This document shows, piece after piece, positions 1 to 64,000 of a stretch of 64,000 nt of DNA; within the stretch, counting starts at the first letter, position 1, and each line of letters opens with the position of its first letter. Source of the DNA: Leptolyngbyaceae cyanobacterium (lineage in GTDB: Bacteria > Cyanobacteriota > Cyanobacteriia > Phormidesmidales > Phormidesmidaceae); the NCBI GenBank assembly GCA_965263355.1, contig CBDHHL010000056.1, positions 896,001-960,000 on the forward strand, read 5' to 3'. The notes under the pieces are model-generated. The model was not told the origin of the DNA. It saw nothing but the letters and a program-made list of their open reading frames with translations, and did not search any database. A program made the translations under genes and the position numbers.

Positions 1-632
1 AAATGCAATTCTGTACAACCAACAATAACTGAATCAACCACATACTTTTTTCGTAAATGTTCTACAAAATGGCAGGCAGAACGAATTGATATATCATTAG
101 CCTTAACCTGATATATCATCTCATGAACAGCATCTTGATCAGCCTTATTTGGGGAAAGGATATAGGGTTCAGCCCTACCCCAAAGTGAGCTTCTCGGAAA
201 GATATCTAACTGACGTGTACCATTGGTACAAAGTAACAAATGGGTCGTTTTCCGAACAGCCACCTCACTAAGAATCGTATCAATCAAGCAAATCGTTCGG
301 TCTCGAAGATTAAGGGGAAGCTGGGGCAGCAAATAGTGACAGGTGATGCAACAAATGACAATTTTCGAAACCTTTAAATCATGCAAATAATTTAAAGCCT
401 CAATCAGTTTGCTCAGCAAAACATCGTAATTTCCAGTCAGTAATGCTTGAGTCCGATCGGGAAACGTCGGATCAGAATAGGTGACAACCCTGGGTGCCGC
501 CTGTTCACATTTTCCCCTAAGACCATAGGCATAAATTGTCTTGAGAAATTCTGCAGAGGCCAAGGGACCCATACCGCCTAAAATACCAAGCAGATCTGCT
601 TCTGATGTTGTTGTCGGCTGTAAATACTTCAC
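1..632 (-). CDS. Aspartate/glutamate racemase family protein (McyF-like), 3' end beyond the left window edge
   Basis: Not in the ORF track. Manual translation from GTG at 632 gives MKYLQPTTTSEADLLGILGGMGPLASAEFLKTIY...SDPTFPDRT...IVICCITCHY...IVGCTELH, open to position 1. The GxxGGMGP, first Cys and GCTE motifs of PLP-independent two-cysteine Asp/Glu racemases are present. Confidence 0.9.
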   Translation of the reverse strand, partial: MKYLQPTTTSEADLLGILGGMGPLASAEFLKTIYAYGLRGKCEQAAPRVVTYSDPTFPDRTQALLTGNYDVLLSKLIEALNYLHDLKVSKIVICCITCHYLLPQLPLNLRDRTICLIDTILSEVAVRKTTHLLLCTNGTRQLDIFPRSSLWGRAEPYILSPNKADQDAVHEMIYQVKANDISIRSACHFVEHLRKKYVVDSVIVGCTELH

Positions 633-695
633 ATTAGATCCGCCAGATAATTTAAACCTTACCCTGCCCAGAACGGTCGTTCTTCCAGTATTGGA

Positions 696-1511
696 CTACA
701 CACTTTGCATTAACCTAGGCTCTTCTAAAGCATCCTTATGTAAAGCCTCGATTGCTAGACAATTGCGACTAACTAAAAACTCTGGACGACGATTTTCAGT
801 TTTTACAGGTACATTTTCAACACTGTTGTAGGTAATAATGACAATATTGCGAGAAAATGGCGAAATATTATTAGCTGACCCATGAATACAGTTAGGGTGA
901 AACAGTAAAACTGACCCTGGTGCACCAGTAGGCGCAATGATGCCATGTTTATGCACTAGTTCCGTCACAGTTTGATGGGGCAGCACATACTTCAGATCAG
1001 CACTGACATTTGCCTCCCAGCCGTCACCTCGAGCACCAACCTGAATTTTTCCTTCCCGATGGGAATCGGGAATTAGAAATAAAGGCCCATTAAACTGATT
1101 CACCTCATCTAGAAAGATAAGAATATTCAAAGCCCTCGGCGCTAGCATCCCATCTTCTTCGGCCCAAAAGATAAAGTCCTGATGCCAGGGCCAGGAGTCT
1201 CCAGAAAAAGAGGCTTTCGTATTAATCTTGAACTGGTAAACGTAAACTTGGCTTGCCAAAATTTGAATAGCTGGTTGAACCAATCGAGGCAACCGAGTGA
1301 GATCGCTCAAAATGCGATTACGGGCGTGGCTTCCATGGAGAGCCCGTACGGTTTTTCCACTTTTTTCAAAAACCCGTCCAACGTTGTCTTTTTGGATAAG
1401 AGAAGGGATTTCCGATCTGAGTAATTCAATTTCAGCAGATGAGAAATAGTTGGACAAAAAAAGATATCCATGCTGCTGATAAAATTTTAAGTCTTCATCA
1501 GTTAAAAACAT
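696..1511 (-). CDS. Fe(II)/2-oxoglutarate dioxygenase, PhyH/EctD family; L-proline trans-4-hydroxylase-like
   Basis: HxD...H facial triad (WPWHQDFIFW ... IHGSANN) and QFKINxK motif. From memory it resembles Dactylosporangium proline 4-hydroxylase along its whole length (KTVRALHG, WAEEDGM, SADLKY, RPEFL). Confidence 0.88.
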   Translation of the reverse strand: MFLTDEDLKFYQQHGYLFLSNYFSSAEIELLRSEIPSLIQKDNVGRVFEKSGKTVRALHGSHARNRILSDLTRLPRLVQPAIQILASQVYVYQFKINTKASFSGDSWPWHQDFIFWAEEDGMLAPRALNILIFLDEVNQFNGPLFLIPDSHREGKIQVGARGDGWEANVSADLKYVLPHQTVTELVHKHGIIAPTGAPGSVLLFHPNCIHGSANNISPFSRNIVIITYNSVENVPVKTENRRPEFLVSRNCLAIEALHKDALEEPRLMQSV

Positions 1512-1623
1512 ACATCTGCCTCTTAGTCGTTAACTTGCATGGAATATAAATTGGCTGAACTGCCCCTGAGCAACCTGTCAAATTCCTAAGAAAGTCTTTG
1601 ACTGCTGAGTATACATAGAAGGG

Positions 1624-4600
1624 CTACGGTTTATCTTTACCCCATAATTCCTCCTTAAGATTATCGGGAACAATCAGCGTCCCGTCAGCAGAACGCTGTA
1701 TTTTCCGTCGTCTCCGCTTTGGAATTAGATTGCTAGTTGTCGACTCTGTATTCTTTTTACCCTGCTGATGGTCTGCAACTATCTGCGCCAGAGCAGCAAC
1801 AGTAGGGGATTCAAAAAATGTTCGAAGCGATAGCTCTAAGCCAAACGTTTGACTTATACGTGCGACAACTTGGGTTGCTTGTAATGAATGTCCTCCCAAG
1901 GCAAAAAAGCTATCGTGGATATCAATAGAATCCTGTTTTAGGATATCGCCCATGATATTTGCCAGACTAATCTCAGTAGGGTTGCGAGGAGGGACAGATA
2001 GGGGACGACGTATGGTGAATTCTGGGTCTGGCAAAGCATTGCGGTCAACCTTGCCACTTGCAGTCAGCGGGAGAGATGTTAACTCCATATAGACAGAAGG
2101 AATCAAATGAGCAGGCAACTGCTTGAGTAAATAGGTATTGAGCTGATCTCGATCAATGCCTTGGGGGGTCTTAGGAACAATGTAAGCCACTAAAACCTGG
2201 TTTCCGTCTGGATTAATACGACCAACAATAACAGTCTGACCAACGTCTGGATGCTGATGGAGTCTGGATTCAATTTCTCCAGGTTGAACCCGTGTACCTC
2301 GAATTTTTAGCTGACCATCCAATCGATCTAAAACTTCTAAACTGCCATCTGGCAAGTAACGCCCCTGATCGCCTGTGTAATACAGTAAATCTTCCTGATC
2401 GCTGCGGAAAGGATTGGGTACAAAGCAAGGGTTTGAAGTAGCTGATGTATTGATATAGCCAAATGTTCGAAAGGGTGTACGCACCACAATTTCGCCAATT
2501 TCGCCGATGCCACAGGGTTGGTTAACAGCCCTCAATACTAAATTTTGAGTCTGAGGCAACGGCCACCCTACTGACTGTATGCCTGGTCGCACTTGCTCAG
2601 GAATCGGGTAATAGGACTTAACCATGGTTGTTTCCGTAGCCCCATAAAGATTAATCAGCTTGCCAGATCCTGGGAAAGCTTGCTTCCATTGGCCAATGAG
2701 CGTATCCGTTAAAGGTTCACCTGAAAAGAATGTGGCCCGTAAGGTAGATAGCGTAACGTCATTGGGTGCATTTGAAATCCAGTACTGGGCAACTGTGGGT
2801 ACTGTATGAATAACAGAAATCTTTTCATTCTCAAGCCATCTCAAGAGATGTTCACTACTGACCTCATCATCTGGCGGTAAGCAAAGGGTTGCCCCGCTGG
2901 TTAGGGGTAAGAAAATATCCCGCAACAGCGCATCAAAGGATAATCGAATTAATTGAGCAACCCGATCCCCAGGCCCCACCTGGAAGGTTTCTCGCTGCCA
3001 ATCAACAAAATGGGCAATTCCTTTATGGGAGCCCATTACCCCTTTAGGCATTCCAGTACTGCCAGACGTGAAGAAAATATATGCTGGTTGTTCACCATGC
3101 ACGTGAGGGAGTGACCTATGGATATCATCAACACTGTGATTTTCTTGGGGAGAACGCTTGTCCACAGGCTTAATATCTGAGCCAGCCAGTAATTTAATGG
3201 ATGCTGACAACCAATCCTTGGGAGATTCCGAATCCAGCGCGATTAGATAACCAACATTAGCTGCTTGCACCATGAGTTGAAGGCGTTGTGTTGGCAAGTT
3301 TGGATCAAGCGTCAGCAAGACGGAGCCACTTAGAAGAATGCCAACAATATGAACAATTAATTCAAAGCACCGATTCCCATAAACCGCTACTACATCTCCT
3401 GTCTTAACTCCTGCCTTAATAAGATTCTCTGCCACATGTTCAGCATAGTTAAATAACTGCTGATAGGTCCAGCTTTGCTCTGCTTGAGTAATAGCAATGT
3501 GCTCTGGCTGTTGATTGGACCAACTCCTAATCAGATCCGTAATAGGAGAAAATTGAGGCTCCTCCAAAGGTAGAACTGGATCAGGTAGCAATGATTTAGT
3601 TTTAGGTGTGAGTAAGGAATAGTTCTGAATAGGCTGGTCTGGCAATAACACAATTTGTTCCAGGAGTGCTTTGAATTGATCCAGGAAAATCTCCATGCGT
3701 TCAGCCGAAAAGAGCGAGCGTCGATAAACTAACTCCAGTGTCAGACCAGTACTTTCATCATCTCTCGGTTCATATACATACAGTGTTATCCAGAACTTAG
3801 ACTCTAGCTCCGGCATCTCCAGCATTTCAAATTCCAAACCTTCCATTTCCAGCGCTGTTGCTGTGGGCTGCATCAGGTTTAGCATGACATCAAATATAGG
3901 ATGACGCTCAAGGGAACGCTCTGGCTGCAGGATTTTTACTAGTTGTTCGAAGGGCACATCCTGATTGCTATAAGCTGCAAGCGTCACTTCCCGAACATGA
4001 CTTAATAAGTCTTGGAATGTTGTTATTCCTGACAAATCAACACGAATTGGTAGTGTATTAATAAAGAATCCAATCAGATCAGTCGTTCCTGGGTGCTGAC
4101 GGCCCGCAATCGGTGTCCCTATAATGATGTCAGTCTGATCGGTCTGACGGGAAAGTAAAAGGTTAAATGCTGCTAACAATGCCATGAAGAGCGTAACATT
4201 CTCGCGTTGGCTTAACGCTTTAAGCTTCTGACTAAGAGATACTGACAGCAGACAGGAACACCTTGCCCCTTCGTTGTTTATTTTCTTTAAATTGGTGGAG
4301 TCTGTTGGCAACCTCAAAACAGGTAAATCTCCTGACAGGTGCTGTTTCCAGTAACTCAATTGTGAATCTAGGGTGTCGCTGAGTACATGGCGTTGCCAGT
4401 AAGCATAGTCAGCATACTGATTGACTAAGGGAACTAAAGGAGATATTTGTCGTTGTTGATAAGCACCGTAAAGAGTCACAAATTCTCGAATCAAGATTTC
4501 ACTTGACCAGCCATCAAAGATGGCATGGTGCAGTGTCAGCAGTAAAACATTAGATTGTGGGGTTAAGCGTAGCAGTCGCAAGCGTAACAAGGGTCCTTTA

Positions 4601-7600
4601 GCAAGACTAAATGGAGCTTGAGCTTCTGCATTAATACTTTGCTGTAGTATCTCAGGGTGTTGCTCAGCTGAACTATTACTTAAGTCTTCAATTGGAATTG
4701 ATAAATCAGAAATAGGGGCGATTGCCTGGATTGGTTTTCCTTCCACCATTGGAAAGGTAGTCCGTAAACTTTCATGACGCGCGATCACTCCGCTCAGGGC
4801 AGATTCCAATGCAACAATATCAATCTGACCTGTAATCTTCAACGCTACAGGAATACTATAGGCCGCATTTGAACCATCTAGCTGCTCCAGAAACCAGAGC
4901 CGTTCCTGGGACCAGCTCAGGGGCAATGGGATATCAGCATCTCGGGGGACGGCAGTCATGGGAGCAATCGCCCGTCTTGACTGTCCAGTCAGAGCTTGCT
5001 GAATTCGCTGATCCAGTTCAGCTACAGTAGGGGCTTCAAATAGTTCACGTAATGGCAATTCAAGCTGGAAGGTGTCTCGCAGTTTGGCAATTGCTTGAGT
5101 CGCCAACAAAGAATGTCCTCCCAACTCGAAGAAGCTACTGTGGATACTAATAGAATCTAGCCCTAGCACCGAAGCAAAAATGGTGGCAATGCTCTCCTCA
5201 GTAGGGGTGCGAGGGGCCATGAAGTCTCCATCTAAGTTTGGTTCAAACGTTGGCACAGGAAGTGCCTTGCGATCTACCTTGCCATTGGGGGTTAGAGGCA
5301 GGGTCTCTAACTGCACAAAAGCACTCGGCAACATGTAGGTTGGTAATTGCCCCGTAAGAAAGTCCCGTAACTCTCCTGACGTAAGTTGATTGTCTTGACT
5401 AACTACATAAGCAACTAACTGTGGGTCTGCTTGATTATCATCTCGAGCAATGACAATAACCTGTTGAACTTTGGGATGGCTAGATAAGATAGACTCGATT
5501 TCCCCAAGCTCAATGCGGAAACCGCGAATCTTTACTTGGTGATCAAGGCGGCCCAAAAATTCAATCTTGCCATCCACCAAATATCGGGTTAAATCTCCGG
5601 TTTTGTAAAGGCGACCTGAGCCAAAAGGATTAGGAATAAATTTCTGAGCCGTTAATTCTGGACGATTGCGGTAGCCACGGGCTACTCCATCACCGCCAAT
5701 ATACAGTTCTCCCACAACTCCAATAGGCACTGGTTGCAGCTGAGCATCCAGAATATAGAGCTGAGTATTAGCAATAGGACGACCAATAGGAATAGATGTT
5801 GTCAGGTGATCATTGGGGCTAACGTCATAAGTACAGCATCCAACTACAGTCTCAGTGGGGCCATATTCGTTGATAAGTCTTGTCTCTGGCGCATGGGTCA
5901 ACCAGGGAGAAATAATATCGTTCGTTAGTGCTTCTCCGCCAATCACAAAAGCTTGGGTCTGATGAGCTAGCTTTTCTGCTGGCAGAAGAAAAGCGAGAAG
6001 CTTTAGATGGGCAGGTGTTAGTTTGACTAGGCTCAATCGCTCACTAGATTGTAAGGCCGTTGCCAATGCCTCAATATCGGAGTCTGCTGAGAGTAAAAAT
6101 ACCGTTTGTCCCACCAAAAGAGGGGAAAATAAGCCCGTAATGGTAGCATCAAAACCTATTGAAGAATGTACCAGCGCTCCAATTCCTTTTGAATTAAAGT
6201 AAGTGGTTACACACCAGTAAAGGTAATTGGTTAAACCCTGATGGTTAATCTCAACGCCTTTGGGTTGACCTGTTGATCCCGAAGTGTAAATGACGTAGGC
6301 CAAATTGTCTGGGTGTACATCACATGCTACAGGTTCGGTACTGCATGCAGCAATTTTGGACTCATCTCTACCTAGACAAACCACCTGACTATCGTGGGAG
6401 GGCAGTCCTGCCATCAACGTTTCTTGAGTCAGTAACACTGGCGCAGCAGCATCTTGCAACATGTAAAGGAGCCGCTGCTTTGGATAGTTAGGATCAAGGG
6501 GAACATAGGCTCCACCTGCCTTGAGAATTCCCAACAGGCCGACCATCATGTCGAGGGAACGCTCTAAATACAGCCCCACCAATGTCTCCGGTTTTACCCC
6601 TAGTTGCTTTAAATAGTGGGCCAACTGGTTCGCTCGCTGATTTAGCTCTCGGTAAGTTAAATGTTGTGAGCCTAGCGTTACGGCTACAGCATCTGGGGTC
6701 TTTTTTACCTGAGTTTCAAACAATTGATGAATACATTGAGTGTGAGGATACTCAACAGTTGTATCGTTCCACTCGACTAACAACTGATTTCGTTCCTGTG
6801 GCGTCAACAATGGTAATCGCGACACTGACATCTCTGGGGCCGCCACTACTGACTCTAACAACTGCTGCAAATGCCCTGACAGTCGGGCAATAGTCTTGGC
6901 TTCAAACAAATCAGTGCTGTACTCCCAGCTACCCACCAACCCTGACTCTGTTAACTGCATCGACAGCGTCAGATCAAACTTTGTGGTCAGCGTATCTGGT
7001 GCCAATGATGTTAAGGCTAACCCAGGCAACTCCAGAACTTCTTCAGGGGTATTTTGAAACACAAACATCACTTGAAACAGTGGTGCATGACTCAACGAGC
7101 GCTCAGGCTGTAATGCCTCCACTATCTGTTCAAACGGTGCTTCTTGATGGGCATAGCTATCTAAGGTTATCTCACGGACTTGACGTAAAACCTCAGCAAA
7201 ACTCAAATCGTTCTCTAACTGCAAGCGCAACACTAGGGTGTTAGTAAAAAAGCCGATCAGTGGCTCAATTTCGGCACGATTACGATTGGCAATAGGAGAA
7301 CCGATGAGAATATCAGATTGACCACTATAGCGGTAGAGCAATGTCCCAAATCCTGCTAACAGAGTCATGAACAATGTCACACCTGAGCTTTGACTCAACT
7401 TTTCTAACTGTTGTGTTAACTGAGCACTAAAGTGGAAGTCTTGACAGGCACCTTGATGACTTTGTAATGCAGGTCTGGGATAGTCTGTCGGTAACTGCAG
7501 CAGGTTGGGGGGACTGGCTAACTGTTTTCGCCAATAGGCTAGCTGTTGTTCTAAAACATTTCCTTGTAACCAAAGCTGTTGCCATAGGACATAATCCCCA

Positions 7601-10600
7601 TATTGGACAGGTAGGGGAGCAATACCCAAGTCTTGACCTGCCAACACAGCCTGATATGCTGTAGCGACTTCTCGAATCAGAACGCTGATAGACCAACCAT
7701 CGGCAATAATATGATGCAAGGTGACCAGCAGTAGTGCTTCTTCTGTGGAATGCTGCAATAGTTTTACTCGTAACAAAGGACCTGCAGCTAGATCAAAAGG
7801 GGCCCGAGCTTCTTCCTGGATTGCCCGTTGGATATGTTTCTGCCATTCATCTGAATTTAGCGCAAACCATTCTTCTCGTTTGACCGCCACAGTCTGATTT
7901 GGAACTATTTCTTGAACTGGTAAACCTGCCACCGCAGGAAAACGAGTTCTCAATATCTCATGGCGTTCAACCAGAGTCTTAAATGCTTGTTCCAGGGCGT
8001 CTACATTTAAGCTACCTGTGAGGTGTAGCGCTGCAGGCATATTGTAAGTTGCTGCTGTGCCCTCCTCCAGTTGATTTAAGAACCACAAACGCTCTTGAGC
8101 CCAAGAGAGGGGAAGATGTTGACCTTCTCTGGGGAGAGGAGTGACTTTGGGAAGCGTAAGGCCTGAATTCTCCTGACGCAATTGCTGCACACATTGGTCT
8201 AATTCAAAGATGGTGGGTGCTTCAAACAGAATGCGTAGGGGAATTTCCAGTTCGAAAGTCTGTCGTAGGCGAGAAATGAGCTGGGTTGCCAATAAAGAAT
8301 GTCCTCCAAGCTCGAAGAAGGACTGGTGAATACCTACAGGATGAACCTTGAGAATGGAGCTGAATAAATCTGCAATCAGTTCTTGGCTAGGTGACTGCGG
8401 CGTAACCAACGTCTCAATGCTATTCAGATTTGGATCGGGTGCAGGGAGAGCTTTTCGATCCACTTTGCCATTGGGCGTTAGGGGAAGGGCTGCCAGCTGA
8501 ACAAATGCACTGGGAATCATATAGTCTGGCAGCTTGGTCTTGAGCAGTTGCCTGAGGTCTACAGGCTCTAGCTGGGTATCTGAGTTAACGATATAGGCGA
8601 CTAGTCGCTTGTCCCCTGGTTGATCTTCTCGGGCAATGACGACAACCTGGTTGACCTCAGGATGGTGGGATAATGCTGCTTCAATTTCTCCAAGCTCAAT
8701 GCGGAAACCACGAAGTTTAACCTGATGGTCAATCCGTCCAAGATATTCAATATTGCCGTCTTGCAAGTAACGGGCTAAATCTCCTGTTTTGTAGAGACGA
8801 CCGGGGCCAAATGGGTTAGAGATAAATTTCTCGTTGGTTAATTTAGGTCGATTTAAATATCCTCGGGCTAAACTGACACCGCCAATGTGCAGTTCGCCTG
8901 CTACGCCAATGGGAACTGGCTGCTGCTGTGAATCTAGCAGGTAAATTTGAGTATTGGCAATGGGATACCCAATGGGTGGATTACTGGACCATTGGGCCGG
9001 GGATTCGGGCAAGATATATGAAGTGACTACATGGGTTTCAGACGGACCATAGTGATTATGAAAAACACAGTGATCGAGCTGGGAGAAGAGGTCGATCATT
9101 TGTGGAGTCACCTGTAGTTGTTCCCCGGTTGCGATCGCTTCCGTCAACTTAGAAAACAATAAAGGCCGATCACCATACACCTCAGCTAGCTTCTGCCAAA
9201 GGACAACGGGCAAAATTGCCTTTTGAATCGGATTTTCAGCCAAAAAGTGTACCAGTTTATCCAGATCCAGCCGATGGTCTTCGGGAATGAGAAATAACGT
9301 CCCTCCAGAACACCAAGCCGCGAACATTTCATGGAAGCTAGCATCAAAACTAAGGGAGGCAAACTGGAGAATTCCAACGCCCACATCCATCGTCTGTAAA
9401 TGCCAGTGAATCAGATTTGTCAGGGCTCTGTGAGCTAGCGCAATGCCCTTTGGTACCCCGGTAGAGCCAGACGTATAAATGACGTAAAGCAAATTATCCG
9501 CCTGCACCGCTGACGTTACATTGTCAGTAGACTCAACAGACATTAATGGCCACTGGGTATCCAGACAAATCGTACTGACCGTTGAAGACGGTAAAGATTG
9601 CAACAACGATTGCTGGGTCAATAAAAGCTCCACCCCTGAGTCTTGGAGCATATGACTCAGACGCTCATTGGGATAATTGGGATCCAGGGGTACATAGGCC
9701 CCCCCCGCCTTGAGAATCCCCAACACCCCCACCACCATCTCCAGGGAGCGATCCACACAAATTCCCACCCGCGACTCTGGCTTTACTCCTTGGTTTTGCA
9801 AATAGCGGGCCAGCTGATTGGCCCGCTCATTCAACTGCCGATAGGTCAATGATTCTGCTTCAAATACCACCGCCACGGCATCGGGGCTGCGCTCCACTTG
9901 AGCTTCCATTAACCGATGCACACAATGTTCTGGACCATAGTCCACGGTGGTGTCATTCCAACCCTCTAGCAGTTGATGACGCTCTTCCGCAGTCAATATC
10001 GGTAACCGAGAAATGCTCGCAGTCGGCTGGCTGACAACCCCACGCAATAACGTTTGAAAATGATCCAACCACCGCTCTAGGGTGGTTCCTTCATACAAGT
10101 CAGAGTTATAATCGCCGTCTAGGACCAGCCGGTCACCCAAATCAATCAGGTTGCAATGTAGCTCATAGGGAGCATAGTGAATGGGACGCGCCGACAACTC
10201 AGCGGTTAATTCTGGTAGCGGCGCTAACTGCACTGGCGCTTCCAAATTAAATGTGGCTGAGACCAACGGCGTACGACTGAGGTCAGGCGGAAGCTGCAGC
10301 TGACTCAACAACTCGGCAAAGGGATACTGTTGATGCTCGTAGGCCGAGATCAGGGTATAACGCACCCGAGCCAGATACTCCCCAAAGGACTCATCAGCTC
10401 TATAGTGACTATAAATCGGCAGCAAATGAGCCCCGTAACCCACCATGCCACCACTGTCAGGCATAGAGCGACCGCTACTAGGCACGCCGACAATTATTTC
10501 AGTTTGACCACTCAGACGATGTAGCAGCAGTAGATACACCGCTAGCAACACCATAAAGAGTGTACAGTTTTGCTGACGGGCTAATTGCTGCAGCGGACCG

Positions 10601-13485
10601 TAGAGAGCAGGCGCAATTGTCTGGGTTTGACGTCCACCACCATAGGTTTTGAGGGCGGGGCGAGAATGGTCGGTGGGTAATTCGAGGACCGGTACACCAT
10701 GGGCGAATTGACTGACCCAATACTCTCGACTGCGGGCCATGGATTCGGTTTGGGACTGGGCGGTCTGGGCCTGAATATACTCAGAAAACTGCATCACAGG
10801 CGGCAGCGCTGGAGTTTCACCCTGCAGTGTGGACCGATACAGACTGCACAGCTCTTGTAGCAGCAGACCAATGGACCAACCATCCAAGACGATGTGGTGA
10901 CCACTGAGGACTAAGATATGGTGGTCTTCCGCCAGTTTCAACCCATAGACACGAAACAGGGGGCCTTGAGGCAAGTCATAGGGGGTGGCACTATCCTGAC
11001 GATACCAGGTGGCCAACTGGGCGGCTTGAGCATCCGTAGACAGGCCGCTAAAGTCAACCAGTGCCATGGTTACCGGTTGCGATGGTTCAATCTGTTGTGT
11101 TCGGGTATCAGTATGGATAACCGTGCGCAGGGCATCGTGGCGATGGTACAAGATGGCTAAACACTGATTGAGGCAGTCAATATCTAGTCGTCCTTTGAGG
11201 CGAAGACTGAGACTCATGCCATAGGCCAGGGCACCTTCTTCACTGAGTTCTGACAAGACGGCCAACTGTTGCTGCGCCTCAGTCAGGGGCAACGATACCA
11301 CTGCAGACGATCCCGAAGATGGTTGACTATCACCCAACGCCTCTGACGCTCTCAATGACGCAAGGGTTGTTAAAAAACCTGCCTGTTTTAGTTCAGCAAT
11401 ACTTTCCTGAACCGCTTGAAACACATATTCAATATCTTCATCCGTATGGGCTGTGGAGATAAAACAACTCCGCCCCTCCCAAACATAAACACCTTTATGG
11501 ATCAGGTGATAATAGAACAAATCTGGATTTTGCTTAATGATGAACCGGAAAAGTGAACCAAAGTGAACAACGTCAATCGGGACCTGATGCTCAGCACATA
11601 ATCTATTCAACCGATTGACCAACTGTTCAGTGCGCTGGTTGAGTTCACTCTGTAGGTCCGGTCCGGCGTCTTGCAAATGCTTTAACACTGCTCGCGAAGC
11701 CGCCAACCCTAATGCATGTTTGTTGAAGGTTCCCCTGAAGAATGTGCGGAGTGCTTTCGGGTAAGAATCATCGCCATAGTCCCAAGTGCCCCCATCAATG
11801 GCGTCCATAAACCGGGATTTGCCAGCGATCGCAGCACCTGGCAAGCCCCCAACTAGAACTTTGCCATAGGTGGCGATGTCCGCCTGGACACCGAAATAGG
11901 CCTGGGCACCACCAGGATGAATGCGAAACCCTGTGACAATCTCATCAAAAATAAGTGCAATTCCACAGTCCTGGGTAAGTTGACGCAAATCATGTAGAAA
12001 CTGCCGTGGTTGCAATGCTGGATTTAGCCCCTGCACAGGTTCCACTAACACAGCCGCCAATTCAGCGTGATGGTCACGTATTTCTGCCAATGCCGATTTA
12101 TCAGCATACTCCAGCACCAAAACATTACGCACCGCATCTGGGTCAATCCCCTGGGCAATGGGGATGGTGTCTGATGTATTCTCCAGGCGCTGTGCTAGAA
12201 CACCGTCAGAATGCCCGTGGTATGCATTGCGAAAAACAGCTATTTTTTGACGACCGGTGGCAGTGCGAGCTAAACGGACGGCCACCATAACAGATTCCGT
12301 CCCTGACTGGCAGAAGGTAGCGCGTTCGGCTCCCACTAACTCACATAGACGCTGCGATACCTCTTGAGCCAACTGGGCTTGAGGACCAACGGAAATACCT
12401 AGCTTGGCCTGGGACTCGACGGCCTCGTTAATAAAAGGAACATTATGGCCAAAGAGGTGAACCCCAAATCCCATGGCCAAGTCCACATATTTATTGCCAT
12501 CTAAATCCCAGAAGTTAGCGGCTTGATAGCGTTGAGCCACAATGGGATACACCATGTCTTTAGTAGACAGTCGGAGTGATGATTGACCCGCTTGTTTGAA
12601 ATTACCCAGAACAATATGCCGACCTTTCTGAGTTGTTAAGCGAAACCCAGCTGCGGATCGGGAATCCGCTAGCACAGGTCGCGACAGTTGTGCCTGCTGC
12701 CGAGATTTTTGAGTGCGCTGAGTATACTGAGCAACAAAGGTATTGAAATAGGCTTGCTGAGTTGGATTTAAGTCTAAGGGAGGTTGGGAGGCAGCTACTT
12801 TTGAGGTATGCCCCCTTGCGGGTACAGATTGTTCAGTAACTGGGCTTTCGGGTGAGGTCTTTTGCCCATTTTGTAACAAACTACTGACGCCTGACTGCTT
12901 TCCTGAGGCGTTAATACCAGTTTCCCTGGCCTGACTTTTCAACGCCTCAAGTTGTTCAGCCATAAGCTGAGACATGGCTTGAAGCTGTTGATTCATGATG
13001 CGTTCTAGCGAGGTCTGGGAGATCTGAGTCAATCTCGTTGACCGTTCGCCACTCCCTGGGTGAATGTCCTTAACTGGATTAGCTCCGGGGACAACATTTT
13101 CTGGGGACGGCAGCGGGACAGATGGGTTCGATAGATCTGGGTGGTCAGTGGAGGAAAAAGTCTCTGGTGCCTGGGCATCATGGGGAGATTTCTCTGCGAG
13201 ATAGGATGCGATCGCATCCAGAGTCGTCAATTCCCCAAACAGCTGATGAAGCGATAGCCTAACCCCAAACGTCTGATCGATCTGGTTAACAGCTTCCGTA
13301 AACATTAACGAATCCGCCCCCATTTCTAGGAGAGGTGTTTGCAGATCTATTTCACCTACAGGCAGTTGCAGAATCCTACCAACAAGAGTGCGCAGGCTTT
13401 CAATCACCTGCTCTTTCCGCTGGTGATGTCCATTCTGGGACCCAGACTGTTCAATGTGATGGGGGGATAATCCGTTTTGGGTCAT
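1624..13485 (-). CDS. Hybrid PKS/NRPS: ACP - class III aminotransferase - C-A-PCP - C-A-PCP - C-A-PCP (no TE)
   Basis: ACP MGADSL; aminotransferase FDEIVTGFR and TYGK (PLP Lys); three C domains (HHIVLDG, HHIIADG, HHAIFDG); three A domains (YTSGSTG/FTSGSTG, YGPxE/YGATE, GKVDR); three PCPs (GGHSL). No GxSxG thioesterase at the C-terminus. Confidence 0.96.
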   Translation of the reverse strand: MTQNGLSPHHIEQSGSQNGHHQRKEQVIESLRTLVGRILQLPVGEIDLQTPLLEMGADSLMFTEAVNQIDQTFGVRLSLHQLFGELTTLDAIASYLAEKSPHDAQAPETFSSTDHPDLSNPSVPLPSPENVVPGANPVKDIHPGSGERSTRLTQISQTSLERIMNQQLQAMSQLMAEQLEALKSQARETGINASGKQSGVSSLLQNGQKTSPESPVTEQSVPARGHTSKVAASQPPLDLNPTQQAYFNTFVAQYTQRTQKSRQQAQLSRPVLADSRSAAGFRLTTQKGRHIVLGNFKQAGQSSLRLSTKDMVYPIVAQRYQAANFWDLDGNKYVDLAMGFGVHLFGHNVPFINEAVESQAKLGISVGPQAQLAQEVSQRLCELVGAERATFCQSGTESVMVAVRLARTATGRQKIAVFRNAYHGHSDGVLAQRLENTSDTIPIAQGIDPDAVRNVLVLEYADKSALAEIRDHHAELAAVLVEPVQGLNPALQPRQFLHDLRQLTQDCGIALIFDEIVTGFRIHPGGAQAYFGVQADIATYGKVLVGGLPGAAIAGKSRFMDAIDGGTWDYGDDSYPKALRTFFRGTFNKHALGLAASRAVLKHLQDAGPDLQSELNQRTEQLVNRLNRLCAEHQVPIDVVHFGSLFRFIIKQNPDLFYYHLIHKGVYVWEGRSCFISTAHTDEDIEYVFQAVQESIAELKQAGFLTTLASLRASEALGDSQPSSGSSAVVSLPLTEAQQQLAVLSELSEEGALAYGMSLSLRLKGRLDIDCLNQCLAILYHRHDALRTVIHTDTRTQQIEPSQPVTMALVDFSGLSTDAQAAQLATWYRQDSATPYDLPQGPLFRVYGLKLAEDHHILVLSGHHIVLDGWSIGLLLQELCSLYRSTLQGETPALPPVMQFSEYIQAQTAQSQTESMARSREYWVSQFAHGVPVLELPTDHSRPALKTYGGGRQTQTIAPALYGPLQQLARQQNCTLFMVLLAVYLLLLHRLSGQTEIIVGVPSSGRSMPDSGGMVGYGAHLLPIYSHYRADESFGEYLARVRYTLISAYEHQQYPFAELLSQLQLPPDLSRTPLVSATFNLEAPVQLAPLPELTAELSARPIHYAPYELHCNLIDLGDRLVLDGDYNSDLYEGTTLERWLDHFQTLLRGVVSQPTASISRLPILTAEERHQLLEGWNDTTVDYGPEHCVHRLMEAQVERSPDAVAVVFEAESLTYRQLNERANQLARYLQNQGVKPESRVGICVDRSLEMVVGVLGILKAGGAYVPLDPNYPNERLSHMLQDSGVELLLTQQSLLQSLPSSTVSTICLDTQWPLMSVESTDNVTSAVQADNLLYVIYTSGSTGVPKGIALAHRALTNLIHWHLQTMDVGVGILQFASLSFDASFHEMFAAWCSGGTLFLIPEDHRLDLDKLVHFLAENPIQKAILPVVLWQKLAEVYGDRPLLFSKLTEAIATGEQLQVTPQMIDLFSQLDHCVFHNHYGPSETHVVTSYILPESPAQWSSNPPIGYPIANTQIYLLDSQQQPVPIGVAGELHIGGVSLARGYLNRPKLTNEKFISNPFGPGRLYKTGDLARYLQDGNIEYLGRIDHQVKLRGFRIELGEIEAALSHHPEVNQVVVIAREDQPGDKRLVAYIVNSDTQLEPVDLRQLLKTKLPDYMIPSAFVQLAALPLTPNGKVDRKALPAPDPNLNSIETLVTPQSPSQELIADLFSSILKVHPVGIHQSFFELGGHSLLATQLISRLRQTFELEIPLRILFEAPTIFELDQCVQQLRQENSGLTLPKVTPLPREGQHLPLSWAQERLWFLNQLEEGTAATYNMPAALHLTGSLNVDALEQAFKTLVERHEILRTRFPAVAGLPVQEIVPNQTVAVKREEWFALNSDEWQKHIQRAIQEEARAPFDLAAGPLLRVKLLQHSTEEALLLVTLHHIIADGWSISVLIREVATAYQAVLAGQDLGIAPLPVQYGDYVLWQQLWLQGNVLEQQLAYWRKQLASPPNLLQLPTDYPRPALQSHQGACQDFHFSAQLTQQLEKLSQSSGVTLFMTLLAGFGTLLYRYSGQSDILIGSPIANRNRAEIEPLIGFFTNTLVLRLQLENDLSFAEVLRQVREITLDSYAHQEAPFEQIVEALQPERSLSHAPLFQVMFVFQNTPEEVLELPGLALTSLAPDTLTTKFDLTLSMQLTESGLVGSWEYSTDLFEAKTIARLSGHLQQLLESVVAAPEMSVSRLPLLTPQERNQLLVEWNDTTVEYPHTQCIHQLFETQVKKTPDAVAVTLGSQHLTYRELNQRANQLAHYLKQLGVKPETLVGLYLERSLDMMVGLLGILKAGGAYVPLDPNYPKQRLLYMLQDAAAPVLLTQETLMAGLPSHDSQVVCLGRDESKIAACSTEPVACDVHPDNLAYVIYTSGSTGQPKGVEINHQGLTNYLYWCVTTYFNSKGIGALVHSSIGFDATITGLFSPLLVGQTVFLLSADSDIEALATALQSSERLSLVKLTPAHLKLLAFLLPAEKLAHQTQAFVIGGEALTNDIISPWLTHAPETRLINEYGPTETVVGCCTYDVSPNDHLTTSIPIGRPIANTQLYILDAQLQPVPIGVVGELYIGGDGVARGYRNRPELTAQKFIPNPFGSGRLYKTGDLTRYLVDGKIEFLGRLDHQVKIRGFRIELGEIESILSSHPKVQQVIVIARDDNQADPQLVAYVVSQDNQLTSGELRDFLTGQLPTYMLPSAFVQLETLPLTPNGKVDRKALPVPTFEPNLDGDFMAPRTPTEESIATIFASVLGLDSISIHSSFFELGGHSLLATQAIAKLRDTFQLELPLRELFEAPTVAELDQRIQQALTGQSRRAIAPMTAVPRDADIPLPLSWSQERLWFLEQLDGSNAAYSIPVALKITGQIDIVALESALSGVIARHESLRTTFPMVEGKPIQAIAPISDLSIPIEDLSNSSAEQHPEILQQSINAEAQAPFSLAKGPLLRLRLLRLTPQSNVLLLTLHHAIFDGWSSEILIREFVTLYGAYQQRQISPLVPLVNQYADYAYWQRHVLSDTLDSQLSYWKQHLSGDLPVLRLPTDSTNLKKINNEGARCSCLLSVSLSQKLKALSQRENVTLFMALLAAFNLLLSRQTDQTDIIIGTPIAGRQHPGTTDLIGFFINTLPIRVDLSGITTFQDLLSHVREVTLAAYSNQDVPFEQLVKILQPERSLERHPIFDVMLNLMQPTATALEMEGLEFEMLEMPELESKFWITLYVYEPRDDESTGLTLELVYRRSLFSAERMEIFLDQFKALLEQIVLLPDQPIQNYSLLTPKTKSLLPDPVLPLEEPQFSPITDLIRSWSNQQPEHIAITQAEQSWTYQQLFNYAEHVAENLIKAGVKTGDVVAVYGNRCFELIVHIVGILLSGSVLLTLDPNLPTQRLQLMVQAANVGYLIALDSESPKDWLSASIKLLAGSDIKPVDKRSPQENHSVDDIHRSLPHVHGEQPAYIFFTSGSTGMPKGVMGSHKGIAHFVDWQRETFQVGPGDRVAQLIRLSFDALLRDIFLPLTSGATLCLPPDDEVSSEHLLRWLENEKISVIHTVPTVAQYWISNAPNDVTLSTLRATFFSGEPLTDTLIGQWKQAFPGSGKLINLYGATETTMVKSYYPIPEQVRPGIQSVGWPLPQTQNLVLRAVNQPCGIGEIGEIVVRTPFRTFGYINTSATSNPCFVPNPFRSDQEDLLYYTGDQGRYLPDGSLEVLDRLDGQLKIRGTRVQPGEIESRLHQHPDVGQTVIVGRINPDGNQVLVAYIVPKTPQGIDRDQLNTYLLKQLPAHLIPSVYMELTSLPLTASGKVDRNALPDPEFTIRRPLSVPPRNPTEISLANIMGDILKQDSIDIHDSFFALGGHSLQATQVVARISQTFGLELSLRTFFESPTVAALAQIVADHQQGKKNTESTTSNLIPKRRRRKIQRSADGTLIVPDNLKEELWGKDKP

Positions 13486-13574
13486 ACCTGCAAACTCTCC
13501 TGTTGTAGCCCAGTAGCGTCTTTTTATATAGCTGTCGCAGTATTTTAATTGTCAGGCCATAGAACTCCGAAAAT

Positions 13575-13607
13575 ATTAAAGCAGCAAAAAGTAAAAAATT
13601 GGTAAAA
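13575..13607 (-). promoter_or_regulatory. 33-bp element upstream of the NRPS, also present upstream of the FAAL-PKS (26678-26710)
   Basis: attaaagcagcaaaaagtaaaaaattggtaaaa vs attaaagcagtgaaaagtaaaaaactggtaaaa: 30/33 identical, same orientation, both intergenic and upstream of minus-strand biosynthetic genes. Confidence 0.6.
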
Positions 13608-13671
13608 CTCGACCATTGGCTAATACTTGTGTCAGTAAATACATGTTTCAAAAACTACAAAAGGGCAAACA

Positions 13672-16600
13672 CTAATTGTGCATAGACGGGCGGAGTGGAG
13701 ATGAAGTAGGTGGAAACGATTCAGATGTGGGAAATGCGGGCGATTCTTCGGAACTGTCCTGATATACAGATTGACTTTTCAATACATCTAACTGTTGAGA
13801 TATAAGCTGGGACATTGTCTGGATTTGCTGATTAATCAAGCGTTCCAGTGGGGTTTCTAACGCTTGATCTGGTGGGGCTATCCAACCGTTATTGCTTAAG
13901 CCAACACTCTCTGTCAGTTGTAGCTCACCAATTGAATTCTCCTGAGGGAGTTTGGACGTATCCTCTTGAGGGATTGTCTGACCGCTGATGGAGGATGGGG
14001 ACGAAACTGTAGTTTCTGGAGATTGCTCAGATTGATTTAGGGCTCCATTTGCTGGTACTGCGTCGACTGATTCTGGCAGGTCAAACCAGTAAGGCTTCCT
14101 TTGAAAAGGATATGTGGGCAGAGTAACTTGATTGCGTTGGGGATAGTCTCGCTCAAAGCTTACCCAATCAATGGTAAATCCCTTCAAGTACAACTCACTC
14201 AAACTCGTGAGCATCTGTTGCCAATCGCTATATCCAGGCCTCAGAGAAGGTAGCCATGTGCCTTTATCTACTGACAGACATTGCCGTCCCATGCCTAACA
14301 ACGTTGGCTTTGGGCCACATTCAACCAAAACCTCACAGCCTTCCTGGGATAGCGTTTCCATCCCAGCTGCAAAGTTAACGGGGGCAAGAATGTGACGACA
14401 CCAATACTCAGGGGTAGCAATTTCGCTGGTAATTGCCTGACCAGTCACACAGGAAATTAACTTGGTCTGGGGCAAGCTGTAGGTTACTTGTCGAGCTACA
14501 GCTTCAAAATTCGCCAGCATCGGTTGCATTAGAACAGAATGAAATGCATGGGACACTTGTAGATATTTAGTTGTAATCCCATCCCCTTCCAGCTGAGTCA
14601 CAACCGTCTGAACAGCAAAGTCAGAGCCCGCAATAACAGTACTGGCCGGACCATTGATGGCGGCCACTGAAACCTGATGAGACACCCCTTGACCATCAAT
14701 CACTGATTTGGCCTGCTCGACAGAGCATCTCAAGGAGACCATCACTCCCCCAGCCGGTAGGGCCTGCATTAATCGAGCCCGCTCCGTGACTAACTTGAGA
14801 CCATCTTCCAGACTAAACACCCCAGCTACACAAGCGGCCACATATTCTCCTAAACTATGCCCCATGACGACCTTGGGTTTAATTCCCCAGGCAATCCAAA
14901 GTTGGGCTAGGGCATATTCCAAAGCGAAAAGAGCCGACTGAACATCAGTTGCCTGATCCAGCCCTTTAACTTCGCTGTCTGATGGTTCAATCTCCGAGTT
15001 AGGATACAAAATCTCGATCAGGGGCTGTTTCAGCTCAGAGCGCAAAATAGCATCACAGTTATCCAGAATCTCTCGAAATAAAGGTTGGGTTTCGTAGAGT
15101 TGACGCCCCATATTAACGGAGTGGTCTCCCTGGCCACTAAAGAGAAAAGCTACTTTAGGGAAGAGCCCTGGTGTTGCAACATTAAACTTTGGCTCTAATT
15201 CCAATGCTTCAGAAGTGGTTAAAAGGTCTAGCTGAGCCCCTAAATCACTCAAATTTGAGGCAATCAGAGCAAATCGATATTTAAATGGAGTACGACCTGT
15301 GTTGGCGCTATAACAAATGTCAGCCAGATCACTATCCTGACAATGTTCCAGGTGCTGACGATAGCGATTAGCCAATGCTTTCAAGGCAGCTTCACTCTTA
15401 GCAGACAGTGTCAGAAGATGTAGAGAGCGCTCAGGCAGAGCACTGGATTCTGGGGAGGGCGATGTGTTGACTGATTGAGGCGCTTCCTGCACGATAACGT
15501 GGGCGTTAGTACCGGTAGCACCAAAGGAATTCACGACGCCTATGCGACTACCGGACTGCACTTCCCAAGGAACAACCGTATCGGGAACAACAACAGAAAC
15601 ATCCTGCCAATTGAAATGTTCTGTAGGTGTCTTTAGATGAAGATGAGGGGCAATCTCACGGTGTTGCAACTGCAATATCACCCGCATGACCCCAGCTACC
15701 CCTGCGGCTGATTCCACATGGCTAATATTGGTTTTGGCGGAGCTAATGTAGAGGGGGCTCTCAGGAGAATGACCGGGCCCATACACTTTTGCCAAGGACC
15801 GTAATTCGATGGGGTCTCCCAGGGGCGTACCGGTACCATGGGCCTCGACATAGCTAATGTCCGCTGGGTCAAGCTTAGCCTGCTTTAGGGCTTGACGCAT
15901 CACGGCCTGTTGTGAAATACCGCTGGGTACAGTCAGACCGCTACTTGGACCATCTTGATTAACCGCAGAACCACGGATAGTAGCCAGAATACGGTCACCA
16001 TTGGCTTGGGCATCGGAAAGCCGCTTCAGCACCAAAATTCCACAGCCTTCACCTCGACCAATGCCATCCGCAACCGCATCAAAGGTTTTACAACGCCCGT
16101 CAAAAGACAGCATTTTAGCTTTAGATGTGGCAATCATGCTATCGGGCAACAAGATCAGATTCACCCCTCCTGCCAGGGCCATTTCGCATTCCTGTTGTCG
16201 CAAGCTCTGGCAGGCCTGATGAATGGCGACCAAAGATGATGAACAAGCTGTATCAATGGCCATGGCAGGCCCCGTAAAACCAAAGGTATAGGAAATACGA
16301 CCAGCGGCGGCATAGGAGGGAGAGCCAGTAACACCATGAATTTCAAACTGGGGATTGGCAACACTTGGAGATTGGGTCTGCAGTTCCGCTTGAGCCTGTT
16401 TACCAATAAGACCATAGTCATCAAGGGTGATGCCCACAAAGACACCTGTGGAACTTCCCTGATCGCGCTCTACCGGATAGCCTGCATTTTCTAGTGCCTC
16501 CCACGCCACCTCCAGCAACAGACGATGCTGTGGATCAATACTGACAGCTTCACGGGGAGAGATGCCAAAAAATTGAGGGTCAAACTGCTCAACCTGCTCT

Positions 16601-16902
16601 AGAAAACCACCGCTGCGGCTGTACATTTTGCCCGGCACGTCGGGATCGGGATCGTAGTATTTATCAATGTCCCATCGAGTCGCAGGAATTTCAGTAACCC
16701 CATCTCCCCCTTGGCGCAATAGTTGCCAAAACGATGCCGGATTGTCTACACCACCTGGAAAACGGCAACCCATACCAACAATGGCAATGGGCTCACGTTT
16801 GGCGTACTGTAGACGCTCAATCTTAGCTTCTAGGGTCTCAATTAATAAAAATGAGCGCTGTAGAGGAGAGAGCTGTTCGGCCTGCACAGAATCGTTTGCC
16901 AT
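13672..16902 (-). CDS. Type I PKS, KS-AT didomain (malonyl-type); its ACP lies on the next gene
   Basis: N-terminal docking helix LSPLQRS...EPIAIVG; KS DTACSSS, HGTGT, NISH; AT GHSLGE and [12 protein letters not shown] post-AT linker. No GxDS ACP motif. Confidence 0.95.
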   Translation of the reverse strand: MANDSVQAEQLSPLQRSFLLIETLEAKIERLQYAKREPIAIVGMGCRFPGGVDNPASFWQLLRQGGDGVTEIPATRWDIDKYYDPDPDVPGKMYSRSGGFLEQVEQFDPQFFGISPREAVSIDPQHRLLLEVAWEALENAGYPVERDQGSSTGVFVGITLDDYGLIGKQAQAELQTQSPSVANPQFEIHGVTGSPSYAAAGRISYTFGFTGPAMAIDTACSSSLVAIHQACQSLRQQECEMALAGGVNLILLPDSMIATSKAKMLSFDGRCKTFDAVADGIGRGEGCGILVLKRLSDAQANGDRILATIRGSAVNQDGPSSGLTVPSGISQQAVMRQALKQAKLDPADISYVEAHGTGTPLGDPIELRSLAKVYGPGHSPESPLYISSAKTNISHVESAAGVAGVMRVILQLQHREIAPHLHLKTPTEHFNWQDVSVVVPDTVVPWEVQSGSRIGVVNSFGATGTNAHVIVQEAPQSVNTSPSPESSALPERSLHLLTLSAKSEAALKALANRYRQHLEHCQDSDLADICYSANTGRTPFKYRFALIASNLSDLGAQLDLLTTSEALELEPKFNVATPGLFPKVAFLFSGQGDHSVNMGRQLYETQPLFREILDNCDAILRSELKQPLIEILYPNSEIEPSDSEVKGLDQATDVQSALFALEYALAQLWIAWGIKPKVVMGHSLGEYVAACVAGVFSLEDGLKLVTERARLMQALPAGGVMVSLRCSVEQAKSVIDGQGVSHQVSVAAINGPASTVIAGSDFAVQTVVTQLEGDGITTKYLQVSHAFHSVLMQPMLANFEAVARQVTYSLPQTKLISCVTGQAITSEIATPEYWCRHILAPVNFAAGMETLSQEGCEVLVECGPKPTLLGMGRQCLSVDKGTWLPSLRPGYSDWQQMLTSLSELYLKGFTIDWVSFERDYPQRNQVTLPTYPFQRKPYWFDLPESVDAVPANGALNQSEQSPETTVSSPSSISGQTIPQEDTSKLPQENSIGELQLTESVGLSNNGWIAPPDQALETPLERLINQQIQTMSQLISQQLDVLKSQSVYQDSSEESPAFPTSESFPPTSSPLRPSMHN

Positions 16903-16903
16903 G

Positions 16904-19900
16904 CTAATCTCCCTCCAGCGCTTTTGCTAATTTTTTACTAATCAAATCATCTAAACTCTCTTCTGATAATGTCCGCAGCTGATCAGAAAGTTCGGGTATT
17001 TCAGATGGGGATTCCACATCAACGCTAGAGACATCAAAATCGGCATGGGAAAGATCAGGATTATTAGCGGCTCCCCATTCTAAAACGTCGACCATAATAT
17101 ACTTGGCCAAACTTAAAATATTAGGATGTTCAAAAATGAGCACAGTCGGCAAGGCTATTGCTAAACTGGCTTCTAACTTGTTTTTGAGCGCTACCGCCAT
17201 AAGGGAATCCATACCCATATCAAAGAATCCGCGATGGGGATCGATCAACGATGCGCCTTCCCGGTGACCAAGTGCTTGCGCAACAGTCCGTTGTAAATAA
17301 AGCACCACCTGCTCTTGGCGCTCATCCATCTGGGGGATTTTCTCTAGCTCTTGCCACAATTCATCTTGCTGCCCCAAATTGATTTGATTATCCCCATGGC
17401 CGATTTCAGTGAGGAGACGCTTACCGGTAGTACTCTCATACAGAGGCTTGAAGATCGACCAGTCCATCTCAGCTACAATCAGGTTGGTTACCGGACCTGA
17501 TGTTGAGCTATTTTGACGATCCGGCAGAATAAATCCGCCTGCTACATCAAGTAAATTCTCAGGTGTGGTGAGATGCAAGCCAATTTGAGTTGTATACTTT
17601 TCACCTTCAGGCGATGCCAACGCCATGCCGCCACCCGCTAAGGCCCCCACATTAACCGTCAGACCAGGTAAATCCAGCTGTTGCCGATAAGTAGCAAAGA
17701 TATCGAGGAAGTAATTGGCAGCGGCATAATGTCCCAACCCCTGGGAACCAAAGATGGGAGACATGGAAGATGTGCAGAAGAAGAAATTCAGATCCAAATC
17801 GAGGGTCAGCTGATGCAGATTCCAGGTGCCCCAAACCTTAGGACGCAGCATTGCTGTTAAATCAGTCTCTGTAATCTCTGGAATGGTCTTTTGCTGTGTT
17901 GCCCCTGCAATGTGAAAAATCCCTTTAATGGGTGGTGCGATCGCTTGCACTGTCTCAATGGCTTCTGCCATCGCCGCTGCATCCGCGACATCAGCCTGCA
18001 AGACCTGAACATTGACACCGTTCTGTTGTAATGTTTCGATCACCTGCAAGGCTCGACCAGAAGGGGCTCGACGACCAGTTAATGCCAGGGACTTAACGCC
18101 CTTACTAGCTAGCCACTGGGCACTTCCCAGGCCGAAGTGTCCCAATCCGCCGGTAATAAGATAGGTCGCATTGGTGCTGAAGGTAATGGCTTCGGGGGGT
18201 ACCTGCGTTTTTGCACTACGAACCAATCGCACGATGTAGCGCTGGCCATTGCGGAACACAATCTGAGCGTCAGCGCTAGGGCTGGAGGGTCTGAGGAGCT
18301 GATGTTGCAGTTGCTGAACGCTCCCAGAGAGCGGAGCCGTACTGTCAAGATCGATGAGTCCACCCCAGAACTGAGGAAATTCAGTGGCAGCAACTCGGCC
18401 TAACCCCCACATGGGCGCTTGGGCAATTGAGCGTGGTGTTATTTCTGCAGCGGTCTCCCCACCGACCGTTTGCACGTCTTCTGTGATAATCCAAAGCTTA
18501 GGAGGAGACGTTGTTGCCAGGTTGGCATTGGGGGTGACTGTGGTGACCGATTGGACTAGATGTAACAGACTGGTGACGGTCAATGCCTGGTCAGCTTGTA
18601 GGCTCGCCAGGGTAGTTTTCTGGCTGGGGGTAACGTCTAAACTCCAGAGGTGAATAATCCCCTTGCAAGGGGGTTTATCCGCCGACAACAATTGTTTGAG
18701 GAGATTATCCATCGCCCTAGGATCGGTTGGGTCCAGGCTGTGAATAGAGGAACGCTCTAGCCCAATGTCAGCAGGCGTGTCGATGATTTCGGATGTTTCA
18801 GCGCCTTGACAATATACCAACTCACAGACATGTCCCTGGTTCTGAAGCTGGGTAGCAAGGGTGGTGCCAAGGTTTTTGCGATCGCAAAAAATAATCCAAC
18901 GCCCCGTTGCCTCTTCCTTTACTCTGTCGTCTGTGGCACCAATATCGTCCAGGGGAGCCAGCTGCCATACCAACTCATACAACCAGTCATGGCCTAACGG
19001 TGGGGTTTGGTCAGAGTCGGCCATGGGGCTAGTCCGTTGCATCTGTAGCCCCAACACTTCAACCGTCACCTCGCCAGCAGCGTTGAAGATACGCACATCC
19101 CCCTGAATCGTATCTTGATTCTCTCCACCGAGCTGTTTTAAGACAGCATGGCTCCACCCTTCTCTCCCCAAAGGTCCATGCACCTCAAAACTATCAATTC
19201 TTGTGGGCAAATAAAGAGAATCTGGCTCCGAGAACCCGTTATCAAGCCCATCATTACCGTCTGGGGGACTACTGCCTCCTAGCGGGGTAAACAATGTAGC
19301 CCCCAACACCTGATGACAAGCATCCAGCACAGGTGCATAGACCTCCAGGGCATTGGTATTTGCCACGATCCCCGCTGGCGTTTTTATCTCAGCCAAAACC
19401 TCCTGGTGCCCCAGCCAAAATTGCTGGATGCCCCGGTAGGTTTCTCCTAGCTGCAGACCGTGCTTTGCCAGGAGCTGATAGAAGTCTGCGCCACTCTGAC
19501 GAGCTTGACAACGGGCACGTACCTCTTCGAGGCTAGCTTTGGCAATACTGGAGTTGCCTACCGACGTAGCGCCTTGACTGGCCGACGACCTGACCAGATT
19601 GTCATAGGCTCCACTGTCTGCCACTGATACCCGTTGGACATCCACCTGACGATACCGTTCTTTTAATTCGTTCAGGTAAGGTAAATGCTCAATCACCGCT
19701 TGCTTACTGGGTCCAAAGTCCAGCAAACAGGCAATCTCATCAACCCCAATCTGATCGAGATCCCTCACCAGCTCCAAACAACTCTCGGGTGTTCCAATTA
19801 GCCCCCTGGAGGTGGCAAAGCGCTCGTACAGGAAATTGACAAATGTATCGAGATCGCGCTCCGACAATGTGGCGAAGTCAATATCTTGTCCTCGACTCTG

Positions 19901-20689
19901 GGCCAACCCCCGCAGTAAGCCAATATTAGATTTGAGATAGTCACAGTAGGGCTTACGGGCCTGTTCGCAGACTGTCGCAAATTCCTCACCGACAAAGGTA
20001 TGTAACATCAGGGAAACAATCCCCGCTTCGGGATCATGACCATGTTTGGCCCGTGCCTGCCGATAGAGGGCAATCTTTTCCGCCAGGGGTTCAATACCCT
20101 GATCGAGTAAATGGGTCAGTAAATTAGCACCGATTTTCCCGGCGTTAGCAAAGGTTTGGGGATTACTCGCTGCGGTGATCCAAATGGGCAGTTGGGGCTG
20201 AATTGGTGTGGGATAAATGCGCACCGTTGTGGGTTGTCCCTTGCCATTGGTAACAGCAATGCTCTCCCCTTGCCAGAGTTGATTTAAGGTGATGATGTTT
20301 TCAAACAACAGCTGATGCCGCTGTTCATAAACCTCTGGACACCAGGCAAAGTCATCGGGGTTCCAGCCCGAGGCCAGGGAAATACCCACCCGACCATTAG
20401 ACAAATTGTCCACCATAGCCCAAGCTTCTGCCAGGGCCAGGGGATGGTGTAATGGCATAACAACGCTGCCTGCCTGCAGCCGAATACGCTCGGTTACCTG
20501 GGACAACGCCGCATTTAAGACCGCTGGATTGGGGTATAAACTCCCAAACTGGGTAAAGTGACGCTCCGGGGTCCAAATGCTGGAAAAGCCGTGCTCATCA
20601 CCAAACTTAGCGCTGTCGATTACCAGACCGTATTTCTCGTCAGCCAGGGCATCTTCAGTGCTGGCAAAAAACATAAGACCAAATTTCAT
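16904..20689 (-). CDS. Luciferase-like flavin monooxygenase (MupA-type LLM) - DH C-terminal half - KR - ACP
   Basis: N-terminal LLM (FGLMFFAS, WTPERHF, LYPNP, SGWNPDDF, LLTHLL, EIACLLDFG); FYQLL..GLQLG..YRGI, LDACHQ and LYLP of the second DH hot-dog; KR GGLGHFG and YAAAN; ACP GMDSL; acidic C-terminal docking helix. Confidence 0.92.
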   Translation of the reverse strand: MKFGLMFFASTEDALADEKYGLVIDSAKFGDEHGFSSIWTPERHFTQFGSLYPNPAVLNAALSQVTERIRLQAGSVVMPLHHPLALAEAWAMVDNLSNGRVGISLASGWNPDDFAWCPEVYEQRHQLLFENIITLNQLWQGESIAVTNGKGQPTTVRIYPTPIQPQLPIWITAASNPQTFANAGKIGANLLTHLLDQGIEPLAEKIALYRQARAKHGHDPEAGIVSLMLHTFVGEEFATVCEQARKPYCDYLKSNIGLLRGLAQSRGQDIDFATLSERDLDTFVNFLYERFATSRGLIGTPESCLELVRDLDQIGVDEIACLLDFGPSKQAVIEHLPYLNELKERYRQVDVQRVSVADSGAYDNLVRSSASQGATSVGNSSIAKASLEEVRARCQARQSGADFYQLLAKHGLQLGETYRGIQQFWLGHQEVLAEIKTPAGIVANTNALEVYAPVLDACHQVLGATLFTPLGGSSPPDGNDGLDNGFSEPDSLYLPTRIDSFEVHGPLGREGWSHAVLKQLGGENQDTIQGDVRIFNAAGEVTVEVLGLQMQRTSPMADSDQTPPLGHDWLYELVWQLAPLDDIGATDDRVKEEATGRWIIFCDRKNLGTTLATQLQNQGHVCELVYCQGAETSEIIDTPADIGLERSSIHSLDPTDPRAMDNLLKQLLSADKPPCKGIIHLWSLDVTPSQKTTLASLQADQALTVTSLLHLVQSVTTVTPNANLATTSPPKLWIITEDVQTVGGETAAEITPRSIAQAPMWGLGRVAATEFPQFWGGLIDLDSTAPLSGSVQQLQHQLLRPSSPSADAQIVFRNGQRYIVRLVRSAKTQVPPEAITFSTNATYLITGGLGHFGLGSAQWLASKGVKSLALTGRRAPSGRALQVIETLQQNGVNVQVLQADVADAAAMAEAIETVQAIAPPIKGIFHIAGATQQKTIPEITETDLTAMLRPKVWGTWNLHQLTLDLDLNFFFCTSSMSPIFGSQGLGHYAAANYFLDIFATYRQQLDLPGLTVNVGALAGGGMALASPEGEKYTTQIGLHLTTPENLLDVAGGFILPDRQNSSTSGPVTNLIVAEMDWSIFKPLYESTTGKRLLTEIGHGDNQINLGQQDELWQELEKIPQMDERQEQVVLYLQRTVAQALGHREGASLIDPHRGFFDMGMDSLMAVALKNKLEASLAIALPTVLIFEHPNILSLAKYIMVDVLEWGAANNPDLSHADFDVSSVDVESPSEIPELSDQLRTLSEESLDDLISKKLAKALEGD

Positions 20690-20693
20690 GTCC

Positions 20694-23600
20694 CTATTTT
20701 CCCCCCTTTACTGCTGTCATCCGTCCGGCAGAGCCATTCCTGGTAGATCTCATTGGCATCTCTCCTGATGATTTAGGGGGACCGGCACCGATGGACTTGC
20801 GCCGACTGACATTGGCATCGGCATACAGCGTCCAATCCTCTGCTGCATCGCCTTGAGTCAGTCGGCAGCTATAGATCTGCAGCTGGCATTGATCGGCTGC
20901 TCGGGGGGTCAAGACCACCTGTACCCGTTGATCCCCCTGGCTGGATAAAAACAGGGGATAGTAAAGCTTGAGGTTGGTAATTTGATTCCAGGGTTCCTGA
21001 AACGCCGCCTGGGTCGCCTCCAGGGCAATTTGCAAATAACCAGTATGGGGCATAATCACCGTGTGCCAGACCTGATGATCCTTAAGCCAGGTGAGATAGG
21101 TGTCATCGACAACAACATCCCAAACATACGCATCAGCCCAGGGAGCCGGAGGAGACAAGCGGTACCCTAAAATTGGGTGGCGCTCTCCAGAATAGAGTGA
21201 TGATTTCCTAATGTCTGGGTCAGATATTGAACTGGCTGCAGAATCACACCAATAGCGCTGTCGCTGGAACGGATAGGTAGGTAGGGCAATTTTTTGACGT
21301 TGGGGTGCATCCGGATAAACACCGTGCCAATTGATTTTCACACCTCTTATGTACAGCTCACCCAGGCTCGTGAGCATTTGTTGCCAGTCATTTTGTCTAG
21401 GTCTTAGGCTAGGCAACCAGGCTTTTCCATCTGCCGGTAAAAACTGTTGCCCCATGCCCAACAAAATCGGCTTTGGTCCACATTCAAGAAAGATATCACA
21501 GGTTTGATGTAGTGACTTGATGCCTGCTGCAAAATTAACGGGAGAAAGGATGTGCTGGCACCAATAGTCAGGGCTGGCAACAGCATCTGTTGCCAGCTGC
21601 CCCGTGATATTGGAAACAAACTTACGTTGGGGCAGAGCGTAACTGACCTGTTGAGCCACTGCCTTAAACTCCGCTAACATGGGTTGCATTAACGAAGAGT
21701 GGAAGGCGTGGGAGACCTGTAGTATTTTATGCTTCACGCCATCCTTATCTAACTGGGTGACAATACCCTGAACAGCAGACTCCGGACCAGAGATAACAGT
21801 ACTGCTGGGGCCATTGATAGCTGCGATCGCAACCGTCTCCTCTCCAGACAATGCAATGGCTGCCCTAACTCGCTCCACTGAGGCCATCAGGGAAACCATC
21901 CCCCCCCCTGATGGTAACTGTTGCATCAATCGACCGCGGGCGGCAATCAGCTTCAGTCCATCCTCCAGACTAAAGACGCCTGCGGCCCAGGCAGCCACAT
22001 ACTCGCCAACACTATGCCCCATAAAGACTGTAGGCTCGATTCCCCATGACTCCCACAGTTGATACAACGCATACTCTAGAGAAAACAATGCAGGCTGCGC
22101 ATAGGCCGTTTGGTGAATCAGCGTTGCCGTATTAGATGAGCCATTACTTGAACTATCACTGGGGTGTTGAGGATACAACACTTGCAACAATGGGATGTCC
22201 AGCCAGGCATCTAGAATCTCACTACACCGATCCAATGCCTGACGAAAAACCGACTGTGTAGCATAGAGTCGTTTACCCATATCTACATACTGGGAACCTT
22301 GTCCCGTAAATAGACAGGCAATTTGGAGAGATTTCTGCAGATTGACACCCCCATTGCTTTTGAGATAGCCAACTGCCTCTTCCTGACAAACAACTGCTTC
22401 GAGTTGCTGAGTTAGCTTCTGAACCGAATCATGCACCAAGGCTAATCGATGATCAAAATGGGACCGCCCCGTATTGGCACTGAAACAAAGATCGACAACA
22501 GAGACGTCAGGATGGTGAAGCAAAAACTCACGATATCGCTGCGCTAAGGCCCGCAATGCACCCTCATCTTTAGCAGAAATTGTCAATAGATGAAGGTCAT
22601 GTTGTAGCACAGAGGCCCCCAAGCTGTTTGTCTGACAATCAGGGCCAGAGCCCGCAAGCTTGGCAATACCAGCTAGTCCAGACAAGACCACATGGGCATT
22701 GGTACCGCCAAACCCAAAGGAACTTATCCCCGCGACCCGACCTGTTTCAAGGGGCCAGTCTGTCAGGGCTGTGGGAATCTTTAAAGGCGTATTCTCTAAC
22801 TTGATATAAGGATTTAGTTGCTTGAAGTGTAAATGGGGGGGAATCCGACCATAGTGCAAAGATAAGACCACTTTAATCAACCCTGCAATACCCGCTGCAG
22901 CTTCTAAATGGCCAATATTGGTTTTGAGAGAGGCAATCCAACAAGCCGAATCCTGCTCTCTCTCCTGCATCAGTACGGTTTTAAGCGCATTCATCTCAAT
23001 GGGATCTCCCAGGGATGTACCGGTGCCGTGTGCCTCTACATAGCTCACCTGGGAAGGTTCTACACTCGCATTGTTAAGTGCCTGACGAATCACATCCTGC
23101 TGGGCGAGGCCATTGGGAGCTGTTAGACCATTACTACAGCCATCCTGGTTAATGGCTGAGCCTAAAATAACCCCGAAAATAGAATCGTTATCTGCGATCG
23201 CGTCTGCCAGACGCTTGAGCACTACCATTCCACACCCTTCCCCTCGCACATAGCCATTGGCATCCGCGTCAAAGGCCTTACAACGGCCATCAGGAGCCAT
23301 CATCTGGGCCAGAGAAAAGGTGGTTGTAAGCTGATGCGTCAGCATTAGATTAACGCCTCCCACAAGGGCCAGGGAACATTCCTCCTGTCGTAGACTTTGA
23401 CAGGCCTGGTGAACCGCCACCAGGGAAGAGGAACAGGCAGTATCGATGGCCAAACTAGGACCCCGAAAATCAAAGGCATAGGAAAGGCGATTGGCTGCAA
23501 TACTCAGGGCATTGCCGGTGCCAACATAGGCATTAAGTTGACTCAAATCATTGAGCTGCAGTTGAGCATAATCTGACGTACTAATGCCGACAAACACCCC

Positions 23601-26105
23601 TGTTTGACTACCTGCCAGATCGGCTGGGGCCAAATTCGCATTTTCTAAAGCTTCCCAGCTCACTTCTAAAAGCAGCCGCTGCTGTGGATCTAAGCTGGTA
23701 GCCTCGCGGGGAGAAATACTGAAGAACTCTGCATCAAACTGATCAACATCACTCAAGAATCCTCCCCATCGACTGGTATTGAGTCCAGCAAGTGCACTGA
23801 CATTCCAACGCTCATCGGGCACTTGAGTAATGGCATCCTGCCCAGTTTGTAGCAATTCCCAGAATGCCTCCGGAGTGGGCGCCCCTGGAAAGCGACAGCC
23901 AACACCAATGATGGCAATCATGTCTGGATCGACCTGAGGGGAACCCAACCCATTTGATGCAGGGGAAGAGGAGGGCACTTGATTTGCCTGGGCTGGGGAG
24001 GACACTGAATCACCAGACAAATATTGCGTCAAATTGGCCAGGGTTGGATAGTCGTAAAGCAATGTAGGGGAAATCTCTTGCCCTAGCCAATCTTGCAACT
24101 GCCCCGATAATCCCACCGCTACCGCAGAACTGAGCCCATAGTGGGCCAAGGGTTCATAAATATCAATCTCATGGGGAGCCACCTGCAATTGTGCCGCCAC
24201 CTGAGCAATTAACCAAGCCTGAATCGTTCCTGCATCGGGAAAATCAAGCACTTTAACGGGCTGCTTTTCCACCTTTGGTAAAGGAACTCGGCTTGTTTCA
24301 CCCAGCTGCCAACTCGCAACAGAATTCAAGCCATCGTTGGCAAATTCAGCTTGACATGTTCGTCGCCTCACCTTGCCGCTGGATGTTTTCGGCAAACTAC
24401 CCGGCTTTAGCAGTTGAACTGCATATAGGGGTAAATCATGGTACTCAGATACAGCCCTGCGCATCTGGCAAAAAATCTCATCAGGAGCCAGTTTGCGCAA
24501 ATAGCGACGCTCCACTTCATGAACCACCACCAGCTGTTCTTGTCCTTCAATTTCAAGTCCAAAAGCGGCCCCACCACCCGCTCGCAGGGCCGAATGACTG
24601 CGCTCAATGGTCAATTCAATATCCTGGGGGTAGTGATTTCGTCCCTGGATAATAATAAGATCCTTAATCCGTCCAGTGACAAAGAGTTCTTTATCTCGAA
24701 AAAAACCTAAATCACCTGTTCGCAAAAATGGTCCTTCTCCGGTGTCTGCAGTAAAGGCTTGAAAGGTCTCTCTTGTCTCCTGAGGGCGTTGCCAATACCC
24801 CTGGGCAACATTGCCACCTGCCACCCAAATTTCACCTACCTGCTCAGGCAAACAGCGGGTTAAATCTTCAGGATTAACAATAATAATCTCTTGCTCTAAC
24901 CAGGTTTGCCCACATCCAACAATCCCTTTACTATAAAGCTGTTTAACAGCTTGATTTTCATCGGCTACAACTACTTGGTTCTGACTTAACGCATCCTCCT
25001 GAACCTCGAAGATCACGGGTGCTTGTGCCTTTAATCCTCCCGAAACCAACAAACTGGTTTCTGCCATACCATAACAAGGATAAAAGGATTGCCAATGAAA
25101 CCCACAGGACTCAAAAGTAGCTGAAAACCTCCGTAAGGTGTCTTCCCGTACGGGCTCTGCGCCACTATATGCTACATCCCAAGAACTCAAGTCTAGGCTC
25201 GCTCGTTGTTCAGCAGTAGTTCTCTGAATACACAACTCATAGGCAAAATTAGGGGCACCACTGGTGGTGGCACGATAGTGGGAAATAGCCTGCAACCACC
25301 GCAACGGTTTTTGTAAAAATGCAACCGGTGGCATTAGAGCACAAGGAATACCTAAATAAAGAGGCTGCAGAACATTACCAATCAATCCCATATCATGATG
25401 TAGGGGAAGCCAACCGACAAAAATAGTCTGATCGGTATGCCCAAAGGCAGCCTCAATCATGCGTTCGTTGTACATCAAATTGGCATGGGTCAGCATGACG
25501 CCTTTTGGAGTACCGGTTGACCCAGATGTGTACTGCAGGAATGCCAATGTTTTTGCAGTGATACCGGCATCTTGCCAGGGGAACACCTGCTCGGTGAGAA
25601 GATCCTTATCAGTCACCAACCATTGAACAGGAGAAGAACACCCAGGAGACACTAAATGCAACTGGAGTTGCGCCAATAACTTGGTGGTTGTAAGGACTAC
25701 ACTAGCATCAGCATCGGCAACAATGGCCTGCAGTCGGATTGCATTCCGGTTAGCCCGAGGAGGATATGCAGGCACAGCAACCAAGCCTGCATAGAGACAA
25801 CCAAAAAAGGCCGCTATAAATTCAAGACTTGACGGATAAACCAGGAGTGCGCGCTCCCCTGGAGTGCAGGTCTGCCGAAGTTGAGCAGCAATGACACGAG
25901 CCTGACAATCCAGCTCTAGATAAGTTAAACGACCCGATTCAGACTCCCCATCTTGGAGAAAAATATAAGCAGTTTGGTGCGGTTGATGCTGGGCTCGATA
26001 GCGCAACAGATCTATCAATGTATCGGAACAAGCTGGCCTGCTCGAACTACATTCCTCATCTAGATAACTCTTGCCTGAATTCGCCCTCATTGATATCTTC
26101 ACCAA
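20694..26105 (-). CDS. Fatty acyl-AMP ligase - ACP - KS - AT - DH N-terminal half (lipo-initiation PKS)
   Basis: FAAL motifs [83 protein letters not shown] and [13 protein letters not shown] (DH catalytic His motif). The ORF ends after the first hot-dog fold. Confidence 0.95.
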
Positions 26106-26409
26106 TAAAAATTTTCACGAAGCCTGGTCAAGCCAAATACTCAATAAACCCTTCAATTAAAGTGTTATACCCCAACACTACGTCAAAAAACAGGGCACAC
26201 TTCTTATCTCAAATCATTTCAGAAAAGAGAAACACGCGTCTAGAAATATCACCAGACAATCACAGCAGCCAAAGAATTCCTACAGAATGCTATATCCAGG
26301 AGAATACAGCATTAATACACTTTCAATCAACTGCCCAGAACACACTTCGAGCAAAACATTTAATACCCCTACAACTACCCCAATACCTGAGCAGCCTAGG
26401 ACAGAACAT

Positions 26410-26449
26410 TAGGGACTCTAATACATAACTAGGGACTCTAATACATAAT
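26410..26449. repeat. 20-bp tandem duplication in the divergent promoter region
   Basis: tagggactctaatacataac followed directly by tagggactctaatacataat (19/20 identical). Confidence 0.85.
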
Positions 26450-26677
26450 TAATGTCATAATTCGATAACTGCAGAAACCTTACCCAAGGGCTCGACAGTA
26501 ATAACTATTATTTTTAAGTCCTGCTCTGCCAAATTCTATCAAGAATTACATGACTTTGCCTCCTAAATTTCATCATGATGTCTAATACATTCGCTCTTAT
26601 TACAAGCTACTCATTGAATCACAGCTTTGGGTACTGAATTACGACGTAACAGTGCTTGGAAAAGGCGAGTTTAGGCC

Positions 26678-26710
26678 ATTAAAGCAGTGAAAAGTAAAAA
26701 ACTGGTAAAA
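26678..26710 (-). promoter_or_regulatory. Second copy of the 33-bp cluster element
   Basis: 30/33 identical to 13575-13607; lies in the ~1.1-kb AT-rich divergent intergenic region. Confidence 0.6.
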
Positions 26711-27194
26711 TCTGGCCCAAATTATCGTGGGATTACAAACAAATGTGCCCCTCACGGAGTTGCCTAAAGGGTATTCATATAATAAATTCATAGCCCTCAT
26801 CGTTAACGACACTCAATGTTCTTAGCCAGACTGCTTGTATTTTATTATTGTGGCAACCTGCACAGGTGTGATATTGTGGCTGCGGGTTCTGAGTTCGAGT
26901 AACGCAGCGTGTTCTCAAATACTATCTAATGAATGTGTTTTTTGGAGTGCATTGTATAAAGATGGTGTTGATTCAGGAAAATTTTGCTAGGCAGCTATTC
27001 TTTCTGTGAAATTGCTGTTCTGATTAAAGCGAGTTTTTTGGGCAACAAGTTCCTGTAAATGCCTTTTGTAGCTTTTGGGGTGTTTTCACAAGATGTTATT
27101 GAGTTTTCACTTGTGAAATCAGTTAATTAACTACCAATGTTGCGAAGCAGGCTGATTGAGTCTTTCGCTTGATTTTTGTGCATTTATTACGTAA

Positions 27195-29309
27195 TTGGGC
27201 ACTATGCGTTATTTTGACGAGTATTGCGAAATCCATCTTGAATCAGATGCGGCACCCTTTAAGTGGGTCTTTAAGAGTGGCGAGTCAATTCAGATTAGGT
27301 TTGGTGTCTCGCTTGCCCGTCATCCCGAGCGTGGGTACGTCACATTAGAAGCTCGAGATCCTCAGGGAGGGGTCTCAACTCAGCAGATTGCAGCCCACGA
27401 AGTCGGTATTACAGAAAACAGTTTTAAGCTTTTTGCGGTCATCCTACCAGCCGGATCAAATGGAACAGGTTATCGGTATCGGGTGGGATATAGAGATCGA
27501 CAGGGTCATATGCACGCGAGCCAACAAACACGCTGTTTGATGGTGTGTGATGAAGCGCTCCTCTCCATGCAAGAAGTTGAGTCTGTTTTGTTAGATGTTG
27601 TTGATGGTAATGTCCTTTATGGTCCTCGACCGACAGTTCCAATGTCCGCCAGCCCTCAAAACTGGGCCAATCGATTGTTTTATTCGTTGATTATCGACCG
27701 ATTTTCCCAAAGTACCACCGAAAATCGGCAAGGTTTGGGCTTTGTCCCCTATAATTTGACTTCTCCTTACACGAGCCATGGGGGAACTTTACAGGGAATT
27801 CGGGAAAAGTTGACCTACCTTAAGGACCTGGGGATTGGCGCGCTGATGGTCAGTCCAGTCTATGTGAATGAAGCCAGTGGTTATCATGGTTATCACCCGA
27901 TTCATCTGCTGATGGTGGATCCTCGCTTGGGTACGTTGCAGTTACTGCAGGATTTGGTGGAGGAAGCTCATGCCCTCGATATAGCCGTCATCTTAGATGT
28001 GGTGGTGAATCACCTGGCAGATAACATTGATTGGGAAGAATATGGGGGACCTCCCGGCGGAGAATTCAAATATGTGCGGGGGGATAGTGCCGCTGTGATG
28101 CCCTTTCCGGTGGAGACGCGCAATACCCTGTTGTTTCATGGCCCTGAATATACCGACCTGGTCAACCAACGGTTGTTTGGATTCTTGGAAGACTGGCGCA
28201 CTGAGAAAACCTATGTGCGTCAGCTGCTGGTAGATCATCTCAAGTACTGGTTGGCCGTTACAGATGTGGATGGTTTTCGATATGATTCGGCCCGTCACGT
28301 GGGTACAGACTTTTGGCAACCGTGTGTGGCCGAAATTTCGAGATATGCTCGCTATCTGGGCAAAACTGATTTCTTGCAAATTGCTGAACATGCGGGCAGT
28401 TGCCATGAGGAACTGACGGCTTATAATGCGGCCAATTTCTCAGGTTTTTTGGACTATCCTACCCATTACACGTTGAAACATGCGCTTGGGGATGGAGATT
28501 GGTTGAGCGGGTTTGCAGACTATTTTTGTGGGTTACTAATGCCCACGTCAACTTATGTTCAAGGTTGGCGCAACAACTTAATGTTTTTGGATAATCAAGA
28601 TACAACACGGATTTTACATGAGTTTTTAATCCGTCATGCGGATCGGGCCAAGGCAACCAGTTGTTTACATTTTGCGTTGGCTTGTTCCATCCTAGGTCCT
28701 CAGAGGCCAGCCATTTATGCAGGGACCGAACAAGAGTTCTCTGGCGCGCTGGGAATGCATCAACGGGAGGATACAGGCGAGTGGATTGGCCATGACTGCC
28801 ATGTGCGGGAGGATATGTTTGATAACCCGTCCTGTGTTTGGAAGTTTGGTCCTATTAATCGCAAGGTGTTTCAGCCCTATAATCAGGAACATGAAACGTT
28901 TCAGCTGATTCAGTCACTGGCAGATGTTCGTAGGCGGATGGCAAATATTCAGAGTTGCGATCGCACCATCTTAATTTCAAAAGATCATGGTTTACGCTGT
29001 GTTTTACTCCACGATGCCCAAGGCACTCCCCCCTGCTTGGTCGTGATGAATTTAGGCATACAGCATCTGGCAGAAACTAATATTTCTATTCCCGAAAGCC
29101 ACGGCCAGATTGTGGGTCTGGAAGTGCAGGCTGCCACAGCTGGCGGACAGCTAGCGTGGATAGATCAAACCCTACAAACTCAACTGCCGCCATTTGCCTT
29201 TGTGCTAGCGCAGTTGGATATTCGCCACCGGCCTATTGTCAACGAACAATGGCATCCTTTTAAGGAGCAAACTCTGGTCGCTCGTCAAGCAGAAGTGGCT
29301 AATGCTTAA
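27195..29309 (+). CDS. Alpha-amylase family (GH13) glycoside hydrolase/transglycosidase with an extra N-terminal domain
   Basis: GH13 regions: IDRF, HGGTLQGI, YHGY, DVVVNH, GFRYDSARH (nucleophile Asp), IAEH (acid/base Glu), FLDNQD, IYAGTEQ. The real start may be the ATG at 27204. Confidence 0.9.
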   Translation: MGTMRYFDEYCEIHLESDAAPFKWVFKSGESIQIRFGVSLARHPERGYVTLEARDPQGGVSTQQIAAHEVGITENSFKLFAVILPAGSNGTGYRYRVGYRDRQGHMHASQQTRCLMVCDEALLSMQEVESVLLDVVDGNVLYGPRPTVPMSASPQNWANRLFYSLIIDRFSQSTTENRQGLGFVPYNLTSPYTSHGGTLQGIREKLTYLKDLGIGALMVSPVYVNEASGYHGYHPIHLLMVDPRLGTLQLLQDLVEEAHALDIAVILDVVVNHLADNIDWEEYGGPPGGEFKYVRGDSAAVMPFPVETRNTLLFHGPEYTDLVNQRLFGFLEDWRTEKTYVRQLLVDHLKYWLAVTDVDGFRYDSARHVGTDFWQPCVAEISRYARYLGKTDFLQIAEHAGSCHEELTAYNAANFSGFLDYPTHYTLKHALGDGDWLSGFADYFCGLLMPTSTYVQGWRNNLMFLDNQDTTRILHEFLIRHADRAKATSCLHFALACSILGPQRPAIYAGTEQEFSGALGMHQREDTGEWIGHDCHVREDMFDNPSCVWKFGPINRKVFQPYNQEHETFQLIQSLADVRRRMANIQSCDRTILISKDHGLRCVLLHDAQGTPPCLVVMNLGIQHLAETNISIPESHGQIVGLEVQAATAGGQLAWIDQTLQTQLPPFAFVLAQLDIRHRPIVNEQWHPFKEQTLVARQAEVANA

Positions 29310-29618
29310 AATTAAAATATTGGTATTTAGAAATTAATTATATGACAAGCTTAAAATTAAAATATTGGTATTTCCCGAAAGCCACGGCCAGATTGTGGGT
29401 CTGGAAGTGCAGGCTGCCACAGCTGGCGGACAGCTAGCGTGGATAGATCAAACCCTACAAACTCAACTGCCGCCATTTGCCTTTGTGCTAGCGCAGTTGG
29501 ATATTCGCCACCGGCCTATTGTCAACGAACAATGGCATCCTTTTAAGGAGCAAAGTCGCTCGTCAAGCAGAAGTGGCTAATGCTTAAAATTAAAATATTG
29601 GTATTTAGAAATTAATTA
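29089..29618. repeat. Direct duplication (~250 bp) of the GH13 3' end and downstream spacer
   Basis: 29089-29340 recurs at 29372-29618, identical except that the second copy lacks 5 bp (ctctg). Confidence 0.95.
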
Positions 29619-29630
29619 AGCAAACATTAT

Positions 29631-31082
29631 ATGACAAGCGACAAGTCTTCCCATGATATAGATTCTCACGCTGCTGAAGAACAGAAACCCTGGTCTGCTC
29701 GCTTGTTTTTCCTATCTGAGTCGATTCGGAACTTCATTCTATTTTGGTTTGGCCAATCACTCTCTCAAATCGGTACCCGTCTAACTGGATTTGGCCTTGG
29801 CATTTGGGTCTATCAGAATACCCATGCTGTCACTCAACTGAGCCTGGTTTTCTTTATCACCACATTACCAGGGGTGCTGCTGACACCGTTTATTGGTGTA
29901 CTGGTGGATCGGTGGAATCGGCGCTGGATTATCTTCTTTAGTGATTGTGGTGCGGCCCTTGTCACAGCAGCATTGCTCCTGCTACAAATGCATGGCCAGT
30001 TAGAAATTTGGCATACCTATATTTCTGCATTTGCCACCTCACTGTGCGGCTCCTTTCAAATGCTCGCTAAGGGAGCGGCCATTCCCATGATGGTGAGCAA
30101 AAAACAGTTGGGGCGCGTCAATGGTATGTTGCAATTTAGTCGAGCCCTAAGTGAAATTTCCGCTCCCGCCCTGGCGGGTGTTTTGGTGGGAACTTTAAAT
30201 CTAAGTGGTCTATTATGGCTAGATTTAAGCAGCTATGGCATTGGCCTAATTACCTTGCTATTTGTTTCGATTCCTCAACCTGAAACCGAGCCAGACTCCG
30301 ACTTAAATCGCTCTTTTCTAGAAGACATTTCCCAGAGTTGGCAGCTGATTTCTTCCCAAGTAGCCCTGCTAGTTCTGTTTGGATTCATGGGAGTTCACTT
30401 TTTTGTTAATGGCATGACTCGGGTATTGCTCAATCCGTTAGTGTTGTCATTCTCCAGTGCCCAGACCTTTGGCAGTGTAATGTCCCTAGGCAGTATTGGC
30501 ATGGTGATCGGCAGTATTCTGATGAGTATTTGGGGAGGCGGTCGCAATCAGTTAATCAGTTTGTTGGGGGCTTCGGTTATCAGTAGTGTGGGTTTGGTAA
30601 TTACTGGACTCAAACCATCGATAACTCTGATTTCCTGTGGCCTGTTTATTTCGTTCTTCACGTTGCCGATTATCTTGGGCACCAATCAAGCCATTTGGCA
30701 GCAGTCTATCCAACCGAGTTACCAGGGGCGAATCCTGTCTCTAGTGGGAACGTTTACAGGTTTTTTGGCCGCCATTGGGACCATTAGCGCCAGTCCGTTG
30801 GCCGATGTGATTCTAGAACCGATGTTTACTGATCAAGGACTGTTGGCGAGTACCGTTGGCAAATTGATTGAAACCGGTAGTGGGCGAGGTATTAGTTTCC
30901 TGATAATTTTAGAAGGTGGTTTGCTTTTGAGTACATCGTTGTTGGTATATGCCTACGTGCGATGGCAGAATCTAGAGTATGTGCTTGTAGAAGATTCTTC
31001 TGAAATTGTTGAACCATCAGAAATAGCAGTTCCAGAACCGCCAGAAACAGAAACAGAAGCCTCTCTGACATCAGTCAACTAA
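29631..31082 (+). CDS. MFS efflux transporter (macrolide-efflux/DHA3-like), probable product exporter
   Basis: About 12 hydrophobic segments; FWFGQSLSQIGT, GVLVDRWNRR (MFS motif A), QGRI; located within the BGC operon. Confidence 0.9.
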   Translation: MTSDKSSHDIDSHAAEEQKPWSARLFFLSESIRNFILFWFGQSLSQIGTRLTGFGLGIWVYQNTHAVTQLSLVFFITTLPGVLLTPFIGVLVDRWNRRWIIFFSDCGAALVTAALLLLQMHGQLEIWHTYISAFATSLCGSFQMLAKGAAIPMMVSKKQLGRVNGMLQFSRALSEISAPALAGVLVGTLNLSGLLWLDLSSYGIGLITLLFVSIPQPETEPDSDLNRSFLEDISQSWQLISSQVALLVLFGFMGVHFFVNGMTRVLLNPLVLSFSSAQTFGSVMSLGSIGMVIGSILMSIWGGGRNQLISLLGASVISSVGLVITGLKPSITLISCGLFISFFTLPIILGTNQAIWQQSIQPSYQGRILSLVGTFTGFLAAIGTISASPLADVILEPMFTDQGLLASTVGKLIETGSGRGISFLIILEGGLLLSTSLLVYAYVRWQNLEYVLVEDSSEIVEPSEIAVPEPPETETEASLTSVN

Positions 31083-31106
31083 TCATTTCATTTTAACTCA
31101 ACGAAC

Positions 31107-32405
31107 ATGGACATCTCCCTGTCAACACCAGCACCAATTTTTATTCTTTGTTGCGATCGCTCCGGCTCTTCCTTATTGCGATATATCATCGATACCCATC
31201 CAGCCATTGCCGGTCCCGCTGAACTTAATTTAGGCCAAGTGTGTCGCAGTCTTTACTATCTAGTCACTGGGACCTTGGGCGAAACCATCTATGCTGAGAG
31301 TTCTGAAAAAGATAAACAAGTAATTGCCAGGGTACGTCAATTAGTTTTAGAACTCATGGAGGAATATGTTGCTGCCAAAGGAAAACGATTTTGGTGTGAA
31401 AAGTCTCCTCAGAACCTGCAGTTTCTCACTATTTTAAAAGCTGTTTTTCCCGAAGCTAAATATATTTGCCTATATCGCCATGGCATGGATGTTGTTCATT
31501 CTTGTTTAGAGAGTAGTCGATTATCTCTCATGCCAGAACAGCTAAGCTATGTTTGTCAGAATTCTGGCAGCATTGTGGGGGGGATGGTACAAAACTGGGT
31601 AGAAAAGACGCAACAGATCCTGACATTCGAGCAAACATATCCAGAGCAATGTTTTCCAATTAAGTACGAGTCCTACGTTGTTAATCCAGCCGCTACGCTC
31701 CAACCTATGTTCGAGTTTCTCGGGGTAGACTGGGATGAAACATTGTTAGATTCCGTCTTTTCAACTCAGCACGATCTAGGACCAGAGGATCCAAAAGTTG
31801 CTTATTCTAACCGAATTCATCAGGGGTCCATTGGCAAAGGGGCACAGATAGATACATTGCGAATTCCCTCGCCATTGATGACCCAGATGAATCAACTGCT
31901 GGAGACATTGAGTTATCCTACGGTAGGTGCAGACTGGGGCATAGATGCCTATGACAACTTGATCAACAACAGCTTTGAGAAAACGCAATCGGACAATGGG
32001 TATTTTCAAGAAACTCTCGAAGTATTCCCCTTAAAAGCGAGTGAAGCACTGATCAGCTTCTGTAAGTCACGGCTCAATACCCTAATTGAGGAATTAGAAG
32101 GGCGCGCAGTCTCCTATAAGCTTAGATTTGTCAATAATCCCCACGATGCTTGGACAATTGACCTTGCCAATCGAGAGCAGCCTATCCAACAGATAGATAG
32201 GGACGCTGATTGCACGCTGACCTTTACGCCCGAAGATGCCCTCAATATTGTCAATGGGAATGCTAACCCCATCGAACTCTGGATGCAGAGTAAGCTCAAA
32301 GTCTCTGGAGATAGGCATCTAGGAGAAATCTTCTGCTGGTTTTTAGTTGATCGATTACAATGGCGCAAAAAATCGGCAACATGGTGGTTGGGCGTACCCC
32401 ATTAA
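31107..32405 (+). CDS. PAPS-dependent sulfotransferase with C-terminal SCP2 (sterol/lipid carrier) domain
   Basis: 5'-PSB-like PIFILCCDRSGSSLL, WCEKSP, 3'-PB-like YRHGMDVVHS, IKYE; C-terminal DADCTLT...NPIELWMQSKLKVSGD typical of SCP2. Confidence 0.87.
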   Translation: MDISLSTPAPIFILCCDRSGSSLLRYIIDTHPAIAGPAELNLGQVCRSLYYLVTGTLGETIYAESSEKDKQVIARVRQLVLELMEEYVAAKGKRFWCEKSPQNLQFLTILKAVFPEAKYICLYRHGMDVVHSCLESSRLSLMPEQLSYVCQNSGSIVGGMVQNWVEKTQQILTFEQTYPEQCFPIKYESYVVNPAATLQPMFEFLGVDWDETLLDSVFSTQHDLGPEDPKVAYSNRIHQGSIGKGAQIDTLRIPSPLMTQMNQLLETLSYPTVGADWGIDAYDNLINNSFEKTQSDNGYFQETLEVFPLKASEALISFCKSRLNTLIEELEGRAVSYKLRFVNNPHDAWTIDLANREQPIQQIDRDADCTLTFTPEDALNIVNGNANPIELWMQSKLKVSGDRHLGEIFCWFLVDRLQWRKKSATWWLGVPH

Positions 32406-33175
32406 GGAAAGCTGATAATTTGTTCAGCTAATGTGCTCAAATCACTCAACAGACTCGCTTGTTGGGATTGCAGAAAAAAGTGGTCTCCGGAAAATAGTTT
32501 TTGGGTAAATGGCCCCCTTGTCTGTTGTTGCCAAGCCGCTAACCCCTCTGGTTTAGTATGGGTGTCAGCGGTGCCTCCATAAACCCTGATGGGGCAGCTG
32601 AGCGGTGGCATTGAGCGGTGCTCATAGGTCTCCAATATCGTAAAGTCTGCCCGTAATATGGGCAAAAATAAATCAAGCAGCTCTGAATTAGCTAAAACTG
32701 CTTCAGGGGTACCATCATAACGACGAATGGCAGCAATCAGTTCTGGGTCTGGCAGGGCATGGATCGGTGGCACAGATACTGGGAAGTGTGGTGCATTTCG
32801 ACCAGAAACAACCAAATGTGCTGGCTCAACCTGGCCTTGCTGCTGTAGCGATCGCACTACCTCATAGGCTAACAATGCCCCGAGACTGTGACCAAACAAA
32901 ATATATGGCCGATCCAAATAGGGCGCAATGGCGTTACTAACAGCTGATACCACATTGGTTAGCTGGGTCATTAGTGGTTCCGAAAAGCGATGTCCTCGCC
33001 CTGGTAACTCAACGGCCCATACCTCTACTTTTTGAGATATCCCCTCTGGCCAGTGACGAAAAAGAGTTGCTGACCCACCCGCATAGGGAAAACAAAATAA
33101 TCGCAGGGGGGACTGTTGAGAGGTAGACCATACCTTTAACCAAGGAGTAGAGGTATTTACCATATGTTGGTTCAC
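32402..33175 (-). CDS. Type II thioesterase (GrsT/SrfAD family)
   Basis: LFCFPYAGGS, ELPGRG, FGHSLG (GxSxG), LRADF, GDHFF. Convergent with the sulfotransferase with a 4-bp overlap. Confidence 0.95.
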   Translation of the reverse strand: MNQHMVNTSTPWLKVWSTSQQSPLRLFCFPYAGGSATLFRHWPEGISQKVEVWAVELPGRGHRFSEPLMTQLTNVVSAVSNAIAPYLDRPYILFGHSLGALLAYEVVRSLQQQGQVEPAHLVVSGRNAPHFPVSVPPIHALPDPELIAAIRRYDGTPEAVLANSELLDLFLPILRADFTILETYEHRSMPPLSCPIRVYGGTADTHTKPEGLAAWQQQTRGPFTQKLFSGDHFFLQSQQASLLSDLSTLAEQIISFP

Positions 33176-33425
33176 GACGCTTACTCAACAATCATATCTT
33201 AATAATCAAAAATAACGGAACGTCATTCAGTCCCGAGTTCGAGACCTATCTCTCTCCGCTAAAAATTGCCCTTCGACTAACTCAAACCGAATCTCGGGGC
33301 AACGACAAAACTGTAAATCAATCTCTTGAGATGCACAGTAGTTCTGTAATTTCTTTATAAATAGGTAAACATCATCAAAAATCCATTTCATTGTGACGTT
33401 AAAGTAGGACACCACCCACCTTTAG

Positions 33426-33459
33426 AGAGGCTTAGGGTAAGCGCTTACCCTGAGCCTCT
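33426..33459. terminator. 34-bp near-perfect palindrome just downstream of the FAD oxidoreductase gene
   Basis: agaggcttagggtaagc|gcttaccctgagcctct with one mismatch; ends 6 bp from the stop codon at 33466. No strong U-tract. Confidence 0.5.
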
Positions 33460-33465
33460 GGAGCT

Positions 33466-35583
33466 TTAGTTTTGTACAGCCCCCTGCGCTTTCAGCAATT
33501 CATAGAACACTCGTGCGAGATCCCGACGTTGAACAATGCGTTGATCCCTGGGGGTGCGTTTAAAGGCATCGTCATAACTCTCAGGCATTGCCTTTTGGAC
33601 TAAAAACCCTAATTGCTGACGTGTCATGGCTTGGTTAGGAGCAAACCGTCCTCGGCCCATGCCTGCCACTATACCTTGAGCTTTAAGGGTCTCAATATTA
33701 CTGTAGGCCCAATGTTGTTCTGGCTGTACATCCTTAAAAGAAGGCTGGACCGGGGTGATTTTTTCTAACCCTAAAAGATTCACTAACGCCGTACAAACAA
33801 CCGCACGACTCACGCTAGCATAGGGACGAAAATGTAGATTCTTGACATTTTCACTGGTGATAATCCCCGCAGCAGCCATCACTTGAATAGCTTCAAAATC
33901 AGGGTCACCATGAGAAACATCATCAAACCACACAATGGGAATAGCATTACGGGTTAGAAATCCTTGTAGTTTTCGCAATAGTGTCGGCTCACTAACAATC
34001 TCGCGGGGTTGTTTCCCAGTCCACACACTAAACACCGCTAAAAAGCCACTGGCTTCACCAATAGCCCATTCCACCGGGTGCATACGATAGGCAGCGTTGG
34101 TAATGTGGGTGGTGCCAATACTTTTGGCAGATAGAACCAAGCCATCGGTATCGATTGGTACCAGTGAACCTGCCGGTAGGGTAAACGGCAATGCAATCAC
34201 ATCTTTACCCCTGGGACTTACATGCCCGTCCACCAGATTACCATGTAGGTCTAAATAGTGATATTGGCCGATTCCCACTGTATCGTCAAAGGTGCGGGCT
34301 CTGGCTTGATTTTGGAAAAAGCTGGCCGCGACATCCTCGTGACGAATTGTAGTCAAGGCAATGCCTCGACGGGCTTCACGAATATACGGCTCTAGGGCAA
34401 TACCATCCTTGGTCCAGGTGAGATCACCGCGAGGCTTCAGATCAGGCACACCATTGGTCTGCAAAAAGTGAATATAGGCCTGGGCGCGGATGCGGGCCTG
34501 CTTAATCTGTTGTTCACGCTCAGAACGACTCAGACCGATTAGATACCCAGTGCGATAGTCGTTACCACAACATTGTCCCCGTTCGGGATGGCCTGATGTC
34601 CCCCAGTTAATCACCGCTACATCGCCGGGGGAAACTGTATTCTTATTGAGAGAACGACGCAGCAACCGTCGATAGCGAAAAATGCCAAAGGCATTAAAGA
34701 AGTCACGCTTTTTCCAAACGTTGTTCTTACTAACCCAAAAATCACCGGTAAACTCATGCAGGTTAAGCCAAGGAACACGGCCATATTCTGTTGGAGCACC
34801 GATGGAAATGCCCTTGCCTGGATAGGTGCGCTCCACCAAAACATCAAAGGTAAACGATTGTTGACACTGGGGCCGAGCATCCTCAGGGAGAATAGCTTCT
34901 CCCGTATCATTACGAGATTCTTGTCCTACCCGCGAAGGGAGATCGGCCACCTCTAACAGATCACCAAAGTCGGTGGCCTCCACGACTACCTTGGCATGAA
35001 CTGTAAAGGTATAGTTTGTTTTAGTATCTTGGCAAACTACACCCGTCACTTGACGCCGCTCGCCCTCTGTTTTCATTAACAGAGACATGGGCTCAGCATA
35101 GGGAATCAGGGTCAGTTTGTCGGCTCTTAAATAGGGCAACAAAGGTTCCTGCAAAGCGGTAGCAGCGACCACAGGTGTGGTAGAGAGATGACCAACCCAC
35201 GACCCACCAGGATCGTTTACTACTCGTCCAGCTACAGGTTGTAGTTGCCGCTGCCGTTGCCGGAACAGACGTTGACTACGGGAAATGGCAAATTCTTCAC
35301 CGGCCACGGTGGTTAGATCAGCTTTGTGACGAAATAAATCTCCGTCATCAGACGCGGGCAGTGCCTGGGCAGTAAACTGACCGCCCACCATCCGTTGAGG
35401 CTGTACTAAACAGACATCTAGTTTAAGCTGCAGGGCCGTCAGCGCTGTGGTGTAGGCAGCGGTGGAACCACCAATGATGGCAATGGAGCAGGTGTAGCTT
35501 GCGCCATCTTGGGGGCGGGTGAGGGCATCGTCACTAAGCAGACCGTTTTGCTGATGAACCATGGGTGTCAATTTTAAGCTCAT
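33466..35583 (-). CDS. FAD-dependent oxidoreductase with C-terminal S-layer homology (SLH) domain
   Basis: Degenerate Rossmann IAIIGGSTAA, VGGQFT, EATDFGDL, PYIREARR, RMHPVEW; SLH-type FKDV..HWAY..GIVAG..FAPNQAMTRQQ. Confidence 0.85.
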   Translation of the reverse strand: MSLKLTPMVHQQNGLLSDDALTRPQDGASYTCSIAIIGGSTAAYTTALTALQLKLDVCLVQPQRMVGGQFTAQALPASDDGDLFRHKADLTTVAGEEFAISRSQRLFRQRQRQLQPVAGRVVNDPGGSWVGHLSTTPVVAATALQEPLLPYLRADKLTLIPYAEPMSLLMKTEGERRQVTGVVCQDTKTNYTFTVHAKVVVEATDFGDLLEVADLPSRVGQESRNDTGEAILPEDARPQCQQSFTFDVLVERTYPGKGISIGAPTEYGRVPWLNLHEFTGDFWVSKNNVWKKRDFFNAFGIFRYRRLLRRSLNKNTVSPGDVAVINWGTSGHPERGQCCGNDYRTGYLIGLSRSEREQQIKQARIRAQAYIHFLQTNGVPDLKPRGDLTWTKDGIALEPYIREARRGIALTTIRHEDVAASFFQNQARARTFDDTVGIGQYHYLDLHGNLVDGHVSPRGKDVIALPFTLPAGSLVPIDTDGLVLSAKSIGTTHITNAAYRMHPVEWAIGEASGFLAVFSVWTGKQPREIVSEPTLLRKLQGFLTRNAIPIVWFDDVSHGDPDFEAIQVMAAAGIITSENVKNLHFRPYASVSRAVVCTALVNLLGLEKITPVQPSFKDVQPEQHWAYSNIETLKAQGIVAGMGRGRFAPNQAMTRQQLGFLVQKAMPESYDDAFKRTPRDQRIVQRRDLARVFYELLKAQGAVQN

Positions 35584-35853
35584 CCCATCATGGCCCGAAT
35601 TTGGGGAAATGCGCTTAATTTATCCGTAGTTTTTCATAAATCACCCGGTGACTGAGCGAAGTCGTGCACAAAGCGTCTCCAAGGGAGATAGGCACCAAGC
35701 AATTGATTGTGTAGCATAGCCCACATACGGTATTCTCAAATTATTAAACCTTATTCACGTTCAAAACTTTAGTTTTGCAGTAGAAGGAAACTCCAGGTTT
35801 TAACTTGGGCGTTTTTAACTTGGACGTTGTTTAAGATCATCACTATAAAAACC

Positions 35854-35961
35854 ATGGCTAAAAAACCTTACGTCCTTGATATCGATCCGGCTACCTTGTT
35901 ATTTGCTGGATTTCTATTGATCTTGCTACCTCTGGTATTTACTGGTTTTCTTTCCCAGTAA
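35854..35961 (+). CDS. Small single-transmembrane protein (35 aa)
   Basis: Not in the ORF track. Translates as MAKKPYVLDIDPATLLFAGFLLILLPLVFTGFLSQ*: basic N-terminus plus a ~20-residue hydrophobic helix. Overlaps the 3' end of convergent lasT by 23 bp. Confidence 0.65.
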   Translation: MAKKPYVLDIDPATLLFAGFLLILLPLVFTGFLSQ

Positions 35962-36661
35962 GCGCTTGATCGAGGGCATGGTCAAAGGCCGCTCGTAGCT
36001 TGTGGATGACATAGAGATCTTCTCGCTCTAGTCGGGCGATGCCATGTATGACGTAGCCTTGGTAACGATCTGGCAGTCCTATACGCTCCATTAGCTGCTG
36101 CAGAAGACGTTTTAGGCTGGCATATTCTGCTTGAGGCATGGGTTTGCTGTTTAGCCGTTGGTCTTTGATTTGGACCTGGGTTTGCTCGGCAGCCAGGACA
36201 AAGCTATAGATCATGACTGCCTGGGCCAGGTTTAAGGACGGCTGTAGCTGAAATTGTGGAATGGTGGTTAATACATCGCAGGCTTCGATGTCGGCAGATT
36301 TAAGCCCCGAGCGCTCTCCGCCAAAGACAATGGCAATACGATGCAACCATGGATCTTTAGCCTGCAGGTAAGTTGGCAGGTCGCGGACAGAGGTGTAATG
36401 GTGCTTTTCGTAGCGATGGCGGGCGGTGGTGGCACAGGCCAGGTCGCAATCTGCGATCGCATCCCTCAGTTCATCATAAACCTGAGCCTGCTGCAGCACA
36501 TGTTGAGACCCATGGGCCAGAGCCAATGCTTTTTCTCCCAGATAATCAGCCTTGGGGCGTACTAGCCGCAGGCGATTGTACCCCATAGTATGCATAGCAC
36601 GGGCAGCGGCCCCAAGGTTCTCAGGCTCTTCGGAATCAACAAGAACAAAAATAATCTCCAT
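35939..36661 (-). CDS. lasT: SPOUT tRNA/rRNA methyltransferase, TrmJ/LasT (YjtD) family
   Basis: ENLGAAARAM, AHGS, ATTAR, IVFGGERSGL, SLNLAQAVM. Confidence 0.85.
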   Translation of the reverse strand: MEIIFVLVDSEEPENLGAAARAMHTMGYNRLRLVRPKADYLGEKALALAHGSQHVLQQAQVYDELRDAIADCDLACATTARHRYEKHHYTSVRDLPTYLQAKDPWLHRIAIVFGGERSGLKSADIEACDVLTTIPQFQLQPSLNLAQAVMIYSFVLAAEQTQVQIKDQRLNSKPMPQAEYASLKRLLQQLMERIGLPDRYQGYVIHGIARLEREDLYVIHKLRAAFDHALDQALTGKENQ

Positions 36662-36743
36662 GGGGGTTTATTATATAGGCCGCCGTAGGGACATTGCATG
36701 CAATATCCCTGCACAATGTTCATTCCGCCAAACTGGATTAAAA

Positions 36744-38252
36744 CTACGATGGTGAAGCTGTACCTGATGCTGCTGTGTTTGTAGTTGATTCTTGACCAGC
36801 TTTGTTTACATCAACCAACTTCTTCAGCAAGTCGTACCAAAAGGAAGCACCCATGGAAACAGCAATCCCAGTTATAATCCAGCCTGGAATTCGTTCTATC
36901 CAAAATGGTAAAAACTTCAAAGGAACAACCCTAAGATTAGCTTGATGTTCAAGTACTGGAGCTTGCCAGCCCAACGGTAATGATAACTGTGAGCTTAAGT
37001 GATCAATTTGGTCTGTTTGTTCAAGGACATCTTGAGGCAGCTGATCCATCACCTCAATAACTGACGCCGCAATTGTCTTTTCCTTAGCAAAGCGGTCGAT
37101 CATATAAAACGAATCAGCATTAACAACCACAGCTACGACCATGGCAATTAGAATTGCCACTAGCCTGGAGTTGCGGATATAAACACCATGGGCACGTTCC
37201 ATGGACTGATCAAACCATGTAGAAATCTCTTGTTCAAACTGGTTAGCTTCTTGAGCTAGATCGTCTACCTTGTCCAAAGCGTTATCGGCTAGATGCTCTA
37301 GATTATCTCCTAGGGCTTGAGGAATAGGAGGCAAGGCATTGATCAACGTTTGAACGGACGGATTCATCACAATCAACGCAAGGGCTAGAAAGGCCTGGTC
37401 AGTCTCTGGAGATAATATGGCATCTAGGTCAGAATTTTCCTGACGCAAGCTGGCGAGACTACGTTTTGCTTGCTCAAATGTGGGCTTCTCTGCTAATTCT
37501 TGCGTAAGGTTACTTAAGGTATCCTGCTTGAGCTGCAGATATTGTCGCACCGCCCGAATAGTGTCTGCGATAGATAGCTGCATCTTGTGGGTAAAGCTTT
37601 CAATCGCTTCAGGCGAACTAAAATCTGCTTGAAACACTTCGGATGTAATGAGTGACTCATTTTTGGTCATCTCTACTGCAATATTCTGTATAGCCGTAGC
37701 CAAGGAAATTTGCTTAGATTTAAAGGTGGCTAAGATCGCGTCTATTTTGGCGGCGAGCTTGTCTTGGTAGGCCTCTGGATCAGAGACCATCTCTTGAAGG
37801 GTGATTTTGAGGCGAAAGGCTATCAATTGACGATAAATACTTACAAAGTCGAAGGTACTCAGTAAGCTGCCGGTAAAGGCTCTTGTGGGGAGTTGGGACG
37901 GACCGCTATTGTATTCCCCAAAAATACGTTTATTTGAATTCGTCTGGAGTAGTTTTGTTACCTTACGTATGGGTTGTCGGAACACATCAGCGACTTCTCC
38001 TTTCGTTTGGTGGGTCAGGGAGCGAATCAGGGGATTATTATATAGCTGATTTGCCAGTACTCTTGCCTCCTGAAGTTGAGTCGTATCGTTGCCCACCAAC
38101 ATACCCTCAATGGATTCTTTAAGGTGCACTGCCCGCCACTGCAACAAAGCTTTTAGGATATTTTGCACCTCTGAAGCGAGAAGACTCAGAGTAAAGTATG
38201 TAAAAACCAAACTGATTGCAATATCTACGATAATTGGTAAACCTATACCCAT
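36744..38252 (-). CDS. Hypothetical membrane protein
   Basis: 502-aa ORF with an N-terminal TM helix, a long helical middle, and C-terminal TM segments (WFDQSMER, LPLGW, GWIITGIAVSMGASFWYDLL). Confidence 0.75.
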   Translation of the reverse strand: MGIGLPIIVDIAISLVFTYFTLSLLASEVQNILKALLQWRAVHLKESIEGMLVGNDTTQLQEARVLANQLYNNPLIRSLTHQTKGEVADVFRQPIRKVTKLLQTNSNKRIFGEYNSGPSQLPTRAFTGSLLSTFDFVSIYRQLIAFRLKITLQEMVSDPEAYQDKLAAKIDAILATFKSKQISLATAIQNIAVEMTKNESLITSEVFQADFSSPEAIESFTHKMQLSIADTIRAVRQYLQLKQDTLSNLTQELAEKPTFEQAKRSLASLRQENSDLDAILSPETDQAFLALALIVMNPSVQTLINALPPIPQALGDNLEHLADNALDKVDDLAQEANQFEQEISTWFDQSMERAHGVYIRNSRLVAILIAMVVAVVVNADSFYMIDRFAKEKTIAASVIEVMDQLPQDVLEQTDQIDHLSSQLSLPLGWQAPVLEHQANLRVVPLKFLPFWIERIPGWIITGIAVSMGASFWYDLLKKLVDVNKAGQESTTNTAASGTASPS

Positions 38253-38392
38253 TGTTGGAACCTCACCTCATTATTGAAATCTCACCTTATCTGAAAATAT
38301 ATCTAAATTTGGATATATGATCTAAGCCTGGACATATGGTGTAAAACTTAATTCAATTTGACTAGTATTCGAAGGTTTAAAAAATATAAAAT

Positions 38393-38490
38393 CCTGACTA
38401 CCTGCTCCCGATATCGCAGGGCAACCACAAGGGATTGCCCCTACGGACTGATGTATTTTTTATCGGGGTTAATGAACTCGGATTTGGTAT
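38393..38490. repeat. Dispersed ~100-bp intergenic repeat (MITE/REP-like), copy 1
   Basis: Homologous to 51184-51281; contains a gggca...tgcccctac hairpin and an identical end atcggggttaatgaactcggatttggtat. Confidence 0.75.
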
Positions 38491-38587
38491 AAGCATGTTA
38501 TTTCAGTGCTCGAAGGTTTGCCCTTGTAAGTCCAAGATAATACGTCCTTCAGTAAGGGTGCTTGTCCCTATTGTTCATTGCCTATCG

Positions 38588-40429
38588 CTACGTATAACTT
38601 TCAGCTTGTAGCTCGAACATTTCGGAGTATCGACCGCGTTGAGCCATTAGTTCGTCGTGGGTACCAACTTCGGTGATAGTGCCTTGTTCTAAGACAACAA
38701 TGCGATCCGCCATGCGGACAGTGGAAAACCGATGACTGACAAGAAAAGTCATTTTACCCTGGGTCAACTGACGAAAGCGTTGAAAGAGATCATGCTCTGC
38801 GATCGCATCTACCGCCGCTGTGGGTTCATCTAAAATCAAAATTTGGGCATCGGTCATAAAGGCTCGGGCTAGACCAATTTTTTGCCATTGCCCCCCAGAG
38901 AGATCGACACCACCGGAAAACATTTTTCCCAAAATCGTTTGATACCCCGCTTCCAATTGTTCAATCACCGCTGTAGCACCGGCCCCCTCTGCGGCCTGGG
39001 CGACTAATTTCATATCCTGTCGTTGGGGCAAATTACCAAATCCGATATTGTCCTGGACATTTAAGGCATAGCGAGCAAAGTCCTGGAACAGGATGCCGAT
39101 CTGGCTGCGCAAATCACTAAGAGAGAACTTTTGTAATGGAATGCCATCAATAACAATCTGACCATGATCAATATCGTAAAGCCGGGTCAACAACTTTAAC
39201 AATGTGGTCTTACCCGAGCCATTTAGCCCCACCAAAGCAATACACTCCCCCGGTGCTACTGTGAGATTAATTCTCTTCAAGGTCGGTTGGTCAGCCCCAG
39301 GATAGGTGAAATAAACGTCCTGAAATCGGAGCCCCTGTGCCATGGGTTTGGGAAAGGGATAAGGCTGGGGGGGACTGGTGACTTGGGGAGAGATATCTAA
39401 CAGTTCAAAATACTGGGATACGTAGAGATTATATTCATACAAAGTGGCCAGATTTAGCAAAATCGACTCAATCAACCCCTGGGCCTGCTGAAATGCGCCT
39501 GCATAAAGGGTAAGGTCGCCGAGGGTAACCAACCCTCTAATGGTTTGCCAGAGGACCAAACCATAGGCACCATAGAAACCTATCCCTCCTAACAGGTCAA
39601 TGCTCAGCTGAGCCAGAGACTGGCGCTGGGACAACTGGCGTGACTCTTGGTTAAATTCCTGGCGAATGGTGCGGTACTGCTCCACCATGTGTTCCCCCAG
39701 GTTAAACAGCCGTACTTCCTTAACATACTTAGGATCCGTCAGCACCTCATAAAAGTAATCCGCTAACCGCCGCGATGGTGTTTGACGACGGTTCAGCCAA
39801 AACCGACGATAAGAATAGCGAATGCCGACCCAGAGTGTTGGGAACACGCTCACCAGTAATAGCCCTATGACCGCAGGACTAAACCGCAGCAGCAGGGTCA
39901 ACAGCCCCAACAGCCGTGTCATTGAACCTAACAGCTGTGACAATCGCTCGACCACCCGCAGTGGATAGTCACTACCACTTTGCTGGGCGCGGTTAAGCAC
40001 ATCGTGAAACTCAGATGACTCATAATGGGCCAGGTCTAACCGCATCGCCTGTTGCAACAGCTGCACATTGGCATAGAGTAAAAACTGATCGCTTAATACT
40101 CGCCCTACAAAAATATCTAGCTGGCCCAATATTTCCCGCAACAGCAACAGGCCAAAACCAGCCAACACTAATAGCGTCAGCATAGGCGTAAAGCTAGCCG
40201 TTTCCCTGGCCAAAATTGCGACTACCTGGTCAACAATCAATTTACTGATATACAGTTGCGCCACTGGCACCAGCGAACTCGCCAGGGTCAGCACAATACT
40301 TAAGGTCAGCCATATCGGTGCAGCCGACCAGACCAATTGAATTAAGCGAGGCGTATTACCCAGTAAGGCAAGGATTTCTTGATAATAACGACGGAGTTTA
40401 GGCAGAGGGTTAGGCCAGGTAGAACGCAT
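38588..40429 (-). CDS. ABC exporter, fused permease/ATP-binding protein
   Basis: N-terminal TM domain; Walker A GLNGSGKTT, LSGGQWQ, ILDEPT, SHR. No C39 peptidase domain. Confidence 0.93.
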   Translation of the reverse strand: MRSTWPNPLPKLRRYYQEILALLGNTPRLIQLVWSAAPIWLTLSIVLTLASSLVPVAQLYISKLIVDQVVAILARETASFTPMLTLLVLAGFGLLLLREILGQLDIFVGRVLSDQFLLYANVQLLQQAMRLDLAHYESSEFHDVLNRAQQSGSDYPLRVVERLSQLLGSMTRLLGLLTLLLRFSPAVIGLLLVSVFPTLWVGIRYSYRRFWLNRRQTPSRRLADYFYEVLTDPKYVKEVRLFNLGEHMVEQYRTIRQEFNQESRQLSQRQSLAQLSIDLLGGIGFYGAYGLVLWQTIRGLVTLGDLTLYAGAFQQAQGLIESILLNLATLYEYNLYVSQYFELLDISPQVTSPPQPYPFPKPMAQGLRFQDVYFTYPGADQPTLKRINLTVAPGECIALVGLNGSGKTTLLKLLTRLYDIDHGQIVIDGIPLQKFSLSDLRSQIGILFQDFARYALNVQDNIGFGNLPQRQDMKLVAQAAEGAGATAVIEQLEAGYQTILGKMFSGGVDLSGGQWQKIGLARAFMTDAQILILDEPTAAVDAIAEHDLFQRFRQLTQGKMTFLVSHRFSTVRMADRIVVLEQGTITEVGTHDELMAQRGRYSEMFELQAESYT

Positions 40430-40440
40430 ATACTATATTG

Positions 40441-41139
40441 CTACGCTTGCACCAACCCCAGCTTAATGGCTTTAACAATAGCTTGAGTGCGACTGCGGAC
40501 CTTAAGCTTTTCAAAAATTGCCGTTAGATGAGCTTTTACCGTCGCCACAGTAATATACAGCTGTTTAGCAATCATCTCGTTAGAAGCCCCTTGTACCAGC
40601 CAGTGCAGTACATCTTGCTCGCGCTCAGTGAGATGGATCTCTGTCGATGGCTTGAAACTAAGCCCTGGATTGGCATGAAACAGTCGGAAAAATCCACTAG
40701 CCAGTTCTGAATCTAAATAGATTCCATCTTGTAGCACAGTCCGCAGAGCGTCATAGAGTTGACTACCTAGCTTGTCTTTCGCTACATATCCCTTGGCTCC
40801 AGCCTGCATAGCATGGTAAATCCACTGATCCTCTCGATGGGCAGATAAACTCAGTACTCGGGTATCTGCCCCCAGGGAGCGCAGCCGTTGTAGAACCTCT
40901 ACCCCCGTTCCTTCGGCCAGTTGCATATCCAGCAAAGTAATGGCGGGGCTATGGATCTCAACCATTTCAATCGCCTGCTCTACTGATGCAGCTTCTGCGA
41001 CCACCTTAAACGTAGTTGGCCCAGCAGTATAGAAACTCAGTAAGGTGCGTAACCCCTGCCTGAATTCAGCATTATCATCAACTAATAGAACAGAAATTGC
41101 ATCAGTCATAACGGATGCACTTGAAAAAGTGACAGACAC
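40441..41139 (-). CDS. NarL/LuxR-family response regulator
   Basis: Receiver LLVDD...LLDMQL...GYVAK; LuxR HTH LTEREQDVL..GASNEMIAKQLYITVATVKAH. Confidence 0.95.
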   Translation of the reverse strand: MSVTFSSASVMTDAISVLLVDDNAEFRQGLRTLLSFYTAGPTTFKVVAEAASVEQAIEMVEIHSPAITLLDMQLAEGTGVEVLQRLRSLGADTRVLSLSAHREDQWIYHAMQAGAKGYVAKDKLGSQLYDALRTVLQDGIYLDSELASGFFRLFHANPGLSFKPSTEIHLTEREQDVLHWLVQGASNEMIAKQLYITVATVKAHLTAIFEKLKVRSRTQAIVKAIKLGLVQA

Positions 41140-41270
41140 ATTTAATTACGGTTGTACCAAAGTCGTTATGCACATTAGCCATGTCAAAACTGAAAACCAA
41201 TTAAGTTTTCGACAAAAATAATGGAGCTGAACCGGGGCAAGGCTTAAAACAACAGTCTCTAACAGACCAT

Positions 41271-42401
41271 TTAGCGGGCTGGACCATAGGGTATTAACTC
41301 TGTACCCTGGCGCGGTAGAAAAATTGAAAACTGGGCTCCGCCTTGGGGAAGGGTTTTGGCACTTATGCTACCCTGATGATCCAAAATAATTTTTTTTGCG
41401 ATCGCAAGTCCTAGTCCAGTACCTCCTGTGCGTTTTGAATAAAACGGAGTAAATATATCAGTCTGCTCTACCCCCTCTAGACCCGGCCCCTGATCACTGA
41501 CAGTAATCAAAACCGACTGTTGAGATATTTGCCAACCGATCGTAATCGTCCCACCAACGGGACTAAAGTGAATGGCATTATCTAGCAAGTTTTGCAGCAC
41601 CTGCTCAAACTGCCATCCGTCCACAACAAGATGGATCGGCTGAGCTGGCTGGAGCACCCTAAGCTGTTTTTTATCCAGCTGTGGCTTTAAAACAGCAATG
41701 ACATTTTGCAATAACGTCAACAGGTTATGCTCCTCTTTTTTTAGACAGGCCTGTTTACCGCAGTTAAATAAATCACCTAAGTTTTTCAACATTGTTTCAG
41801 CTGTGCGACGAATGCAATCAGCCTGCTGTTTCTGCGTTTCGTTCTCTGCCCCGAGGGTAATCGTTTCTGCATACAGCCGAATCATGGCTAGGGGGTTACG
41901 AAACTGATGATCTGCCTGTTGCAATGTCTCCTCAAGCAACTGAATCTTGGCTTGCTGGCGTAAGTTCTCCTGGTACAACGTGAGATACTGCTGCAGTAGT
42001 TGAGCATATTCTGCGATTACATCCTTTTGCATATGAGAAATATGCTCTTTTGTCCACAGCAATAGATAGTCACATTGAGTTTCTGTCCGACGTAAGCCAC
42101 ATACATAGGCCCAAGACTCATTTGAATCGATAGATAGGGGCGTAGGCTCTAAGAATGGTAAATTCTGAGAGATCCAACGTTCTGATTCAATGTAAAATGC
42201 TAATTGCTCATTTATAGACGTATTGCGTCGGTAAGTCAGCATATCGCGTTTATTCTCAAGCTGATCCCAATATATTAGCCAAACGTCTAAGGCCGATAGC
42301 TTTTCGCTGAGGCGATCAATATGCGCCTGGCACAGCTGGCGAAGGTCAGCGGTGGCCAACTGCGTATGACGACTGGCTGTTGAATCAGGTGACATATACA
42401 T
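41271..42401 (-). CDS. Soluble sensor histidine kinase
   Basis: H-box DHQFRNPL, N-box NLLDNAIHF, G1 DQGPG, G2 GGTGLGL. No TM helices. Confidence 0.92.
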   Translation of the reverse strand: MYMSPDSTASRHTQLATADLRQLCQAHIDRLSEKLSALDVWLIYWDQLENKRDMLTYRRNTSINEQLAFYIESERWISQNLPFLEPTPLSIDSNESWAYVCGLRRTETQCDYLLLWTKEHISHMQKDVIAEYAQLLQQYLTLYQENLRQQAKIQLLEETLQQADHQFRNPLAMIRLYAETITLGAENETQKQQADCIRRTAETMLKNLGDLFNCGKQACLKKEEHNLLTLLQNVIAVLKPQLDKKQLRVLQPAQPIHLVVDGWQFEQVLQNLLDNAIHFSPVGGTITIGWQISQQSVLITVSDQGPGLEGVEQTDIFTPFYSKRTGGTGLGLAIAKKIILDHQGSISAKTLPQGGAQFSIFLPRQGTELIPYGPAR

Positions 42402-42746
42402 CCTTAATCCACTCCTACCTCATCCGGTAACTGTGGTGTTTACGCTGCTCATGCAATACCTGTGTCTATATTTAGAATCAACATTTTTTTGCCAACATGC
42501 AAGTATTAGAGGGAAATTTCGGTGTAAATACGCAGCTCTATACCCCTAGAAAAACATAGGGTTATTGGGGATCACAGCCCCGATATTGGGCCCCTCAAAT
42601 TGCCAGTCTAGTCTATTATTTTTCTATTGCTGCCTGTCCATTCAGGAGTTGTAAGTCATCTCTATTAGACCTTTGACCAATTGGCCCAGATCCAGCCAGA
42701 CTCTAGGCTATTAGTAAGCGCATTTCGTTGACATGTTCGCTATCGT

Positions 42747-42790
42747 AGACTCGCACCCCTTGCGTTAGGGAGCGGGTCTTTTTTATTTTT
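42747..42790 (+). terminator. Intrinsic terminator on the + strand with no annotated + strand gene upstream (probable sRNA 3' end)
   Basis: agactcgc-ac-ccct/tgcgtt/aggg-a-gcgggtct hairpin followed by tttttattttt. Confidence 0.65.
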
Positions 42791-42911
42791 TACTCACTAA
42801 TTTAAAGTAGCTTTCATGGCTATCGGCATAGATTCTTCACACGCTTATCCTACTTAAGTAGGAGACGTAACTAAAATCACCCAGGTCTGAATCAGTATAA
42901 TGAGCATTGCG

Positions 42912-43454
42912 TCAATCGCACCCCAAACTCTCTCGGGTGGAGATACCCGTAATAGGATTGACCCCATCAGCTCGCTCGCATAGAGATTTAACTTGAAAAC
43001 GATCGATGATGGTGTAGGAAAAGTCAGCCCCCGTGATCTCCACATCCATAAAGGTACTACTTGTCATTAACGCATCGGTAATTAGAGCATTAGTCAGATC
43101 TGACCCCGTGAACTCTACCCGGTCAGCAAATGATTCTGATAGATTTGCCCCGGTCAAGTCAGTACGAATAAATTTGGCTTTGGTTAAAATAGTGCCGCTC
43201 AGATCGGCCCCCCGAAAGTTAGCGTCTCGGACCTCTGCCGCCGCTAGAGACGTGCCTACCAAGTTGGCATTTTCAAAGTTACGCCCAGTCAGGTCGGTCA
43301 GGGTGTAATTGACAATACCTGGTGCGGCAATCGCAACCGTTGGCAATGGAGTTAACAGTAGTGCGATCGCAACAAACATACTTACAAGTTTGAGGCCATG
43401 CCACTGCCACTTAATCATTGATCGCTTACTCCTGTCTGCCATAGCTCTTATCAT
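42912..43454 (-). CDS. Pentapeptide repeat protein with signal peptide (lumenal/periplasmic)
   Basis: Hydrophobic leader ending AIA; A(D/N)(L/F)xx repeats; C-terminal [17 protein letters not shown]. Confidence 0.92.
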
Positions 43455-43490
43455 AAGCGAATTTAGAGTATGGCGGAATCTTCAGCAAAG

Positions 43491-45548
43491 CTATAGCTCT
43501 AAATTCGTCTTCTGACTTTCACTCGAGATGAAATTATTCAACTGCTGGAGGTCATCATCCTGTTCCAACGTTTCCTTTGGAGTATCTATATCAGCCTGCC
43601 ATGGGTCATCCACACTGTAGGGGGTAGCGGCGTTTTGGCTTTCTCCAGTAGTAGCCTGCTCTGGAGCTGACTTTGAAAATATATCCAGGACAGCCTCTTG
43701 ATGTTGATCAAAAATACTTATATCCCCCTGTTGCAGATCTCCCCAGAGCATGTCTGACACCTGCTTAGCGTCCTGATTAAGGGTGGTGGTAATCGCCTCA
43801 ATTTCCGCCAAAATTTGGGTAATAGTCTGAGCAGCTGTCACCATCGCCTGGGAGTTAGCAATTGTTGCCTGTCTGGATTGGGTAATCTCGTTTGTTTGAT
43901 GGTGTAGCTTTTCTAAAGAATGTCGCTGCCGATCATAGGCCTTGAGATTTGCTACGTCTGCTATAAGTTGGGCTAGCAAAGACTGAAACTGTGACTTGTC
44001 TGTCGCTTCAGTCGCCTGATCCACGGCTCCTGTTAGGGAAAATATGTGTTTATCTAAGGTTTTGAAAAGATGAGCTGACTCAGTTTCCGATGGCATACTA
44101 TCGAGGTAGCCCCCCAGGGTCTGGGCCAGACTAAACAACCCATCCAAACGACTGTCTACACATTTGCACTCATTAGATTGCTCAACCAGCTGCTTTTGGA
44201 CCTTTTGAATCAGTGACTGCTGCTCACGGGCTTCTTCGTCAATCTGGGCTGTAAAGGCCAAAAACCTCTCTGCCATTTGGTCAGAGTGCAAGTTACTCTG
44301 GGCAATGGTTTCCTCATGATGACGGATCGTTTCTTGATGCAGATTAAGCTGATTAAGAATATTAAAAAACGACATCGATAGTTGCTCCAACTCATCCTTT
44401 TGAGCAACTTCAACCTCTGCCATCAGGTTTCCCTCAGTGCCAGCAAACTGCTTACCTTGAAGCAGAATAGGCTTGATCCGCTGGTTCAGCTTCCGAATGG
44501 CCAAGTAGACCACCACTCCGATTAACAGCACCATTAAACTAGTGGTCAAGGCTGCGATTCGAAAGATTCGACCGTAGATAGCGTTGTAGGGCACAAAACC
44601 AAACAACAGCCAATCCTGTCCAGGAACCTTTGCATAGGCCCAATAACCTGACTTCCCCCCTAGTAGGCCCGGTGCATCCGAATTAATCTGCGACCAAATT
44701 GCCGCCAATCCAGGAATAGTTTGGTAGGTTTGGGCGTCGGTATCTGGATTTGTGGGATCGACGATTACTTTGCCTGACTGAGTCAGCAGTAAAAAGGAAC
44801 CGGCTTGTTGAAAGACAACATCATCCAGCAGCTCACCTAAATATCGACTATTAATATCAACCAGGCTAGTGCCTAACCAGCGCCCTTCACGGTTGAACAG
44901 AGGATAGTAATAGGTGAGTAGGCGATTATTGCCCTCTCCTTGATAGGGCTCTGTCCACAGGTTAGTCTGGGGTTCAAAGTAATTTCGGTAGCGCTCAGTT
45001 TCAGGATAAAATTCGCCAACGTCATCGGCAAAGTCCTCATAGCGAACGGCATCTGCAGATGTAATGGCCGAGTAGTAAGGGAAAAGCCAGGGCTGCTCCT
45101 CCAGAATGCCGTTTTCACTCTGCCCCAACCCTAACCCCACTACAAAGTCTGGACGACGCTCAAACAGCTGCAGCACCAACTCTCGATAGGTATCAGGAAA
45201 CTGCGCTCCTCGCTCATGCAGGGTCGTTGCACTGACGCCTAAGCTATAGGCCAGGGTTTCGGCTGACTCTGTTACAGATGCGATCGCATTGACCTTGCTA
45301 TCCACACTGCCACGGACCTGATCAATCGCTTGCCGCTTTAACATCTCACTAAAGAGAAATGCCATGCCCCCCATGCCAACCAGGGCCCCCAACATAATCA
45401 TCCAAAATAGACGACCACCAAATGAATTGAGACGGAACCATCCTTTTGCCTTATCTGTAAGCGTTGGTTGATAACTCTGGGGTGTCTGGGGAAGTTCCTT
45501 AAACGGTGCAATTGACTGCTTCGAGTTCGACAATTTGAAGGAAAACAT
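43491..45548 (-). CDS. Cache-domain membrane sensor (TM-dCache-TM-HAMP-like-coiled coil), paralog 1
   Basis: Two TM helices flanking a periplasmic domain (WLFPYY, WTEPY, G..LVDI), DELEQLSMSF HAMP-like segment, heptad-rich tail. Confidence 0.8.
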   Translation of the reverse strand: MFSFKLSNSKQSIAPFKELPQTPQSYQPTLTDKAKGWFRLNSFGGRLFWMIMLGALVGMGGMAFLFSEMLKRQAIDQVRGSVDSKVNAIASVTESAETLAYSLGVSATTLHERGAQFPDTYRELVLQLFERRPDFVVGLGLGQSENGILEEQPWLFPYYSAITSADAVRYEDFADDVGEFYPETERYRNYFEPQTNLWTEPYQGEGNNRLLTYYYPLFNREGRWLGTSLVDINSRYLGELLDDVVFQQAGSFLLLTQSGKVIVDPTNPDTDAQTYQTIPGLAAIWSQINSDAPGLLGGKSGYWAYAKVPGQDWLLFGFVPYNAIYGRIFRIAALTTSLMVLLIGVVVYLAIRKLNQRIKPILLQGKQFAGTEGNLMAEVEVAQKDELEQLSMSFFNILNQLNLHQETIRHHEETIAQSNLHSDQMAERFLAFTAQIDEEAREQQSLIQKVQKQLVEQSNECKCVDSRLDGLFSLAQTLGGYLDSMPSETESAHLFKTLDKHIFSLTGAVDQATEATDKSQFQSLLAQLIADVANLKAYDRQRHSLEKLHHQTNEITQSRQATIANSQAMVTAAQTITQILAEIEAITTTLNQDAKQVSDMLWGDLQQGDISIFDQHQEAVLDIFSKSAPEQATTGESQNAATPYSVDDPWQADIDTPKETLEQDDDLQQLNNFISSESQKTNLEL

Positions 45549-45945
45549 AGCAGTGGAATAACGAGGTTCTAATAAGCGCAGTAGGGCACATGTTGAATCT
45601 CCCTACATACTAATTCATAAGTTTCATACAAACAGACGGGCTAATGAGTATATGTGCGATTTCCAGAGCAACTTTACCGTATAAATACATAGGCCCCCAA
45701 ACGATTACTACGCCTTCAATTTCATGGACCCTCTGGAACCTATTAAGCAAAGTCATTTAGAAGCTAGATAGTAGGTACTAATTTTTAGTCCTTAAAAACA
45801 GACAAACCAAACGCTTAAAGCATCGCTAAATTGAGCAATCTTTAACAATGTGGAGCATCTAGCACGTTTTTATGCAGTGATTTTCTAACTGCTGGCAACT
45901 AGCTCCCCGTCTATCCAAGATTGCCCAGCTTAAGTTGATGGCCGA

Positions 45946-47751
45946 CTATGATTCAAAATTAGATGCAGGGTTGCTAATCACCGTATCCGCTGTCGCTCTT
46001 TCTTGCTGCTTAATCAGCTCTTTTCTCTTCTCCAGTCCGGTCCAGAGAATATTGGATGCAAACTTGACCTGTCTATTAAGATTATTGGCAATTGCCCCAA
46101 TTTTCATTAACGCCTCATGGATACGTTGTGAAGTACCCAACATTCTTCGAGAATTGTCCATAGCAGCTTGCCCAGCGTGAGAAATACTACTGGCTTGATA
46201 CTGCAGATCCTTTAAAGATGGTTGACCCTGGTCATAGAGTCTGAACATGGCGACATCTGTCCACAACTGGTCAATCACTGCTTGTAGTTGTGGCTGGTTT
46301 GATTCATCAATCTTCTTGTCTAAAACCTCTGTTAACTCCACCATATGCTGTTCCATTTTGGCTAAAAGTTCTGACGAATCGATATCTGAGGAAATTTGTT
46401 TCAGCTCTCCAGTCAAACCTTGTGTCATAGTCAACAGGGCATCTAAATGAATATCGACCGATTGATAATTGTGGTCAGCCAGCCACATTTGAACAACTTG
46501 GATCAATGACTGTTGTTCATCAGCTTCTTCATCAATGCGGTTAGCAAATTCCAAAAACTGTTCTACTACCCGACTAGTATGACGTCTTTCTTCAGTCAGA
46601 GCTTGTTTGTAATGACAAATGCTATCTTCATGATTATTCAGCTGTTCTAAAATTTTGAAAAAACCTAACGATAGCTGATTGAGTTCATCTTGCTGACTCC
46701 AACTGGTAAGAACTTGGTGATCTATTTCAGGCAGTTGATTACATTGCAGCAGAATGGGTTTAAGGTGACGGTTTAGTTTACCTACCGCAAAATATAATAC
46801 AAGTAGCAATAGTCCCATTACAAACGCTGTGATGCTGACAGTGAGGATGAGAATTCGATTATAAACAACAGTATAGGGAACAAACCCTAACAAGACCCAA
46901 TCTTGGCCAGGGACAGTCGCATGGGCCCAGTAGCCAGTTGTTCCTCTCAAAAAACCATTATCATCAAAATCAATTTGTGGCCATAGAGTATTCAACTCAG
47001 GAACATCTTGATACGTTTTTAGCTGATGGTCCGAGTTTGGCAAGTCTGTAATAATTGTTCCTGTCTTAGTCGCGAGTACAAAATGGCCTGCTTGTCGAAA
47101 AACAGGTTCATTTAGCAGATTACTTAAATACTTGCCATCAATATCTACCAGGATAGTACCCAACCAATTGCCCTCCTTACCAAACATAGGCAAATAATAG
47201 GTGAGCATACTCCTATTTCTTCGTTGGTAAGGCTCAGTCCAAACACTGGATTGAGGCATAAAATACTGCTGGTAGCGTTGGCTCTCAGGGTAAAACTCTC
47301 CCTTATTGTCAGCTAGATCATCATAAATGATGAAGTCTTGATCAAAGGAGGTATCCTCTTGAGACGTGATCAACGAATAGTAGGGAAAAAGCCAAGGTTG
47401 ATCGACAATTAAACCATTTTCGCTTTGCCCTAAGCCTAGACCAATCACAAACTCTGGGCGACGCTCAAACAACTGTAAAACAATTTCTCGATAGGTATCG
47501 GGGTACTGAGCACGACGTTCATGAAGTGTGGTCGCACTCACTCCAAGGCCATAGGCTAACATCTCAGCAGTTTCGGTTACGGCTGCGATCGCATTAACCT
47601 TGCCATCCAAACTGCCTCGGACCTGTTCTTCAGCCTGAGCCCTGACTATTCGACTAAAGCTAAATGCCATTCCTCCCAACCCCGTCAGGGTACTGAGTGA
47701 AATCATCCAAAATAGGCGTCCTCCAAATGAGTTAAGATGTAGCCATTTCAT
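45946..47751 (-). CDS. Cache-domain membrane sensor, paralog 2
   Basis: Same architecture and shared blocks (LNSFGGRLFWMI, YPDTYRE, WLFPYY, VPGQDW, DELNQLS). Confidence 0.8.
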   Translation of the reverse strand: MKWLHLNSFGGRLFWMISLSTLTGLGGMAFSFSRIVRAQAEEQVRGSLDGKVNAIAAVTETAEMLAYGLGVSATTLHERRAQYPDTYREIVLQLFERRPEFVIGLGLGQSENGLIVDQPWLFPYYSLITSQEDTSFDQDFIIYDDLADNKGEFYPESQRYQQYFMPQSSVWTEPYQRRNRSMLTYYLPMFGKEGNWLGTILVDIDGKYLSNLLNEPVFRQAGHFVLATKTGTIITDLPNSDHQLKTYQDVPELNTLWPQIDFDDNGFLRGTTGYWAHATVPGQDWVLLGFVPYTVVYNRILILTVSITAFVMGLLLLVLYFAVGKLNRHLKPILLQCNQLPEIDHQVLTSWSQQDELNQLSLGFFKILEQLNNHEDSICHYKQALTEERRHTSRVVEQFLEFANRIDEEADEQQSLIQVVQMWLADHNYQSVDIHLDALLTMTQGLTGELKQISSDIDSSELLAKMEQHMVELTEVLDKKIDESNQPQLQAVIDQLWTDVAMFRLYDQGQPSLKDLQYQASSISHAGQAAMDNSRRMLGTSQRIHEALMKIGAIANNLNRQVKFASNILWTGLEKRKELIKQQERATADTVISNPASNFES

Positions 47752-48083
47752 CAGTTTGCGATCGCGATTGGTTAATAAAGAATTTCATTTAGTCAGCGGC
47801 CCCTGAAATGAAAACGTTTAATTTGGAGCTGAATAAAACGCGGGGATAAATTTCGAATAATTCATGAAATAGGACAATATGCACTCAGAATATCCTACAG
47901 GGATATCTTTCGGACGGACAGTGATTATTTCTATGCATAGTGATATGAATCCGGTTAGATTCACGTACGTTCCTGGATCTTTTATCGACCACCCACCCAA
48001 ACTTTAAGAGCCGCTGGGCGTATTTTCACTGACATGTCAGTCTCAAAAATCACATCGCCCCAACCCCTTTCACCTAGTCAGTT

Positions 48084-49898
48084 TTAATCTAGATTTACAG
48101 TCCTGGTACGCCGCAAAAGAATCGTTGAAATTTGTTCAATCTTTGACAACATCTGGTCAATAGTCTGAACAGACGTCACCATGGAATGAGACTCTTGTGT
48201 AGCCACTCGACTAGCCTGAGTAATACTACTTGTCTGTTCTTGCAGACTATCTATGGACGGCCACCGCTGCTCAATGGCTTTTAGTGTAATCACGTTTTTT
48301 GTGAGCTGTTGAACCAGAATATGTAGCTGACCTGTGTGCTGTTCAGTCGCTTTATGCTCTAGAGTAGTCGTCAATGACTGAACCTGTTGTTCTATCAATG
48401 CTAGCGTTTCTGCTGCATGGGCAGGTGCCCGTCGGAGTTCTCCATCTAAAGCTCGACCCATCGTATTGATGGCATCTAACTGAAGATCTATGGATTTGGA
48501 ACCACTCGCAATTCCTGTCACCAGCTGTTGCACTTTACGGATAAGGCTCTGCTGCTCACTGACCAATTGATCTAGTAGTCTGGCAAACTCTACAAACTGC
48601 TCTGAAACCTGATCAACCTGCAAGGTCTCTTTTTCGATTTTTTGCTCATGGCGACGAATTGTCTCTTCATTCAGATTGAGTTTTTCTAGCATATTGAAAA
48701 ATGCCAGGGACAGCTGATTGAGATCATCTTTTTCATCCCATTGAGCCAACAACATCGCATCGGTTTTAGCCAGCTGATTACACTGGTTAAGGACCGGCCT
48801 GAGACGATGATTCAGGCTACGGATAGCCAGAACAATTGCTGTTGAAAGCAGGACCACCATGAGCCCTGTTGCCGCTAAAGTAATTAATGCTAGCCGATTA
48901 AATACGGCGGAGTAAGGAACAAATCCTAATACGAGCCAATCCTGTCCAGGGACAACCGAATAGGCCCAGTAACCCGTTTCTCCCTCTAAAAATCCGGTGT
49001 CGTTGAGCTTAATGGTTTGCCAGAGATCCTTTAAATCAGGAATATCTTTATGGGTCTTTAAATTGTTTTCCGGATTGGCTGGATCGGCAATAATGTTCCC
49101 CTCATGGGTTAGCAATAGAAAAGACCCCTGCTGACGAAAGACAGGCTGATTGAGCAGGTTACTTAAATACTGACCATCAATATCTACTAGAGTTGTCCCC
49201 AACCAACGTCCGGTACTGTCAAATAAAGGTAGGTAATATGTCAGGAGCTGCTGTGCATTGGTCTCATAGGGCTCTGACCAAATAGCCCTCTGGGGTAAAA
49301 AGTAGTCCCGGTAGCGATCGCTGTCAGGATAAAATTCGCCAACGTCATCGGCAAAGTCTTCGTAACGTATTGATAATTGGCGGTTAGACGATTGAATTTC
49401 TGAGGAGTCACTTACGGCAGAGTCAACCGAGTAATAAGGAAACAGCCAAGGCTGATCAACAATTAAGCCATTTTCCCGTTGACCTAATCCAAGGCCAACG
49501 ACAGATTCTGGACGTTTTTCAAATAGCTGTAGCGTCAATTCTCGATACGTATCTGGATACTGCGCCTGCCGCTCATGGAGGGTAGTTACACTAATGCCAA
49601 GGCCATTGGCCAGGGTCTCAGCTGCTTTTGTTACAGATGCGATCGCATTGACCTGACCCTCCAAAGAACTGAGTACCTGGTCTTCAGCCTGATACTTGAC
49701 CATCTCACTAAATAGGAAGGCCATACCGCCGACACCGGTCAGAGCACCCAGCATAATCATCCAAAATAAACGACCACCAAAGGAGTTTAGCTGTAGCCAT
49801 CTCATCAGACGGTGCTTGAGATGGGACTTTTGAAATGTTTGATGAGTAATTTCAGAGGTAACGGATGCTTGAGCAGCACTCGATAATTTAGGACTCAT
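48084..49898 (-). CDS. Cache-domain membrane sensor, paralog 3
   Basis: Same architecture and shared blocks; YEDFADDVGEFYP is identical to paralog 1. Confidence 0.8.
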   Translation of the reverse strand: MSPKLSSAAQASVTSEITHQTFQKSHLKHRLMRWLQLNSFGGRLFWMIMLGALTGVGGMAFLFSEMVKYQAEDQVLSSLEGQVNAIASVTKAAETLANGLGISVTTLHERQAQYPDTYRELTLQLFEKRPESVVGLGLGQRENGLIVDQPWLFPYYSVDSAVSDSSEIQSSNRQLSIRYEDFADDVGEFYPDSDRYRDYFLPQRAIWSEPYETNAQQLLTYYLPLFDSTGRWLGTTLVDIDGQYLSNLLNQPVFRQQGSFLLLTHEGNIIADPANPENNLKTHKDIPDLKDLWQTIKLNDTGFLEGETGYWAYSVVPGQDWLVLGFVPYSAVFNRLALITLAATGLMVVLLSTAIVLAIRSLNHRLRPVLNQCNQLAKTDAMLLAQWDEKDDLNQLSLAFFNMLEKLNLNEETIRRHEQKIEKETLQVDQVSEQFVEFARLLDQLVSEQQSLIRKVQQLVTGIASGSKSIDLQLDAINTMGRALDGELRRAPAHAAETLALIEQQVQSLTTTLEHKATEQHTGQLHILVQQLTKNVITLKAIEQRWPSIDSLQEQTSSITQASRVATQESHSMVTSVQTIDQMLSKIEQISTILLRRTRTVNLD

Positions 49899-50324
49899 AA
49901 CGGCGACACAATAAAAACAAATAAGGACACAAAAAATTAAGTGCTGATGAAAGATATGCTGAACAATAATCAGACATTTTTGCGTATCTACTTCTCAGAG
50001 AAAAATCTGTCAAACCAGCGTGTAAAATACTTTTTTGTGGATTAATAGAACCTGTAAAACTAATCACAACAATACCTACGGTTATTACATAATGGCACTA
50101 TTGCTGATGCCAATCAGCGTCATTGTGGGCACCTTCGTGGCAACTTCACCAGATCAATACTCGAACTTCAAAGATTCATGGGCAGTATTGGCAAAACTTT
50201 AAGAGAAAACTCCCTGGCATAGCTCTCTCTTAAAAAACTAATTGAGATTTTTTATGGAACAATTGGTTTGCATAAAGTGTCGCTAGGCATGTAATAACCT
50301 GTAAGAACAGGAATTAAAGCTTCT

Positions 50325-51041
50325 ATGAAGCCCACTCACCCCTACCAACCTTTTCTCCTACGATTTTTGCATGGGCTGACTGGACTGTTTCTACTGTTGG
50401 CAGTTCTGAGTGCCTTTTGGACCTACAACACCTACGACGGTCGTTGGGGAACTGTTCCGCTGCCTGCGTATAAAGCCATTGAAGGTATCCATGGCACCTT
50501 TGGGTTATATACATTATTGATCTTTCCGGTGTTTGTTTTCTACGCGTTTAATCGAGGAAAACGTCGTCTAGTGTCACCAGAGTCATTAACAACATTAACC
50601 CACCAAATTGGTAAACCTAATTGGTGGTACACGCTTAGCCGCTGTGTTAATACGCTTACCCTAGTGGCACTCACCTTTGCGCTTTTTAGCGGCAAGATGA
50701 TGGATGAGCAATGGCTACCCAACGGTGAACTGGAGCATTTTTGGTATTATGGTCATCTGATTTCCTGGGTAGTCATAGGTATTGCGATCGCTCTGCATTT
50801 GCTAATGAATGCAAAGATCGGCGGTGTTCCTTTTCTCCTCTCCATGATGACTTGGAAGTTTCGCGCCCAAGATAGCCCTAGACTTTGGCAGAACCATATT
50901 GCAAACTGGTGGTCTACTTTCCAGCCAGATACCTGGTTAGATTGGAGACGTATACTTGCCACGCGACCCAAGCTAGAAATCGCCATTTGGAGTAGCCTCA
51001 TCGCCGCTTGGTTGATTTCCCTATCTAAGGAACTTGTTTAG
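50325..51041 (+). CDS. Cytochrome b/b6-like di-heme membrane protein (Ni-hydrogenase cytochrome b type)
   Basis: Four TM helices with His ligands (RFLHG, IHGTFG, GHLISW, ALHL). Confidence 0.75.
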   Translation: MKPTHPYQPFLLRFLHGLTGLFLLLAVLSAFWTYNTYDGRWGTVPLPAYKAIEGIHGTFGLYTLLIFPVFVFYAFNRGKRRLVSPESLTTLTHQIGKPNWWYTLSRCVNTLTLVALTFALFSGKMMDEQWLPNGELEHFWYYGHLISWVVIGIAIALHLLMNAKIGGVPFLLSMMTWKFRAQDSPRLWQNHIANWWSTFQPDTWLDWRRILATRPKLEIAIWSSLIAAWLISLSKELV

Positions 51042-51183
51042 GGATCTGCCAAGAAAAATCCCTGGCTTAGATAGGTGAAAGGATAAAGGGTAAAGAGTAG
51101 GGGCTATCCGGTTAGTATGCTATTTACCTACGGGTCCCTTAGTACAGTATCGAGCTATAAATTTAATCCTAATTATCCGAAAC

Positions 51184-51281
51184 CCTGGCTACCGGCTCCT
51201 GATATTGCAGGGCATCCACAAGGGAATGCCCCTACATGATTGTTCATTTCGAATCGGGGTTAATGAACTCGGATTTGGTAT
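51184..51281. repeat. Dispersed ~100-bp intergenic repeat (MITE/REP-like), copy 2
   Basis: Homologous to 38393-38490, same orientation. Confidence 0.75.
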
Positions 51282-51469
51282 TACACCTGATCTTTAAAGG
51301 TGTCTACGTAAAATGACCACAAAGGGATATACCCTAGATCTGGCTCTATTGCCGAGTAGATGTGGCTGGTTAACCACGCTCATCTACTGCCGAGCGTAGT
51401 GTAGGTCACATCCTCTTAGGAGCTGGGTGGCCCCATTAACTCAATAAACATATTGTTAGGAGCAGAATT

Positions 51470-51919
51470 GTGGAACGCACTTTCATTATGATCAAGCCTG
51501 ACGGTGTTCAGCGTGGCCTGATCGGCGAAATTATTAGCCGTTTTGAAACCAAGGGCTTTAACCTAGTAGGTATGAAGTTCATGGCCGTTTCCCGTGAACT
51601 GGCAGAAAAGCACTATGCCGTTCATAAAGAGCGTCCCTTCTTTGGTAGTCTGGTCGAATTCATCACCTCTAGCCCCGTGGTTGCGATGGTTTGGGAAGGT
51701 GAAGGTGTGGTGGGTTCTGCCCGTACCCTAATCGGGGCAACTAACCCCATTAGCTCTGCCCCCGGCACTATCCGCGGCGACTACGGTGTTACCATTGGTC
51801 GCAATATTATCCATGGTTCTGACGCCATTGAAACGGCACAGACTGAAATTGCTCTGTGGTTCACTGCTGAGGAGCTAGCTGATTGGGAATCCTGCGCTAA
51901 GAGCTGGATCTACGAGTAA
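51470..51919 (+). CDS. ndk: Nucleoside diphosphate kinase
   Basis: [31 protein letters not shown] (phospho-His). GTG start after a taggag RBS. Confidence 0.98.
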
Positions 51920-51994
51920 CCCCATTCCGATATAGCAAAATGGTCTAAAGCATTAGACCTGTATCCATCAGCATCATCTGCTGGTGCTTAGTTG

Positions 51995-52029
51995 ATAAAA
52001 CCGTGGTTGAGTCTTAACCACGGTTTTAT
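51995..52029. terminator. Bidirectional intrinsic terminator between ndk and the convergent gene
   Basis: ataaaaccgtggtt-7 nt-aaccacggttttat, a perfect 14-bp stem with A/T tails. Confidence 0.8.
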
Positions 52030-52180
52030 TCGTTTGAAATCCATCGTTTTAATCTATGGACTAACAACAACAATCTAGCCATTGGTAGACAGTGATTGGT
52101 CTGACAACGAAACAATCACCGTTTTACTGATGTTCACCCTACCCATTGCCTATTTTGTCGAGGGTGCTCTTTAGCAGGCG

Positions 52181-52879
52181 TTAATCATACAAAACATCCA
52201 TTAGAAAGGTTGCCAGATCATGGCTAACAATCTGTTGAATGGGTTTGTGATCAACGATGTCAAACTTTGCGCCGTTCTCTCGTAAATTATTGTCCAGGGT
52301 GACTAAAAATCCTTTTGTAATATAGTCATCCCCTACCTGGACCCAGCCAATACCCAATTCATCGTTGTGATCCAGTTTTTGGGATGCTGTGACGATTTGT
52401 TTTGCGATCGCAAGCCGATCTGTCGGCTCATTGTCGAGCAAAATCAAAATAATCTCTCCATTGGCAGGTTGTTGACCAGCGGCCCGCTCAACAAAATACT
52501 GTTCCAGAACTCTCTTTAACACTGGAGCCAATGCCAATTTCTCAGGCATGGGAGCGGTATCCATAAGAGAGACTAAATTCTCAATATTTACATTTTGATG
52601 AGCTTGAAACCCATCTTCATCAGGACAATAAACCGTTAACCCATTTGGTGCTAGGGTATGACACTGTGCAGCAATTTCTAAAATTTGGCTCCGGGCCTGT
52701 TGCCAACGCTGCTCAAATCCAGGTGTCATGCCTAACCGCTGGAGCTGGGTAGGCGCATAAATTAACGTGTAATTACGGTTATGTAGCTGAGCAGGTAGAG
52801 CGGTATTTGTAGGTATCATCCAGTATCTCCCCCTTTTATCATAATTTTCCAAATTTTTGTCAGGATATCCTTCGGGCAT
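52181..52879 (-). CDS. vWA-domain-like protein with degenerate MIDAS motif
   Basis: RNYTLI, GLTVY, GEIILILLDNEP, ELGIGWVQVGDD, LDNNL..GAKFDIVD match the cyanobacterial vWA family, but DxSxS is absent. Confidence 0.7.
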   Translation of the reverse strand: MPEGYPDKNLENYDKRGRYWMIPTNTALPAQLHNRNYTLIYAPTQLQRLGMTPGFEQRWQQARSQILEIAAQCHTLAPNGLTVYCPDEDGFQAHQNVNIENLVSLMDTAPMPEKLALAPVLKRVLEQYFVERAAGQQPANGEIILILLDNEPTDRLAIAKQIVTASQKLDHNDELGIGWVQVGDDYITKGFLVTLDNNLRENGAKFDIVDHKPIQQIVSHDLATFLMDVLYD

Positions 52880-52927
52880 TATCGGGTGGGCATTTTTGAT
52901 TATTCTTATTGCCCCATGGGCTATTTG

Positions 52928-53443
52928 TTATGCCCAATTCTCTACTGTTAATGCCCAGCGTTGATGGTCACGCCATTTCCCATTGATTTTTAGATATTGT
53001 CGTGAGAACCCTTCGTTGGTAAATCCCAGTCGCTTGACGAGATTAATAGATGCACTATTGCCCGATTGAATATTTGCTTCGACACGGTGAAGCTTGAGGG
53101 TGCTAAAGGCAAGGTTAAGTACCAGCCTCAATCCCTCTGTCATCAACCCCTGACCAGCATAATCCACACTGCCATAGTAACCTAAATAAGCATTTTGAAA
53201 GCTACCGTAAAAAATTTGGCTTAAGTTCGCTACACCTACCAAGCGATGGTCAACAGCATGCCATATCAGTAATCCTTCAAACGGTGCCGTTTGACAACGA
53301 TGGATATAGCGCTGACAGCCTTGCTTATCTTTGGCAGGGTCTGCCCAAGGATAATGATAGTCAGCGCTACGCTGGTGTAAATCCAGCAGCACTGACCAAT
53401 CCGCATCGACAGGGGGACGAATGTAAACACGCGGGAGTATCAT
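52928..53443 (-). CDS. GNAT N-acetyltransferase, RimJ/RimL family
   Basis: NAYLGY, AGQGLMTE, LHRVEANI, NSASINL, GFTNEG, WRDH. Confidence 0.92.
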   Translation of the reverse strand: MILPRVYIRPPVDADWSVLLDLHQRSADYHYPWADPAKDKQGCQRYIHRCQTAPFEGLLIWHAVDHRLVGVANLSQIFYGSFQNAYLGYYGSVDYAGQGLMTEGLRLVLNLAFSTLKLHRVEANIQSGNSASINLVKRLGFTNEGFSRQYLKINGKWRDHQRWALTVENWA

Positions 53444-53669
53444 AGGAATTGCAAATGATTTCAGTAGCAGTCATCGAGTCTTTATAGAGTTCAATGCCAG
53501 CATCGGTCTTTTGACTCGGTAAAGCTATCCTCCAAAAGAAGCAAATAGTAAAAAGTAGAGGCATTTCCTTTGGACACCTCTACAGGTTGAAAAGGAAATG
53601 CCTTACGGAAAGATGCCTGATATCAAATGTTATGCTTCCCTCAACATAACCAGGGGCTTACGTCGATAA

Positions 53670-56597
53670 TTACAGCATCACAAAGTCACTAATATCGACT
53701 TGGCTGACCGTTGTTTGCTTGAGTAAAGCTAGCTGCTTATCGGTTGCAGCTATGCTAAGTAGTACATCGTCATCCTTTTGATTAACAGACAGTTGCCCAA
53801 ACGTCAGAGCACCATTAAGCACAAACTTATCTTGACCGTCTTGATAGTCGAGAATGGTATTTAGACCATTATCAATTGCTAAGATAAAACGATCATTGCC
53901 AGGCCCACCTTTTAACTCATCGTTACCAGGCCCACCGTCTAATAAGTCGTCGCCCCAGTTACCAAATAAATGATCATCACCAGTATTTCCTTCGAGACGA
54001 TCATCACCCCAATTGCCAAAAATTTCATCATCACCCAATCCGCCTATAAGGTCATCATCACCCCAATGACCAAGAATTCGATCATCACCAGCTAGACCGT
54101 CAATCGTATCATCGGCAGGGGTTCCCTCTAGGAAATCATCATCATTATCAGTGCCCAAGATTGTATCGTCAGAAAGTACCTGAAGCTCAAAAATGTCAGA
54201 TACTGTTTCTCCTTCATTATCGGTTGCAATAACTTCGATAGAGAAAGTACCCAGTTCACCAACTGTTGGCGTTCCAAACAAGGCTAAAGCAAAGATACTT
54301 GTAGTGAAAGTAAGCCAATCAGGTAACGGGTCGCCATTCTCTAGGGTAGCATTCAACGTTAGAGTATGGTTAGGATCAACACCATCATCCACATCCTGGA
54401 AATAGACATCTGTAGGAATGATAAAGGTAAATGATTGGTTAACAATGGCTGCTTGATCAGGCAGTTCGGTTTCTAATGTGGGTGCATCGTTAGTATTGTT
54501 AACTGTTAAATCGAAGGTTGTACCGACCACGCCTCCATTGCCATCACTTGAGGTTACCGTAATCGGTATGGCACCAACATCGTCATTCTCTGGGGTTCCA
54601 CTAAACGTGCGCGATTGTTCATCAAACATAAGCCAATCTGGCAGAGGTGTTGTTGTATAGGTTAATATGTCGCCATCAGCGTCGTTAAATGTGTCTGTAG
54701 CAAATTGAAATTCAAACAGAGTATCTTCATCTGCAATTTGATCTGGTATTGGGTTTACAAGAGTAGGTGGATTATTGTCTGAATCCGAAGTCTCATAAAG
54801 ACTCAATGTATATTCACCTGTATCATTACCGCCAATATCACTGACCATAAGCGAGTAAGTCCCCGTTTGGTCCAGGTCAAAGTCTTGCAACAGTGCATTG
54901 CCGATGCCTCCATTTTCCGGTTGCACTTCAATAGCAAGGCTCCCGTCTGGATTATAGAGACGGAACTGAGAAGCTTGCAGAATACTGAAATCATTGAGTT
55001 GTAGAGTGATGATATCGCCTTCAGTCCCATTGAAGGTGTAATGGTCTAAATCACTGGCAACCTCCAAACTACTTTCAATACTCTCCCCATAATTGATCGG
55101 TACTGAATTACCAGGGGTATTGACACTCTCTAGCGTAAAAACATAATCGCCTGTATCATTACCGCCAACATCACTGACCATAAGCGAGTAAGTCCCCGTT
55201 TGGTCCAGGTCAAAGTCTTGCAACAGTGCATTGCCGATGCCTCCATTTTCCGGTTGCACTTCAATAGCAAGGCTCCCGTCTGGATTATAGAGACGGAACT
55301 GAGAAGCTTGCAGAATACTGAAATCATTGAGTTGTAGAGTGATGATATCGCCTTCAGTCCCATTGAAGGTGTAATGGTCTAAATCACTGGCAACCTCCAA
55401 ACTACTTTCAATACTCTCCCCATAATTGATCGGTACTGAATTACCAGGGGTATTGACACTCTCTAGCGTAAAAACATAATCGCCTGTATCATTACCGCCA
55501 ACATCACTGACCATAAGCGAGTAAGTCCCCGTTTGGTCCAGGTCAAAGTCTTGCAACAGTGCATTGCCGATGCCTCCATTTTCCGGTTGCACTTCAATAG
55601 CAAGGCTCCCGTCTGGATTATAGAGACGGAACTGAGAAGCTTGCAGAATACTGAAATCATTGAGTTGTAGAGTGATGATATCGCCTTCAGTCCCATTGAA
55701 GGTGTAATGGTCTAAATCACTGGCAACCTCCAAACTACTTTCAATACTCTCCCCATAATTGATCGGTACTGAATTACCAGGGGTATTGACACTCTCTAGC
55801 GTAAAAACATAATCGCCTGTATCATTACCGCCAACATCACTGACCATAAGCGAGTAAGTCCCCGTTTGGTCCAAGTAAAAGTCTTGCAACAGTGCATTGC
55901 CGATGCCTCCATTTTCCGGTTGCACTTCAATAGCAAGGCTCCCGTCTGGATTATAGAGACGGAACTGAGAAGCTTGCAGAATACTGAAATCATTGAGTTG
56001 TAGAGTGATGATATCGCCTTCAGTCCCATTGAAGGTGTAATGGTCTAAATCACTGGCAACCTCCAAACTACTTTCAATACTCTCTCCATAACTGATTGGT
56101 ACTGAATTACCAGGGGTATTGACACTCTCTAGCGTAAAAACATAATCGCCTGTATCATTACCGCCAACATCACTGACCATAAGCAAGTAAGTCCCCGTTT
56201 GGTCGAGGTCAAAGTCTTGTAACAGTGCATTGCCGATACCTCCATTTTCCGGTTGCACTTCGATGGCAAGGCTCCCGTCTGGATTATAGAGATGAAACTG
56301 AGAAGCTTGCAGGATACTAAAATCGTTAAGCTGTAGAGTGATAATGTCATCTGCTGTCCCTTCAAAGATGTAATAATCTTCTTCTCCTGGAAAATCAATG
56401 GCATTATTAGACACACTTTGGCCATACTCTACAGTTTCAGAATCTTGATTAGTTGTTGAAGCAATGGTGTCTGCTTCAAACAAACCTATGTCCACATTGA
56501 CTAATTTTTGAGATGTTTTATTCAAATAGATAGCCTTATTCAAAGTATTCAGACTCTCTTCAGCAGTTAAAAACGTCCAAAACAAGCGGTCAGACAT
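53670..56597 (-). CDS. Secreted RTX-type Ca-binding protein with five tandem PPC-like domains and two cadherin-like/Ig (He_PIG) domains
   Basis: Five ~111-aa repeats (D.Y.F.GT.GD.ITL...GTY.L.V); LPDWL.F...FSGTP cadherin-like domains; C-terminal GGxGxDxL nonapeptides and a T1SS-type tail. Confidence 0.88.
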   Translation of the reverse strand: MSDRLFWTFLTAEESLNTLNKAIYLNKTSQKLVNVDIGLFEADTIASTTNQDSETVEYGQSVSNNAIDFPGEEDYYIFEGTADDIITLQLNDFSILQASQFHLYNPDGSLAIEVQPENGGIGNALLQDFDLDQTGTYLLMVSDVGGNDTGDYVFTLESVNTPGNSVPISYGESIESSLEVASDLDHYTFNGTEGDIITLQLNDFSILQASQFRLYNPDGSLAIEVQPENGGIGNALLQDFYLDQTGTYSLMVSDVGGNDTGDYVFTLESVNTPGNSVPINYGESIESSLEVASDLDHYTFNGTEGDIITLQLNDFSILQASQFRLYNPDGSLAIEVQPENGGIGNALLQDFDLDQTGTYSLMVSDVGGNDTGDYVFTLESVNTPGNSVPINYGESIESSLEVASDLDHYTFNGTEGDIITLQLNDFSILQASQFRLYNPDGSLAIEVQPENGGIGNALLQDFDLDQTGTYSLMVSDVGGNDTGDYVFTLESVNTPGNSVPINYGESIESSLEVASDLDHYTFNGTEGDIITLQLNDFSILQASQFRLYNPDGSLAIEVQPENGGIGNALLQDFDLDQTGTYSLMVSDIGGNDTGEYTLSLYETSDSDNNPPTLVNPIPDQIADEDTLFEFQFATDTFNDADGDILTYTTTPLPDWLMFDEQSRTFSGTPENDDVGAIPITVTSSDGNGGVVGTTFDLTVNNTNDAPTLETELPDQAAIVNQSFTFIIPTDVYFQDVDDGVDPNHTLTLNATLENGDPLPDWLTFTTSIFALALFGTPTVGELGTFSIEVIATDNEGETVSDIFELQVLSDDTILGTDNDDDFLEGTPADDTIDGLAGDDRILGHWGDDDLIGGLGDDEIFGNWGDDRLEGNTGDDHLFGNWGDDLLDGGPGNDELKGGPGNDRFILAIDNGLNTILDYQDGQDKFVLNGALTFGQLSVNQKDDDVLLSIAATDKQLALLKQTTVSQVDISDFVML
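54817..56430. repeat. Intragenic tandem array, 333-bp unit, about 5 copies
   Basis: cctgtatcattaccgccaa recurs at 54817, 55150, 55483, 55816 and 56149. Inner copies are nearly identical. Confidence 0.95.
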
Positions 56598-57088
56598 ATT
56601 ATTTCTCCAAATGGTAGATACTGAGATCGAAGATAAAACTTACCGTCCCCAAAACAACACTCTGTTGGCGCATGGCAGTAGTTCGATGCCTAGGCACCGA
56701 ACTAACATAATTCAACCACTACCCCAAAGACTAATTTGCTAAGATCTCTGGCTAATCAAATACAAAATATGTCTGACTATCTTAAGGATATGCAAAAATC
56801 ATATGCTCTGCCTTAAAAGGCTTGATTTTTCGTTTCCCTTGTATCAGCTTTTTACAAAGCTATGTAAATTAGCCTATTTCTATCATTTCTTTTTGCAAAT
56901 ACACATATTTTCAGCCAATAGTCAAGAATTTGAGCCAAAGAGACAACAGTGTATATTTAAATTCAACCGATTAAGGACTCTGCAGTATGCCGAGAATACC
57001 TCAAATCCATTCAGCAGCAGAGTCCCCTGGAACAATTAATTCACTTTTTCAGAACCAACCTATGGGTTATTAACCGATGTCTTTCATT

Positions 57089-57490
57089 TTAAAGGCCCAT
57101 TGCTTGTCTCACATCTGCCATAAATTGTGACTCAGACTGCACGATACCATCAGACTCTAACAGCTCTTGGAGAGAATCAATGGCAGTTTGCTTAAAGTTG
57201 CCATCCCCTAGACGCTGGGAAATATCTTGCAGAAATGTTGCACGTTCTGGAGCATCATTGGTGGCCGAACGCACCTTGGGAATGACTCGCTGCAGATAGC
57301 TACTAAACGAAATGCCAGATTCCCACGATAGCTTGTCAAACTCAGCATTCAAAAAGTCCTGTTCATTGATGGACAGCTTCGAATCTGAATACATTCCCAG
57401 CAGGCACAAGTCGACCATGGCCTCCCGTTGAGGCTGGCTGATGCCCTCAGGTTGCTGACTAAACAATTTTTGAAATAAGGCTTGCATCAA
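57089..57490 (-). CDS. TerB-like (tellurite-resistance family) protein
   Basis: Two repeats of the (A/S)DG-x-x-x-x-E motif (MYSDSKLSINEQ; ESDGIVQSES) in a short helical protein. Confidence 0.65.
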   Translation of the reverse strand: MMQALFQKLFSQQPEGISQPQREAMVDLCLLGMYSDSKLSINEQDFLNAEFDKLSWESGISFSSYLQRVIPKVRSATNDAPERATFLQDISQRLGDGNFKQTAIDSLQELLESDGIVQSESQFMADVRQAMGL

Positions 57491-57579
57491 ATCCTCCCGA
57501 ATTATCTGAAGATGCTGAAAATATGCCCAAGGTTAGTAATACAAGCCCAGATATCAAATTTCGTGTTCTTGTAAACACA

Positions 57580-58926
57580 TTAAACACTCACAAGGACATT
57601 AACCCGTTCCCCAGTCAGGCTAAAGGCCCGCACCTCCGTAATTTTTACATCGATAATTTTGCCCTTGAGTTCGTTGATATCGCCTTTACAGAACGTTAGA
57701 CGATTGGTCCGTGTACGGCCCATCACCTGATCAGGATTTTTCGGATTCACCGCTTCAACCAGCACCCGTTCCAGACGATTGGCATAGCGCTGGGAGCGTT
57801 CAGCCGCTTTAATCGATACTAGATGATTTAACCGCTGTAGACGGTCGCTTTTGGTGGCTTCATCCAGCTGGTTATCCCACAGGGCTGCGGGTGTATTTGG
57901 CCGGGGGGAATAGGCTGCCGTATTCAGCTGGTCAAAGCCAATGTCATCCACTAGCTTTAGGGTGTTTTGAAACTGCGCTTCGGTTTCACCGGGAAAACCT
58001 ACAATAGCATCGGCGCTAATGGCGGCATCGGGCACATAGCGACGAACGGTATCAATAATGCGACGATATTTCTCGTGGGTATACCCCCTGGCCATGGCCT
58101 TGAGTAAATCATTGTCACCGGACTGAAAGGGAATATGGAAATGCTCACAGACCTTAGGCAACTCGGCACAGGCCTTAATCAGACGCTCGGTAAAGTAGCG
58201 AGGATGGCTGGTGGCAAAGCGAATGCGCTCAATACCGGGCACATCATGGACGTAGTAGAGCAGGTCTGTCAGGGTATTTTGACGGCGGCCTTCAGGGGTA
58301 ATGCCGGGTAAATCACGGCCATAGGCATCGATATTTTGCCCCAGCAGCGTCACTTCGGTATAGCCCTGTTGCCCCAAGTCCTGCATCTCAGCCCGGATTG
58401 CTTCGGGGGTACGGGACTGTTCAATACCGCGTACGCCAGGCACGACGCAGTAGGTACATCGCTCATTACAGCCATAGATGACGTTGACCCAGGCACTGAT
58501 TTTGCTATCGCGTCGGGGTTTTGTAATGTCTTCCATAATGTGGACAGGCTCGGTGGCGACCACCTGATTACCGTCAAACACCTGCTCCAGCAAATCTCCT
58601 AGACGATTGGCATGCTGTGGTCCCATGACCAGATCCAGCTCAGGCACTCGGCGGAGTAAGGCCTCACCTTCTTGCTGCGCTACGCATCCTGCCACGATCA
58701 GGGTGACATTGGGATCTGACTGCTTACGCTTTGCCTGCTTACCGAGGTAGGAATAGACCTTTTGCTCGGCATTGTCTCGAATGGAGCAGGTGTTGTAGAG
58801 CACTACGTCTGCCTCTAAGGGATTTTCAGTCCAGTTCATCCCCATGTCATCTAAGATGCCAGCCATCCGCTCAGAGTCGGCTTTGTTCATCTGACAACCA
58901 AATGTAGTGATGTGATAACGGCGCAT
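57580..58926 (-). CDS. miaB: tRNA-2-methylthio-N6-dimethylallyladenosine synthase MiaB
   Basis: TFGCQMN, NTCSIR, AGCVAQ, radical [22 protein letters not shown]-terminal TRAM domain. Confidence 0.97.
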
Positions 58927-59671
58927 GGGGGTTTAGGGAAATATAGATCTTAGAAAAGCGAAGGCAATTCCCTATTGTGCCACAGCGATGGCTCCCTTGC
59001 GACTGTTATCTCCCACCCCATACAGGCCACCGCTTTCATCCAGGCTGACGGTATGCGCCCCAAAACATGTTCTAAACAGCCGTTAATCATATACAAGCTC
59101 ATTAAAAGAATTAATTTAACCAAAGTTCTTGAAGATTACACAATCGATACAATACCTGTTGTCTCTGAAGGATTCTATTATTGCAAAGTGGTCATCTTTT
59201 TTGTAAGAAGATCTCCTAAACCAATTACTAAGACTCATTCAGAAGTTATTTGTTTAAGCCTCTATTAGAGAAGCATATGCTCTCAGAGATTGTTAACTTT
59301 AGTCTATAAGTCCCCTATCAAAAGCACAATGCTCTATATTGTTATTGAAGCGAAATGAATCGCTTCCCTGGCAGATTAAACAGCTGGAGAATACAAGAAA
59401 AGAGGTAAGGCTGTTGCATATTCTGTCTCGTTTAGGCCAACACCCAACGGGTCACGCTGATACATCCTATCGCTGATGAGTAGGGAGCTATGCTAAGGTT
59501 GTTGAGTAATACGCTCAAAGGGCAATTACGAGGTAACAAAATGCATCTCCAGGTACTAACGAACTAACGGAAAGGATGTTCCTCGGTGAGACAGTTGGGT
59601 GTTGTGCTTTAATTTCACGAGTACTTCTGCCTACTTAGGCTGCTCACTAAAGTCGTTATTCTAGAGATTTT

Positions 59672-60097
59672 TTACAGCTTGGCTAACCATTTTTCAGCTC
59701 GGGCATAGTTATCTTTCTGAACCTGTTTGATAGTTTGCTTGAAATTGAGCGTAACGCCCCATACATCAGTAGAAAAGCGTTTTTCTTGCTTCATTCGCTC
59801 AAAGAAATTGACCGCCTCAATATGTGACAACCCGCCTTCTGACTTAGCAATGTGCATAAAGACATCAAACACATTGTCAGCCATGCGAGCATCCCCACAA
59901 ACATAATAATGACACTGAGGATGACTCAGCTGTTGCCAAAGGTTTGCTGCCTGCTGTTGCATTAACGTCTGCACATAAACCTTTTCCTCTGTCAAACGCG
60001 AGAATGCTACCTGTAAATCAGTCAATACTCCCTGCTCCAGCCAAGTCTTGAGCTGATCCTCGTAAAGAAAATCACCATGATTGCGGCAGCCAAAATA
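59672..60097 (-). pseudogene. C-terminal remnant of a diflavin reductase domain (nitric oxide synthase/CysJ-like NADPH-binding domain)
   Basis: The frame extends upstream of the listed [54 protein letters not shown]. It begins right after an in-frame TAG, with no start codon and no FMN/FAD domains. Confidence 0.82.
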
Positions 60098-60101
60098 CTA
60101 G

Positions 60102-60196
60102 ATTGTTCTTGGAAAGGATGCAAAGAACTTTCACCATAGGTCCCTATAATAAATTGTTCTTGGGAAGGATGCAAAGAACTTTTAGCATAGATCCCT
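60102..60196. repeat. Two 44-bp direct repeats (period 51) at the pseudogene breakpoint
   Basis: attgttcttggaaaggatgcaaagaactttcaccataggtccct vs attgttcttgggaaggatgcaaagaacttttagcatagatccct (40/44). Confidence 0.85.
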
Positions 60197-60569
60197 GTTT
60201 TCCAAATATCTTTCTCCCCTGGAGGGGAGTATAAAATATCATCTGTGACTTTATATTGACTCTTCTGCGGAACAGTACTACATCACCAGTCCTGTACTCA
60301 CCATTGTAGAAGCCAAAAACGAAGTTTATTGATATTGAGGACTATTACATCAATCAGGTAGATAAAATCCTCGGGATCTTGACCTCCAGTTTTCACTAGT
60401 AGGGCGATAACGGTGTACACACAATGTTTCACTAAATAAACAAGAGTTGAAGCATAAGGCCTCAACCCTTTTTGTCTATCGACATAAAACACATGGATCT
60501 GGTTTATTTAGACTTGGTGCCCCATGCGTAGAAAAACTTTAAATTGGAGAAGAGCCCTATAAGCAATGC

Positions 60570-60722
60570 CTAAGCCTTCGGATAAAAAATAGGAATTACA
60601 CCAGGAGGAAAGCCAGGAAAATGGAATCCGCCTTTGGTAGATTCTTGTTGCTCAACAGTTAACGGCTTCCAGAGGGATTGGGATTTTTTCTGTGACTGAG
60701 ATGTTTTTTGAGTCTTAGACAT
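60570..60722 (-). CDS. Putative double-glycine-leader peptide precursor (bacteriocin/RiPP-like), 50 aa
   Basis: Not in the ORF track. Translates as MSKTQKTSQSQKKSQSLWKPLTVEQQESTKGG-FHFPGFPPGVIPIFYPKA*; the L(S/T)xE(E/Q)QxxxxGG leader precedes a hydrophobic core. Confidence 0.62.
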   Translation of the reverse strand: MSKTQKTSQSQKKSQSLWKPLTVEQQESTKGGFHFPGFPPGVIPIFYPKA

Positions 60723-61217
60723 GGCTCAATAAAGTGAGTTTAATGAATACGAGATATTACATATTTATTAAACTTATCTCTCTCTGTTAAATCACCTAGG
60801 AAAACTCTGGAGTGATGGATAAAGTTTACGTATGTAATCGGCCTAATTTAGGCAAATACTGTGAAGTAACTTGAAATTAATTGAGAATGTTAGAAAAGAG
60901 GTTTTTGAATCAGCCATTTGGCGGAAGTCAAACCAAGACAGCCTCAAGACAAGTTCCTGTACCTAGGCTGAAATGTGCTTAGCAAGAAATTGTCGAATTA
61001 AGTCTGCGCTCATTCGCAATCCTGGCTGTCACCATATTCGCCTAAACATAGGCATCTTCTCTGCAAGATTTGAGCAAGCCTATGGGGCTTTAAAAAAATT
61101 AATCATAGACCCTGACTCCGGCTTCGTTTAGCCTGCCACTGCGCGAAGCCGGAGCCTTAATCAATCCTTTACGCGTTTGCGGTATATCTCTGACGATTAA
61201 TTTTAGTTCGATAGCCT

Positions 61218-62243
61218 ATGGCATCTTCCTCCAATAGTGAAGCGTTCTGGCGGTTCTTACTAGAGCGTTTGCTGATCTCACTGCTGACACTCTTGGCTGT
61301 GTCATTTATGATCTACGCTTTAATTGAGCTGATGCCAGGGGATTATGCCGAGCGTGAGCTGTTTCGTAAGTTTTCGGGCACAGGCGTCAGTATCACCCAA
61401 GCTGATATTGAGCAAGCCAGGGCCAATCTTGGTCTAGACCGGCCCTTTTTAGTCCGCTACGTTGAATGGCTGTGGAACGTGGTGACTCGTTTTGACTTTG
61501 GTCCTGCCTTCCGGGTGCGCTCGTCCGTTAATACTATTATTCAGGCTAAGTTTTGGTATACCTTTGTGCTGGTGATTGGGGCCATGGTATTTTCCTACCT
61601 GATTGCCATACCGGTGGGTATCTGGGTGGCCACTCGGAAATCGGGCCTGGGGGATGGATTAGTAACGCTGCTGTCCTATTTGGGATTAGCGATTCCGAAC
61701 TTTGCGATCGCACTCATCCTCCTCATGCTCAACGCCTTTGTATTCAAGTTGGATGTCACCGGTCTCGTCTCCCAGGCCTACAAAAATGAACCCTGGTCCA
61801 TGGCTAAGTTTCTGGACTTTTTAGGCCATGCCTACATTCCATTGTTGGTGCTGGGCTGGTCTACTACTGCCTTTCAGCTTCAAACGATGCGCGGTCTAAT
61901 GAAAGATGAGCTGGGCAAACTCTACGTCACTGCCGCCAAAGCCAGGGGCATGTCTGGTTGGCCCATGTTGTTAAAGTATCCCGCCCGCCACGCCGTCATC
62001 CCCATTGTCTCCACCATTGGTTTTGACTTCTCTCGTTCCTTTAACGAACTGCCCATCGTCGCTTCGATTTTAGTCTTGGGAGAACTGGGCCAAGAACTCC
62101 TGCTTGCCTTTCTCGACGCAGACCAAAATACAGCAGCCGGTATTCTCGTATGTATCACTGGAGTGATTGTCATCGCCAATTTACTCTCGGACATTTTGAT
62201 GGCTGTGCTTGACCCCAGGGTCCGTGCCGGGAGAGCCCTATGA
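61218..62243 (+). CDS. Opp/Dpp/Nik-family ABC transporter permease (OppB/DppB-like)
   Basis: LMPGD, LGLDRP..VRY..W, EAA-like YVTAAKARG, multiple TM helices, LDPRVR end. Confidence 0.92.
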   Translation: MASSSNSEAFWRFLLERLLISLLTLLAVSFMIYALIELMPGDYAERELFRKFSGTGVSITQADIEQARANLGLDRPFLVRYVEWLWNVVTRFDFGPAFRVRSSVNTIIQAKFWYTFVLVIGAMVFSYLIAIPVGIWVATRKSGLGDGLVTLLSYLGLAIPNFAIALILLMLNAFVFKLDVTGLVSQAYKNEPWSMAKFLDFLGHAYIPLLVLGWSTTAFQLQTMRGLMKDELGKLYVTAAKARGMSGWPMLLKYPARHAVIPIVSTIGFDFSRSFNELPIVASILVLGELGQELLLAFLDADQNTAAGILVCITGVIVIANLLSDILMAVLDPRVRAGRAL

Positions 62244-63367
62244 AACCACTCCATAAAAATCGCGAGCGTTACTATACCGCCTCCCAATGGCAGCTGTTCT
62301 GGTCTCGATTTAAGGCCAATCGTCTGGCCGCCATCGGTGGCGCAGTCCTGGGTGTTTTTATCGTTATTTCCCTATTTGCCGAATTCATCGCTCCCTACTC
62401 TGGTCTAGCCAATGATCGGAATGCAGAATATCCAGCTGGACCACCGCAGATGATTCACATCTGTGATGACGCAGGTTGCCGTTGGCCCTTTGTCTACGAA
62501 CTCGCCAGTGGCTACAGCGTGATTGATAAAAGCTACACCTTCGAGATCATTGAAGAGAACGGTGAGCCGATTCGAAAACCACTCCAGCTATTTGCTAAAG
62601 GCGGTCAGTATCGTCTGTTGGGCATACTCCCCAGTGACCGCCATTTATTTGGTGTGGAACGTGGATTTGTTCACCTATTTGGCACGGATAGCAACGGACT
62701 CGACCTCTTTAGTCGGGTAATGTTTGCCACCCGTACTTCGCTGAGTATTGGCTTTCTAGGCATTCTTATTTCCTTTGTACTGAGTCTATTGATCGGGGGC
62801 ATCTCAGGGTATGTCGGGGGTCGCATAGATACCGCCATTCAGGCCTTTACCGATGTCGTCCGCGTCGTGCCTCCCATTCCCCTATACATGGCCCTCACCG
62901 CCATGTTTCCCCGCGACTGGAGCAATCAACAGGTCTACTTTGCCATGACCCTGGTCCTGGGTTTGGTCAACTGGCCCACCCTGGCCCGTCGCATCCGGTC
63001 TTACCTACTCTCGGCCCGAGAAGAAGAATATGTATTAGCTGCTAGACTGTCTGGCGCGAATGGCTGGCGCATCGTCACCCGTCACCTACTCCCCGGATTT
63101 GCCAGCTATATCATTGTGGAACTGGTGATTAATTTCCCCTATCGTATTCTGGACGAGACCGCCCTTTCAATTGTCGGTCTAGGATTACGTCGTCCCACCA
63201 TGTCCTGGGGCGTATTACTCCAGGAAATGACCACGGTTCAAGCCATTCAGCTCACTCCCTGGTTTTTTATCCCGCTGATTTTCTTTATCATCGCTGTGTT
63301 GTCCTTTACCCTCCTGGGCGATGGTCTACGGGATGCGGCTGACCCCTATGCAGGCATCAGGAGATAA
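62240..63367 (+). CDS. Opp/Dpp/Nik-family ABC transporter permease (OppC/DppC-like)
   Basis: FGTDSNGLDLFSR, EYVLAARLSGA, RHLLP, SWG, GDGLRDAADP. ATGA overlap with the upstream gene. Confidence 0.92.
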   Translation: MKPLHKNRERYYTASQWQLFWSRFKANRLAAIGGAVLGVFIVISLFAEFIAPYSGLANDRNAEYPAGPPQMIHICDDAGCRWPFVYELASGYSVIDKSYTFEIIEENGEPIRKPLQLFAKGGQYRLLGILPSDRHLFGVERGFVHLFGTDSNGLDLFSRVMFATRTSLSIGFLGILISFVLSLLIGGISGYVGGRIDTAIQAFTDVVRVVPPIPLYMALTAMFPRDWSNQQVYFAMTLVLGLVNWPTLARRIRSYLLSAREEEYVLAARLSGANGWRIVTRHLLPGFASYIIVELVINFPYRILDETALSIVGLGLRRPTMSWGVLLQEMTTVQAIQLTPWFFIPLIFFIIAVLSFTLLGDGLRDAADPYAGIRR

Positions 63368-63369
63368 AA

Positions 63370-64000
63370 ATGACCCAAGAAGCCCCCCTTCTCCAAGTCT
63401 CTAACCTTTCGGTCACCTTCTCCACCGATGAAGGTACTGTCATCGCTGTAGATGACCTTTCCTTTACCATCAGTCCAGGTCAAACCCTGGGCATTGTTGG
63501 TGAATCTGGTTCTGGTAAATCTGTTTCCACCAAGTCTCTGATGCGACTGTTGCCAGGTAACGCGACCCTGGGGCAGAACAGCCGCATTTTGTATCGTCTC
63601 AAAAACGGTGGCGTCAGTGATTTGGCTCAGCTTGCCCCCAAGCATCGACTACTCAGCCAAATCCGGGGTGGAGAAATCGCCATGATTTTCCAGGAACCCA
63701 GTGCGGCGTTCTCTCCCCTTTACACCATTGGTCACCAAATGGTTGAAGGTATTCGTCTCCATCGTCAGGTGAGTCGCAAAAAGGCACGGGAAACAGCCCT
63801 GGCGATGCTAGAACGGGTAGGCATGACCAATCCAGAACTGCGGTTAGACCAATATGCCTTTCAGCTGTCGGGCGGTATGCGGCAGCGCGCAATGATTGCC
63901 TCTGCCCTAGTGATGCAGCCTGCCCTACTAATTGCCGATGAACCAACCACTGCCCTGGATGTTACTATTCAGGCCCAAATTCTTGACCTCTTAAAAGAGT
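63370..64000 (+). CDS. Opp/Dpp-family ABC ATP-binding protein (OppD/DppD-like), truncated by the right window edge
   Basis: Not in the ORF track. ATG at 63370 gives [61 protein letters not shown]. Confidence 0.93.

Follow-up and report, generated by a model that had tools for sequence, protein, structure and literature searches.

We analysed a 64,000-nucleotide stretch of DNA (the window) from a Leptolyngbyaceae cyanobacterium. ORF and domain calls assign functions to ten ORFs in positions 1-33175. The minus strand carries a FAAL-PKS gene, a gene with an LLM monooxygenase, a KS-AT gene, an NRPS, a PhyH-family dioxygenase, a racemase and a type II thioesterase (TEII), and the plus strand carries a GH13 protein, an MFS transporter and a sulfotransferase-SCP2 fusion. 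On sequence inspection all ORFs were intact and catalytic motifs were kept: Cys-His-His in both KS domains, the malonyl-type HAFH motif in both AT domains, HHxxxDG in three of three C domains and the lysine of the aminotransferase. Every gene listed in a preliminary description of this DNA was thus present with its motifs, with corrections to their make-up: the NRPS has neither a thioesterase (TE) nor an E domain, PKS module 2 is split between a KS-AT gene without an ACP and the next gene, which holds the ACP, and the dehydratase (DH) is split, with each half in a different gene and the monooxygenase lying between the two. Two samples have runs that contain the same DNA (we drew no evidence from runs whose word share was small), and the contig of one run reaches about 6 kb past position 1.

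Table 1. Features of the lipopeptide region, with positions in the window.
Feature	Position	Strand	Basis or remark
McyF-like aspartate racemase, cut by window edge	3..632	-	Both catalytic Cys and McyF-aligned Arg kept
PhyH-family Fe/2-oxoglutarate dioxygenase	696..1511	-	Likely proline 4-hydroxylase
NRPS: ACP-helix-aminotransferase-(C-A-T)x3 and conserved C-terminal tail, no E, no TE	1624..13485	-	Domains
Conserved C-terminal tail of NRPS	1627-1734	-	Relatives
Aminotransferase domain	11371-12765	-	After ACP-helix in NRPS gene
33-base element upstream of NRPS gene	13575..13607		Repeat
KS2-AT2 (malonyl), without ACP	13672..16902	-	KS and AT motifs
Helix ending KS2-AT2, recurring in next protein	13780-13848	-	Sequence comparison
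Monooxygenase-DH C-terminal half-KR-ACP	16904..20689	-	OcfI-like
DH C-terminal half	19010-19564	-	Asp456 kept
MupA/PuwE-type flavin monooxygenase (LLM)	19655-20689	-	TIGR04020
FAAL-ACP-KS1-AT1 (malonyl)-DH N-terminal half	20694..26105	-	OcfJ-like layout
DH N-terminal half	20796-21200	-	His1677 kept
FAAL domain	24306-26030	-	Within 20694..26105
Second copy of 33-base element, 3 differences	26678-26710		Divergent promoter region
HasB-type GH13, N-terminal Ig-like domain	27195..29309	+	Asp364, Glu398, Asp469 kept; likely start ATG 27204
278-base duplication of GH13 3' end	29277..29554		Probably assembly artefact
HasK-type MFS transporter	29631..31082	+	Orthology
Sulfotransferase fused to SCP2 lipid-binding domain	31107..32405	+	Domains
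Type II thioesterase (TEII)	32402..33175	-	81% identical to TEII at same site in G800

The presence of FAAL, KS-AT and ACP-aminotransferase domains supports the earlier proposal of a beta-amino lipid start. The monooxygenase domain scored 490 bits against the MupA-family profile TIGR04020 (cut-off 244), and its best solved relative was the monooxygenase domain of PuwE (E = 2.8e-117). Puwainaphycin and microginin lines likewise combine a FAAL start, an aminotransferase and a monooxygenase of this family, but their oxygenase follows the aminotransferase in the same protein, whereas that of the window precedes it. The earlier position of the monooxygenase, pointed out in the preliminary description, is not new: OcfJ and OcfI of the occidiofungin cluster (ocf) have this layout, and among 389 Nostocaceae genomes 20 have the split start as well. 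In the window such a start is coupled directly to an aminotransferase module, an arrangement that none of the 15 cyanobacterial sister loci showed and from which we predict a 3-amino-4,5-dihydroxy acid. The puwainaphycin and microginin oxygenase gives 3-amino-2-hydroxy acids (available part of PMC12473245), and puwainaphycin-type peptides have a proline-type residue beside the beta-amino acid, as the window would (available part of PMC10300848).

A Burkholderia locus has the same two-gene split, with gene sizes that match the ocf table of PMC9494966. Like the window, ocf (OcfJ, OcfI, OcfH) shows the order FAAL-ACP-KS-DH(N) and LLM-DH(C)-KR-ACP, an aminotransferase module, an NRPS and a TEII; identities are 63% for LLM, 62% for KS1, 48% for the aminotransferase and 47% for FAAL. 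However, in ocf the aminotransferase is preceded by an additional KS-KR-ACP module, the first AT is truncated where AT1 of the window is malonyl-type with HAFH, and the eight-module NRPS has E domains and other A codes, where the three modules seen in the window have no E. Ocf also encodes the xylosyltransferase OcfC; there is no glycosyltransferase within the window, from which the last cluster genes are likely missing. In the 43 kb of the ocf-sized locus that were read we saw no racemase, PhyH, sulfotransferase or HasB-type GH13. The PKS domains of OcfJ are regarded as inactive, according to the part of PMC13684122 at hand, which is at odds with the carbon count that we propose for the window.

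Structure prediction brought the two dehydratase halves together in a complex with a score of 0.83, against 0.17 for the best of three controls, with a partner pLDDT of at least 84 and agreement between runs in at least 69% of contacts. The mark for this score was reached by 116 of 157 solved pairs and 2 of 215 mismatched pairs; the pass of this model may reflect likeness to solved intact dehydratases. Downstream, the aminotransferase leads directly into C1. As the KS2-AT2 gene lacks an ACP and lies 187 bases from the next gene, this graft may not work. We looked in 21 related loci for the 33-base element, which precedes the NRPS gene and has its second copy in the divergent promoter region, and did not find it; a promoter scan yielded 4 hits against 3.5 expected, no better than chance.

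The A domains carry the codes DAHIITHVVK (A1), DATKVGEVGK (A2) and DARHFSLMVK (A3). The A1 code occurred with PhyH in four of four clusters, and PhyH was not found in any of the four genomes whose cluster lacks A1. A1-like cores were found at 8 of 41 in PhyH-anchored loci versus 3 of 180 elsewhere, and the three clusters in the latter set also hold PhyH. This co-occurrence supports the proposed hydroxyproline at module 1, and PhyH is likely a proline 4-hydroxylase. We rejected a role as Asn hydroxylase, as PhyH tracks A1 and not the Asn module (one relative, G800, lacks PhyH although it carries two Asn modules). Asn at module 2 agrees with the A2 code. The suggestion that a racemase feeds an acidic residue to module 3 also held: in 13 further genomes a McyF-like racemase accompanies the A3 clade, and the racemase adjoins it in 8/8 clusters found without a racemase query. 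A3 has D-A-R-H in common with the second module of nodularin-type NdaA, to which its core is 36% identical, compared with 31-33% for NdaF/McyE-type D-Glu modules. At module 3 we tentatively favour isoAsp over isoGlu or another acidic residue. Among solved structures we found no A domain with an A3-type code and no telling match for A1. Microcystin and nodularin lines resemble the window in their McyF-type racemase, in a KS-AT-ACP-aminotransferase module (McyE/NdaF) and in the Arg-containing D-x-R-H code of their NdaA/McyB iso-Asp module, although the cores are 31-36% identical and fall in separate clades; they differ in a four-module Adda PKS with methyltransferases, where the window has a fatty-acid start, two PKS modules and no methyltransferase. 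Two genomes (G167 and G315) have three PKS genes versus the two modules of the window.

Orthologues of the GH13 protein, 55-62% identical, occur in 36 of 389 Nostocaceae genomes. Of seven that we fetched, five belong to hassallidin-type NRPS clusters rich in Thr and one more to a partial cluster of this type, and four of the seven loci hold an MFS orthologue (54-58% identical). The window shares the HasB alpha-amylase and HasK MFS with hassallidin, HasB being matched by size and context and not to a named sequence. Hassallidin, by contrast, has a nine-module Thr-rich NRPS (HasN, HasO, HasV, HasY), where the codes of the window are Pro-like, Asn and acidic, and the glycosyltransferases HasD, HasQ, HasT and HasX, where the window has no PMT or GT2; the window alone has a PKS-aminotransferase start and a sulfotransferase. 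Because GH13 and MFS accompany many unrelated peptide backbones, the 'GH13 tailoring' of the preliminary description is unproven. The GH13 structure model was poor (pLDDT 56.6, pTM 0.44), and the match of this model to maltogenic amylase/neopullulanase in a fold search (TM about 0.3) is a lead only. Contigs from three runs, covering two samples, lack the 278-base repeat behind GH13, which is probably an assembly artefact. The best solved relative of the sulfotransferase was CurM ST (E = 3e-13); we set aside a CurM-like sulfate elimination because the two resemble each other weakly and because G800, where no sulfotransferase stands at the site, keeps TEII all the same. Of 73 sulfotransferase loci, 31 showed no NRPS or PKS domain; two of these are cyanobacterial, each 21 kb long, with 49-52% identity. 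Sister loci showed that the divergent operon co-occurs with lipopeptide clusters.

These sister clusters are uncharacterised. G800 occupies the same chromosomal site; G070, G026, G120 and G082 form one group, and G046, G119, G121 and G123 another. They share the A3 code with racemase and NRPS tail, and their peptide order differs from that of the window. G800 is a variant cluster that shares FAAL-KS-AT (67-79%), GH13, MFS and TEII with the window and has a GT2-PMT glycosyltransferase fusion in the place of the sulfotransferase. The G070 group shares DH-LLM-KR-KS2 (47-76%), and G046, G119 and G123 share A1 and PhyH. Within the stretches read, no sister cluster showed an aminotransferase or a sulfotransferase. 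By sequence comparison the cluster is a mosaic, its parts known from other pathways and set in a new order. The NRPS tail was conserved in 9/9 chosen relatives, and G120 and G800 have a partner NRPS with a Pfam TE. A line that ends at three residues, as first described, is not supported; given the lack of a thioesterase domain and the further TE-bearing NRPSs of relatives, the product is probably longer, and the last cluster genes likely lie just outside the window.

Our search, which covered the literature, found no characterised cluster that matches gene for gene, in line with the preliminary description. Laxaphycin and heinamide lines build a beta-amino fatty acid by FAAL-KS-AT-ACP-aminotransferase and contain enzyme-made 4-hydroxyproline (available part of PMC8471579); compared by that description, they are long lines with epimerases, and the part at hand describes no monooxygenase-KR module or racemase. 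The clusters of cystomanamide and, in the part of its source available, minutumamide did not match the window. We did not meet the predicted beta-amino acid pattern in the reviews consulted, nor find in the literature the two A-domain codes, each tied to a supply enzyme. A scan of metagenomes with PhyH gave no close orthologue (best 56%), and the aminotransferase-C1-A1 search no close relative among the 120 matches listed, which long NRPSs dominate. Among plasmids, GH13 had distant matches only and the monooxygenase protein search returned 4 records.

We therefore propose, with a probability of roughly 55% and from the genes alone, that a hybrid PKS-NRPS cluster, of which the region holds the front part, makes a lipopeptide that starts with a predicted 3-amino-4,5-dihydroxy fatty acid, followed by what is likely 4-hydroxyproline, Asn and a D-acidic residue, and possibly carries a sulfate, with at least one further module likely encoded left of position 1. 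The product is likely an undescribed lipopeptide. FAAL, a domain seen in the sequence, would load a fatty acid, and module 1 would add malonate. MupA requires an ACP-bound beta-keto substrate (available part of PMC10952193), and the monooxygenase would, as MupA does, add a hydroxyl group at the alpha position of the beta-keto thioester, from which KR would give a vicinal diol. The dehydratase halves are predicted to reassemble across both proteins and so to dock them, in a mainly structural role. Module 2 would add a second malonate, and the aminotransferase would convert the new beta-keto group to an amine, so that the diol would end up at C4/C5. A1 would receive trans-4-hydroxyproline made by PhyH, Asn would be loaded by A2, and the racemase would give D-Asp, the side chain of which A3 most likely activates as in nodularin. 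Judging from relatives, an NRPS that bears a TE and is encoded outside the window would dock at the conserved tail. The sulfotransferase-SCP2 fusion would transfer sulfate to a hydroxyl, most likely one of the lipid, MFS would export the product and TEII would edit; the HasB-type GH13 is given no role.

The same line could instead yield a 3-amino-4-enoic (or 4-oxo) lipid, with the sulfate on hydroxyproline or elsewhere, if the reassembled dehydratase were active. It may act, as the window (like the four closest Nostocaceae sisters) has both catalytic residues, His1677 and Asp456, and the two meet in the predicted interface, which counts against a diol. However, the ocf-sized locus has them too and its product retains its hydroxyls, and several other relatives with the split no longer have the catalytic His or Asp; we consider an active dehydratase unlikely. 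We give equally little weight to different residues, with PhyH acting on leucine towards methylproline or another residue and A3 loading D-Glu or a sulfonate or phosphonate analogue, possibly alpha-linked. PhyH matches the leucine hydroxylase GriE (7.7e-69) as well as trans-proline hydroxylase-type entries (1.3e-68), A3 forms its own clade, the racemase weakly matches cysteate racemase, and a variant of the A3 code in G801 adjoins a PEP mutase; against this, PhyH shares a W...LKY segment with the proline hydroxylase-type entry that is absent from GriE, the window has no methylproline dehydrogenase or reductase gene, and the best solved relative of the racemase is McyF.

Slightly less probable still is that GH13, MFS, sulfotransferase and TEII are a passenger cassette from an earlier cluster and that the product is neither sulfated nor glycosylated. 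GH13, MFS and TEII show 75-84% identity to their counterparts in G800, where the cluster builds another backbone, and several sisters with the same monooxygenase, A3 and racemase show no GH13 in the stretches read. Yet the sulfotransferase is intact where G800 has its GT2-PMT fusion, suggesting an active swap, GH13-MFS-sulfotransferase also stands divergent from FAAL in two other loci (L004 and L063), and the 33-base element links the divergent promoter region to the NRPS gene. A recent, non-functional recombinant, its module 2 left without an ACP and the aminotransferase block grafted without productive docking, would fit the mosaic identities across parts, the end of KS2-AT2 after its helix where sisters continue with an ACP-free LLM-KR, and the restriction of the arrangement to one genome. 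The intact ORFs and catalytic motifs, the ACP with its Ser in the next gene and the recovery of this DNA from two samples make it very improbable.

Beyond the proposed lipopeptide, we offer as speculation, at long odds, a sulfated product, the first of its sort, that joins the 3-amino-4,5-dihydroxy fatty acid to 4-hydroxyproline and iso-linked D-Asp, belongs to an unstudied family, widespread in cyanobacteria, with the DARHFSLMVK module and racemase as its mark, and is glucosylated by HasB-type GH13 from glycogen or maltodextrin without a nucleotide sugar. If true, such glucosylation would also explain HasB in hassallidin clusters, a conserved gene with only the label 'alpha amylase' that stands here without glycosyltransferases, in a clean setting for a test. 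The split dehydratase with its inserted monooxygenase would be a docking device of use to engineers, and the two A-domain codes would serve to recognise more orphan clusters, in 13 genomes or more. As every part has a precedent, the surprise is moderate; the cluster predicts a new lipopeptide and shows the mixing of modules at one chromosomal site in unusual detail.

All ten genes that the preliminary description had assigned to positions 1–33175 were present in the ORF list and family scans, and we read the following motifs from the window sequence: the KS triads are intact, the AT motifs are of malonyl type, the carrier serines and the aminotransferase lysine are present, and all three C domains have HHxxxDG. 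Neither family scans nor motif reading found an E or TE domain in the NRPS and PKS genes of the window, and the racemase gene runs off its edge. The cluster is real, intact and of a known class, with recognisable blocks in a new order. It is apparently an orphan: the literature found does not describe it (including the accessible text of PMC11837247, PMC9581180 and PMC12184294), and none of its A-code strings turned up in the literature searched; subscription papers or MIBiG may hold a match. The host's MiaB groups at 90% with proteins named after Leptothoe and marine Leptolyngbya, which puts this cyanobacterium close to them. The cluster proteins among six cluster-region and flanking proteins looked up (NRPS, monooxygenase protein and PhyH) were singletons at 90%. 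The cluster DNA is present in contigs from three runs (two samples), which lack the 278-base repeat behind the GH13; this repeat is probably an assembly artefact. A 33-base element, not found in 21 related loci, is a possible regulator site.

Features of the window and of comparison genomes (G, with contig C) and loci (L)
Location	Feature	Observation
Window 13575-13607	33-base element, copy 1	Upstream of the NRPS gene
Window 26678-26710	33-base element, copy 2	Divergent promoter region
Window 29277-29554	278-base repeat	Duplicates the GH13 3' end
Window 43491-49898	Three adjacent genes, 601-685 residues	Weak dCache hits, otherwise no recognised domain; adjoin a kinase-regulator pair and an ABC transporter
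Window 53670-56597	975-residue protein	Ig-like, PPC and RTX calcium-binding repeats; probably secreted
G070:C93, G026:C58, G120:C14, G082:C1 (L156-L170)	Four near-identical orphan clusters	Two monooxygenase-KR modules each, predicted tetrahydroxy lipid; Asp, A3-type and Tyr modules, with a monooxygenase within the last A domain; CmlA-like and cupin hydroxylases; G026 copy nested inside a hassallidin-type cluster
G316, G067, G287, G341, G355, G153, G148 (L240-L253, L265-L269)	Second conserved orphan family, 7 Nostocaceae genomes	FAAL, KS-AT-aminotransferase-C, Asp-type module, racemase; stand-alone A (DARHLSLMTK-type), Tyr-type module with TE-like end
G801:C11:334215-341411 (L223)	PEP mutase flanked by variant A3 module (DARHFALMIK) and racemase	Hints that a phosphonate amino acid is racemised and loaded
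G689:C1:335517-338904 (L196)	Stand-alone A-T-TE (DARHLALMTK) adjoining a racemase	No larger NRPS cluster around
G001:C7:17561-60905 (L143-L145)	FAAL, KS-AT-ACP-aminotransferase, C-TauD, CmlA-like hydroxylase, NRPS with TE	GH13-MFS-sulfotransferase set; second, different GH13 within the NRPS operon
L006-L008, L010-L013, L015-L017, L023, L024, L030, L033, L042, L066	Many Acidobacteria: sulfotransferase-SCP2 immediately upstream of FAAL-C-A NRPS	Suggests a recurrent sulfated lipopeptide family

Family scans placed the N-terminal half of a dehydratase at the end of the first PKS gene, and the monooxygenase, the C-terminal dehydratase half, KR and ACP, in that order, in the second. This layout is common. 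At E 1e-100 the monooxygenase protein search matched 2,239 of the 7,999 proteins scored; of the 119 other proteins among the matches listed, 110 covered 89–100% of the query. An unannotated Burkholderia locus has the same split layout and gene sizes equal to those reported for the occidiofungin genes ocfN, J, I and H in the accessible part of PMC9494966, but carries one KS-KR-ACP module before the aminotransferase that the window lacks. With this locus and matches at 1e-200 in 20 of 389 Nostocaceae genomes, the early monooxygenase is precedented and not the novel placement once proposed. The two dehydratase halves are predicted to bind each other: the pair scored 0.83 and the best control 0.17, the partner pLDDT was 84 or higher, and the runs had at least 69% of contacts in common. 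Of solved pairs, 116 of 157 attain this mark, and of mismatched pairs 2 of 215; being parts of one domain, the halves may pass through likeness to solved structures.

The monooxygenase belongs to the family of MupA, which adds a hydroxyl group to the alpha carbon of a beta-keto chain carried on an ACP (PMC10952193, as far as its accessible text goes). Because of this activity, module 1 would yield a diol and module 2 a 3-amino-4,5-dihydroxy acid. Against the 4,5-diol, the accessible part of a review (PMC13684122) gives the PKS domains of OcfJ as believed inactive. The window dehydratase also retains both His and Asp in our alignment, which would argue against the diol, although one or both catalytic residues are lost in 8 of 15 other aligned gene pairs. 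Cyanobacterial beta-amino acids in the accessible text of PMC10300848, PMC12473245 and PMC8471579 show 2-hydroxy, 2,5-dihydroxy, 2,5,7,8-tetrahydroxy and 6-hydroxy patterns, and no 4,5-diol.

Alignment gave the codes DAHIITHVVK (A1), DATKVGEVGK (A2), which we take to specify Asn, and DARHFSLMVK (A3). PhyH matched the leucine hydroxylase GriE and entries 7dzz/7e01, presumably trans-proline 4-hydroxylase, equally well; its W...LKY segment recurs in the latter and is missing from GriE. A1-like cores (50% or more identity) made up 8 of 41 cores in PhyH-anchored metagenome loci (from 24 of 59 loci holding a core) versus 3 of 180 from other loci, with kinship uncontrolled; those three belong to the G046, G119 and G123 clusters, each with PhyH. 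G121, G070, G800 and G082, again with kinship uncontrolled, yielded no PhyH, and their clusters lack A1. The first four code letters of A3 are also those of module 2 of a nodularin-type NdaA (G167, DARHVGIFVK), with 36% core identity; A3 is less like D-Glu modules (DPRHSGVVGK; 31–33%). Its clade (59–71% identity) spans 13 other genomes, 8 of them found without a racemase query, and all 13 carry a racemase in the stretch read. The best solved relative of the window racemase is McyF.

The tail after T3 is kept in nine hand-picked relatives whose protein ends with an A3-type module. Further NRPS genes occur in the G120 and G800 clusters (with a Pfam TE) and in those of G046, G119 and G121 (with a similar end); in G140 and one G123 protein, a TE-like end directly follows the A3-type module. 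By analogy with the conserved tail and the further NRPS genes, the assembly line most likely continues beyond position 1. The chemistry proposed is plausible as regards the front of the molecule, and the full product probably has more than three residues.

The GH13, read earlier as a tailoring part, has precedent in hassallidin-type clusters. Orthologues at 55–62% occur in 36 of 389 Nostocaceae genomes; of seven contexts fetched, five held a Thr-rich hassallidin-type NRPS, one a partial such cluster and one no NRPS. In the accessible supplement of PMC5834425, HasB appears as a 670-residue alpha amylase, the length of the G325 orthologue, and HasK as a 452-residue MFS; a role for HasB may be given in the original hassallidin paper, in its supplement or in subscription papers. 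All 16 aligned sequences keep the catalytic Asp-Glu-Asp, with Gln replacing the usual His, and the N-terminal domain is similar to Alpha-amylase_N (0.95). The sulfotransferase-SCP2 belongs to a wide family (117 proteins); 42 of 73 loci with a hit show NRPS, PKS or FAAL domains. A HasB-type GH13 is present at four of the 73, none with GT2/PMT. At loci L004 and L063, FAAL diverges from GH13-MFS-sulfotransferase as in the window, with unrelated backbones.

We fetched sister loci for 15 of 21 cyanobacterial places matching the monooxygenase protein; none of the 15, several being short contigs, had an aminotransferase within the stretch read. In four sisters KS2-AT2 runs on into ACP, helix and a second monooxygenase-KR. 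The window protein has no ACP and ends after the helix; the gene that follows opens with ACP-helix-aminotransferase. From sequence, the junction looks like a graft. Among 172 genomes of the host's family, only G800 has the GH13 (84%). Its cluster is flanked by the same genes and shares FAAL-KS-AT (67–79%), the Asn module (71%), C3-A3-racemase (58–61%), MFS (75%) and TEII (81%), without monooxygenase, aminotransferase, A1 or PhyH; a GT2-PMT fusion occupies the sulfotransferase position. The best matches of the monooxygenase-KR-KS2 block are in four Nostocaceae clusters (KS2 75–76%), and those of A1 in G046, G119 and L095 (63–70%). Because G800 shares the site and scaffold while other blocks match other clusters best, we read the history of this site as an exchange of modules on a scaffold already in place, in which the decorating enzyme would also be swappable.
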